Assembly: GCA_030167865.1 (NCBI GenBank) | Contig: JALAGF010000378.1 | Location: 1-48,876 of the forward strand | Length of the DNA stretch: 48,876 nucleotides | Origin: Craspedostauros australis | Lineage: Eukaryota | Direction: 5' to 3' | In this document: positions 1 to 48,876 of the stretch, piece by piece | Numbering within the stretch: the stretch's first letter is position 1 | Layout: the number at the start of each line of letters is the position of its first letter | The notes under the pieces: generated by a model | Databases searched by the model: none | Told to the model about the DNA's origin: nothing | The model's input: the letters and a program-made list of their open reading frames with translations, nothing else | Position numbers and translations under genes: made by a program

Positions 1-2
1 TC

Positions 3-137
3 GACCAAGCTTCGGAGAACTTGGATCGGATCACAGAGAAGCGCATCGACCAAGCTGACGAGGCTGCAAAGCAGCGTATCGACCAAGCTTCAGAGAACTT
101 GCAGGGCATTGTGAACACCACAATTCTGACTTGCTGA
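3..137 (+). other. 3' fragment of a repeat-containing ORF entering from the left edge (IDQA repeats), possibly frameshifted or pseudogenic
   Basis: Frame from nt 3 reads DQASENLDRITEKRIDQADEAAKQRIDQASENLQGIVNTTILTC*. TCGACCAAGCT occurs three times. A Q/H-rich tail continues in another frame to about nt 253. Confidence 0.25.
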
Positions 138-288
138 AAGAGATTCAAAACGGCCAACAAGGCCAGCACCAACAACACCATCGACCGCAACAACAGCAAC
201 ACCAACGAACCAACCATCTGAGCTCTTGGCAGCTGTACATAGTCATACAATAACAGATAGCAGAAACTGGTTGTAAATCATTTGCATT

Positions 289-3200
289 CTATTGTTCGTA
301 TTCGTAGATTAGCATGCCATTTGCCAACAGCCATGCAACTTGTGAAGACGACATGTCATGCATGTCGTATCGCAGAGATTGTGAAATTGAATCAAAGTAT
401 TGGCTGTGGGTTTGATGATGTCGCCGCTTGGATCTTCGTGTGCGCACAATGCCATCATCAGCTGCTGCCGTCTGCGCCTGCTGGAGTTGGTTGAATGCGA
501 ACTCGTTGCAGCATTCGATTGCAGCAATGTACCGGAGCATGGGAGCGTAATCCAGACAGAATTGATGCTGCACCTGTATTGTTGAACCTCCAGCAACTCC
601 CGGTTCATTTCGCGATGGCAGTGCTGCTGACCGTCGTTGCAATAGATGCGATACTCGAGCAGGGTCGCCAATCACACTCTGCAACAGACTGAGCTGCAGT
701 CTGCTGGCTTCTGTGGTTCTGATTTGCGTCCGAGTGTCGCGCAGCACAGTTTGATCCCACAGCCCTGGAATTCGATGTGCGCCGATTGCGTTGGCGAGCT
801 CAATCCCAGTCGATGAATGAGACGATGGGATGACGAAATGATCTTCGTCAAAGGACTTGCCGTATGAGTAGATCTGCTCGTCGACGTCGAATTCGTTCGC
901 ATTGCAGTCGTCCACGGCGCTGTCACCTGTGGATGCTTGGCGCAGGCTGTTGGATGCCGATATCAACGACGATGAGGACGATTTGGGCGACGACGACGAC
1001 CACGAAGTGGATGATGATGATGATGTGATGGAGGTATCAAACCGCAGTCGATCGAGCGGCATCATCTCGCCTCGGACCTGAGCAGCCAAGATCATGAGTT
1101 CCTTTTCTCGCTTGGTCGGCTTGATGACGAGACAATCAGCCTGCCCGTAGAAAAAGTCGTCATCCTTCCATCCGGTTGCCATCAGCATCTCCTCTGTGGG
1201 TCTGCAAGAGTGCACAGAGTAGTGCGGAGTTGAGTATCAACATGCAGTCGAGTGCGGAAGTACAGGTAGTGTGGACAACACAATGATGGAAGAATCAAGG
1301 TGGAAGCGAAGTGAGAAAGTGTCGAGGATGGATGATTCCATGGATGACAGATCACTTCGTTGCTTCATCACCTCGCACATATCATAGCATGACCAAGAGC
1401 ATGGCCACAAGCACAAGCACAATTCCATTTGCATTCTCATACATGATATCAAGCATCTGAGCCCCAACCGAACTTACCGCTTCGATGATTCAGTCTTGCG
1501 ATGCTTGGTTTCATTACCATGGAGAGCACCTGCATCAATCAGATCACTCCCAAATCCCAAGCATGCGCCACACAAGTCAATTCCATCGCCCATGCGATCC
1601 ATCATATACGCTGCGTCACTCCTGTCGAGGGCCGCAGCAAAGAAATCATCATCGTCAACGCCATTGTTTGTGGTGGTGGCGGTAGTGGTGTTGTGAGTGC
1701 ATTCATTCCTTTTTGTGGTGCTGGCGGTGCTGATGTAGTTGGAATCGACACCGGGATTGGCATGGATACTGATCTGGAGTTGTTGTTGCTGCTGCTGCTG
1801 CTCGTGGTGCTGACAATGACGTTGCACATTGGAAGGAACAATTGCATGGGGGCAGACCATTGGAGTGGTTTGCATCGTGGTGGTCTCATTGTCATTGTTG
1901 GTGACAGCAACATACTGGATGCTGTGCTGCACACGGCAAGGAAGTTTCCAACCGTTGGGAAGGAGACGATCGTGGTGCACCGAGCCATTGTTGATCGAAA
2001 GATGCTGCTTCCGTCCATCCTTGTGCAGGATGCGAATTGGCGCACTCCATTGGAGAGACTCGATGTTGCTGGCTTCCATTGGTGGAATGACGGCGACGAT
2101 GGTCGTATCATTCATCACGATTGCTTCAGGACACAGTGTAGATCCGGCGTACACCTCAACTTGGTTGATGAGAGAGGTGAGGTGCATGCCTGTGATTGTG
2201 ATGATGGTGTGCTTATCGTGTGCGACTTCACGCGGATCGACGCGGAGAATGAGCGGATGTTGCGTCGAAGATTGAAGAGAGTGCGTGTTCTTGACACCGC
2301 CGCTTCTGCCACTGCTGCTTTCCCCATTCGCAAGCTCAGGAAGAATATGCTCGAGCTTCATGTGCAAGGAGGATGATGACAATGATGATGATGGTTGTTC
2401 CGGCATTGTGAGTGTTGCATTCGATGCATTAGTTCCGTTTCGTCCCATCTCTTTCACAACCACCTGCAGCTCGTTCAACAGCTGCCGCACATCACAATTG
2501 CACAGCTTCGCAGCTGCTGCCATGTGATGCTGAATCTGTGCAGCACTGAGAGCTTGGTTCAGTATCAGCTGCTGCTGCTGTTGTACAACCTGTATCAACA
2601 ATGGAACACATTCTGTGGGCGTCGGACGTGCGGTGATAAAGTGTTCGCATTGGATGTTGCGCAGCTGTGGTGGTCTTGTATTGGCCGTCAGGAAGATGGG
2701 GCATTTGGCCGTCTTGGCAAGACCAGAGAGGGCAGTCCAAAAGCCTGAATCTTCGTTGGCGTCATCAACAATATCCACTTCATCGATGAGGATGATTGTT
2801 AATGAGGATGCTTCAACGCCGGTGTGAGCTCCAGATGAAGAAGATGGCGAAGTGGTTGTAGAGTTCGCTGTTGCTTCTGAGTCTTGAGAGAGTGGCCAGT
2901 TGTTGTCGTCGTCGTTGTTGCCACTGCTCTGTACAAATGAAGATGCCGCTGCTGTTTGATTGTTCTGTCTGTGTTGGAATGTGAAAAAGGCCTCTCCACC
3001 TGCTGTTGAAGTCTTGCGCCTTCGGTTGAGCATGTCAAGAGAAGAGCAGCTCTGTGTTGCCTCTTGGATTCGATGTCTCAATGATGCCGCTGAACGTGCT
3101 TCGGTCGTGTTGATTTCCAGCACCTTGCATCGCGCCTGCTTCGCGACTGCATGCACCAAGCTGGTTTTGCCACTGGATGTGGGACCTGTGATGAGGCACA

Positions 3201-5313
3201 TGTTCCGCAGATCACAGTCACCAAACTCACCATCCTCCCACAAGTCCTGGTCATGGGAATTCTTCCTTCGCTTGGCCGATAACTTGCGTGCACCTTTCAG
3301 TTTCGTCTGACGGGCCATCATGCGTTCCATGGCCCTGCCTCTCGAAGTCTGCCACTGCTCGATCCAGCTGAGCATGGAATTGGCAGCTGCTTGATTGGAG
3401 GTGGACAGGATGGTGCCTTGCCCCTGCAGACCAAAGCGATCAACCCACGATTTGTTGCTGTTTCTTTTCCCATCCATTGCAGCTGGGTTGATGCCTGCTG
3501 CTGCTGTTGTTGTTGCGCCCTGCAATACCGTTCGCAGCACCTTCGTCAGCAAGTACTGTGACGAGGTGTCGACGTTCGGATTGCAGGTTGGCGCTGACAG
3601 CAAACGAGCAGAAGCTGCAGATTCCTGAAGCGAAGGTGTGCGTGGCTGTTTGGCGGCACTTCCTGCTCGCTGAATTCGATCCATCGAGTACCAGCTCGTG
3701 TCAACAGTTGGTGTTGCCGCTGCCGTTGCCGTTGCCGATGGCGCTGGTGCTGTAGGCTGTGCTCGCTTTGAGCCCGTGCCGGTGCTGTTGCCAGCAATCA
3801 CATGGGATGGTGAAGGGAACATGAGATGCAATGGGATTGATGGTCGTGATGCATTTGGTGGCAGGTAGTTGTTCATCATGATTGCTCTGATGCGCTCATA
3901 TTCGGACTGTGCGTCGCTGGGTGCGTTGGTAGAAGTGACACCTTGCTTCCTTCTCTGTCTCGCCAGTTCCTTCTGATGCTCCAATCTTCGTTGGGCTTGG
4001 AATTCGACTTGGCGCTGTTCTGCCAAGAAGGCAGAATGTGACCTGCTGCCATTGAGGAAGATGCTGGCGACATTCTTGCCATTGCCTCGTTTGGTTCGTT
4101 TGTTGCCGTGATGCTGCTTGCTTCTGCCCAATACACCAGCAAGGTTCGTCGTCGACGCGATCCGCTGATCGATGAGCATCGCCATCTCCGTTGCCTTCGT
4201 TGCAATCTCTTGTGATGACAGCAGGGCGGATGCAGCCCTCGCTTTGGACACTTGCACCACTTCGACGGACTCGCATGATGAAGTGTCTGACATCTTGCTT
4301 TTTGACAAGTCCACGAAGTCAGGGCGTTGATTGTTGGCTTGGTCTGATGTTGCGATTGCGGTTGCGATTGATCGCATGGTATTGACTTCGACGTTTGCAT
4401 TTGCGTTTGTGTTCGCGCTGGTGGACAGATCAAATGCTGGGGGTGCATTGCTCGGATATGATTCCTGCCTCTGTTGTTGGTTGGTTGTTGGTCGGTTGCG
4501 ATGTTGTGATTTCACTTTCTTGGATTGAAAGAAATTGTGCATCTTCGCTGGTTGTGCCTTCTTCGCTGCTGCTCTTTTTGATGAGATTTTGTTGCGGGTG
4601 GCGACTTTCGAAGTTGATTCAGCATCATCGTCATCATAGTCATCATCGCATTCATGGCTTGCCTTGGCCTGGATGGTATGCTGCTTGAGTTTGTGCTGCT
4701 GTCGCTTGAGCTTCCGTTGATGGTTCAGCTCCTCGCGTTTCGCTTGCGGTCGATCCTTTTTCACCACTCTTTGGAACAGCGATGCTGGTTGGCCCGATTG
4801 TGATGCCGTTGCCATGCGTGTCGTCGTTGATATCAGTCGTTTGTTTTCCTCTGTTGGCAGTTTGCAGTCGTCTGCTCCTCGTTTTTCCACGCAAGCTGGT
4901 CGACCCTTGCAGATCTTCTCGTGCGCCACGGCATCCTCGAAGCGCTCGAACTGCATCAGCTTGCAGACATCGCACATCCATCGCTTGACGGCCACGACCT
5001 TCCGTTTCTTCTTCGATTGGGATGCGATCTTGGTTGGCTTGAGCTCTTTTGCTGGCGCCATCTTGTCTCCTCCTTCGGTACGCGTGCGTCTCGTCATAAC
5101 CATTGCTGAAAGGGTTGACGACCCGCAGCCGCTGCCGTTGTCGGGGCAACCCGCCTCAACACACTCGGCTGCGTGCTGCTCCTGCTCTGAAGACGATATT
5201 ATCGATGAAGTGTTCGCGGATGTTGCGGTGACGCTTCTTGTCAGGCGGCGGGATCTTTCAGGACGCGGAGGCATCAAACGGATACTCGGTTTCACGCATG
5301 CGGTCGTCGTCAT
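289..5313 (-). CDS. ATAD5: ATAD5/ELG1-like RFC-family AAA+ ATPase (PCNA unloader); exons 5313-1478, 1201-289; ~1582 aa
   Basis: Walker A GPTSSGKTS, LEINTTEARS, Walker B IILIDEVD followed by DSGFWTALSGLAKTAKCPIFLTAN, and CNCDVRQLLNELQ, all behind a long disordered N-terminus. The intron (GTAAGT at 1477, TTGCAG at 1202) joins CG+A = Arg in frame. Confidence 0.85.
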
Positions 5314-5507
5314 GGTCGATGATGCAGCTGTCGTTGTCCTTGTTCTTGTTCTCGTCGTGTTCCTCGCACTTCGCAGTCTGCTTGCTCATTCGTGGACGGT
5401 GTTGATTCGTCGCTGCGTTGCCAAATCCTCTTTGGTCTCCACAATTTCATTCCGACACACGCTCGTTTTTGCCACCACGACACGATGACAAGACGGACAT
5501 TGTGCCA

Positions 5508-5747
5508 TTTCGCGCGTGTGTTGACACCTGCGCTCGTTTTCAGAGCTCTCTGCAATTTTGGCGCGGATTGCAGCTTAATTTAGTCCAAGAGGTCGATTCG
5601 ATGCACGCGAGTATTTTTCGGCGCGCTTCGGCGAACGACCCACTTGATCGGCTGCGAAGTTGTGTGTGTTTCATGTCTTAATAAAACATTCAGACATTAA
5701 TGAATTGTATGTTTGAAGATATGAGTGAGACATGATGATATTGGCGC
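5508..5747. promoter_or_regulatory. Cluster of E2F-like sites upstream of ATAD5
   Basis: TTTCGCGC at 5508-5515, TTTGGCGC at 5557-5564, TTCGGCGC at 5617-5624 (variant) and ATTGGCGC at 5740-5747 match or nearly match WTTSSCSS. Confidence 0.5.
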
Positions 5748-6223
5748 GCGCACGCAATCGACTTTAGCGAAAGCCAACATGCACGCTATCAATACAAAAA
5801 CATTCAGCGTCGTATACTCCGTACATAGTCGGCGATTCGTCATGTCACATTTTCACAGAGAACAGAATCGCAGTTCGTCCCTCACCGAAATCGTGACATC
5901 AAAAGAGGGAAGATGTTGGCGCCGCAAACTTCGTGACATGTCTTCAACATCGATTGTCGAACTCGCGCCAAGTGAGGAGCAAGAGAAACATCAAACCGGA
6001 GACGACACATGGTCATTATCGCAAGTTCCATCCTCACATCTCATTCCGTGACGGCAACAATTCTGAGCGTGACAGCAAGTGCCACGCACCTCACGTTGGA
6101 AGAGAACACACTTGCTCGAATAGAGACAGGCAAGTGCGCACAATCAAATTACGAGCCACCTTCAGGGCATCGAACAGCAAGCGGAACCGAGAGCATCCCG
6201 TCGACACCAACACGCAGGGCACC

Positions 6224-9200
6224 ATGCCGATGTACGTCCAACCGCCGAGTGCCAACGCCGGCAGCAATGGAGCCTTCATGGAGGAGGTCACGGAGGAGAT
6301 CATGAACGGCTTCTTCTGCCACTACGAACCACCCACATCGGAAGCCGCTCAGCGCAAGGCCGCTCAGCAGGTCATCAGCGGCGAGTACTCCAGCAGCAGC
6401 AGCAGCAGCACGGCCGCGAGCACGAAAGGAGGCCGCTCGCGCGGACGCAGCCCCTCGAGGCGCCGATCCACCTCCTCCGTCAAGAACTCGCAATCGGGCG
6501 CGTCGCAAGGCTCGAAGGATGCGCGTGATGAGGCCGAGGACGACCCACCGCCACCGGAGCGTCTCCGGAGCCGATCCAAGAGCATCCTCAAGGAGAGCCG
6601 GCTGACACGCAATTCCAGCGCGGTCAACCTCACCAGATCCGTGACATGGCGCGACCAGCCCAACCAGGAAAGGACGGAGCCCGAGCAAACGGCCGTCGAT
6701 CCAGAACCGCAGATGGCAGCGTGCGACTCTCCCAGCTGCGACTTCCTGCAATCATCAACGGCCGAGGATGGCGACAAGAACGACGTCGATCCCATCGAGG
6801 AATTCCGCAACAAGAAGTCGCCCAAGCACCAGAAGTCGGCGCCGTCCAACAGGAAGGTGTTGTACGATGATGAAGGCAACCCCATCAACGACGATGACGT
6901 GGAGGAGGAGGACGACATCATCATCAGCGGGCCGGATTTGGTCCTGGATGACGTCGACATCCAATCTCCTCGCAACAATAGCAAAGACGCTGCCGCATCT
7001 CCGGACATTGACAAACATGCAGAACATCGAGCTGAACCGCCGACACCAGCGATGCCATCCGCCTCGGCGTCTTCGTCCTTCTTCGGCTCCCTGTACGACC
7101 TTGCCAACAGCTGCGGACTCGCCGTCGGCGGCCCAACCGTGTTCCCAGAAACGCCAATCGCTGTGTCGGTGCCAATCTCCAAGAAGTCCAAACATACGAA
7201 GAACAACGCCAACACCAACGATGCCGAAGATGACGCAGACCAGATAAACGCTTCGAAGCCGACTCCAAACCGCCGGACGAAGAACTCCAAGCGTGCCAAC
7301 AGAGCAGACCACAACCAGAACGACAAGGATGCGAGTGTCCGAACTCAGAAGACGAACAACCGCACCACCGCCAACAAGCGTCCTCAGACCCCGTACAAGC
7401 CAGGCGAATCCTGGGACGACGACGCCTCTGGCCCCGATGCCCAACAACACAACGTGCCCACGCGTCGTCCTCGATCACGATCGTCCGAGAGGATCCGCAA
7501 CCTCAGCCGCGTGTACGAAGGCAACGCCGCTCATGCCAAGTTCTCCCATACCGCAAGGCCACGCCACAATCGTGACCAGGAGCACTCCGACGATGACATG
7601 GAGAACCGCAGCCACAATCACCAGACAAGCAGCCCTCAGGATCGCAAGCTCGAGACCAGCCGCCGCAGATCTGAGTCGTCGTCCAACGCAACCAAGCTCA
7701 TGTCCAACTCTGGCAACAACATGGTCGCCGGCGGCGTCCGAAACATGACGATCAATACCCAAACTCCACGTGGCGGAACGGCGGAGATCGACTCCCATTC
7801 CATCGCCTCGCCCAAGCAGGCCTACGAGAAGGCCGTCTCTCCAAAAGCTCCGCCAGCGCCCACCCCACAGAAGTCTCCCTTCGCCAAGGTACCGCGAAAG
7901 TGGAGGTTGGGATCAAAGGGAGCATGGAAGCATGCTGATGATATCTCCCTCACCTCGCTCCAGAACATGAACAAATCCAAGAAGTCGAAGAACGGCAAGA
8001 GCAAGACCAGCAAGAGTTTCGGCGGCAGCCGTGGCACGCCGAACTCCCTGTCCGCAAAGGCTGTCTACCATCAGCAACAGCAGCAACAGAAGAAGAAGCA
8101 GCGCAAGGAGCAGCAGCAGCAAAAACAGCAAGCGCGCAAAGAGCCACCTCAGACGCATAAAGTTCCCACAGCGCCGCGACGCGTCGAGCGCGTTCCAAGA
8201 CCGCAGCCGCAGCAGCTTCATCAAAAGGCGTCCCAGACCGCCAGGAAAGCACCACCACGTGGAGCAGTGGGGCCACCCGTTGCCGGCCTCAACGAAGTCA
8301 TCTCCACACGAGCCTCGTTGCGCAAGATCGAGCGCGTGTCGCCGTCCATGGCACGAGCCGAGGAGCTGGAAGAAGCGGCCAAAGCCACGGCCGACGCCAC
8401 GTCCAACATCCAGGCGGCATCGTCGAAAAAGCAGAGCTACGATGACATCATCGAACAGCGGATGACAAACAGCACGAACAGCAACAGCACACCCGACCAT
8501 GATGCTGACACCAATGCTAACTCCCGCCCTGCGCGCTACAACCGCGATCCAACACCACGAAGGACCTTTGCGAATGCCGTCTACAAGAGCGATGATGCAA
8601 ACCGCAACGATTCCATGCAGCGTGACAGCATGCCACCAACGCCACGCCGACCAGTCTCTTCGCATCGCGAGCACTCCGACGAAGACCGTCACAACCAACA
8701 ACAGGATCATTCCGCCAGCAGCAGGACCAAGCAACAGGGACAGCAACAGCGGCAACAACCACGTAGCATCTACGACCGTCATTTCCAAACCGGAACAGGA
8801 TCGTCGAACGGCAACAGCGGCAGCGGCGACAGCAACGTCAACGATCCGACCTCCTTCCAGTTCAGCCGAGGCCTGAAGAGCGGCAACAACGCCAGCAACA
8901 ATCCATCCCCCGCAGTGCACATCGCGCCCATGGACGACGTTCATCGGCTGCGCAACAGTGACACCGACAACACGGACGAGAACCTCACGTCCGGCGTCGA
9001 TCGATACCAGGGGAACCATGGAGATGACACAAGTGGCAGTGAAGGACGTGAAGACAACCACCACATAGCGAGCGCTGGTATCAACGGCGCAACCCGCAGC
9101 GCCAAGAAGACACCATCGAGTCCAGTGAGCATGATCACCACGAACACGGACTCAGAGATTCGCGAGGAGGTGTCATCCGTGGGAATGGAATCCAACACCC

Positions 9201-9532
9201 TGCGTCCCTTGATGCACAGCGCCAATCCATTCAACGTCTCCACCATCCCAGCACCAATCCATGAGGATGGTGCCGACGACACCACGAAGGAGCAACAGCA
9301 ACACCAGCGCATGAGTGCACTGCCATCCAGCAACGGTGACAACAGCGGTCTGGTGAGTCACTTTGATGTGGTTCAGAAGACCGGCAGCAGCTTTGACAGC
9401 CAAACATCGTCCCAAAAGTCCGCCAAGAAGAAGGGCTTCTTCAGCCGGTTGCGCGGCAGCGGTGGCAAGAAGAACAAGATCAAGGCAACCGATCTTGCCG
9501 CAGCAGCAGCCGCCGCAACAGCCGCTGAGTAG
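6224..9532 (+). CDS. Large intrinsically disordered hypothetical protein (~1102 aa) with SILK + RVxW PP1-docking motifs and a basic/amphipathic C-terminus
   Basis: The uninterrupted ORF runs 5933-9532; the first ATG with coding-like GC3 is at 6224 (MPMYVQPP). It is S/Q/N/D-rich and I recognised no globular domain. Confidence 0.75.
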   Translation: MPMYVQPPSANAGSNGAFMEEVTEEIMNGFFCHYEPPTSEAAQRKAAQQVISGEYSSSSSSSTAASTKGGRSRGRSPSRRRSTSSVKNSQSGASQGSKDARDEAEDDPPPPERLRSRSKSILKESRLTRNSSAVNLTRSVTWRDQPNQERTEPEQTAVDPEPQMAACDSPSCDFLQSSTAEDGDKNDVDPIEEFRNKKSPKHQKSAPSNRKVLYDDEGNPINDDDVEEEDDIIISGPDLVLDDVDIQSPRNNSKDAAASPDIDKHAEHRAEPPTPAMPSASASSSFFGSLYDLANSCGLAVGGPTVFPETPIAVSVPISKKSKHTKNNANTNDAEDDADQINASKPTPNRRTKNSKRANRADHNQNDKDASVRTQKTNNRTTANKRPQTPYKPGESWDDDASGPDAQQHNVPTRRPRSRSSERIRNLSRVYEGNAAHAKFSHTARPRHNRDQEHSDDDMENRSHNHQTSSPQDRKLETSRRRSESSSNATKLMSNSGNNMVAGGVRNMTINTQTPRGGTAEIDSHSIASPKQAYEKAVSPKAPPAPTPQKSPFAKVPRKWRLGSKGAWKHADDISLTSLQNMNKSKKSKNGKSKTSKSFGGSRGTPNSLSAKAVYHQQQQQQKKKQRKEQQQQKQQARKEPPQTHKVPTAPRRVERVPRPQPQQLHQKASQTARKAPPRGAVGPPVAGLNEVISTRASLRKIERVSPSMARAEELEEAAKATADATSNIQAASSKKQSYDDIIEQRMTNSTNSNSTPDHDADTNANSRPARYNRDPTPRRTFANAVYKSDDANRNDSMQRDSMPPTPRRPVSSHREHSDEDRHNQQQDHSASSRTKQQGQQQRQQPRSIYDRHFQTGTGSSNGNSGSGDSNVNDPTSFQFSRGLKSGNNASNNPSPAVHIAPMDDVHRLRNSDTDNTDENLTSGVDRYQGNHGDDTSGSEGREDNHHIASAGINGATRSAKKTPSSPVSMITTNTDSEIREEVSSVGMESNTLRPLMHSANPFNVSTIPAPIHEDGADDTTKEQQQHQRMSALPSSNGDNSGLVSHFDVVQKTGSSFDSQTSSQKSAKKKGFFSRLRGSGGKKNKIKATDLAAAAAAATAAE

Positions 9533-9588
9533 GTATTGAAACGCTATCGCGAGTGACTCTCGCAGACTGACGAGATATTGGTGGCTTC

Positions 9589-9612
9589 GGTTGCGGTTGC
9601 GGTTGCGGTTGC
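9589..9612 (+). repeat. (GGTTGC)4 microsatellite in 3' UTR
   Basis: Four perfect hexamer copies. Confidence 0.8.
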
Positions 9613-9969
9613 TTGGACACCATGACGAAGATAACAACACACCACAAATACATACAAGAACCGACGCAACGCACTCCAGTCCAAAACAATACAATACAAA
9701 ACATCACAGCGCCGCACACAACACAACGCACACACGAGGTACGATGATGACAGTAAATTAATGTTCATTTATGTTTTGAATTGTTCACAACATCATGGTG
9801 CTTGCATAGAATTGCTTTACTCTCTTGTGCTGTGCCACTCTGTTGCAGTCTTTGAGTATGTCAATGTCAGGAGAATACAATCTACACCAGAGGAATTGTC
9901 GCTCTCAAGGGAGCTGTCGTGAGGTGATGACACAAGAGAAGTTAAGACGATCGTCCTTGCGTGTCTCCT

Positions 9970-10935
9970 CTATTTCCCCTCCTCTTTCTCTTGCATGGCC
10001 TTCTTCATCATCTCCAGAAAGGAACCATCGTTCTTGATTGGAATGGATGCCAATGACGGTGTCTCTTTTTTGCTTTCGCTCTTCTCCTCCTCTTCCTTCT
10101 TTTGCTGCGCCAACGGGACGTAAGAGAATTCATCTTCCTCCTGCTGCGCATTGGGTTTGGACTTCTTGTTGCTGCTGCTGCTGTTTCCGTTTCCGTTGCT
10201 GCTTTCATTATCATCGCCTTCCGCATTGTCGACATCCAGATCGATTCCAGCTTTCTTGAGATTCTTCTTGCGCAACTTGGCATCCTTCATGCGCTGACGT
10301 TTGCGGCGGTTCTTGGCTGTCTTTTGCTCCTGCTCCATCTGCGCCTGCGTCATCTCTCGGCGATGCTCCTCCTCCGATCGACGCTGCTTCTCCACCTGGT
10401 CAATCTCCTTCCAGCGTTCCATCTCGCGTGCCCGGGCATGGCGGTAGACGTGGAACTCGCTGGATCCGGCACCCGCCGTGGATCCGTACGGGTTGACGAC
10501 CTTCTCGGCCTTGACTGTTGTATTCAATTGGATTGGATTGAATTTGAATTAGCGCCCATAGTATTGCGTGAGCGGGTATAGAAAAGGAAGGAATGGATCA
10601 ATGAATGGAATAATCAGTGGAGTCACGTCCGTAACGGTGAGAAGAGAGTCAATGAAAGTCGTGAAGGATGGATGGAAAACTCAAGAGAAGAGACGCCATA
10701 CCTTTCGAATGGCATGTCACCACCTCTCTCCATCTCCATCTCAAAGCATGAAATCAAGCACAAGCACAAGCATAGCAGCAAGGGATGTGTCAAGGCACTG
10801 AAAGTTCACGATCGTGGACGCACCTGACGACGACTTGGCCTCCGCTTCTTTGCCTCCCTTCGCTTGATCGTACGGAATACTCTGCACATTCTTGTTGCTG
10901 TCCGCGTAGGACTGGACGGATGTGTACCTTCCCAT
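9970..10935 (-). CDS. PRKRIP1: PRKR-interacting protein 1 homologue (spliceosome-associated); exons 10935-10824, 10514-9970; 218 aa
   Basis: Signature VVNPYGSTAGAGSSEFHVYRHARAREMERW followed by a charged coiled coil and KTAKNRRKRQR. The intron CAG|GTGCGT...CAACAG| joins G+TC = Val in frame. Confidence 0.9.
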
Positions 10936-11379
10936 CTTGCTCTGCCTTCAATTCTTCCTTTCCTTTCTTCTGTTCGTTGTCGATGTCTTCGGCGACTGCG
11001 GTTGTGCCCGTGCTTCCGAGAGATGGATGACTGAGGGAGCAATCGGGCCTCTTTGTTCTCTCTGTGTCTGTTGTGTGGTTTGTTCCGTTCTGTTTCGCGT
11101 TTGTTTCTGTGTCTTTGTTGGTTGTGTGCGTTTTGCCTCTCAGTCTGTCCGCCACACCGTTTTGCGCGCGGAAATTCAATCCACCGACATCACTGTCATC
11201 CCAAGGATACGCACATCAACGCAACAGATCCAATCAACCTTGCAGGCATCGGAAGGAACCACCTTGCCATCTCTTCCTCCGTCTTGTGAAGTCCACAGCG
11301 CATCATACTATATACCACCATATCGCATCTCCAAACGGCTCTGCGCACTCTCTCTCTCTCTCCAGAGAGACAAACAGCA

Positions 11380-12753
11380 ATGACACGAATAAGGACAGCG
11401 AATCATGCAGCGTTGATGTTGGTTGCCATCGCGGCTGGGTCTTCCATCATCCCCACCGCGACTGCCTTCAGCCTCAGTCCCATCTCCCCCTCTCGTGCGG
11501 GCGCCTTGCATGCCGTCATTGCGGAAGTTCCAACATCGAACGATGGAGATGGAGACGATGCGGCAGCATCCGCCAAGCAGCGGCGTTTCATGTACATGAC
11601 CGCCGAACAGGATCAGCTGCTGGTGGAGAAGGGCGATCACGAAGCCGGCCTCATGACGAAAGTCAAACCATTGGCACCCAACAAGATCAAGGTTCGCATG
11701 TCCTCAGGAGGGTTTGGTGGTGGTGGCGGCGCAGCTTCATCAAAGAGCAAGAAGAAGACCTCCAGCAGCAGTAGTAGACAAACGAAGACGAAGGATAGTG
11801 CCGATGGCAGCGAGAGCAGCTCAGATGCTGCAAAGGAAAGACTTTTGGCAGAAGCAAAGGAACATGCCAAGGCATTGGAAAAAGAAGGCCTCGTGCGCAT
11901 TGACAACATACTGGCGGACGATCTGGCGGATCAGCTCAAGCGGTATCTGGTGGAACTGCGCGCGCGCGCAACAACCCACGTCGAGGATGGCACCGTGCAG
12001 GACAGCCAGGAACGGTTCGCCGACGTCCTCCTCAATCAGAACAGGTGCGATCTCAAGGTCCCCTTCGGCCCGAGCGAGGTGGATAACGCCATGGAGCACA
12101 TCCTCAACCAGAGCGTCATCCGACCGCTGGTCGAGTACGTCTTCGACAAATACGGTGGAGGCGGTCCTCAATCCACGCTCTACGAACTCAATTGCTTCAT
12201 GTCCAACAAGGGTGCCCGTCGTCAGCTCGTGCATTCCGACAATGCCTGCGTGGAGGATCAGGTGGGCCTGCATCCCAAGGAACCCATCATGCTCACTTGC
12301 TTCGTCGCCCTGCAGGATACCGATGCCACCATGGGACCCACAACTTGGATCCCACGCACGCACAACGTCGAATCGCACCGCCTCTTCTACGAGGTGGACA
12401 AGGACCCAACAGCAGCCACCGATGACGACAGTGCCGTTTCCACCAAAGACAAGCTCCTGCAATCCAAGAAGGCGGTCCTCGGCACGCTGCCAAAAGGTGC
12501 CTGCGTCATCTTCGATCCTCGCGTCTTGCATTGCGCCGGTGCCAACAATTGCAAGGATCCCGACGCCACGCGTGCCATGTTCTACTTCTCCTTCAAGAAT
12601 CCACGCGTCGACAACCCTGGCTGTCCTTCCTGCAGCGGCTACGGTCTCGTCAACGCGGACATTCCGATGGAAGCATTGTGCGAGGAATTGCAAGCGCGTG
12701 TGACTGGCCAAGGGATATCGCCGCGGTTGGACATGATCTCGGCGTCTCCGTGA
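11380..12753 (+). CDS. Phytanoyl-CoA dioxygenase (PhyH) family Fe/2OG dioxygenase, probably plastid-targeted
   Basis: LEKEGLVRIDNIL; HxD motif (RQLVHSD); FVALQDTDATMGPTTWIPRTH; distal His in VLHCAGAN; 2OG-binding R in TRAMFY. Signal peptide cleaved at ATA-FSL, then an S/P-rich transit peptide. Confidence 0.85.
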   Translation: MTRIRTANHAALMLVAIAAGSSIIPTATAFSLSPISPSRAGALHAVIAEVPTSNDGDGDDAAASAKQRRFMYMTAEQDQLLVEKGDHEAGLMTKVKPLAPNKIKVRMSSGGFGGGGGAASSKSKKKTSSSSSRQTKTKDSADGSESSSDAAKERLLAEAKEHAKALEKEGLVRIDNILADDLADQLKRYLVELRARATTHVEDGTVQDSQERFADVLLNQNRCDLKVPFGPSEVDNAMEHILNQSVIRPLVEYVFDKYGGGGPQSTLYELNCFMSNKGARRQLVHSDNACVEDQVGLHPKEPIMLTCFVALQDTDATMGPTTWIPRTHNVESHRLFYEVDKDPTAATDDDSAVSTKDKLLQSKKAVLGTLPKGACVIFDPRVLHCAGANNCKDPDATRAMFYFSFKNPRVDNPGCPSCSGYGLVNADIPMEALCEELQARVTGQGISPRLDMISASP

Positions 12754-14111
12754 AAGTGAGCAGGTTGGCATGCATGCATACATGCATACACAGAGAGACA
12801 GAGATGGAGTGTGACAAAGAGACGGAGAAACAAACAGCGGACTGGGCATTCAATCAGATTGGTGCACATTTGCGCATGCAACGAACGTTAGAAAGCAAGC
12901 AGAGTACTCGTATGTACGCAGAAGAGAGTCGGAAGGATCAGCCGGTGTATCTCATATAATACGCATTAAAGTAGGTATTGTACTCATCCTTATACTTGTT
13001 CTTGTACTCAGCAGGATTACTCTGCATCCAATTTGCCCTACCATACTTTCCAGTTTCACACGTACCATACGACTACAAAGCCAGCCAAGAGTCTATGATC
13101 AGCCCAACTTCATCGTCGCGTGCACAATAGAGTAGCACGACTCTGATCCGGTAGAGTGACCTCATGAGCGACCCACCGTGACCAGCTTGGAGCCGACCAT
13201 TCCTCCGGATTCATGATCTCTCGCCCCCGCACATCACATCACATCGCGGCGCACCACACACGACGGCGGAACGATCCACGATTTTCGTCTGGTTTCCAAA
13301 TTCACCCAATTGTCGTGCGCGGATGGGATTTGCCCACACGATCCGCAATCTTGTTCTGTTCAACCATTTTGTTGGCGCATTCATGTGCATGAAGTGAGAG
13401 CGACATTTGGAAGTTGTTTTACTTATGGTTCATTGTTCTTTGGATGTCTGCACATCATTTACTTTTAATCCCACCTGATTACTATTATATTTGTCGTAGT
13501 AACTGTCTGGACGTTAAATTGACAACATTTTCGTCACAAAATAAAAAATTGTGCCACAACTTTGTGACACCATCCGCTCACCGCAACAAACAAGAATGAT
13601 CCTTCCACCAGTGGACGAAATGCCAGGCTGGGTGTTTCCGAATGCCGATTTGGCGGTGGTGGCAATCGCAATGGGAGGCAGCAACAGCGGCGATAGCAAC
13701 AGAGGCTGATCTGTGAGAACGGGGACAGTATTCGCATTCATTGGTGCATGCAGTGGTCAATGGGATTCCACCATACTCGTACCGTACCATACGCAGTCCT
13801 GCCCAAGTTCAGAGGCAAAGTCACAGACGAAGACAGAAAGACAGAACGACAGAACGAGAGAGAGAGAGCCAACAAAGCAAGCAGCCGCATCTCCAGCTGC
13901 GCATTTGTGCATTCCACAGCACTCTCGTGAACAGCATTGACGGTCATACCAACGAGTACATAGCACAGCTTTGCAAGATAATACCACACCACACCATATG
14001 ACACGACAAACATTCACAATGGCGAGCAAAACGGCGAACGCGATGACGGAACGATGCATACGACGGAATCGAAGTCGATTTCAGCATCCACGAATAACTG
14101 CATTCGCCCCG

Positions 14112-17100
14112 ATGATGCTGCTACAGACGTTGCTGCTGCTATCGCATATGAGATGCATACAAGGCCGTCATGCCTTCCCCAACATGCATCGCACACACGA
14201 AAGATGGCACATCGACGAGAACGATGCCACGACAGAACGATTCCACAGCCATTCGCAGAGTCGGCAGCGGCAGGATTATTACGTCGAGAAGGAGAGCAAC
14301 GCATCACGTCAGTTGAAGAGCGATTCGAGCAACTATCGACTACGGAGCAACGACGATGTGCAGATTACTATTGGCATTGCGAACGTGGGGAAAGGGAGAG
14401 AAGAAGAGACGGCCAATGGAAAAGGCAAAGGCAAAGGCAAAGGGAAGGGATCGCAAGATTCTTCGTCACTGACAGATTCGTCGTCATCGCCACGACCAAA
14501 AGCAGGGGGTGTAATATCACGACCATCAAAAGGTGGCAAATCAGGGACATCGCCTTCATCGTTGTTGTCACCGTCATCATCTGGATCACAGTCAAAGGGG
14601 TCGAAGTCGTCGCGGACACCATCGCAGTCAAGTCCGACAAAAAGCGACAAATCCTCAGTCAAGACGGGCAAATCGAGAACTTCCAAGATGAATTCGAACT
14701 CCTTCAAAACAGATCCGCCGACGATGATCGTCATGATGCCGACAATGTCCTCGTCGGGAGATGGTGGCACGAGACCGCCGATCATCTTTTCGCCGAAGCC
14801 AACGCCCTCCATGCCGCAACCAACGATGGTACCGCAGCAACCGTCACAAAGCCCCATGAGCCCCACAACGCAGACACCGGTGACCCAATCGCCGGTTGCC
14901 ACAACGTCACCTAATCTACAGCCAACCACGCCATCGCCCAACGCCATGCAACCCACGATATCCCCGACCACACCGACGGATGCGCCGACACAGTCACCGG
15001 ATGTAGGGACACCAACAACAACCGCGCCCAATATTCCACCGACCGTTACCATGATGCCTGCATCGACACCCACATTCGCACCTGGCACAAGATGCGCGGT
15101 GGGAGATGACGGTAGCTTCGGTTCGCAGGAAGGCGCGTCCTTGGTGACAGACTTTGCGTACGAAACCACCGTCACACCCAGCGTGACCGTGGAAATGCTG
15201 AATGATGATATCCTAGGCGATGTCGAGGACCTCATGGCCGGATTTATCTTGGAAGAATTGTTTACGGAATGCGACAATGAGGGGGTACGATCCATATTTG
15301 ATGTCCAGATCTCGCCAACGCAACGGCGTCCTCGTCAACATTCGAACACGGGCTCTCGTCAGTTGCAAGCAGACAAGTTGGACGGCTGGAACACCATGCC
15401 GCAGGATACAGTCATTGATGGCGGTAAGTTGTGCTTCATCGGCTTGCTGAAATGAATGTACAAAGTTGAGATGCACACATTTATGATGGACACATGCATG
15501 CATATGTGGAGCAGTGAATGCGGTGCGCTGTTGGCCGTGGAGCAACAATCAGCCCACTTGCCCGTTCACACATTCTCGCCGATTGTGCATGCATGATTTC
15601 TCGATTTCAAACAAATGTTGATGTTGACACTGACGTTCCCAATCCTTTTCTGCCCCTCCAACACTTTTGTGGTGCTACACATGTTCTTGCTAACCTTCTG
15701 GAAATTCTTGTATACTCTACTCTACACCAAATTCACAACAGTCGAATGCTCCACGCAATCCAATTTCCCGTGTTTCGTGATTCGCGGTCGAGTGACATCG
15801 TACAGTGATGGCGCGATCGACCCAACTTTGGATGAGGATGTCAGGAACGCCGTGAGAATGGCCTTCGACGATGGCGACTTGCAAACCGTCAATGCTGGAT
15901 TGCTGGATGTGTCGTACCGAGATACCGATCTATTCCCCATCCCAGGCGAGGATAGCAGCCCTGCACCGACCATGACAGCAGCACCAACGTCAGCTCCGAC
16001 ACGGCCACCATCTGATCCCACTATTCGGACTTCTGGAACTGATGACGGCCCTGCGTTGGAGCCATGGATGATCGCCCTCATCTCAATTGCTGGAGCATTC
16101 GTGCTTTGCTTGGGATACCTCTGCGTCCGCACGCCAAGCCACCGAATTCTGACAGCAAGCGATGATGAAGATGATGGCTCGTCCTCTGGTTCATCAGATG
16201 ACAGTTCCAACAGCGGGTCACGTCAAAGCCAAGAAAATGAATTCGAACCGCCACGGATGCCAATTTTTCGACCACCAATCACTCGTCCGGAAGAAGGGAA
16301 CAATGGCGAAAGCAACAATGATGAAGGCAGCAACAACGACAATGACGGTGATCGTGGGGACGACGACAGCAACAACGGCAATGACAACAACGGTGATGAC
16401 AACGTACAGAACGACCCTCAAGACGGTTTTGCTGACAACGGTAACAACAATATCATGATCGCTTTGAGCACGGAAACCGAAGACGACCCATCATCATCGT
16501 CGTCTTCCTCTTCTTCGAGCGGAGATGGCGAACCAGAAGATGATGACAACGACAACACGTACAGCAATATCGACGATGCGTTTGGGTTGCACCAGGCCAC
16601 CAGCACTCGCAGCATGGATGCCGAAGGCAAGTACTTCAGCGACCATGGCGATCAAGGCGAGAACGAGAGCACCTTGACACCTGCCGAAGCCTTCGGTGAA
16701 GCATTCAGCGACAAGCAAAGCGTGGAGGCACCGGCGATGGTGCAAAGCTTCGGTGGTGATAGCAGTAGCGGCAGCGGCAGCAGTTTCGGAAGCCGTAGCC
16801 GCAGTAGCAGAAGCAGTGGTTCCGGAAGTCGCAGTCGCAGCAGCAGAAGCAGCAGCATGTCCGGCAGTCGCAGCGGTTCGGGAAGTTACTCGAGCGGATC
16901 ACGCAGTGGATCACACAGTGGATCGCACAGTGGTTCACGCAGCGGAACCTACGGCAGCAGCGTAAGCATGAGCTTGAACAAGGAAAAACAGGATGGACCT
17001 TCGCCGTTGGCTGCCGCTGCGGACACCGAATCAGCCGGCTCTTTCGATTCCAGTGACGCCGGCCGACCGGCAGGCTCTGCTGGCCCACCCGTGGTCACGG

Positions 17101-17498
17101 CGGAAGGGTCCATCTCGCTGCGCGACGAGCAGGTGTCCTTGACGCTCGACGATAACCAACGGGAAGAACCGAGTCAGCTGAGCTTCAGTGCCTTCGACTC
17201 GCCACGACCGCAGATGGCCGAGCTTCTCGCCAACAGCAGCGGGTCTTCTAGCAAGGAGCCGGAAACGTCGTATTCGGAGGAGACCGCTTCGTCGGGGGAA
17301 TACGATGACGAGTACGAAATCGAGTACGTGGAGGATGAGATTGAAGAGGTGGAAGACGAAGAGGAAGAAACGGAGGAGGTCTTCTGGGATGAACATGTCG
17401 AAGAACTGAATGACAACGGCGGCGGTGATGGCGGCGATCAGCAAGATGGTCCAAACATGCCATGGATGCAAACGAACAGAAGCGCGGGGTCGCTATAG
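14112..17498 (+). CDS. Type I single-pass membrane protein with signal peptide, RXL sites, K/S/G-rich silaffin-like region, P/T-rich stalk, Cys-containing globular domain, TM helix and long acidic/Ser-rich tail; exons 14112-15423, 15742-17498; ~1022 aa (start could be 14019 or 13998)
   Basis: Signal-like MMLLQTLLLLSHMRCIQG; TM WMIALISIAGAFVLCLGYLCV. The intron G|GTAAGT (15424)...ACAACAG| (15741) joins G+TC = Val and fuses the two long ORFs. Confidence 0.8.
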
Positions 17499-18013
17499 TT
17501 CGGAGGCACGAAGAGGAGTACTACGCGTATTGTGCAACAGGCTTCGGTACTCTATGAGGGTACGTATCCGGTTCTATTCAATGTGGCTGTGGATAACAAT
17601 TTGATGAAGGTGAAGATGGAGCATGAAGCATGGATGGGTGGCAAATGCTCTGGGAAAGAGACTGTCACAAGGAGCAACACTTCTTGCGGCAGAGAGAGAA
17701 CTGCTCTGTTGTCGAGAATTGACGATGCTCTCGACGCAGCTGTCACAAGGGGGTAGCAAGGAACCACTACATTTAGAGAATCGGGGACGCAATATGTTAT
17801 GGCCAACGAAGTTGCCAGAGTAGGATATCTGTAAGATTGTAAATGTAATCAGATGTACTCCTGCTATTGTTAGAGAGTGCAAGAGTACGCTCGTGACGTG
17901 GCATGCCATGATACTCGTTCTGTTATTCTGATGATGCCGTTCATCCTCGCGACGCCAGCAGTGTGAGAAGTGCCGGCCCTCTTGTCTTCGGCCTCGTCCT
18001 CCATCTCATGGTC

Positions 18014-18424
18014 CTACTTCTTGCTTGCATGATCAATGACATCCTTCATGCCCTTCCAAAATTGGGCTATGCGCTCCTTCACGGCCTGGCCCGCATAGTC
18101 TATGGCATCCTTCCTATGGTTCGCTCTCTTTTCCAAGCTGTCGTCAACCAGGAGTTTGATGGTGCCGCCACCAATGCCAGCAACGATCAACACTTGCTTT
18201 GCCAGCACAAAGTCGTCTTGAGTCACGATCTTAAATGTACTTGGCCGATCACCCTTTGGACTTGCACCCCTAGCAGCAGCATCTGTCCCAAACCCACGGC
18301 GAATGGGGGCGGCGGCACGGCCTGGGATGCGCGTCATCTTTTGGGTGTGACAACCAGCATAGGAGGCAGTAGCTGAGCTGATGCTGCGAATACCATGTCC
18401 AAATGTCGTACGAATGAACTTCAT
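18014..18424 (-). CDS. Small hypothetical protein (136 aa), possibly mitochondrial with one hydrophobic segment
   Basis: ATG at 18424. The R/S/T-rich, acid-free N-terminus (MKFIRTTFGHGIRSISSATAS...) resembles a mitochondrial presequence. Hydrophobic stretch VLIVAGIGGGTIKLLV. Confidence 0.45.
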   Translation of the reverse strand: MKFIRTTFGHGIRSISSATASYAGCHTQKMTRIPGRAAAPIRRGFGTDAAARGASPKGDRPSTFKIVTQDDFVLAKQVLIVAGIGGGTIKLLVDDSLEKRANHRKDAIDYAGQAVKERIAQFWKGMKDVIDHASKK

Positions 18425-19340
18425 GTTGGCCGTTTGTAACTTTGACTTTGACTTTGAACGTGACTTCGAACATGACTTTGAACGTGAGTGATTGCGAGAG
18501 TGATTGTGATTGTGGTGGTGACCATCAATGCTTGCTGCGGATGCTGCTAGGATGTTACTAGCATGCTGCAACAGGAGGCACTGTCGCGGACCACGTTTGG
18601 CTTTGGGCGAGTGATTGTTGTGGAACGGTTTCGTTTTCCTTAGCAAGGTGAGGTTTACTTGCAACTTGTGAGATTCGCCACGCTCCGTTGCCATTTGCTG
18701 TCGTCGTTCGATCCTCTTCCCAGAGAGAGTACCGTGGAGAAATTACAACTGATACTGCACGAATTGCCTCACGGTGCGTAGGCATTCACGTATCCATCTT
18801 TCCGCATACTATTCTATGACGAGTAGGGAGGAATAGATGGGACAATTCATCCGATCTATCTATCCCATCCATCCCCCCTTGGTTGTCGTGTGCGCTTGCT
18901 TGTGGCGTTCCGCCCCAGCTTTCGGTTCCGAAAACACGAAAGTTGTTGCGAAAATGTGAGCACCCTCATCCTCTCACAGAGAACATGATCTACTCGCGAC
19001 AGGAACCACCATGATTGGGGAAAGCACGGAGCAAATGAGGAGCACCCAGTCTCCTCTGCGCATAGACGATGAGAGCGTTGCGTGTGTTTGGTTTCTGAAA
19101 TGAGATGAGATGAATGAAAGTACGCGCAGAGAGTATGATACTAGTATGACAGAGTATATATGGTGGAGTACTAATATGGAACGCTGTCCCATACGACTGC
19201 GACTACAAGTAGAGTATTATTGCACGTTTGAAGGCCCACCAGAGTGCTCGCAGAGTGAAGTACGCGCACGCGCATCCACGATAATCCGGAGTACGATCGT
19301 ACTCAACTGCATTCGCTGAACGCTCGCCCAGCCCAAAGCG

Positions 19341-20960
19341 TCAGTATCTCTTGATCTTCTTGGATTGCTTGGATGTGAAAGTCTGATAGTCCAGTTCCAG
19401 GTAGTACGTCTCCTTGATGGCTTGTCCCGTGTTCGGGTCCGCGATCTTCTGCTCGTGCATCTTGACCCTGTACGATTGCTGGTCGGGCACCGGATTGTGT
19501 TGATCCTCGAAGAACTGCCGTACCCTCTCCCTATCCTCGCTGGACAATCGATTTGATCGATTTTCCAGCATGATCTTCCACTCGCTCTGAGCACCGTGCT
19601 GGGGCGATGCTGATTGTGGCTCCTCTTGTTGCAGGGCGAACAGATGGCCAGTTGACGTTCCATCAGTAGCCGCGCCGCCACCATCGCCAGCACTTGCAGG
19701 AGCCACGACGTTGCCGTCTTCGCTCTGCGACTTCGCCACCGCCGATTTCTTGCTCGCATTCTGGAGGAGGCCGCTTTGCTGGGCTGCATCCAGGATCCTG
19801 CGCTTCTTGGACTTTGCCTTGTCCGGCATCTCATCACGCTGCTGCTGCTCCTTATTCAACGCGCCCACTTCGGAGACGTCGATCATCTTCATCTTCGATT
19901 TCGCACTGATGGTCCTCCCTCTCTGGGTGGTGCCACGCATCGTCTTCTGAGCACCTCCGATGGACCGTTGTCCCATGCGACCCTTCGACAGCAAGGACCT
20001 CGCGGCACCCGCTTTGCGCGTGTGCAAGCCAGGCTTGCCCATCGCGGCTGGTCCCCGATTCGCAACAGGCTTCCTGGATGGCATGAACAGCGACGAGCCC
20101 TTGGTCGACGATCCAAGTCTCGACGACGCAACCGCCGTCCTGCTCTTGGTCTTGGACATAGTGCGAGAACCCGGCAAGGCGGCGCCTCCTTTTGCTGCTG
20201 CCGTCCTTCGTTTCATGGCCGCGGCGGACGAGGACATGGTCCTGGACGTTAGCTTGGATCCCATCCTGCTGCTGCTGCCGTTGCTGCTGCTCGTGACTCC
20301 GCGTTGCGGAAGGTTCTTCTGCTGATGCAGGTCTTCCTTGGCGCGTTGCTCCTCCAGCTTTTCATCCAAGTGCAGTATGCTGGCGGCGTTGTTGACGTTG
20401 AAATGCGGGTTGTTGTCCACCGGTATCAGATTCCTGAGATGGCCCGGACCCAGCAAGCCGTAATAGGTGGGCGCGAAGTGTGGATTCAGATCGGGCGGCT
20501 GCTTCTCCGGCGCCTCCTCCATGAACTGCTCGATCTGCTCCAACACCTCCGACGACGTCTTCTGCAGGAGGCCTTGCGCCTCCTCCCCAAACAGCGATGC
20601 CGGCTGCGCATCCGACGCTGGGTCCTGCAGCATCATCCCCTGGATCAATCCAGCCACGATGCGGACCCATTCCTCGTGGTCGTCCGTGTTCTGCGCCTGC
20701 TGCAGCAGCGCCTGTATGCTCTCATCCGTCTGCTCCGAATGCTGCAACCCCAGCATGCCGACCAGTATCCTCAGCTGGATGACCTTGTCCGGTCGCGCGA
20801 AGACCTGCGAGATCAGGCCCAGGTACTGCTTGGGCGTGTGCGATCCGCGCAGCACGGCGGTCTGGATGGCCTTGGCCAGATCCAGCGAGGAGAACGGCCC
20901 CCTCAGCTTGGACTCCACCCCCGTGAGGAATAGATCCAGATCTTCTCCGCTTTCCGTCAT
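19341..20960 (-). CDS. NELFA: Negative elongation factor A (NELF-A)-like protein, intronless, 539 aa
   Basis: N-domain KVIQLRILVGMLGL...DDHEEWVRIVAGLI; central KMKMIDVSEV; C-domain SNRLSSEDRERVRQFF...NP...KETYYLELDYQTFTSKQSKKIK. All three parallel recalled human NELF-A segments (KLKLLLGTLHL...DPWVLMVADIL; VKLLDISEL; ANKVTRPEKALILGFM...FEMNYATGQWTRFKK). Confidence 0.75.
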   Translation of the reverse strand: MTESGEDLDLFLTGVESKLRGPFSSLDLAKAIQTAVLRGSHTPKQYLGLISQVFARPDKVIQLRILVGMLGLQHSEQTDESIQALLQQAQNTDDHEEWVRIVAGLIQGMMLQDPASDAQPASLFGEEAQGLLQKTSSEVLEQIEQFMEEAPEKQPPDLNPHFAPTYYGLLGPGHLRNLIPVDNNPHFNVNNAASILHLDEKLEEQRAKEDLHQQKNLPQRGVTSSSNGSSSRMGSKLTSRTMSSSAAAMKRRTAAAKGGAALPGSRTMSKTKSRTAVASSRLGSSTKGSSLFMPSRKPVANRGPAAMGKPGLHTRKAGAARSLLSKGRMGQRSIGGAQKTMRGTTQRGRTISAKSKMKMIDVSEVGALNKEQQQRDEMPDKAKSKKRRILDAAQQSGLLQNASKKSAVAKSQSEDGNVVAPASAGDGGGAATDGTSTGHLFALQQEEPQSASPQHGAQSEWKIMLENRSNRLSSEDRERVRQFFEDQHNPVPDQQSYRVKMHEQKIADPNTGQAIKETYYLELDYQTFTSKQSKKIKRY

Positions 20961-21556
20961 GCTGCCGTTGTCGTTCTGTGGGTGATGAGACGTGTACGAG
21001 CTTCGTGCGTGAGCTTGAGCTTGAGCTTGAGACGATTGATATGGAACGCCTGCGGGTGCTGACTCCTACGCGTATTGCTCCCTCTCGAACGAACGAACGA
21101 GGTTTGTGTGTGTAGAGTGCACAAGTGCTGGTACTCTGGTGTGTATCCAACTTGATTGCGGAGTTGGTCGGCACAACGCGCGCGTTTCGATGCAGATGAA
21201 CGGCACAACAACGAACATCTCCGCCATGGTCGATCCTTTGTGTTTCGTTGTGTCAGATCGACTCATTCGACCAAGATTGGATTTCGTGGACCTACTCGGG
21301 AACAAATAATAATCCGTGACTGAAGTCGGTATGGTATCTTGATCGCGTCCACAATCGCCGAACACACATCAATGGATCGGGAAGAGGGGGAGGGGAAGCC
21401 CCTTCACAGCACTGTCCTTCGTTGGGTATAGTGCATCCTCTGAAGATGTCCTACTCTACATGATCCACCTAACACTCGCCGCCCTCATCCGCATGCATCA
21501 TATACCAGCTCGTACAAGCCATACTCATACTCGTCCCCCCGCAGCCCCGAACTGCA

Positions 21557-23023
21557 ATGAAGAAGCTGCTCGTCGTTTCGAGGTACAACGCCGCATCGTG
21601 GAACATTATCGACAGCGTGGACGGCACGAAGTTGCCGGAAATTAGCTCCGTCGAGACGCGCAATGATGGGTTCGATGACTTCAACCATCCGCGGATCCGC
21701 AGAGCCTGCATCCTGCATCGCCTGGATGAGATGCTGCAATCCAGGGTGTCGTTTCAAGTCCCCTCCGGCGGAGCGGCAGCCGATCTGAGCATGCTGGCGG
21801 ACAACGACGTCTGCGATGCGTCACTGGTGGAGTTCCTGTCGACGGCGTGGGATCGGTGGGATCGGTTGGGGACGGCAGGGCAGGATCCTGCGAGTTCCTT
21901 GCATTGGTTGGAGTCTGAAGAAGAAGACAGCGACAATGGCAGCGATCATGACAACACCAATGACCGCGGTAGCAGCAGCAACGAGAATGATGGGGGCGCA
22001 GCTTCGCAAAGCAAACGCCGGTCCAAGTCCAAGCCGTTGATTCCGGGCAACACGCCATTGCCGCGAGATCCGTTCCAACGACCGTCTCAAGGTGTCATGG
22101 GTCAGATGGGATACTACTGCACGGACACATTCACGCCCGTCTTTCGAGAATTGAAGGAAGAGCTGCTGTGGGATGCGGCGACTATTCAGGCTGCAGTGGA
22201 AGGAGCGATAGCATCAGCATCCAGCGATGCCGGAGACGTCGGAGACGACCCAAATGAGATGTCATCGTTGATGTTTCGTGGAGTGTACGCTCTGTGCACG
22301 CACCCTGGTCATCACGCGGCGTATCAGTCCTTCGGTGGGTACTGCTACGTGAACAACGCTGCATTGGCAGCACGGCTTCTGCAAAAGAAGCTGGCCACAA
22401 ACAACGGCAGCACCGATGGCAGCACCAACAGTGAAGATGAGAAAAAGTGCAGGGTGGCGATCATCGATGTGGACTACCACTGCGGCAATGGTACGGCATC
22501 CATCTTCTACCGCGATGCATCAATCTTGATGGTATCCATTCACTGTCATCCGGATCATGAATACCCATTCCACAGTGGCTTTGCCGATCAAACGGGAGCG
22601 GACGAAGGCGTTGGCGCGACGATGCACATCCCTTTGATGCCGGGCGCTGCGTGGTCCACAACCTACGAGGCGGCGCTACAATTGGCGTTGGACAAGGCGC
22701 TCAATGAGTTCGAAGCGCAGGGTCTGATCTTATCCTTGGGTTTGGACACGTACAATCAGGACCCCTGCAGCACCCGCCGGGCTGGATTTGCGTTGGAAGG
22801 CCGGGATTATCACGAGCTTGGCAAGTGCGTGGCTGTTGCAGTCACCAAAGCAATGCAGGAACGGCAAAGCCGCGGCAGTGAGGATGGTAGTGACAATGAC
22901 AACGACAATCACAACACCAACCAGAGTAGTATTCCCGTCATTTGGACGCAGGAGGGCGGATACTTCATGGAGAAGGTGCCGCAAGCAGTTGGAGATCTCT
23001 TTGATGGATTCTTGTCATGCTGA
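21557..23023 (+). CDS. Zn-dependent HDAC-fold deacetylase, acetylpolyamine amidohydrolase (APAH)-like; intronless
   Basis: GQMGYYCTDTFTP; LCTHPGHHA..FGGYCYVNNAA; AIIDVDYHCGNGT; SIH.HPDHEYPFHSGFADQTG; LSLGLDTYNQDP; QEGGY. The Zn ligands (D, H, D), His dyad and catalytic Tyr are intact. Confidence 0.85.
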   Translation: MKKLLVVSRYNAASWNIIDSVDGTKLPEISSVETRNDGFDDFNHPRIRRACILHRLDEMLQSRVSFQVPSGGAAADLSMLADNDVCDASLVEFLSTAWDRWDRLGTAGQDPASSLHWLESEEEDSDNGSDHDNTNDRGSSSNENDGGAASQSKRRSKSKPLIPGNTPLPRDPFQRPSQGVMGQMGYYCTDTFTPVFRELKEELLWDAATIQAAVEGAIASASSDAGDVGDDPNEMSSLMFRGVYALCTHPGHHAAYQSFGGYCYVNNAALAARLLQKKLATNNGSTDGSTNSEDEKKCRVAIIDVDYHCGNGTASIFYRDASILMVSIHCHPDHEYPFHSGFADQTGADEGVGATMHIPLMPGAAWSTTYEAALQLALDKALNEFEAQGLILSLGLDTYNQDPCSTRRAGFALEGRDYHELGKCVAVAVTKAMQERQSRGSEDGSDNDNDNHNTNQSSIPVIWTQEGGYFMEKVPQAVGDLFDGFLSC

Positions 23024-23408
23024 TGGGCTGATGCATGTCCGCGTCAATCCAACGAATGATGACACATGGAACAACATTACACAACGTTTTAAAGAAACAG
23101 AAGTAGAGTAGAAGATGCAACAAGAATGCACTTCCCCACAGCAGTTCTCCAACTTTCATATGTCACTGTCTTCTTTCGGATTGTCTTTGCGTACTCTGCG
23201 GTATTGTATTTTGTTCTATTAAACTGCTGTAGTAGCCTCTGGGAGAGAACGCGTACCATGTGTGGTCGGTATGATATACCCAAGGCTATTCTTCATACAG
23301 AGCAGGAGCGTGTGTACGTGTACTACTCTACTCGCACATTCATTACCGCTCATACCAATACTCGTGCGTGTGCCGCACTCCCCCACGCAAGACTCGCTTC
23401 CCCACGTC

Positions 23409-26400
23409 TCATGTCGCTTGCTGCTTCAGGATGTACTCGTTCTCGCAGACCTGGCCGATGTTCGGACGGAACGCTTGATCGTACGTCAAGCACTGGCGGA
23501 TGAAGGCCTTCGCGCCTTCCGAAATACCCGGCTTGTCCGGAAAGTCGACATTCTGGGCGTTGAGCATGGTGTGGTCCGTGAGGAGGGTGTCTTGTGTCTT
23601 GCCTTCGCCAAAGGGTCGTTTGCCAAACATCATTTGGAAGAAGATGACGCCAATCGACCAGACATCCACTTTGTTGCTGATGCGGACGTTGCCGGACGTG
23701 ACGAAGCATTCCGGAGGAAGGTACCAGTACGTCCCAGCACCTTGGCTGGTGAGCTCCATGCTCTCCGCTGGATCCGGCGTGTCAACGATCTTGCTGAGGC
23801 CGAAGTCCGTGATCTTGACGTACCCCGCTTCATCGAACAGGATGTTTCCTGGCTTGAGATCGTAGTGGATAATGCCCTGGCGGCTTCCGTCCGCAGAGCC
23901 TTGGCTGAGGTACTGCATGCCGGCCAGAATCTGCAGCAGGATGGCACGTGCTTCGCGTTCTGGGAGCCGGCGTCGTTCCTTCAGCACGGCGTCCAGGTCC
24001 GTCCCGTTGCAGCATTCCAACACGGTGGCGAATGAGTTGTTATCAATTTCAAACACGTCATACAACGAGACAATTCTGGAATGGCGCACGTTTCGATGGA
24101 TCTCGTACTCTCTCGAGACATGCTTCGTGTAGTTCTCCTTCTTGGAATCCGGCCATCGAGGATCGAGCTGATGGATCTTCACTGCGACTTCGCGCAGTTC
24201 CACAAGATCGTACGCTCTCCAAACCTCGGAGAATCCTCCTTTACCCAACAAGGAATGCAGGATGTAGCGCTCATTCAGCTGTTGATGGTTATCGATGGTT
24301 GTTGTTGGTGACCGTGGTGGTGGAGATGTGTGGATGTGCGAGTGCGTGATGAAAGAGGGGATTCGACGAGGTGAGACCAAGAGACGACAAGACGGAGAAA
24401 GGCAGAGGACACAAACGAGCAAAAACAACAAACACATATTCACGGAGAATTGAACTGACGTGCAAGACCCAATCACGGTAACTTCTTGAGTGGCTGCGTC
24501 ACCACTTACCTTCGGTCTGGAACAGAAACGCGATGAATCCTCGCTCGCGACACGCTTCAATGCACGGTAATGCGCTGCCCGTTCGGCATTCAGATTGTGC
24601 TCAACATCCAGCAGCTGACGCTCCTTGCGTCGCACTGTCTCCAGTTGCATGTGCAACGCCTCCTTGCGTTCCACATTGAGAAGCCGCGATAACGCCCCGT
24701 CTTCTGCGTCCCCTTTCGCAGGCGTCTCGGTGATCATGGTTTCGATGCGCTTGCGCTGCTTGCGCAATTCCTTCTTCTTGTGTTCCAAATCCTTCGTGGC
24801 CTGCCCCTCCTCCCAGCTCTCCACGGCACGCATTCCGGCGCGTGCATAGACGATACGTCCCAACCGCGCCCCATCCGCAGTCAGCTTTTCACGCAGATCC
24901 TTGGCCTGCTGTGCGCTCTTCCAGCGCAAGAGATCTTCAATGACATTGGACGTCTGACCTTCGCGCTGCTTGCTGTTGCGTTCCGTGTCGGCCAGATGCT
25001 GCTTGGCCTTGTTGAGTGCCGATTCGAGGGCGGTGTGCAGGATGGTGCGGTTGTTGGCCAAGGCCTTGAGCTGCTCGTCCTTTTCCTGGAGCTGGAGTTG
25101 CATCTTGTGCATGCGGTCCTTCAGTTCCCGGTTTTCGGCCGCTGCTTTGCTTCTGTCATCTCTGGACGATTGCAACGCCAATGCCGACGACGATGTTGTT
25201 GTTATTGCTGTGCTTGGCATTGATCCTTCCGATGTAGCAGCCAGTGTCGCCGTGGATGAGGATTGTGCGGAGAGGGGTCTGGGACTGATGGCGGCAGATG
25301 ATCTCTTTCTGCTGACACCGTTGCCAGTTGCGGTCGAGAAGAAGTCGGAAATGAACTTGTTGTTGGCTGGAGGCTTCGACTTGCGCGAGTGCGAATGGGA
25401 TCGATCGCGCGAAGTCTCTGAACCAACGGTCGCATTGTCCTGCTGTTGCTGCTGCTGTGGTGGTGGAGTGAATGAAAGCTGCTTGGTCTTGGAGGCGTCA
25501 TCGCTGAATAATCGCACGCGCTTGGCTCGGAAGGAGGTACCGGTGCTCCTTGCTGGGCTGTTCCCAGGGCCGCTGGTCTTATCCGTCAGCGACGTCTGCT
25601 TCTTCTTTGGCGTTGATTTACGTTTCTGCACAACGGGAGGTGCAAGTTGTATTGTTTCGGAGACCATCGTCCATTGTCCATCGTCCAATTCCCATTGTGA
25701 CATCAAGAAGATGGCAGACATTGGCGGTGTTGGCGACGATGACGGTGTTGACGTCGTTGTTGAGCGGGTTGGGGTAAGAGGAATGGAATGTCAGTTGAGT
25801 TGGATGCAAGTTTTGTCGTTGTTTGTGAGAACACGAAGTCGGATTCGCAGAAGCGGAAAAGTCATTTCATTCGTGTCCGACGGAAGCGCAACTTGAAACG
25901 TGCACCCAAATTGGACAAGAAGCGTGCCGTCACAAGCTCGCAGGAATGCTCTCTGCCACATTGAGACAAGGAAGTAGTGTGCACACGCGAGGCAACAAGA
26001 CAACAAGACAACACGAGCAACTCACCGCCGAAGAGGGCGTCGACGACGCGTGACCCAACATCAAGCTGCGGGCCGCTGATGGCTTGACCAGCATGCGTTG
26101 CGGATGGCCTGCCTTTGGATGGTGCGGAGAGACGGTGGCAGGTGGCGATTCTTGCACCGTGCCCAGCCCGCTGCTGCGATGCACATGCGAAGTGAGCAGC
26201 GTGTTATTGGACGCGGTCGATTTGGGTGAACCATCCGAAACGGGAGGCGTGGGCAGCGCGGACAGGCTCTTGTTGTGATCGTGATTGGTCTCGAAGAGCA
26301 CCGACATGGGGAGCTTGGACAGCTGGTCCTGCGGCTGTCCCTGGAAGCCGAACGGGGACGTCGCCGGTGTCGAGGCCATCTTGCGCATGTGCCGTTCGGT

Positions 26401-26898
26401 GGCCGCATTCAGCGCCTGCAGGGCTGGCGATTGGAAGGGCTTTCGCTTCGATCGAACGGACGTGGATGGCAGCAGCGATGGAGCCGAGAGGTTGGAAGAT
26501 GTCGCAGGTTTGGACATGGGCGTCGAGAAGGAGTAGGCGTGCTGCGAGGCGCTTTGGGAATGCGACAGTCTGGAATTGCCGAGGGAGCCCATGCTGCCAT
26601 TGCTTGCCGCGTGGTTGCGTGTGGCGCTGGGTCTGCCGAAGCTCGCGCTTGTGAACGAGGCACTGCCCGATGCGCTTCCAGTGGCAGGCATTGCAGGGTT
26701 GGCGGTCGCAGGCGTTGTGAAACGAGACTCCAGCAGCGCCAATCTTTGGTCCAGATTCAATGGGCCCCCTCGATCTGTCCGGATTGGGACTGCGGTCTGC
26801 GAGGCAGCGAGATTCTGAGTTGCTTTTGAAGAGGCAGTCGTCGAGGCAGCGGATGATGCCGCCCGTCGTTGTGGAGGCTGCATCGTGTCGGTGACCAT
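23409..26898 (-). CDS. TLK: Tousled-like Ser/Thr kinase; exons 26898-26026, 25625-24510, 24278-23409; ~952 aa
   Basis: LLGKGGFSEVW, VAVKIHQL, KENYTKHVSREY, IIHYDLKPGNIL, DFGLSK, ELTSQGAGTYWYLPPECF, ISNKVDVWS. Coiled coils include DGARLG...ESWEEG. Both introns are phase-0 GT-AG. Confidence 0.93.
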
Positions 26899-28211
26899 TG
26901 CGCTTGCTTCGATTTGTGTTCTTGTTCAAGTCGAGTGATTCAGCAGAGCATGAGTTGCTTTGGCACCGTGCCTCCACTTCAGCCAGGAATGGTTTCGTCT
27001 TGTGTCTTGCTCGCTGTGTGTATCTTGCTGATGCTTTCCTCAGGAGTCTGTCTTGTGGACACGAATGTTTGATGACGATGCAGTGTTGACGATGGTGGAG
27101 GATGGGTGCCTTGCCGTGGACTCCTCAATATGGTGGAGCAAAGGAATGTCGGAGATGGGTGACGACCTGTGCAAGTCGTTGCTTCGGTTGTCGATGGCTC
27201 GATCTGAAGAGAGGTGTGCGCAACGATGCAACAATTGCACGATGCGAAAGATGGTGATGAATGAAGTTCCACATGCACGAGTGGAGGAGACAAGCAAGAA
27301 ATCTGCCGCACGAATCCTATCTCGTGCACAAACACCTGTTGTCGCTGTTGTTGCCGTTGTTCTTGTCGCTTTCAACAGAGTAGAGAGTGATTGGATACTC
27401 GAAGAGTCCTGTCCTCTACTTTTCGCCGTATTCGTTCCGCGTCTTCTTATCTTGTTGTCTTGTTCGCCGTCGTCGTGCTCATCCGTGCTTGGGTTCTTGT
27501 CACTCTTCTTCCCCTGTTACGAAGAAAGGAGAGGACTTTGGACACTTCCCGTGCTCTGCTTGGTTCGTTCATTGCTTCGCTTCATCTTTCTCAAGTCAGA
27601 GATGCGCAAAAAGCAGCAACAAGAAAGAACGTGAGACAGATGTTCTTCGTTTGCGTGAGCGATGTGTTTGCACAAGAAGGACCCCAATTTTTGGCGCCTC
27701 TCCGCACACGTACAAATCCTACTGTGATGGTTAACGTCAATATTAACGGCAACATCTGGATGGTTTTTGGCGAGTCATGTCGCGGATCTCGGATGGTCCT
27801 TAAGTAAATGGCGCCAACGATCATTGATAGCATTAGTACATGGATGTTTATATATTCAGGGACATTCTGAGCGCCTGTGCCCGTGTCCAAAGTCAACGGA
27901 CACATGTGGCATCGTGATCGCTCGCGCTGGCAAAATCGTGTTTTGTGTATCTGCCCAAATTGCTTCAACAACCAATCACGAAATGGTCCGTGAGAGGAGC
28001 GCATGTTGGAAGAGGACGCAAAGCAAGCAAAGTGTTCTTCCCAACAAGAGAGATGGCGAACGAGTATTGCGAAACGAAGTCGTTGGCTGCTCCATTCTGC
28101 TCCACTCCACGATTCTCTCTCATCCAGCCCAGCCGACGATTGGTCCGCGTGCCACCACATTCAATCATCCTTCATCCAGACCGTCTCCCCAATGCTTCTC
28201 GCGCATGCCGT

Positions 28212-28982
28212 TCATTCCGACAATCTCCGCTGCAACTCCAAAAGTGCGTCAAATTCCTCCTTCGATAATGCATGAACGCTGAGCCTGGAGTTCCGCAGCA
28301 ACGTCATGTTGGCAAGGACTGGATTCGTCTTCGATTCTGCGCGGATCAGTTTCAACGGCACTACGCTCGGGAACACGTCCTCCAGTTCCACCTGCACGGA
28401 AACCCATCGGCATTCATCGCTTGTCGATTTGGGATCGTACTTGCAATGATCGGGATCCAACGCTGTCTCATCGGCGATGGCGCCGCGCGTGATCACAACC
28501 GTCCCGACGATGCCGGGGACCTTGCAGCTCGAATGATAGAAGAAGGCCCTGTCGCCGGCCCGCATGGATTTCAGAATGTTGCGGGCCTGGTAGTTGCGGA
28601 CGCCATCCCATTCCTCTCTCGGATTCTCTTGCGTTTGCAGATCGGCGATGGAGTAGTCATCCGGCTCGCTTTTGAGCAAGAAGAAGTTCGTGGTGGCATC
28701 TGGTTGGGATGTCATCTTGCGTCGTAGCATTCTCATCGTCCTTGTTGTCGACGATGTTGTTGAAGACGACTTCGAGAAGAACAGCGATCCTGTCCCGAGG
28801 CTCTTTGGTGACGGCGCCGTGAAGAAAGTTCTTGCGCAGGTGGCATGTGCGGTTCCAACACGAGAAGCCGATTTCCACATTAGCAGCGCTTCCATCCTGT
28901 GTGGTAGTAGCAGCATCATGAGGGATACCGCTGCTGTGGCTGTTGCTGTTCTTGTTCTTGTTGCTCTAACCTTTCGCATCAT
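28212..28982 (-). CDS. EVE-domain (THYN1-like) protein with N-terminal targeting-like extension, ~256 aa
   Basis: FFLLKSEPDDYSIADL, WDGVRNYQARN, GDRAFFYHSSCKVPGIVG, YDPKS...RWVSVQV, SRLSV. Probable ATG at 28982. Confidence 0.85.
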   Translation of the reverse strand: MMRKVRATRTRTATATAAVSLMMLLLPHRMEALLMWKSASRVGTAHATCARTFFTAPSPKSLGTGSLFFSKSSSTTSSTTRTMRMLRRKMTSQPDATTNFFLLKSEPDDYSIADLQTQENPREEWDGVRNYQARNILKSMRAGDRAFFYHSSCKVPGIVGTVVITRGAIADETALDPDHCKYDPKSTSDECRWVSVQVELEDVFPSVVPLKLIRAESKTNPVLANMTLLRNSRLSVHALSKEEFDALLELQRRLSE

Positions 28983-29728
28983 GGGCGCATCTTCATCAAT
29001 CGTGATGCATTGCCGTAACTGAGATGGCAGCACGAATGATGTCCAACAGATGATGTGTGGGTGGGTGCAGCTCTTGGCGAAGATACGCGTACGAGTACGA
29101 CCGATGATCTGTGTCGATCGTGCTCGTGCACACGTCAAGGATGACTGATTGCAACGAGAAGCCTCTCTGGAGTCAAGGGAGATCTTCGCCAGACGTCCCC
29201 ATGCTAGCACAATGAAGATAGAAGCAGAATAGTCAAGCCATAGCACTGCGATGCGTCTACTTGAAAAGCAATTCAGAAGCGCCATCCACACCATGAGCAA
29301 AGACTGAACAGAACAAGAGAATAAGAGCTTTATCGTAACCATCAATGAAGAGGACTGCAATGAAAGATCTACCGCGGTGACGTGTTCGAGTACTCTATTG
29401 ACATCTCTGTCCATGCGTCTATCAGCGCTCAATGAATAACTACGCTCCCGTATGCCTGCTCTAGAACGATCGCATCAGGAACACGCACATGTGCCACTTG
29501 ATCCGACGTTGGATTGGACAGGACGGTGTTGCTGTCGTCTGCCTTTCTTCATGATATGGAGAGGGATTCCATTGTTTGTCGTCAGATTGTTCGAGAAGCG
29601 CAGTGCGCTACGGCGACGTGGGGAGCGGCAATCAAGCTCCAACGCATCACCACATAGTATTTCACTCCACTCTGACCAATCGGCCGCCCTTTCCAGGTCT
29701 TCCCACATCGTCTCAAAACTCGCACACT

Positions 29729-30715
29729 TCAGAAGAAGTCGTCTTCGTACGCCTCTGCCGCTGTGTTGTCTGCTGTCCCATCCATATCTGCAGTACTCGT
29801 CATGTTGTCATCGGTATACAGTCGGTCATACGATCGCAGCTCCTTCTCTTTCTCGGCCGCCTTCCTCTGCTGTTCCTTCTCTTGGCGGGCCTTCTGATAC
29901 TCCTTCTTCTTCTGCCGTTGGATCTCACGCTGACGTTCCTCCTGTTGCGCCGAGAGATCCGGGAACGATTCCTCCTTCGTTTTGTTGATCTGCCGCACGA
30001 TTGGGTTGTTCTTCTCCACCATGCACCGTCTCACGTTGTCGGGTCGATGGAATCCCACCTGTCCGTCGACCATTTGATTGGTCTTCTTCAGATTCTTCCA
30101 CCGCGTGTACACAACATACACGTGATTCTTCTTGCATCCCTCGATGCTATTTGCCTTCACCAACGCCGAACAATCCAGCAGCAAGTCTTCCGTTATGTCA
30201 TCCATCGTCATGCCCGGCTTCATGCGCAAGTATACGTGCGCCGAACTCAGATCGTCCACATGGAACCACACATCTATCGAGATGTGTATGCGTATATATG
30301 CGTATTCGTATGTTTTCGCACATGCAGGTGAGCGTGTGCGTGATTTGAGTGAAAATAGTGGAGCACGTGGCGCAGTTTGTGATTGATTGCGTGAGCACGT
30401 TTGGAGCATGGGTGTGAGATGCATGTCCCCTTGTGCACATGCAGGATGCGCACAGCATTATTCAGTAGAGCAAAGTCTGCTTGACCTTGCTGATTGTGGT
30501 CACCAAAGCGACAACGCTTCACTCTGTCGCATCACTAACGACCATATCGCGAAGGGCGCACTGTGCCATAGTCGTACGTGTGGAGTCCTTCGCAGTGCTT
30601 CTTGTGTTCACGGACCTTCGGGAAGACCGTACTTGATGAGATCTTCATTCTCGTACTTGTCCCGTCCCATGTAGATGGTGAATTCGCCGCATCTCGACTT
30701 GAAGTAGAGCACCAT
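29729..30715 (-). CDS. CCDC25: CCDC25 / NFACT-R (DUF814) protein; exons 30715-30616, 30273-29729; 214 aa
   Basis: MVLYF...[37 protein letters not shown]...[11 protein letters not shown]...GQVGFH...YEDDFF. The intron GAAG|GTCCGT...GATAG| is in frame. Confidence 0.93.
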
Positions 30716-31383
30716 GCTGCTTTGTTTCCTGGTTGCTTGACGAGCCTGTGCTTTAGAGATATCTAATCTATGTGTGTGGAGGATGTAAAATAAAATGGAT
30801 TAGAGCAGAGTAGGATGGGGTGGGAAAGAGCACCGTGGAGCAGCTTGATTGAAGGGACAGACGCGTCGGAAAGTGTGGCTGTGGAAGATCAGACGAGTTG
30901 GTGCCTGTTCGTTTGTGTTGTGTTGTTGTGTTTCAATAGTGGGTGATTTTCCTGTTTGTGTGTTCGCGCAGCTTCGTCTCATTTTTTGCGTTGTGGTGGC
31001 TATAGCTCCTCATGTAAATTGAGGAAATGAATTTACGGTACTTTTTCACCATACCAGCAGCATAAAATTGACCAGTACCGTTTCCATCCAGTCAATTCCA
31101 TATTTTACCGAGATGTAGATTCCAAGAATGACTCAAACGACTGAATTACGACCAACCGAAAGAACCGCAACACGATGCTCACAACAACCACTCTTTCGAG
31201 TTGTCCCGCGTTGATTTCGTTACTCACCCGCTTCTTCTTGTCGCATCTCCACTTTCGGTACCCCAACACAACATCATCATCACAAGAGATCATCACATCA
31301 TCATCGTAACTCGTCCGATCCCATCACCCCATTCCGACCGAACATCCAGAGATCGATCAACGCCATCCGACTGAATCGCCAAC

Positions 31384-32733
31384 ATGCCGAAAGCCGAAAA
31401 GGGAACACCGAAGGACATTGCCAAGCGCATGAAGTCCAAGGGACTGCAGAAGCTGAAGTTCTACTGCCAGATGTGCGAAAAGCAATGCCGCGATGCCAAC
31501 GGTTTCAAATGTCATCTCACCTCGGAGGCCCATCTGCGACAAATGAAGATCTTCAGCGACAACGCGAGCGGCATCCTGGACAGCTTCTCCAAGGAATTCG
31601 AATCGGCGTACATGAGCACGCTGCGGATGCGCCATGGCACGAAACGCGTCAACGCCAACAACGTCTACCAGGAGATGATCGCTGACAAGGGGCACATTCA
31701 CATGAATGCCACGAAGTGGGTGACGCTGTCCGAGTTCGTGCAGTACCTGGGAAAGATGGGAAAATGCGTCGTGGAGGAGACGGAGCGCGGTTGGTACGTG
31801 TCGTACATCGAACGTGATGTGAACATCATCGCGCGTAAGGAAGCGTTGGAACGTCGGCAGCAGGCGGAAAAGGAGGCGGAGGCAGCCGAGGCACAGCGAA
31901 TGAAGATCCAGCGAGTCGAAGCGGCCAAGGCATTCGATAGAGCAGGTGGCAATGTGGATGCTGTCGTGACCAAAATGCAACGCAAGGACGGCGAGCAGGT
32001 GAAGTTAGCACTGGGGAAGCAGCCATCTGCGGTGTCGTCATCGTCGAAATCCAAGTCGAAGGGCAAGAACAAGAAGAAGGGATCCGTCTTTGGAGATGAT
32101 GACAGTGATGACAGTGATGGCGACGAAGTGGGAAACGGCAGCGGTGGCGATGAAAACATCAACAAGAGCATGGATCCGCCAACTTCTGCCTCCAACGAAA
32201 TGCCATCATTCAGAAATCCGAAGCGGGATGACGCAGCCGATGTGTCACGGCGCGAATCCAAAAAGAACAAACGAAAGAACAAGGACATATCCGAATCCAA
32301 AAGTGAAAAGGATAAGAGCAAGAAAAGCAGCGGCAAACGATCCAAGACGAGCAATTCCGATTGGAAGGACTACTGGTTGAAGCAAGGCATCCTCGTCCGC
32401 ATCGTGTCAAAGAAGCTGGCGGACGGACAGTACTTCAAACGCAAGGCCATCGTGGAAAAGGTGATCGACAAGTACATGGCGGAGGTGGAGGTTCTGGACT
32501 CTGGCCCACGCGCCGACGACGGCGGCGATGTGCTGAGGCTGGATCAGGCAGATTTGGAGACGGTGATCCCGAGCGTCGGCAAGCGCGTGCGCATTTTGAA
32601 TGGACCGCACCGTGGGGAGAAGGCAGTTGTGAAGGACCTCAACAAGGACAAAGCCGTGGCGTCGTTGGAATTGGAACGGGATGGGACGAGCGCCAAGAAG
32701 GTGGCGTACGAAGATTTCTCGAAGATGTCGTGA
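31384..32733 (+). CDS. KIN17: DNA/RNA-binding protein KIN17 (zinc finger, winged helix, C-terminal KOW/SH3-like domains); intronless
   Basis: MPKAEKGTPKDIAKRMKSKGLQKLKFYCQMCEKQCRDANGFKCHLTSEAHLRQM; HIHMNATKW; LDQADLETVIP; YEDFSK. Confidence 0.95.
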   Translation: MPKAEKGTPKDIAKRMKSKGLQKLKFYCQMCEKQCRDANGFKCHLTSEAHLRQMKIFSDNASGILDSFSKEFESAYMSTLRMRHGTKRVNANNVYQEMIADKGHIHMNATKWVTLSEFVQYLGKMGKCVVEETERGWYVSYIERDVNIIARKEALERRQQAEKEAEAAEAQRMKIQRVEAAKAFDRAGGNVDAVVTKMQRKDGEQVKLALGKQPSAVSSSSKSKSKGKNKKKGSVFGDDDSDDSDGDEVGNGSGGDENINKSMDPPTSASNEMPSFRNPKRDDAADVSRRESKKNKRKNKDISESKSEKDKSKKSSGKRSKTSNSDWKDYWLKQGILVRIVSKKLADGQYFKRKAIVEKVIDKYMAEVEVLDSGPRADDGGDVLRLDQADLETVIPSVGKRVRILNGPHRGEKAVVKDLNKDKAVASLELERDGTSAKKVAYEDFSKMS

Positions 32734-33492
32734 TGCTTGCACGTGACTGTTCTATAGAGCAGAACATTCTAGTACACCCTACTTACGAGTATGACTCACA
32801 AGGCAGTCTGACCATTTGGTTTCATCCGTCTCGGTCTGCACTTGATCAACCTCTTGGTGTCGCATTGCATTGCATCGCACGGGAGTGGAGTAATACACAC
32901 ATAGAGGAGTAGGCGAGGATCAGAGAAGTAGAGTCACCCAAGGGTATGTGTACTTGCACATGTGATGAGATAGCCAAAACCTCCTTCTCCACGTTCACAA
33001 GGACCACCATCGTTGGGCTTCTCATTGAAAGCCCTTGCTCTTGAGCAGTTCCAGAGTGCGGGTGTACGATTCTCTGCTCTGCACCTCTGCCTTGAGTTCC
33101 CACGAGTATCCTCCCTCTCTCTGTCTCTCTGTGTGTCTGCCTCTAGATTTATACCATAGCATGTTGGACGAATAGTCGAAGAAGCGGCGAACGGAATCAG
33201 GAATTCATCTGTCTCGCATCAAGAAAATGACCTTTGAGAAGCCGAAACGAGTGATTCTGCCCAAACCCAAGAATGTCCCAAACACCAACACCTCCAACAC
33301 CAACAACAAGGCCAACATGACATCTCTCCCTGCGTCCAAAGGCCGTCGTGAATCTGTTACTTGGTGCCGCCAAAGAGCCTTCAGCCTTGCCTGTTGCAGA
33401 CATCCACATCAGCCATCATCACGACAACAGCCTGCGCCAGAGCGATCACAAGATCGGATCCCTTCACAACCCCCACAGACTATACCATAGGA

Positions 33493-33549
33493 GACATCAC
33501 AAGACACCACAAGACATCACAAGACATCACATCACAAGAAAGGACATCA
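33493..33549 (+). repeat. Degenerate GACATCACAA tandem repeats in the ThrRS 5' leader
   Basis: gacatcacaa gacaccacaa gacatcacaa gacatcacat cacaa...gacatca. Confidence 0.6.
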
Positions 33550-33576
33550 TTTGACAGCACTCCAACAGACACCAAG

Positions 33577-36500
33577 ATGGGCAAGAAGAATCAGAAGGGC
33601 GGAGCCGCCGCCATCATGCTCAACAAGACGGGCAAATTCATGGTGCTGGATGCGCCAGGAGTCAAGCAGCCCGAAGCAGCCGCACCGGCTGCGGCACCGG
33701 CCGCCGCATCCAAGCAGCAGAAGGAAGGCGCGCAGGGACGCCGTGCCAATGCCTCCGCAGGACCGCGCATGGACAACTCCGGGAAGAAGCTGATCGGAGG
33801 AGACTCCTTCGTGCAGCGCACCATGGACCCAGAATTCCTCAAGCAACGAGAGGAGGTCTACGCCAAGATCAAGGCCCGACGCGAGGCAGAGTTTGCCACC
33901 AAGATCCCCGTCGCCATCACGGTCACCCTGCCCGACGGCAAGGTCCTCGACAAGACCAAGCAGGGCGAGGACTACATGACCTGGAAGACCACTCCCTACC
34001 TCGTCGCGCAGACCATCAGCCAAGGTCTGGCCGACAACTCCATCGTTGCGCGCGTCACCTACGAGAAGTTCGCCGACGACTACGATGCCGCCGAGGACGG
34101 CATGGAGGGAGAGGACACGCTCATGGACGCCATGGACGACGGTGGCGTCGAGAACGATGACGCCGCCAAGAACACCCTGCTCTGGGACATGACGAGACCG
34201 CTCGTTGGCCCTGTCAGCAAAATAGAGTTCCTCAAATTCGCCGACGACAAGGATGCCAAGACCACCTTCTGGCATTCTTCCGCTCACATGATGGGAGAGG
34301 CCATGGAGAACCTCTTCGGTTGCAAGCTCACCATCGGACCACCACTTGCGGGAGGTTTCTACTACGATTCCTACATGGGAGCGGATGCATTCCGTGAGGA
34401 TGATTGTGAGTACCGACGTCAGCTGCGTATGATTGATTGGGCATGGTTAAGGATGTGCACATGGATCTGCATATCCCGATCGTGCATTCAAGAAGTGGGT
34501 TGGCCTTCAAATGGCCATTTCCGCTTGTGGTGATCACATGCTGCTGCTGCTGCTGTTCTTGTTTTCGTTGTGACAGGCTTCGTGTATTCACAACGCACAC
34601 ACTAGCGCATCGCAGCAGTATCCTCGTCCGTCCATTCCATCATGTCCTTCTCACAACAACAACTGCAATCACTGCACAATGACAACCATGTTACATTCAT
34701 TCTGGACTCACAACAACAACAACAACAACAACAGACAAGCCAATCGAGGCGAAGGTTTCCAAAATCACCAAGCAGAAGCAAAAGTTTGAACGCATGGTCG
34801 TCACAAAAGAAGAAGCCTTGGAACTGTTTGCTGACAATCCATTCAAGCAGGAGATTTTGACCACCAAGGTCGCTGATGGAACCCGCACCACAGTCTACAA
34901 ATGCGGCAATTTGATCGACTTGTGTCGCGGACCGCACGTGGCGCACACGGGAAAGATCAAGGCGTTTGCCACCACCAAGCACTCTGCCACCAACTGGCTC
35001 GGTGACACCGACAACGATTCGCTGCAGCGCATATACGGTATCAGTTTCCCAGACAAGAAGATGCTCAAGGCATGGAAGGAGAACCAGGAGAAGGTAAGAT
35101 CACAACTCAACAGAGCACGCCGCAACACACACAACAAAGCACACCTTGTGACACCATGGCACTACACCATTGCATGCACACGTAGCAGAAGCAGCAATGG
35201 TGGCAGCGGTTACAATACAACCGCACGACGATGCAATGACGATATCCGATACGAATCTCATTCTCAGATCCAAAATACACATGATCGAAACATCTATCCA
35301 ACTCGCTGATTATTCTGAGCATCAACACCAAGTCCGCGCAACCTTTTCTTGCATTCAGGCACAGGCAACCAACACGATCAGCACCAACTTCTGACTAACA
35401 CATCTCTTCCTCCCCCCTTGTTGCTTTGCACACTCATGTTCTGATCCGATCCCATGCAAACCAAACCGATAACAACAACACGAATGATGCAAACGATGCA
35501 AACACTCGGCTGCGGACGAATAACAACACAAAACACCAACGCAACAAACAAACAAACAAACAAACAAACAACACGCACAGGCCAAGGAGAGAGATCACAG
35601 ACGAATTGCTGCCAAGCAAGAGCTCATCATGTTCCATGATCTGTCGGCTGGAAGTGCGTTCTGGTTGCCACACGGTGCCAGAATCTACAACAAGCTCATC
35701 GAATTCATCAAGAAGCAGTACTGGGTGCGCGGCTACGACGAGGTCATCACACCAAATGTTTACAACCTCGATCTGTGGCACAAGTCCGGCCACGCCATGC
35801 ACTACAAGGATGCCATGTTCTGCTTCGATGTGGAAGGGCAGGAATGGGCCATGAAGCCAATGAACTGCCCAGGTCACTGTCTCATGTTCGGCAACTCCCT
35901 CCGTTCATACCGTGACCTTCCAATCCGATTCGCAGACTTCGGTGTGCTGCACCGCAACGAGCTTTCTGGTGCCCTCAGCGGTTTGACCCGTGTCCGCCGC
36001 TTTCAGCAGGACGACGCCCATATCTACTGCCGCGAGGACCAGATCGCCGATGAAGTTCTTGGTGCTCTGGAATTCATGAAGTATGTGTACGACATCTTCG
36101 GCATGACTTACAAGCTTGAGCTCTCCACAAGACCAGCGAAGGCCCTTGGTGAAATGGAGCTGTGGGACCGCGCCGAGAGCGCCCTTGCCGAAGCCATGAA
36201 CAGATTCATCGGGGAAGGCAACTGGAGAGAAAACCCAGGCGACGGTGCCTTCTATGGACCAAAAATTGACATCAAGGTCATGGACGCCATGGAGAGAGTG
36301 CACCAGTGCGCAACCATCCAGCTCGACTTCCAGCTCCCACGCAGATTCGGACTCACGTACAACACCGGAAAGAAAGAGGGAGATGGCGAGCAGTTCGGAA
36401 TCCCGGTGATGGTCCACAGAGCCATGCTTGGAAGTGTGGAACGCATGTTCGCTGTCTTGTGCGAACACTACGGTGGAAAGTGGCCGTTCTGGCTCAGCCC

Positions 36501-36795
36501 GCGTCAAGCGATGATCATCCCCATCCACGCCGACTGGAACGAGTACTGCCAGGGCATCCGCGACAAGCTGCACGCCGAAGGCTTCTACGTCGACGTCGAT
36601 CTGTCCAAGAACACATTCCAGAAGAAGGTTCGCACAGCTCAGGTCTCGCAGTACAACTACCAGCTGGTCGTCGGTGCTAAGGAGAAGGAGAATGGCTCCG
36701 TTAACATCCGCACAAGAGAGAACAAGGTCGACGGCGAGATGAAGGTGGAAGATATGATCACCATGTTCAAGAAGTACCGCGACGAGTACAAGTAA
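33577..36795 (+). CDS. TARS: Threonyl-tRNA synthetase, cytosolic eukaryotic type; exons 33577-34405, 34735-35093, 35581-36795; 800 aa
   Basis: TGS domain ITVTLPDGK; editing domain FWHSSAHM and [66 protein letters not shown]; anticodon domain. Both introns restore the frame. Confidence 0.96.
34711..34731 (+). repeat. (CAA)7 microsatellite immediately before the 3' splice site of ThrRS intron 1
   Basis: Direct inspection. Confidence 0.8.
35545..35570 (+). repeat. (AAAC)n microsatellite just before the 3' splice site of ThrRS intron 2
   Basis: About six tetramer copies. Confidence 0.8.
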
Positions 36796-37278
36796 ATGTT
36801 ACCAACAGCATAGAGTAGTTGTATGACTGCTCCCCTTCAAAAATTGTGCTCAAGTTCATTGGGTCAGGACTCGCGGCGCTCTTGAACATTGGAATCATCG
36901 GCCACCATGCCACCCTTACGCACTATGCGCAGATGAGACCCTTGCTTGTACTAGTAAAAGTTCTGGTGCAGCTTTCAATACAAGAATTCATGAACATTGA
37001 CATGGAGACGCAAGCGGAACTCAAGACGCCAGTCAAGCACACGTAGTGCCTACCATACTCATGGTCTCTAATTGTTCATGACAATAGCCAACTTGCCAAT
37101 CTTCGCAGATCATTGCTCGGAATGTACTGTTCTGTCGCACCATCTCGTCATTCAACAGCTTGAGGAAGCATGAGATGCCGCTGCTACGAGTACTAATATC
37201 CTCTCTAGTGTTAGCTTGCTTCGTCACTCGCTTCATTCTGCGTCTCACGCAAGCGGCAACACTGTGCTTCTGAACCCT

Positions 37279-37893
37279 CTATGACTCTTCCTCGACTGCT
37301 GCTTCTGGTGTGGCCTCCTCGTCGGCCTTCGCCAATTCGGGGTCGTAGACGGCCTTGAATTGCGCGGTGAAGGCGATGTCGTCACCCATCTTGTATCCCT
37401 TGGCGATCTCTGGGATGTCCTCGAGCACCTCGGCTTCGCCGTCGCTGCCTGGAAGGTACTTGAGTCCGTAGGCCTCAACGGTGGACTGGATGGTGCGGAT
37501 AACGCTCTCCTGGACAGCAAATCCGCGGATCTGCGGCAGGGCGTACGGTGGCACCTGCCCCTTGCGGAATCCAGGGAAGTTGGCCTTCTTGGAGGCATCC
37601 TTGAGCACCGTGGTGTGCAGTTCCTTGATCAGGGCGCCCTTGGACTCGGTCTTCAACCAGAAGCTGTAGACGGCGCCCATGTCGCTCTGGACATCTGGCT
37701 CCTCATTCATTTGCTTCATGATGGTGTTCTCGATGGTGTTGACGGCTTCCAGAACCTCGCCGCCCTCCGGCTCTGGCTTGAGCTCGTAGGCCTGCAGTCG
37801 CATCAGCGACGATGGGGCCGACGACTTGGTGACGACGAAGGCGGAGCATCGTGCCGCAACGAGCAATAACAGAAGAGCGCGGATGGATTGCAT
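37279..37893 (-). CDS. Plastid-targeted stand-alone trigger factor ribosome-binding (N-terminal) domain protein
   Basis: Signal peptide MQSIRALLLLLVAARCSA-FVV (ASAFAP-type) plus transit peptide; trigger-factor signature FPGFRKGQVP. No PPIase or C-terminal domain. Confidence 0.85.
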   Translation of the reverse strand: MQSIRALLLLLVAARCSAFVVTKSSAPSSLMRLQAYELKPEPEGGEVLEAVNTIENTIMKQMNEEPDVQSDMGAVYSFWLKTESKGALIKELHTTVLKDASKKANFPGFRKGQVPPYALPQIRGFAVQESVIRTIQSTVEAYGLKYLPGSDGEAEVLEDIPEIAKGYKMGDDIAFTAQFKAVYDPELAKADEEATPEAAVEEES

Positions 37894-38503
37894 TGTAAAG
37901 TAGAGTGCTTAAGTATAATAGGAGGCACCGTGGTTCGAAATGGAAAGTATGGATTGGGCGAATGGAATTGCTGTGTTCTGATCAGTCTCGATCGGCACAC
38001 TTTTTCGCCGTGGCGTCAAACATCGTGATCCATGGTGTCTGAACGGTCGGGGCAAGCGGTCTGGACCAGCAACCGGATCCTCGCCCTCGCAAACAGCGTC
38101 ATCGTGGTCTGTATTGGCAGCACATGGCGAGGGTTGCCGACTGACGCACACGAAAAGTTTGCTTGAGCACCCATCACACATCAAACGCAAATCGCGGTCG
38201 ATTCGTGACACCTTACTCGTGATTAATCAATGAGTCAAAGGAATCGTTTGGAGACCTCACACCAACCAAAAAAGTGAGGCCACGCTTCGCGGTTCACGCT
38301 TCGCGAGACAAAACACGATCAAACAGCTTCGTTCCTCTTGTGCAATGAATCCAGCGACACCTCCCACCAATCTGGTGAGATTCAGCCAGTCATCGGTTCG
38401 ATAGTTGGAGTGTTGCAGATAGCACAACAATGTACGACAACACCACACTCTCCTCTGCTTACCGACCGTCCGACTACACTTCAAATTGAACACCACCGTA
38501 AAG

Positions 38504-40420
38504 ATGCCAAAGCACGAACGAGAAGAACGAGCCTCTCACAAGAATCCTCGACCGTACGATCAGCGCGGGCGCGGTGGCAATGGCAATGATAATCGCAACC
38601 GCAGGGGCGGTCGGGATGGCAACAGCCACGACAGGAACCAACGTCGCAAATGGAATCCCAACGATGACATGGCGCCCTGCGCCACATTCGATGAAATGAA
38701 TCTGAAGAAGGATCTGATCAAGGGGATTTACGCTTACGGCTTCGAGAAACCGTCAGCGATCCAGCAGAGGGCCATCCGTCCCATCATCCGAGGACGGGAC
38801 GTCATTGCACAATCGCAAGCAGGAACGGTGCGTTGCGTTGCGTCGGGCCAAGTCATGCTATGATGATGCACTGCATTCGGCCATGTTTTGCTCTTCTTTG
38901 GATGGATTGCGTTGCATTGCATTGCTTCCACATGCAGCCTCATTTGTGCTTCGAGTACTCCATCCTCATCTTCAATCCCCGTGTTCGTTCTGATGCCCAT
39001 GTTTTTCACCGCCTTACGTCGTTGCAACGTTCACATTCATTCGGTCGTCTTCACACAATTGAATATACTATGATGCTTCATGCAATGTTTCATTCACTCT
39101 GTCAATCCATTGCCATAATGTTCAGGGTAAAACGGCAGTCTTCACGATCTCCGGCTTGCAATTGCTGGACGAAGCATCGCGTGACTGCCAGGTGCTCATT
39201 CTGAGTCCAACCAGAGAACTTGCCGAGCAAACGCAGAAGGTCATGCAGTCCCTTGGAGATTACATGAACGTGAGTGCGCCACTGCTTGAACGATACGATT
39301 GTTGCGATGCCGCAACATGCACCATGACTTGTAACCAGATGCTGATGAGGCTGGTCATGAAAGCTGCATTCGTTCTTTCTTGGGAGAGAACACAAAGTGC
39401 TCGTACCCTACTCCTCCGGTCATCTCTGCACCCGCGGTCGGAGTACTTACGAGCGCTCTGCAGACACTTCAACAACATCAGATCCTTTCTCACATTTCGC
39501 TGAATTCTTCGATGCGCACTGACTCCACACTTTGCGCGCAACTCCAACGTACTGATGGGCTCCATAAACAAACATGCGCACAGGTCAATTGCCATGCCTG
39601 TGTAGGAGGTAAATCGTTGGGACTCGATCTCAAGGAACTAGAAGGAGGCGGCGTCCAAGCAGTGTCGGGAACGCCCGGTCGTGTCTACGATCTGATCCGT
39701 CGCAACGCCCTGAACATGAAGAACCTCAAGGCTCTCATCTTGGACGAAGCAGACGAGATACTCAGCAGGGGGTTCAAGGATCAGATTTACGACATCTACC
39801 GCTACATCCCACCGGCCTGCCAGGTCGTCCTGATGAGCGCTACTTTGCCACCGACCATCTTGGACATGACGAGGAAATTCATGAACGATCCCATCCGAAT
39901 TCTCATCAAGCGCGACGAACTCACGCTGGAGGGCATCCAACAGTTTTACATTGACGTCGAGAAGGAAGAATGGAAGTTCGATACCCTCTGCGATCTTTAC
40001 GACACCCTCACCATCACGCAGGCCGTCATCTTTTGCAACACCCGCACCAAGGTGGATTGGTTGGCGGACAAGCTGCGAGAGAAGAAGTTCACCGTCAGTG
40101 CGATGCACGGAGACATGGATCAGGAGGGACGTGACAAGGTGATGAGCGAGTTCCGTGGTGGAACTTCCCGCGTCCTCGTGACGACGGATCTTTGGGGACG
40201 CGGTATCGATGTGCAGCAGGTCAGCTTGGTCATTTGCTACGATATCTCGGCGGACAAGGAGCTCTACATCCACCGCATCGGACGATCCGGTCGATTTGGG
40301 CGCAAGGGTGTGTCGATCAACTTGGTCAAGGACGAGGAAAAGCCCACCCTCAGGAGCATCGAACAATTCTATCGCACGAAAATTCGGCCGATGCCAGCCA
40401 ACGTTGGAGACTTTCTGTAG
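38504..40420 (+). CDS. EIF4A3: DEAD-box helicase, eIF4A-III/FAL1-like; exons 38504-38827, 39126-39269, 39584-40420; 434 aa
   Basis: Q motif [40 protein letters not shown]; the eIF4A-III-typical [25 protein letters not shown] and [18 protein letters not shown]. Two phase-0 introns. Confidence 0.9.
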
Positions 40421-40732
40421 GGCTTGAACGTGGAAATATAAGGTGTAATACGCTTGACGTGTATGTATTACGCAATGATAACATGTGCTAATACCAGTAT
40501 GGCCAATCGATTCCAGTAGCAAGAACATTAGCCTGATAGAGGCACACACTGGTACGTATGGTTTACGAGTACTGTTATTCATCCAGAGGGTGACAGCGTT
40601 CACGGCACGTTCCTTTTGCGCTCCCGTCACTTCACGATTCCTTTTCCGTTTGGCTGTGTGCACGTGCAAAGACTTGGATGCCTCTCATTGAAGGCGGCAT
40701 GTTTCTCTTCGTTGTCGTTTGCATCTCCTGCA

Positions 40733-43700
40733 TTACTTGCTGAGCAGCGGTCGGACGGCGTCCCAATCAAGCGGCGCCTTAAAGTTGCGCCTCTCGATGT
40801 AAGACATGAGCACTCGGCAGGCACCGTCGCCAAACTCATTGCGCAAGCGGATGATTTCTTCGTCTGTTGTGCTGAAATCCAGGACATCGTCGCCCATCTC
40901 CTCCAGATCATGATCCATGTACCCTTCGCTGACCACCGTCTCGACCATGATGTTGTTGGCGGATCGCAGGTATTCGTATGCCGACGTCCATTTGCCGGAG
41001 AGGTAGTGCCTGATACCAAGAGCGAAGGTCTCGGCAAATTGGTCCGTGACATGCTGTCTCATGGCGCGCAGGTCGGGGTCATCCTCCCAAATCGTGGGGC
41101 TGTACGCTTCGGCATCCTCCTCTGCCTGTTCAGGCCTTCGTTCGATGAGGAAGAAGTCGACCCCGCGATGTCGTGCGTCGTACGTGAAGATATCCTGCTT
41201 GACCTTGCTGCCTTTCACGTAGACGGTGTCAAGATGACGTAGCTTCTTGCGGCACTGTCGTGAAAGAATCTCCTCGACGGCCTTGCTGAGCAGAATCGTG
41301 ACGCCGTACTGCTTCGTTGCGCTCATCATTCTCGATGCCATGTTGACATGGGGTGACAGGTACGTGGCATCGATCTTGTACTCGCTCCCAACCGCGCCCT
41401 CAACCGCCCAACCAGCATCCATTCCGTAGATGACTTCGACGCTGTACGTATTCACACCAGCACTCAGTCGGAAGTCCGTCTTCCATTTCTTGAGCTTGTG
41501 ATCGCGGTGAAGGCCGGCGAATGATTTTAGCATTCCAAGCAACGCACGGTCCGAGAATGATTGGATTCCTGGAAGCGACGCCAGTTGCAGGGTATCGCCA
41601 TCGCCATGGCCTTTGCGTTTCTTCCTACCTCCTCTCATGTTGCGCAAGGTCGGCACCTTGCGGGCGGTGCTTTTTCCGTTCCCGTCGAACACCACAGCTG
41701 TTGCCAGTCTCTGCTTCTCATGGACTTCCGAAAAGTCGCCGATACGGAACACCATCAGGAAGGCCGAACCAAGATTCTTGTTGCACTGGCCACTATCTCC
41801 CAACGCCCATCGATACACCTCGTCGTGAACAACCTTCGCAACGTCATTGATGAGTACCATGACGAGCCCATCCAGGGCGCGGAGCTGATGACTGAAGCCG
41901 TTGATGGCAACGAATCCAAACAGAGCGTAAACCCGCTTGCCTGGAACGGTCGGGTTGAACACCACAGTTTCACCATCCTTTGTCCTGGCAAGGTTGGAGG
42001 AGATGATGCCTGCTCCAGCAACACCCCAGCACTTTCGGAGCAAGTCCGCGATTTTGGCAATCGCGTTGATGAGCTGTTTCGTTTCGTAGTTTCCAATTTC
42101 TTCGAGAGCATCGTTGTCCGATGCCGACGATCTGTCATCTCCGTCCTTCCCGTCATCCTTCGTTTGTTCTGCCAATGGGTTCTCGGCATCTGTTGAACAC
42201 AAACATAAAAATGAATAACCAGATGGAAAATCAAATGAATGGGTGAGTAAGTTGGGGAGTGGGTTTGGGTGAGTGGAGTTGGATCGCATTGCAGGCTTGG
42301 CACCAAACATCCGCTTCATGAACGTTGATGCAAAAATGTTATGCAACGCAGCAGCATCAACAGCAATGGCCATGTCATGGCATGCCGCACGGCCCTCTAC
42401 CTCATCTACTGTATGAGTGCTGTGGGACTTACATCGAAGGATGATTTTCAACATTTTTTGCAGCGGATCCAAAACCAGTCGAATTGCGTCACTGCGGAGG
42501 GCCTGCAATCCAAACAATCCAAGGAAGAGGATTCCAAACAGCAGGAAGAGAAGCCCCATGTTTCTGTAAATCCAGATTCAGACCCAACCACGTTCCGCAT
42601 TCCATCCAAAAACAATGGCGCCGTGTATGATGGGAATGGCGTCGTAGCACGCAATTGTGTGTGTGTGGGTGCACGCATGGATGTACGTTTGGGTGAGTGA
42701 GTGAGCATTCATATATATATTTGACACTATTGCGCGCGCAGAATCTCCGCTTTGTAGGGAGCTTCCAATGTCATGCAATGAGGCTCCGACACCCGAAGTA
42801 TCACGGCAAGCAACTCAGATGATGCACAACAAGGCCAACAGCTCCCGCTTGAGCAGTTGACAGCAATCAATGCAGCAAAGTGACTTACGAAAGAGCGATG
42901 CTTGGATTTTCATTGTAAAATGCAGTCACAGTGTACTCAGCATCGATTGGACTGCCGAATTCTTCCCGAATACCACCAGGTCGAACTCCGATCGCATTGG
43001 CAAAATACCGCGCGGACGTGTCCGTGGCTGAGGCAGTATAATCCCACACCTCACAGACTGCCGGAGCTTCTGATTTCATGTCATCGCTGCAAACCGTGAT
43101 GACGCCATCAGAGCGCTGGAAGTCACAACGCACGGGCATGAGTTGAGCCCAGAGCACGTAGGTGCTCTCGACATCACCCTGAAAGAATTCCGGTTGCGGA
43201 ATGGACGCCATGTTCAGCCACGAATTCACTGCTGTTTCCAAGAAGGCGCAGTCAGTGTCGGTGGAAGTCTTGGCAGCAATGTTGTTGGCCTGCAATAGAT
43301 TCATGTATTCTGTTGCAACCACATTGTTTTGCTTCAACGAATCGATGATCGGGAGCACGATGACAATTACCACTCTGAATCGTCATGAGACATTCATGGC
43401 CAATCGATATTGGTTTGTTGTTGCGAGAATTGCAGAACAGAATCGTGTGTTATCTCGTCGCAGACGAGGGAGAGCACGGAGCGAGAGAGCAAAAGCGTGA
43501 ATGTGTGAGAACGTGATGCGAACAATTCAAATGGCACACCATCGATTGAATTAGACTGGACTGGACTGCATTTACTCAAACGCAATTCGCGGCACCAATG
43601 CGTGTGCAATTCGCAACACCCTTTCATGATGCCTTCAACCTCCAAATGATCTCGAAGTTGAGGAAACACTTACAGAAGTATCAGTGCGCGATGGGAGTTG

Positions 43701-46700
43701 ACAACCATCAGCGCCGTTCCAATGGTTGCAGCATTCTTCAGCCGTTCATCCTCTTCTGATGTACCCTTGCTATCTCGCGGACTTCTCTCGCTCTTCTCCA
43801 AAGCATTAGCGTTGTCCCTCTCATCCTGCAAGATTGCCATAGAGTGGTTTGAAATGCGCACATGGTAGAATGCCAGCATTCAGCAGAAAGGGACCATTGG
43901 CAGTGCAACGTTTGGTGAGATGGAGTGGGAATCGTCGAAAACATGCTCGGTTGCAACACCAGGTCTCGATCACAACCGATTTTTACAACGGGCGATAATG
44001 GGGGACTGGTGCACAGCTGTGGTAGCAATTCCAGTGATATCAGCAATTGCATCAGCAGCAGCGATGTCGTCAGCACACAGCACTCAGCAACACTTCGCAA
44101 CGCATCACAACTCACATCTGTCTTCTTGTATCGCGTGTTGGTGCGCTGTTTTTCCAAACCCAGAACTTGACTTTGACTGAACAGCCAGTTGTCCAGTCCT
44201 TCGCGTTTCGCGGGGCTAAAAGACGTGTTGATCCACATTTGCTTCCAGTGCCGCACCAACCCAAACAACCGCAAGGTCGTGATGCCCAGGATGAAACGCC
44301 CTCTCATCGCAGTCGCGTAGTCGTCGGAAAGAACGGAATCCAACGATGCCTGGAGGCGGGAGAATTCCCCGCGTCGCGTGCACATGTCTACATCCGAGAG
44401 GCAGCTGAACTCTGGAATGAATGTGAGCAACGCCAAACCCTCGAAAAAGAGATGGAAGGTGTTCACATGTCGCGCGGTGGACGGTGCAAACGCCTTGTCC
44501 GTCGTAATGAGGTCGTAGTAACCGGCCGGGCGAATGATTGCTTCAAAGAGGAGCTCCAACGCAAGAATGCTCCAAATCACGCTGTTGTTAGAGGACACGA
44601 TGTAGATGATGGGAAATGCGAAAGAAAAGTTGTAATTTCACCAAGGCAAGGCACAAATGTGTGAGAATACGCCTGCGATGCAAAGTTGCTTTGGTCTGTG
44701 CATCAGCCAATGCGCAAGCATGTCCCTTTCATATGCTTGTTGAGCTGATGCCACACAAACGACACAATGCATGGCAATCGCATCGCAACGCATCTTCGCA
44801 CAACCATCTCGTTGACGGCTGTTCGCGTTCGCGCTTGCATCTGCACTTACACACCGGCGACTGCAACTCCGTAATCGAATTCCGCGGGAATGAAGGCCAG
44901 GTTGGCCAGTTCCAGGAACAGGAAGGAGAAGCTGCAGCAGACGAGAAGATTGATCACAGTGATCCGGAGCCTGCAGGCGAAGGGCGCGTCACCGAACAGA
45001 AGCTTGGTGACGATCATTTTGAGGTTCATCCTTTGCTTCCTGTAGTACGGAACCATGCGATCCTCGAAGAACTGAATCGGCCACATGATGGCAATCCAAA
45101 AGCAATCTGCGAAGTGCTGCGCGGCGCCGACTTCTTCTGGCTTGTCTTGCATGGATCGCACCGTCCTGCCCGCGGCGCGGTATGCCGATTGAATTGCAAC
45201 CGGATCTCGAAGGGGTTCCATCCAATCTGTGAACGGGACAGAGGCGGAGCAGAACAATATCCGTAGTTCAGCAATGTTGATCATGGAGAAATTACGACAA
45301 TGCAGAAGTTATGAAATCGTTAGCTTGGCACTGCATGACCATGCATGGTCGAAAACCAAACCAAATCAAACCAAACCAAGCCGATGAAAGGAAACAATGT
45401 TGCTGATGCAAGCACCAACATGCAATGAAATGCGATGCAACGCCATCTCCATTCACATGCATTTTGGCGAATCTGCACCGAATTTTGCGATTGCACTTGT
45501 GTATACTTACTGGAATCCGCCCGCTGTTCCATCCCCGTGTCGGCACGGGTGACGGTGTAGTATCTGGCATCCTCATCGAAGTGAGCATGCTTGACCGTCG
45601 ACAGAACATACGCGTACGGGCCGCTCCTCTCCGCTTCGGATTGACCCTCGCCTTGCGGAAATCCAACGGCATTGACGGGCGCGATCGTGCAAAGATCCTT
45701 CGGATAGTCCTTCTCGGCAGTTACATTGAGCAACGTGAGGTTGACCAGGACTGTCTCGTTGATGGCGAATTGCTGATTGCGCTTGTTGGCCGCCTCTCCG
45801 GAGACGCTCGCGCTGACAACCGCGGCTGCCGCAGCCACATTCTCCCATTCGTTGTTCGCATCTTGATTCTTGAAAACCTCGATCGCCGCCTCCAGCTCGT
45901 TCCTTCCTGTGCCCGTCGATCCGGACCCATTGCGTGAACTGATGGCCAACGATAGGTTTTGCCGTCGTGTTGACCGTCGCTTGCGTGATCGCACGCTGCC
46001 CAACAGACCGTGTCCCGAACCGGAGGATTGGGAATGCGTTGTCTCGTCGCTTTGGGATGCCAGCGAGCCAGACAAGGGAGCGTGGATTTTGACCGATGGG
46101 CGGCGCAGCGTGGCGGAGTGTCGCCTCGATGTTTCGACGCCCTGCGCATTTGGAACAGAGATGGAGAGCGGTCTCCGGCGCTCCACACGATGGTGTTCGT
46201 GCGGAAGCCCGGGCGACAACGAGTCCAATCCCGCTCTGGCTGGTGCGGAATTGAAGGATCCCTCCGACTCAGCGTGAGACGTGCGCCGCGAGGCCGGGCG
46301 GTACGATGAGCGGCGCTGCCGACCGGGGTCAATGAGGTCGTTGATGCTCATGGGTTCGTAGCCGTACTTTTCAAGATCTTCACCGTTGCCATCCTCGGCC
46401 TCGGTTCCCATGGAGTCGTCCCGGACTGGACCGAGAGTCGGATTCCACTGGTAGTCCATGCTCATGGGCTTGTATCCCAGGTTCTCGAATTCATCCGCCT
46501 CCTCTGACTCGTCAGTAGTGAGGATCATGCCCCCCGGCGATTGTCGTGCTTCGGAACCAGCGGTGAAAGGCCTGTCCCCAAGCCCGCCACGGAGGCCGCC
46601 GACGGCACCGTCGCTCATGCCAGCGCGGCCTCCGCTGAAGTGCATGGCGCTGTTGATGAGTCCTTGATCGTCATCGTCGTCAACGTCGTCAACGTCGTCA

Positions 46701-46861
46701 TCACCACCGTTCGATCCACTCCCAACACCGATTCCCATACCCGCGCCATTGAGATCGGCGTCGGTATCGTCATCGTCGCTGTCCAGATCCCCGGCATCAA
46801 GCACAGCAGCGGCCAGGGCCATCTGATCCAGCAAGCTCCCCCTCCTATTGCGGTCGGACAT
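40733..46861 (-). CDS. Multi-TM, ion-channel-like class III nucleotide cyclase (Paramecium/Plasmodium AC-alpha architecture) with degenerate metal site; exons 46861-45511, 45226-44851, 44581-44116, 43825-43674, 43374-42889, 42563-42433, 42189-40733; ~1472 aa
   Basis: Six GT-AG introns that all preserve the frame; about 6 TM segments; ETKQLINAIAKIADLL..WGVAGAGII; GWAVEGAVGSEYKIDATYLSPHVNMASRM; C-terminal TPR-like YLSGKWTSA...APLDWDAVRPLLSK. Confidence 0.88.
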
Positions 46862-47777
46862 CGTTTTACCGGCCGTCAACCCACCGGCCGCGTTTATCGA
46901 CTGGAATGGAATCTTGCCTGTTTTCTGTGTCCCGAATGTGAACTCGGCGACCTCAATGTGCAATCAAATCGAAGCCGCTTCACTTCTCCTTCTCTCCCCT
47001 TCTGGTCTTTTCTCGTGCGAAGGTCCTCTACCGTGAACAGTGCAATATACCACGCTCCTGTTTTTTGATCTGTCTCTCTTTCACGCCGTAGCAGTGCTCT
47101 CTTGGTATTGGTGATTTGTGTGAGTAGAGTACTTGTGCAACACTCTTCATGTGATGTATCCACAGAGAAGAGTATTTGTGCGAAGTCTGTGTGTTCCTTG
47201 CGAAAGTGCCGCTCTGTGCTGTCCTTCTGGGCGCCAAGCAAGCGGAAGAAGGCGGTCGCAGCGGAAGGTCGCGGGCAGTCTTCGTCGTTTTCTCTCTTCT
47301 CTTTGGAGTGTCACTCTGCGTGCACGCGTACGAACAGGTTGTACCACGAGTTCGTGCAATTGTGCCAGGAACCCGCGTTGTGTCGTGTCTGTCTGTTCGG
47401 AAGTCGTCGATTGATCACTTCGACTAAACATGACACACTTGAGTGACAAGACCAGCAGTCGGTCCTGGAGGGGTGGCAACATACGGAGATTTAAACTAAA
47501 CCACTCACATATTCATATACTAGATAAATTGTAAGATACATGGCGGGCGTAGATTTTTGCTCTAAGGTCTTAATTTCATTTTTATGAACCCTTCAATTTT
47601 GCACGCATCTAGAAACGACTATCGCACTACGTCCAGACTCGGTTTACTGGTGCCTTGGCTGGTCTAGCCAAAAGAAGGATGGCCGATGTCAACTTCAATG
47701 CAATTTCAATGCAATTGTATTTTTTAGTCCCTCCATTGTAGCAAACAACACTGACGCAGCAATTGTGCTTTCACATC

Positions 47778-48428
47778 TTATTCCACCATCTCAGGAGACT
47801 CCGTATTTTCCGTCATGGTTTGTGCCTCATACGCAATTCGCTCCGATGTTTCGTTTTCTTCTTGTTGCAGCACGATTTCCTCCTCTTCTGCTGTTGTTTG
47901 TTGTACAGGCACGATTCCTGTGTCAGTGTTGTTTGCGTTCGTCGGTGGTTGGGTAATTGTTGTGTTCATTGTGTTCGTTGCGTTTTGTTGGAATGTGCGA
48001 TTCCGTTCGTTGTTGGTCATGATTTCAACGTCACACTCGTTGTCGAAGGTCGCGTCTTTGAGCACAGGAGGCAAGAGCCTGTCTGTTGTAGGTGGCAGAA
48101 TGTGCTGCTTACCATCCATATCCAATAGAGGCAACAGCTTCTCAGCAGTAGATGGCGCGGACAGTTCCTTGCCATCGATCGGATTGGATGGGAAAGGCAC
48201 ACAGATGGAGAGGATGGCATACGTTGTTTCTTGGAGGGGGAGGATTGGCGTCTTTGGGCACAGCTTTCGTGGCAGAGACGAGCATGATGTTGATTGATTG
48301 ATACTGAAGGGTGGATGGAGAAGACTAGTATGGATGGAAGTGACCTGGGCAGGAGGAAGGCAAGAAGGTGATGATACACACGCTGCATGAACAAGCAACA
48401 GACACACCACACCACCGCAGAGAAGCAA
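47778..48428 (-). CDS. Possible low-complexity hypothetical ORF (T/N/E-rich C-terminal half)
   Basis: 216-codon ORF with no recognisable domain. The start is uncertain and the 5' half looks non-coding. Confidence 0.2.
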   Translation of the reverse strand: MLLCGGVVCLLLVHAACVSSPSCLPPAQVTSIHTSLLHPPFSINQSTSCSSLPRKLCPKTPILPLQETTYAILSICVPFPSNPIDGKELSAPSTAEKLLPLLDMDGKQHILPPTTDRLLPPVLKDATFDNECDVEIMTNNERNRTFQQNATNTMNTTITQPPTNANNTDTGIVPVQQTTAEEEEIVLQQEENETSERIAYEAQTMTENTESPEMVE

Positions 48429-48876
48429 AGGTTGATTCTGTGCTGAAATGTGAGGAGACTTGCAACGTGGTCACAGCGACAATTTTGAACGTGTATTATA
48501 ACGTGTAATAACGGTTATTGGCTACAAGAATGTGTTCGAATAGATCAAACGATGACAATGTTGAAAAGGCAAGTTCTGTCCGCAACCCGTCAATACACGG
48601 TCTTTCCCGAACGTGTCCGAGAGCATCGCGTTGTTTGCGTTGGAAAGACTGGCAAATACCATGCGATCGTCACGGAGAACGGTGCATGTTCGACGAAGAG
48701 GACCGAAAATCTACAAAGGTCCATAAGAGCCCCTCGAGTGAGTCGACCAACACTTTGAAATAGACCTCTTGGATTTTTGTCTCCGTTGTCCAAACCAAGC
48801 ACATATTCGTAATCCCTGTAGGTCTAATACAAATAATTAACCATTACATTTTTGAGTTAGATCCTATTTTAAGTTT

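Follow-up and report, generated by a model that had tools for sequence, protein, structure and literature searches.

The branch site of an intron usually lies 15-40 nt from the intron end, and the question raised by this 48.9-kb stretch of diatom DNA (the window, meaning the whole of the sequence analysed) is whether its introns keep to that spacing. An earlier note on the same DNA had described every intron as ending in a long AG-exclusion zone and had taken this to indicate systematically distant branch points. Independently of that note, 16 GT..AG introns were rebuilt within the window, each of 231-487 nt and together amounting to around 5.0 kb. Their models are supported by RNA contigs in three cases, by colinearity with a solved homologue in a further three, and by an open reading frame together with splice consensus in the other ten.

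Three introns lie under RNA contigs (run X1), and in all three the splicing agrees exactly with the model. They comprise the intron of the CCDC25/NFACT-R gene on the minus strand (30274-30615; 342 nt, GTCCGT..CGATAG), where an RNA contig joins 30273 to 30616, and introns a (38828-39125; 298 nt, GTGCGT..GTTCAG) and b (39270-39583; 314 nt, GTGAGT..GCACAG) of an eIF4A-type DEAD-box gene on the plus strand, each of which coincides with an RNA contig joint. The threonyl-tRNA synthetase gene, also on the plus strand, is interrupted by intron 1 (34406-34734; 329 nt, GTGAGT..CAACAG) and intron 2 (35094-35580; 487 nt, GTAAGA..GCACAG), and its three exons are colinear on chain 1nyq_A, aligning end to end with residues 43-110, 122-232 and 239-620. 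In the TLK kinase gene, on the minus strand, intron b (24279-24509; 231 nt, GTAAGT..CAACAG) is itself in frame and without stop codons, and breaks the alignment to TLK2 chain 5o0y_A as an unmatched insertion of 74 residues placed exactly at the junction.

The models based on reading frames include the introns of an AAA-ATPase gene, called ATAD5 in the earlier note (1202-1477, minus strand; 276 nt, GTAAGT..TTGCAG), and of an unnamed gene that the note called a membrane protein (15424-15741, plus strand; 318 nt, GTAAGT..CAACAG), in both of which the frame is open over the junction. The intron of a DUF1168/PRKRIP1-like gene (10515-10823, minus strand; 309 nt, GTGCGT..CAACAG) joins its exons in phase 1 and in the frame of an upstream ATG, and TLK intron a (25626-26025, minus strand; 400 nt, GTGAGT..GTGCAG) has a phase-0 junction in frame. 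Finally, a cyclase gene on the minus strand retains one open frame of 1506 amino acids through six introns with phases 1, 2, 0, 2, 2 and 1: intron 1 (45227-45510; 284 nt, GTAAGT..TCACAG), intron 2 (44582-44850; 269 nt, GTAAGT..CAACAG), intron 3 (43826-44115; 290 nt, GTGAGT..TTGCAG), intron 4 (43375-43673; 299 nt, GTAAGT..ATTCAG), intron 5 (42564-42888; 325 nt, GTAAGT..TTACAG) and intron 6 (42190-42432; 243 nt, GTAAGT..CAACAG). Open frames are weak evidence because the genome is stop-poor (TA frequency 0.021), and TLK intron a, modelled on its phase-0 frame, is the least certain of the 16. All 16 introns begin with GT and end with AG. The donor is GT[AG]AGT in 12, in agreement with the U1-complementary consensus GTRAGT, with GTGCGT (two), GTCCGT (one) and GTAAGA (one) in the others, and the RNA contigs confirm one of the GTGCGT donors as well as the GTCCGT donor.

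The stretch immediately before the acceptor is free of AG over 154 nt in the CCDC25/NFACT-R intron and over 168 and 100 nt in eIF4A-type introns a and b, all RNA-confirmed, and over 114 and 197 nt in threonyl-tRNA synthetase introns 1 and 2 and 174 nt in TLK intron b, which are confirmed by homology. It measures 151 nt in the AAA-ATPase gene (1354-1204), 163 nt in the DUF1168/PRKRIP1-like gene, 187 nt in the unnamed gene (15553-15739), 264 nt in TLK intron a, and 95, 89, 118, 77, 161 and 104 nt in cyclase introns 1 to 6, respectively. Across the set the range is thus 77-264 nt with a median of 152.5 nt, and 13 of the 16 zones reach at least 100 nt. Gaps between successive AGs in the window have a mean of 15.8 nt and a median of 8 nt, only 2.4% being at least 77 nt, and on the sense strand of the exons of the same genes the largest gap is 117 nt and 0.6% reach 77 nt; the intron tails are longer than the gaps with which they were compared (Mann-Whitney p = 3e-12). 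The lengths given in the earlier note agree with this recount to within 1 nt.

Such a pattern could be circular, had the acceptors simply been set at the first AG past a long AG-free run, and the ten introns modelled on frame continuity and splice consensus only, in so stop-poor a genome, are open to this charge. Against it stand the zones of the RNA-confirmed and homology-confirmed introns listed above and the six cyclase junctions, which despite their mixed phases still give one open frame. A scan of all other GT[AG]AGT sites in the window also revealed no clear further intron with a short AG-free zone. An artefact of the gene models is accordingly considered highly improbable.

Base composition offers another route to the same pattern, in that G-poor, low-complexity 3' halves with CAA, CAAA and CATC repeats would hold few AGs as a by-product. 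The G content does drop, from 26% in the 5' parts of the introns to 13.7% in the AG-free zone, and repeat masking places simple repeats at 34703-34740 and 35534-35580. Antisense to coding sequence, moreover, composition alone yields AG-free runs of up to 212 nt in the window, which contains 90 runs of at least 90 nt, many of them antisense to coding sequence, and 15 of at least 150 nt, of which nine are intron tails. However, the zones keep 317 Gs, preceded by C (110), T (167) or G (38) but never by A, and their A and G content predicts 81 AGs where none is observed. The effect persists in fixed windows that are not defined by AG, since over the final 75 nt of every intron (1200 nt in all) no AG occurs, as against 40 GA, 91 TG, 47 CG and 31 GG. 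The density of AG rises with distance from the acceptor, from 0 between 3 and 77 nt, through 0.007-0.025 between 78 and 177 nt, to 0.046-0.053 past 178 nt, the last being close to the window average of 0.058. These introns have a normal AG density in their 5' halves, so there is no intron-wide strand bias; the uniform depletion through strand composition that the earlier note had itself raised as a counter-explanation is not seen. These results confirm that the AG-free zone is limited to the 3' part of the intron and that base composition does not account for it, and the by-product explanation is very unlikely.

The 5' edge of the zone coincides with a strongly over-represented motif of branch form (yUnAy), (T)TCTCAC with CTAAC and TTCAC variants. 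The donor GTAAGT aside, no non-repetitive word is as enriched in the intron sense strands as TCTCAC, of which ten introns hold one copy each (10 observed, 0.87 expected; p = 3e-8); TTCTCAC occurs seven times in introns against 0.16 expected. On both strands of the window there are 26 copies of TCTCAC, 10 intronic in the sense orientation, none intronic in the antisense orientation and 16 non-intronic. The next AG downstream lies 51-199 nt away for the intronic copies (median 91) and at a median of 12 nt for the non-intronic ones (p = 1.7e-5), while the distance to the nearest upstream AG is alike for the two groups (33.5 and 29.5). CUCAC fits the yUnAy branch consensus (PMC2367711); a loose yUnAy is expected by chance about once per 36 nt in C/A/U-rich sequence, as estimated from the composition of the zone. 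The complete signature of donor, TCTCAC, at least 60 AG-free nt and YAG is found eight times in the window, and 80 unrelated eukaryotic metagenome loci totalling 379,068 nt contain it once.

The ten introns with TCTCAC are those of the AAA-ATPase gene (1316-1311, with the A 110 nt before the intron end), the DUF1168/PRKRIP1-like gene (10642-10637, A at -123), TLK a (25830-25825, -200) and b (24376-24371, -93), CCDC25/NFACT-R (30419-30414, -141), threonyl-tRNA synthetase intron 1 (34649-34654, -81), eIF4A-type intron b (39488-39493, -91), and cyclase introns 2 (44666-44661, -80), 3 (43920-43915, -90) and 4 (43510-43505, -131). CTAAC, TTCAC or CTCAC variants provide the candidates in the other six: GTTCACAC in the unnamed gene (A at 15568, -173); CTGACTAAC in threonyl-tRNA synthetase intron 2 (35391-35399, A at -182); CTTCACAC (A 39053, -72) and TTTTTCAC (A 39008, -117) as the best variants in eIF4A-type intron a, which is without an exact TCTCAC; GCTAAC in cyclase intron 1 (45324-45319, A at -93); GCTCACTCACTCAC in cyclase intron 5, with candidate As at 42702, 42698 and 42694 (-138, -134 and -130); and either CCACTCAC (A 42270, -80) or TTACTCAC (A 42244, -54) in cyclase intron 6. 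The eleven motif positions listed in the earlier note all hold, each being TCTCAC or CTAAC on the sense strand. Candidates in the six introns without TCTCAC were chosen with the position of the AG-free zone already known. A leave-one-out weight matrix places the best site at the listed position in all ten TCTCAC introns and, in four of the six without TCTCAC (15424, eIF4A-type a, cyclase 5 and 6), at a TCAC variant within the AG-free zone; in threonyl-tRNA synthetase intron 2 and cyclase intron 1 the top-ranked site is not of TCAC type, and the candidates there are the CTAAC words.

Overall, the candidate A lies 54-200 nt from the acceptor, and in 15 of the 16 introns it is 3-82 nt inside the AG-free zone. 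The exception is cyclase intron 4, in which it is 53 nt upstream of the zone, separated from it by a single AG in a GAG context (43455-43454); every frame begun from this internal AG meets a stop codon. That AG is the only one in the 1842 nt between chosen motifs and acceptors, equal stretches upstream of the motifs holding 69 AGs in 1796 nt. The introns, their AG-free zones, the motif and the coincidence of the two are all direct observations.

What the motif does is a separate matter. Branch sites could be of the conventional kind, proximal and degenerate, with TCTCAC acting as an intronic enhancer and the C/A/U-rich, AG-free tail serving otherwise, for instance in binding a splicing factor that recognises CA-rich or pyrimidine sequence, or in keeping the RNA unstructured under selection. 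A CTCAC, CTAAC, TTCAC or CTTAC word is indeed present 24-58 nt from the acceptor in six introns, and the CA-rich words CACAC, ACACA, AACAA and CAACA are strongly enriched in introns. Folding of the zone is weak too, with -0.127 kcal/mol per nt compared with -0.289 in the 5' parts, with no excess structure (mean z = -0.2) and no specific pairing found between it and the 5' half of the intron. Nor is the motif followed by a pyrimidine tract, the 30 nt after it being 62% pyrimidine and 25% A and the 30 nt before it 60% pyrimidine; the last 30 nt of the introns (A 32%, C 30%, G 12%, T 26%) likewise lack a classical polypyrimidine tract beside the acceptor. However, words of this kind are absent between 10 and 60 nt from the acceptor in the other ten introns, and the zone begins at the motif rather than at a set distance or at a shift in composition. 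AG avoidance is far above what G depletion predicts, with GA, CG and TG at or over expectation, and there is no known reason why a proximal branch site should lead to a purge of AG 100-200 nt upstream of it. We regard proximal branching as unlikely, albeit deserving of serious attention.

The similar lengths of the introns, together with their common two-part design and heptamer, might also suggest copies of a mobile element of the introner type carrying its own internal signals. An all-against-all blastn comparison of the 16 introns returned only word-level matches of 11-33 nt (best E-value 0.004), with no alignment above 33 nt that would reflect sequence shared along the intron length, and comparison with the rest of the window gave just two 32-nt matches, so that a mobile origin is unsupported within the window and barely credible. 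The only related contig with introns, L008, has two of 110 and 114 nt, with AG-free stretches of 73 and 46 nt, in which TTCACTCAC directly follows the last internal AG and places its A at -41/-37. This arrangement fits the same rule of a motif followed by an AG-free stretch, at conventional spacing. The earlier note had proposed that introns expanded between the branch point and the AG, which appears to be half of the picture: L008 shares the two-part design at about one third of the size, and the whole intron, not the tail alone, seems to have been enlarged.

Introns of the U12 (minor) type are recognised by the donor /RTATCCTT and, 10-26 nt from the acceptor, a branch site of the form TCCTTAAC. 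No such donor occurs in the 16 introns, and their motif is 54-200 nt away from the acceptor, which rejects a minor-class identity; minor-spliceosome components are described as not found in diatoms (PMC11347168). Closer parallels are the human and rodent distant-branch-point exons, such as alpha-tropomyosin exon 3, PTB exon 11 and GABBR1 exon 23, in which the predicted distant branch point is needed for splicing and an inserted AG serves as 3' splice site (Gooding et al. 2006, PMC1431707). These share with the diatom introns a long AG-free stretch before the acceptor and a branch-consensus sequence at its 5' end. However, AG-free zones of at least 100 nt are given for about 0.7% of human introns, enriched in regulated alternative exons (PMC1431707), whereas here they occur in 13 of 16, with at least 77 nt in all 16, in housekeeping genes and with nothing suggestive of regulation. 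The verified human distant branch points adjoin an extensive pyrimidine tract (PMC1431707), in contrast to the C/A/U-rich diatom spacer, where pyrimidine content barely differs after and before the motif (62% and 60%) and no tract adjoins it. Constitutive introns of Saccharomyces cerevisiae, for example COF1, likewise have branch-to-3'-site distances (PMC3239191) that resemble the putative ones here in being well over 40 nt in a unicellular eukaryote, but the yeast introns need secondary structure between branch and acceptor and the diatom zone has no excess of it. In some lineages the poly-U tract is missing between branch point and 3' site or lies on the upstream side of the branch (PMC3488318, citing Bon 2003 and Irimia & Roy 2008), and the diatom introns resemble these in having no classical tract next to the acceptor; the statements cited concern tract placement and not a default branch-to-acceptor spacing of about 100 nt.

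We consider it probable that these are GT-AG introns of the ordinary U2 type (major spliceosome) whose layout is unusual and, jointly, that their branch site is the (U)UCUCAC, or its CUAAC or UUCAC variant, conserved in mid-intron at 54-200 nt from the acceptor. We likewise infer that the 3' site is found by a search starting at the motif. After branching, the spliceosome would take the first usable YAG downstream, and because that YAG is used, selection would have cleared every AG from the spacer. The spacer is C/A/U-rich, G-poor, weakly folding and without a classical polypyrimidine tract by the acceptor. The distant branch points of the earlier note are thereby partly supported, by a polar AG-free zone that exceeds composition and has its edge at a branch-form motif.

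The layout of all 16 introns suggests that the branch site is normally about 100 nt from the intron end. "Every intron" and "this lineage" in the earlier note both draw on 16 introns in one window, six of them confirmed beyond frame and splice consensus. It is conceivable, at slightly less than an even chance, that in this pennate-diatom lineage the default is a tightly conserved UUCUCAC branch site in mid-intron, about 100 nt and up to 200 nt from the acceptor, followed by an unstructured, G-poor, CA-rich spacer that has no pyrimidine tract close to the acceptor, and that 3' splice sites are chosen genome-wide by long-range search for the first YAG. If so, early acceptor recognition would be independent of a U2AF-type tract next to the AG, and a mechanism that animals use exceptionally and for regulation would serve as the constitutive rule for a major algal group.

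The window is eukaryotic and densely packed with genes, with a G+C content of 53% and dinucleotide frequencies of 0.058 for AG and 0.021 for TA. Depletion of TA is strong throughout its length, other dinucleotides lying at around 0.06, and because of it there are few stop codons, and long open frames that are spurious overlap the real genes on both strands. There are 135 open frames of at least 120 aa, and since spurious long frames are so common, an open frame by itself is weak evidence for a gene here. Pfam identifies an AAA ATPase (named ATAD5 in the earlier note), a DUF1168/PRKRIP1-like gene, a PhyH dioxygenase, a histone deacetylase, a tousled-like kinase (TLK), an EVE-domain gene, a CCDC25/NFACT-R gene, KIN17, a threonyl-tRNA synthetase (ThrRS), a trigger-factor N domain protein (37282-37908, minus strand), an eIF4A-type DEAD-box helicase and a large protein with a cyclase domain. 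The trigger-factor N domain protein begins with a signal-peptide-like stretch that closes in ..AARCSAF.., which resembles the plastid-targeting motif of the ASAFAP type found in heterokont algae. The best named homologues of KIN17 in the collection searched are all from diatoms (Cylindrotheca, Nitzschia, Bacillariaceae and Seminavis), and as they reach only 55-61% identity, that collection holds no close sequenced relative of the diatom from which the window derives. Rfam and tRNA scans of the whole window returned no match.

Sixteen GT-AG introns, ranging in length from 231 to 487 nt, were rebuilt from the sequence. A public run, X1, is available as contigs only; these matched 42% of the words sampled from 28000-37900 and were aligned over 25600-45599. 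The contigs precisely skip 30274-30615, 38828-39125 and 39270-39583, confirming all three of the introns that they cover, and as they omit introns exactly, X1 is RNA. Two X1 contigs diverge from the window at 27367 and 28736 and continue with 132 and 255 letters absent from both of its strands; these could be chimeric contigs, exons beyond the window or another allele. ThrRS, in three exons, aligns end to end with chain 1nyq_A (residues 43-110, 122-232 and 239-620), and the alignment of TLK with chain 5o0y_A breaks precisely at intron b, with 74 residues unmatched. This TLK intron (24279-24509, minus strand) is 231 nt long, a multiple of three, contains no in-frame stop and, if retained, would add 77 residues immediately ahead of the kinase domain with the frame intact. 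The remaining 10 of the 16 models are based on splice consensus and frame; in the cyclase gene, six junctions with phases 1, 2, 0, 2, 2 and 1 yield a single open frame of 1506 aa. All 16 donors are U2-type and U12-type features are absent, and one survey, in its treatment of diatoms, found no minor-spliceosome components there (PMC11347168). A scan of all other GT[AG]AGT sites in the window turned up no additional clear case of an intron whose AG-free tail is short, the tail being the stretch free of AG that ends at the acceptor. An AG-free run at 22451-22574 in the histone deacetylase gene was rejected as an intron, as it is coding sequence, and neither 27205-27336 nor 47919-48112 was established as an intron on inspection.

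The tails of these introns are exceptionally long. They measure 151, 163, 187, 264, 174, 154, 114 and 197 nt in the first eight introns and 168, 100, 95, 89, 118, 77, 161 and 104 nt in the other eight, with a median of 152.5 nt and a length of at least 100 nt in 13 of 16; our independent recount reproduced the values that the earlier note had obtained by hand. Successive AGs in the window are separated by 15.8 nt on average (median 8), and 2.4% of such gaps reach 77 nt. The largest gap on the sense strand of the exons of the same genes is 117 nt, and the intronic lengths fall far outside the exon range (p = 3e-12). AG-free runs as such are not exclusive to introns, as the window has 90 of at least 90 nt, frequently antisense to coding sequence; among the 15 of at least 150 nt, nine are intron tails. 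The longest non-intronic runs (178-212 nt), at 31748-32371 (minus), 6747-6945 (minus) and 13191-13393 (plus), are antisense to the KIN17 gene, antisense to the gene at 5897-9529 and, in one case, intergenic, and they reflect CT-poor coding strands, not splicing.

Composition was considered as a source of the pattern. The introns are built in two parts: the 5' part contains 26% G and has a near-normal AG density, and the tail comprises 26% A, 32% C, 14% G and 29% T. After allowing for this depletion in G, the zones, which total 2316 nt, would be expected to contain around 81 AGs, yet none is observed; G in the zones is preceded by C (110), T (167) or G (38), and GA is found 84 times. Since lack of AG is what delimits the zones, the count was repeated in fixed windows. 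Over their final 75 nt the 16 introns together contain 0 AG as against 40 GA, 91 TG, 47 CG and 31 GG; at 78-177 nt from the acceptor AG has a density of 0.007-0.025, and farther out one of 0.046-0.053. With AG missing amid these other dinucleotides and its density recovering upstream, the depletion is therefore AG-specific and polar, and not the uniform effect of strand composition that the earlier note had named as the outcome that would overturn its proposal. Copies of an introner element were also rejected, as matches among the 16 introns are only word-level, at 11-33 nt. That any one of composition, introners or artefacts of the gene models explains the tails is, in our judgement, quite improbable.

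An unbiased count of words on intron sense strands versus the rest of the window places TCTCAC, among non-repetitive words, directly after the donor word GTAAGT. There are 10 copies in 10 introns where 0.87 would be expected, and seven of TTCTCAC where 0.16 would be. Both strands of the window together hold 26 copies of TCTCAC, of which 10 are intron-sense and none is intron-antisense; the six introns that lack the word carry CTGACTAAC, GCTAAC, GTTCACAC, CTTCACAC or a tandem CTCAC instead. The next AG after an intronic TCTCAC lies 51-199 nt away (median 91), whereas the 16 copies elsewhere have a median of 12 nt (p = 1.7e-5); measured upstream, the nearest AG is similarly distant in the two sets (33.5 and 29.5). 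The stretches from candidate motif to acceptor total 1842 nt and contain one AG, compared to 69 in 1796 nt of equal upstream stretches. This sole AG is a GAG within cyclase intron 4 (43375-43673, minus), and no open frame can start there. A combined signature, in which a donor is followed by TCTCAC, then by 60 or more AG-free nt and then by YAG, is found eight times in the window and a single time in unrelated metagenome loci of eukaryotes totalling 379 kb; a looser version of this signature did not discriminate (0.57 per kb in the window, 0.17 per kb in the loci).

The 5' halves of the introns have features of their own. They are G/T-rich, as at 1380-1470, 38840-38930 and 45330-45500, and short direct repeats, TGCTTGTGCTTGTG and GCGTTGCGTTGCG among them, are also present. 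TGCAT is enriched in these halves (30 copies versus 7.5 expected, across 12 introns) and may represent a second intronic signal; TGCATG is present in 11 copies, mostly within the first 60% of the intron.

The observation is real, and a plausible mechanism can be read from the sequence. Probably, (U)UCUCAC acts as a branch site at 54-200 nt from the acceptor, and the first YAG past the branch would be taken as the 3' splice site; AG would be purged from the motif onward because the first such YAG downstream would be used. The same logic has been demonstrated in a rare class of human exons whose branch points are distant, where, in the cases described, the exon is no longer included once the distant branch is mutated and an inserted AG serves as the splice site, and where AG-free zones are reported to reach 100 nt in fewer than 1% of introns (PMC1431707). 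The arrangement here differs from the human class in two respects: across the 16 introns of this one window, all in constitutive housekeeping genes, it is seemingly the default, and it has no visible pyrimidine tract. No classical tract is found either in the stretch following the motif (62% pyrimidine) or next to the acceptor (56% pyrimidine, 32% A). General surveys go no further than noting that such tracts become shorter outside animals and that, in some unicellular eukaryotes, there is none between branch and acceptor (PMC3033335, PMC3488318). An alternative, which we consider unlikely though less so than composition, introners and model artefacts taken together, is that degenerate branch sites lie close to the acceptor and the tail is AG-free for some other reason; in that case something else would have to account for the strict purge of AG and for the conserved heptamer. 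No special structure is apparent in the tail (mean z-score -0.2), which has a folding energy of -0.127 kcal/mol per nt as against -0.289 in the 5' parts. In yeast, structure shortens the distance from branch to acceptor, whereas a structure bridging the two is unsupported in these diatom introns, as their halves pair no more than shuffled halves do: the gain from pairing of the 5' part with the zone is -10.6 kcal/mol versus -10.8 in shuffles, with 27 versus 30 inter-half pairs.

A metagenome scan for related loci with exon 3 of the eIF4A-type gene as the query gave 80 loci, with a best identity of 78% in the helicase. None of the 80, multi-kb genomic contigs included, has an intron at the positions of the two in the window (38828-39125 and 39270-39583, plus strand), one of which falls inside the Walker A codons. 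In 79 there is no intron near these positions; L008, a locus with introns elsewhere in the gene, has its first intron three codons downstream of the position of the first of the two. Both eIF4A-type introns of the window may be lineage-specific gains. Pfam analysis of 28 of the 90 open frames in the five top loci revealed one split gene, in L005, whose gaps appear from domain coordinates to be very short. The two introns of the eIF4A-type gene in L008, at L008:355-464 (110 nt) and L008:1204-1317 (114 nt), have a purine- or GT-rich 5' part and then a motif just past the last internal AG, either CTCTTAC (A at -43 from the acceptor) or TTCACTCAC (A at -41/-37). Their AG-free tails of 73 and 46 nt reproduce the design of the window at a smaller scale. 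These two introns, from one contig, hint at a branch site of TCAC type with an AG-free run downstream of it, and suggest that the species of the window lengthened the whole intron, not the tail alone.

How the 3' splice site is found after branching is disputed, with linear search and diffusion both proposed and roles ascribed to Slu7, Prp18 and Prp22. If the proposed mechanism holds, an organism in which nearly all introns need a search of 100-200 nt through unstructured RNA would constitute a natural test system. The full-text literature, searched outside subscription journals, yielded no paper on AG exclusion or on where branch points lie in diatoms: 'branch point' in PMC3499364 refers to phylogenetic trees only, and the text accompanying the profile of the Phaeodactylum tricornutum branch motif in PMC3033335 gives no distances. 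Gene finders and branch-point predictors that are limited to around 50-100 nt from the acceptor would miss the real signal, and the design of diatom transgenes and introns should retain TCTCAC together with the AG-free tail. For the diatom itself, half of every intron would be a region in which any mutation that creates an AG could disturb splicing.

Follow-up and report, generated by a model that had tools for sequence, protein, structure and literature searches.

Complementary half-sites are textbook knowledge for the animal adenylyl and guanylyl cyclases. In mammalian C1/C2 and in soluble guanylyl cyclase (sGC) alpha/beta, each heterodimer has one active and one degenerate site. The site logic of tmAC is described in excerpts of PMC8815786 and PMC2576301. 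Ion-channel/adenylyl-cyclase fusions are known from Paramecium, Tetrahymena, Plasmodium (AC-alpha) and Toxoplasma (Weber 2004 and Schultz 1992, both as cited in an excerpt of PMC3283738), and Phytophthora PPTG_13136/13761 belong to the same channel-cyclase kind according to an excerpt of PMC12223298. In the literature we found no account of complementary half-sites in the stramenopile/alveolate ion-channel/cyclase fusions, and no paper on diatom channel-cyclases without the Asp pair.

We analyzed a stretch of 48,876 nucleotides from Craspedostauros australis, called the window here, which holds a putative gene of this kind on its minus strand (40733..46861). Searches with tblastn using the homologues P0002, P0003 and P0010 gave 7 collinear blocks, which we joined at GT/AG junctions picked by similarity. 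The resulting CDS of 4,485 nt is open and encodes ~1,495 aa. The predicted start is the ATG at 46861, the first in-frame ATG, and the stop is the TAA at 40735-40733. This bears out the original prediction of an undamaged 7-exon ORF. Contigs of one public sequencing run (share 0.17) matched 40700-41571 and 41804-42088 with zero differences and no joints, a match that bears on the DNA sequence and has no bearing on expression or splicing. It was the only run listed as carrying this DNA, and no RNA run was listed.

Exon 1 (45511..46861) encodes a long N-terminal region, in which a Pfam scan of window:45512-46546:- recognized no domain. Exon 2 (44851..45226) carries the first hydrophobic segments, with TM-like stretches at aa 539-557 and 570-588. 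Exon 3 (43977..44581) encodes an S4-like, Arg/Lys-rich helix at 44298-44233. It is followed by the short exon 4 (43674..43755). The boundaries of intron 3 between them are uncertain, with 44079 and 44007 as alternative 3′ ends of exon 3 and 43773 and 43752 as alternative 5′ ends of exon 4. Exon 5 (42889..43374) contributes part of the membrane domain, and exon 6 (42433..42563) holds the last hydrophobic segment, TM-like at aa 971-989. Exon 7 (40736..42189) encodes a linker helix, the cyclase homology domain and a C-terminal helical, TPR-like tail; TPR_2 itself was a weak match in the homologue P0010 only (E 0.046).

As read from the translation, the membrane region has 5-6 hydrophobic segments plus the S4-like helix. 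Pfam Ion_trans did not match the exons of the window or the homologues of the clade described below as A-type, and we found no GxG between the hydrophobic segments. However, the exon 5 ORF (43382-42888) matched an HMM trained on membrane domains from the related D-K-N-D-N-R (B-type) proteins (hmmsearch E 1.7e-4). Full-length A-type members matched the same HMM at E ~1e-20 to 1e-24, and P0101, a B-type member within it, matches PF00520 at 1e-6. PF26726 (Helical_RasGEFs, Pfam 38.1) is precomputed for all 120 homologues listed; we found no literature on it. The predicted product belongs to the A-type clade and is a class III cyclase of the channel/voltage-sensor type.

The cyclase domain lies in the minus-strand ORF 40733-42577. 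It matched PF00211 at 25.7 bits (gathering cut-off 21.9) over profile positions 98-178 of 183, which is the C-terminal half only. The family HMM matched the window ORF at E 1.4e-165, and phmmer returned 549 proteins at E<=1e-30; the homology takes in the N-terminal helix and the insertion that are peculiar to the family. The cyclase homology domain was modeled by AlphaFold2 as 310 aa (41156..42085; pLDDT 78.8), with a family-specific insertion of ~65 aa that lies between alpha2 and alpha3. Foldseek found the model to resemble class III cyclases, with 157 matches at E<=0.001; the best was 4yus (E 4.6e-11), and the top matches were PAC, CyaC and sGC chains. When the whole window was scanned, no second cyclase domain was found.

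The exon 7 protein P0001 (window:40733-42190:-) contains the motifs FVAINGF, CNKNLGSAF, YKID and VNMASR. A self-sufficient (homodimeric) class III cyclase requires two metal-binding Asp. In their positions P0001 has Ala95 (aa 1105 of the whole protein, GCC, 41906..41908) and Ser142 (aa 1152, TCG, 41765..41767), so both metal motifs are altered in the way first proposed. We place the two residues in the metal-Asp columns because two alignments agree. In an hmmalign alignment of 250 family proteins, members with D-K-D-D-N-R (37) and D-K-N-D-N-R (54) align in the same columns as the Ala and Ser of the window. In a profile-to-PDB alignment, the family motif FgFcDIreF falls on FFSDILAF of bPAC and NKNlGdaF on TKFIGDCVM; the N-terminal stretch of this alignment is weak when taken alone (15.4 bits, i-Evalue 0.06).

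The remaining catalytic residues are all there. These are the purine-specifying Lys138 (AAG, 41777..41779) and Asp274 (GAT, 41369..41371), and the VNMASR segment (41330..41344) with the ribose-orienting Asn283 (codon 41344-41342) and the transition-state Arg287 (aa 1297 of the whole protein, codon 41332-41330). The claim that K/D and N/R are intact thus holds, and it extends to Lys326 of the VKGS motif (aa 1336, AAA, 41213..41215), the phosphate-binding Lys of beta7-beta8. The state of the window protein is therefore A-K-S-D-N-R.

Could such a pattern come from a decaying gene or pseudogene, or from a misalignment that puts the Asp columns in the wrong place? The half-domain Pfam match and the i-Evalue of 0.06 for the N-terminal half against PDB chains would fit this explanation. 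However, the 7-exon frame is open, the protein is 66-71% identical to its orthologues across 485 aa, 37 canonical relatives have Asp in exactly these columns, the Foldseek match of the AlphaFold2 model supports the fold, and the public-run contigs are identical to the window over the two stretches that they match. We consider this explanation extremely improbable, and the conservation data already contradict it.

The absence of the Asp pair is a property of the whole clade. None of 103 A-type proteins from diatoms and Triparma has Asp at either metal column. The clade is monophyletic (SH-like 1.0; UFBoot 99 with 24/24 sampled tips), and since it takes in Triparma, the Asp-less state is old. 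The first metal column contains A, G, T, V, S and other residues and the second A, S, G, P, N, Q and E, with column entropies of 1.79 and 2.32 bits; the mean over the domain is 1.24. The expectation that orthologues share the loss was therefore confirmed for the Asp, but the exact Ala and Ser are not fixed. In contrast, Lys138 is conserved in 92% of A-type proteins, Asp274, Asn283 and Arg287 in 99%, and Lys326 in 102/102. Compared among homologues, the cyclase exon is the best-conserved large part of the gene, at 68-71% identity, whereas the large exons reach 38-52%. The earlier argument against decay is borne out by this fixed state in a well-conserved exon. With no Asp in 103 proteins and the trans-supplied residues 92-100% conserved, the loss does not look like chance. 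The metal set is lost and the trans set kept under selection, as in a C2-like half.

The sharpest A-type-specific switch in the alignment is found at position 258 on beta4 (GAT, 41417..41419), where relatives have the His of GLHxGW. Asp occupies this position in 95/103 A-type proteins, and His occupies it in 56/56 B-type and 50/53 clade C proteins. One alternative is that the A-type domain is still a self-sufficient enzyme, either with a metal site rebuilt from other carboxylates, such as Asp258, the invariant Glu264 or the Asp/Glu that many A-type members have at positions 98 and 100, or with a chemistry that needs fewer metal ligands. An excerpt of PMC2576301 describes beta4 as starting, at the active site, beside the C-terminal end of beta1, and puts the triphosphate-positioning Arg on beta4a, three residues past position 258; this geometry favors such a role for Asp258. 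In B-type proteins, the second Asp is Asn in 54/56 sequences, and this change coincides with Thr100 to Asp/Glu in 54/56, so relocation of a carboxylate may have a precedent in the family.

However, the window protein has Gly98 and Ser100 and thus no P-loop carboxylate. The early-branching A-type proteins P0060 (His), P0100 (Cys) and P0133 (Ser) have no Asp258 and are already without the first Asp, so the Asp258 switch arose later than the loss. Elsewhere in the family, proteins that lost the first Asp independently still have His258. A residue three ahead of the phosphate-binding position would be expected to face the opposite side of a regular strand. A self-sufficient A-type enzyme is improbable on this evidence.

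The reading we prefer, with a probability of roughly 45%, is that the A-type protein is a C2-like half that trans-complements an Asp-bearing subunit, which C. australis would also have to encode. The gene would then encode an A-type subunit of a stramenopile/alveolate family in which a voltage-sensor/ion-transport-like membrane domain is fused to a single cyclase domain of class III. The two catalytic metals could not be bound by this cyclase domain, but it keeps all cross-interface residues, namely Lys/Asp for the purine, Asn for the ribose, Arg for the transition state and Lys for the gamma-phosphate. Its partner, arranged head-to-tail, would be the cyclase domain of another subunit that bears the Asp. 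One complete site would be formed from the Asp pair and P-loop of the partner plus K/D/N/R/K of the A-type chain. The second site of the pair would be dead and possibly regulatory.

The best candidate for the partner class is the diatom D-type, whose defects are exactly reciprocal. D-type channel-cyclases have an Ion_trans domain and a cyclase domain. They keep both Asp and the FT P-loop, with Phe in place of the transition-state Arg287, and the phosphate Lys326 is lost. Their motifs are FCD[VI]RNFTD, NKNIGDAF and PHVNWSEFLES, with KKSETD where VKGS stands in others. We found them in Leptocylindrus danicus (P0356 cluster; P0415) and Chaetoceros tenuissimus (P0357 cluster; GFH57281.1, which is P0416). 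P0416 ends in a Roadblock/LC7 domain. A motif scan located 10 metagenome loci, and all 8 with a readable domain share the pattern of kept and lost residues at 65-95% mutual identity; thus the reciprocal state itself is conserved. A reciprocal class had been proposed as a check, and it does exist in Leptocylindrus, Chaetoceros and the 8 metagenome loci, but no named pennate match carried the pattern. By name, D-type proteins came from two centric genera only, in a limited set of protein searches. Binding between A-type and D-type chains, activity of the pair and the presence of such a partner in C. australis are points we infer.

Half-losses are also found elsewhere in the family. In Platysulcus, P0232 is N-K-D-D-N-R and P0237 is D-K-D-D-G-T. 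There are also an M-K-G-D-N-R clade, a Lagenidium protein with I-K-A-D-N-R and a Cantina protein with D-K-D-D-N-A. Recurrence of both kinds of half-loss is the pattern expected if subunits mix. A set of D-K-N proteins of ~550 aa that have no C-terminal half was considered as natural C1-like halves and rejected. In all of them the family sequence stops just after VDLRRIPG and unrelated tails follow, so that they are probably ORF calls truncated by an intron.

Asymmetric conservation alone is no proof of a hetero-partner, since it is also expected of a homodimeric, non-catalytic ATP-binding site. A non-catalytic pseudo-cyclase is the main alternative and a serious one, though less likely than the C2-like half. 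A homodimer or a pair of A-type paralogues would bind ATP or some other adenine nucleotide with no metals and no turnover, and would act as a sensor or dimerization module that controls the voltage-sensor/channel-like membrane domain. Both metal ligands are missing and their two columns drift freely, as such a protein would allow. In tmAC structures, the top of the site, apart from the two Asp, holds the phosphate largely through backbone atoms, so drift of the side chains is compatible with retained nucleotide binding. Within the same fold there is a precedent in degenerate GGDEF domains that sense GTP. The parent D-K-N-D-N-R class had already swapped its second Asp for Asn in 54/56 sequences, so catalysis may have weakened before the first Asp was lost. 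On the other hand, the transition-state Arg and ribose-orienting Asn are not obviously needed for binding, yet they are 99% conserved, and in established degenerate halves such as C1 of tmAC the unused residues decay. A conserved reciprocal class in diatoms would also have to be a coincidence.

The distribution among pennate diatoms favors the pseudo-cyclase. The window protein groups with proteins from Nitzschia, Cylindrotheca and Pseudo-nitzschia, and all named pennate matches in our protein searches were A-type, with K/D/N/R/K invariant. Each named pennate species has two A-type paralogues, both without the Asp pair, so the paralogues cannot complement each other. In the same searches, named matches of the D-K-N-D-N-R class came from centric diatoms, Triparma, ochromonads and Ectocarpus only. 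For a B-type clade without taxon names, cluster look-ups gave no names and a further protein search added no pennates. The C2-half proposal is partly supported, by the loss of the Asp pair, the conservation of the trans set and the reciprocal class in diatoms, but not by the named pennate matches.

An excerpt of PMC12223298 states that the channel-cyclase family occurs in flagellated or ciliated organisms. This statement and the Roadblock/LC7 domain of P0416 hint that the Asp-bearing classes go with flagella. Were that so, these classes may have been lost from pennates while K/D/N/R stayed invariant. It is conceivable, but rather doubtful, that raphid pennates, which have no flagella, lost their Asp-bearing channel-cyclases and use the A-type alone as an adenine-nucleotide sensor. 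The K/D/N/R/K pocket would bind the nucleotide, Asp258 would lock the site, and the sensor would gate or tune the voltage-sensor/channel module. The lone pennate A-type would then be a cyclase turned receptor, conserved for >100 million years.

If A-type and D-type proteins do pair, diatoms would have arrived independently at the C1/C2 design, starting from two separate voltage-sensor proteins. A single cAMP-forming site would integrate two membrane sensors, and its activity would be undetectable by expression of a single gene. If pennates have no partner, the A-type would be a pseudo-cyclase that is well conserved and has a ligand pocket open to testing. In both cases, the annotation "adenylate cyclase family protein" overstates what one A-type subunit can do.

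Compared with the Paramecium/Plasmodium AC-alpha fusions, the window protein appears to have the same order of parts, with a membrane domain that carries an S4-like helix, a single class III cyclase domain and a helical tail. Paramecium sonneborni P0360 falls in the same family HMM, alignment and tree, and homologues are precomputed with PF26726, part of them also with PF00211 and PF00520. However, P0360 is a full D-K-D-D-N-R protein. The window protein also has a long extra N-terminus, with ~1,400-1,500 aa in total against ~900-1,000 in AC-alpha-type fusions, and it differs from them in the missing Ion_trans match and GxG.

Like C2 of tmAC and the beta subunit of sGC, the A-type domain has no metal Asp pair and keeps the base-specifying and transition-state residues for a putative partner. 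Whereas tmAC is one chain and sGC consists of soluble subunits, the two halves here would be separate membrane proteins, with the partner a candidate class from other diatoms. Throughout the channel-cyclase family, Trp stands where tmAC has its phosphate Arg.

Excerpts of PMC8815786 describe chytrid RGC1/2 and NeoR as sensor-cyclase fusions that are encoded by separate genes and active only as heterodimers, which is a precedent for obligate heterodimeric sensor-cyclases on separate polypeptides. According to these excerpts, RGC1 and RGC2 have cyclase domains that retain all known catalytic residues, and therefore complementary loss does not explain heterodimerization there.

The D-type, of the same family and also from diatoms, lacks the 65-aa insertion and is only 35% identical to the domain of the window, but its defects are the mirror image of those found here.

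The channel/cyclase gene lies at 46861-40733 on the minus strand, where tblastn with three full-length homologues gave 7 collinear blocks, taken as 7 exons. Joined at GT/AG junctions chosen by similarity, these form an open CDS of 4,485 nt (1,495 aa) from ATG 46861 to TAA 40735-40733, in agreement with the undamaged 7-exon ORF of the original prediction. The limits of intron 3 are uncertain, and the start codon was taken simply as the earliest ATG in frame. The cyclase homology domain lies in the last exon (42189-40736, minus strand; the exon's translation, P0001, gives the residue numbers used here), together with a helical tail. The predicted Ala and Ser codons were read as GCC at 41908-41906 and TCG at 41767-41765 (A95 and S142), and the Lys/Asp and Asn/Arg set said to be intact was found as K138, D274, N283 and R287. 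K326, the phosphate-binding lysine of VKGS, is likewise present. After the last hydrophobic segment, the sole GxG of the window protein is an invariant G-x-A-G-A in the helix preceding the cyclase domain (42085-42000, minus strand; aa 1066-1074). According to PMC3283738, the pore motif proposed for the channel/cyclase family is GXG after TMD6, and the two may be one element.

No second cyclase is present in the 48,876-nt window. The neighbours at 1474-40420, on both strands, are ordinary nuclear genes: an AAA+/TIG protein (1474-5385, minus), a PhyH dioxygenase (11290-12753, plus), a histone deacetylase (21473-23023, plus), a protein kinase (23409-25790, minus), an EVE-domain protein (28212-29474, minus), KIN17 (31375-32733, plus), a class II tRNA synthetase (33352-36795, plus), a trigger-factor-like protein (37279-37908, minus) and a DEAD-box helicase (about 38700-40420, plus).

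In the window protein the Pfam match to the domain is confined to its C-terminal half (25.7 bits against a cut-off of 21.9), so the assignment of the metal-Asp columns rests on relatives. A 34-member family profile paired "FgFcDIreF" with "FFSDILAF" of bPAC and "NKNlGdaF" with "TKFIGDCVM", with the stretch alone scoring only 15.4 bits; we take the Asp residues in these two bPAC motifs to be metal ligands. The AlphaFold2 model of the domain (pLDDT 78.8, pTM 0.74) has a class III fold. Foldseek with this model gave 157 matches at E<=0.001, the best being 4yus (E 4.6e-11). In an HMM alignment of 250 proteins, the same six columns (metal Asp 1, purine Lys, metal Asp 2, purine Asp, ribose Asn and transition-state Arg) read D-K-D-D-N-R in 37 and D-K-N-D-N-R in 54. 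It is confirmed that Ala and Ser occupy the metal-Asp positions.

The original prediction had called for orthologues to be checked for the same loss. Among the 120 longer homologues listed, Asp is absent at both metal columns in all members of P0002-P0100 (45-71% identity), and P0101-P0121 (35-40% identity) carry FGFCDI and LGNAF. By tblastn, identity to orthologues was 68-71% in the cyclase exon versus 38-52% in the other large exons. An exhaustive phmmer search gave 3,350 matches at E<=0.001, and 150 representatives were added to the trees; rows gapped at one or more of the six positions, or covered to less than 70%, were removed beforehand, which left 213 of 250. Group A, or A-type (n=103 including the window protein; SH-like 1.0; UFBoot 99 in a 60-tip subsample), has Asp at neither metal column. 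Its first column holds A62, G23, T8, V3, S2, E1 and four others, its second A34, S26, G19, P13, N8, Q2 and E1, with entropies of 1.79 and 2.32 bits versus a domain mean of 1.24. In the same group K138 is conserved in 92%, D274, N283 and R287 in 99% and K326 in 102/102; the single outlier, P0097, is read as a truncated ORF call. Group C (n=53; UFBoot 100 in the subsample), which includes P0360 of Paramecium sonneborni, is mostly D-K-D-D-N-R, with D in 45/53 at each metal column. Group B, or B-type (n=56), is D-K-N-D-N-R, with D52/E3/M1 at the first.

In B-type proteins (P0101-P0121, P0138-P0178 and others) metal Asp 2 is replaced by Asn in 54/56 and the P-loop Thr at position 100 by Asp/Glu, also in 54/56; position 100 is Thr in 36/53 of group C. 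The two changes are correlated, and the double switch might relocate a carboxylate.

An A-type-specific Asp258 (41419-41417, minus strand) replaces the GLHxGW His on beta4. The position is Asp in 95/103 A-type proteins and His in 56/56 B-type and 50/53 group C proteins. Asp258 is absent in early-branching A-type members, so the switch came after the loss of metal Asp 1. According to PMC2576301, beta4 has its N-terminal end alongside the C-terminus of beta1 in the active site, and the triphosphate Arg sits on beta4a. That Arg position is Trp across the whole channel/cyclase family.

The reciprocal pattern sought by the original prediction was seen in other diatoms. D-K-D-D-N-F proteins (D-type) were met among the weaker family matches, in clusters that hold Leptocylindrus danicus (P0356) and Chaetoceros tenuissimus GFH57281.1 (P0357; protein P0416, 949 aa). 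They keep metal Asp 1 and the canonical FT P-loop in FCD[VI]RNFTD, Lys and metal Asp 2 in NKNIGDAF, and the motifs GCGLHFGW and KIDAS. In PHVNWSEFLES the Asn is kept and Phe stands in place of Arg, and VKGS is replaced by KKSETD with loss of the Lys. JGI metagenome contigs scanned for HVNWSEFLE gave 10 loci, and the kept/lost pattern was identical in 8/8 readable domains, which fall into about five lineages (mutual identity 65-95%); the search key fixes Arg-to-Phe by construction, but not the kept Asp pair or the lost Lys. In the trees D-type lies inside group C as sister to P0349 (D-K-D-D-K-R, Lys lost). Cantina P0229 (D-K-D-D-N-A, Lys lost) groups with D-type in one tree and not in the other. 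P0416 has Ion_trans, cyclase and C-terminal Roadblock/LC7 domains; the last (residues 839-930, E 7e-7) may hint at a dynein or flagella link.

Other half-losses occur in the family. Two paralogues of the heterotrophic stramenopile Platysulcus tardus, P0232 (N-K-D-D-N-R) and P0237 (D-K-D-D-G-T), have partly reciprocal defects at 54% domain identity. I-K-x-D-N-R proteins also occur, one from Lagenidium, and an M-K-G-D-N-R clade lies inside B. This second, apparently independent loss clade (P0179, P0336, P0337, P0342, P0344, P0346, P0434 and P0436) has Met and Gly at the metal positions and keeps K/D/N/R/K and His258. P0295-P0341 are gene calls from metagenomes, about 535-566 aa long, that comprise the membrane domain and half a cyclase domain, and one subclade has His for metal Asp 1 (FGFSHI). 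They all end just past "VDLRRIPG" with unrelated tails and appear to be ORF calls truncated at a conserved intron rather than natural half-enzymes.

The residue states of A-type and D-type are both conserved. Judged by these residues, each is expected to be dead as a homodimer, and the two domains combined would form exactly one full catalytic site. The case for such pairing is weakened in that equal asymmetric conservation would be expected of a homodimeric metal-free ATP pocket, since in tmAC structures the "top" of the site, the two Asp aside, contacts phosphate mostly via backbone atoms. Because recurrent half-losses of both kinds fit mixing subunits, we consider trans-complementation to be the best single explanation for A-type, with a probability of about 0.45.

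Named A-type records come from Nitzschia (two species), Cylindrotheca, Mayamaea, Pseudo-nitzschia, Epithemia, Fistulifera, Seminavis, Striatella and Amphiprora, and also from Aulacoseira, Chaetoceros, Thalassiosira, Detonula, Cyclotella, Rhizosolenia and Triparma laevis. The tree neighbours of the window protein are Nitzschia, Cylindrotheca and Pseudo-nitzschia sequences, from which its source is inferred to be a raphid pennate. A-type has two old paralogue subclades, with one copy of each in Nitzschia sp. Nitz4, N. inconspicua, Mayamaea and Epithemia. Named B-type sources are only Thalassiosira, Cyclotella, Cyclostephanos, Minutocellus, Proboscia, Leptocylindrus, Aulacoseira, Triparma, Ochromonadaceae, Chlorochromonas, Pinguiococcus and Ectocarpus. 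Among the names given here, several were shortened in the source records and expanded by us, "Minuto" presumably being Minutocellus and "Leptoc" Leptocylindrus. Across the protein searches and a look-up, none of the named B-type records is from a pennate, and a large metagenome B-type clade carries no names. D-type is named from two centric genera only, which also weakens the case for trans-complementation. Raphid pennates lack flagella. If the Asp-bearing classes were lost with the flagellum, pennate A-type proteins would keep K/D/N/R/K for a reason other than trans-complementation; in PMC12223298 the channel/cyclase family is reported from flagellated or ciliated organisms.

The observed loss of the metal Asp pair is real, and no report of it for A-type was found in the literature searched. 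The cyclase domain places the window protein in the channel/cyclase fusion family. By profile match, its membrane domain, which Pfam does not recognise, shares homology with the one in B-type relatives. The window protein differs from a self-sufficient class III cyclase in the defining feature, the metal Asp pair. Returning to trans-complementation, the window protein would by analogy be most like the C2 or sGC-beta half in its working.
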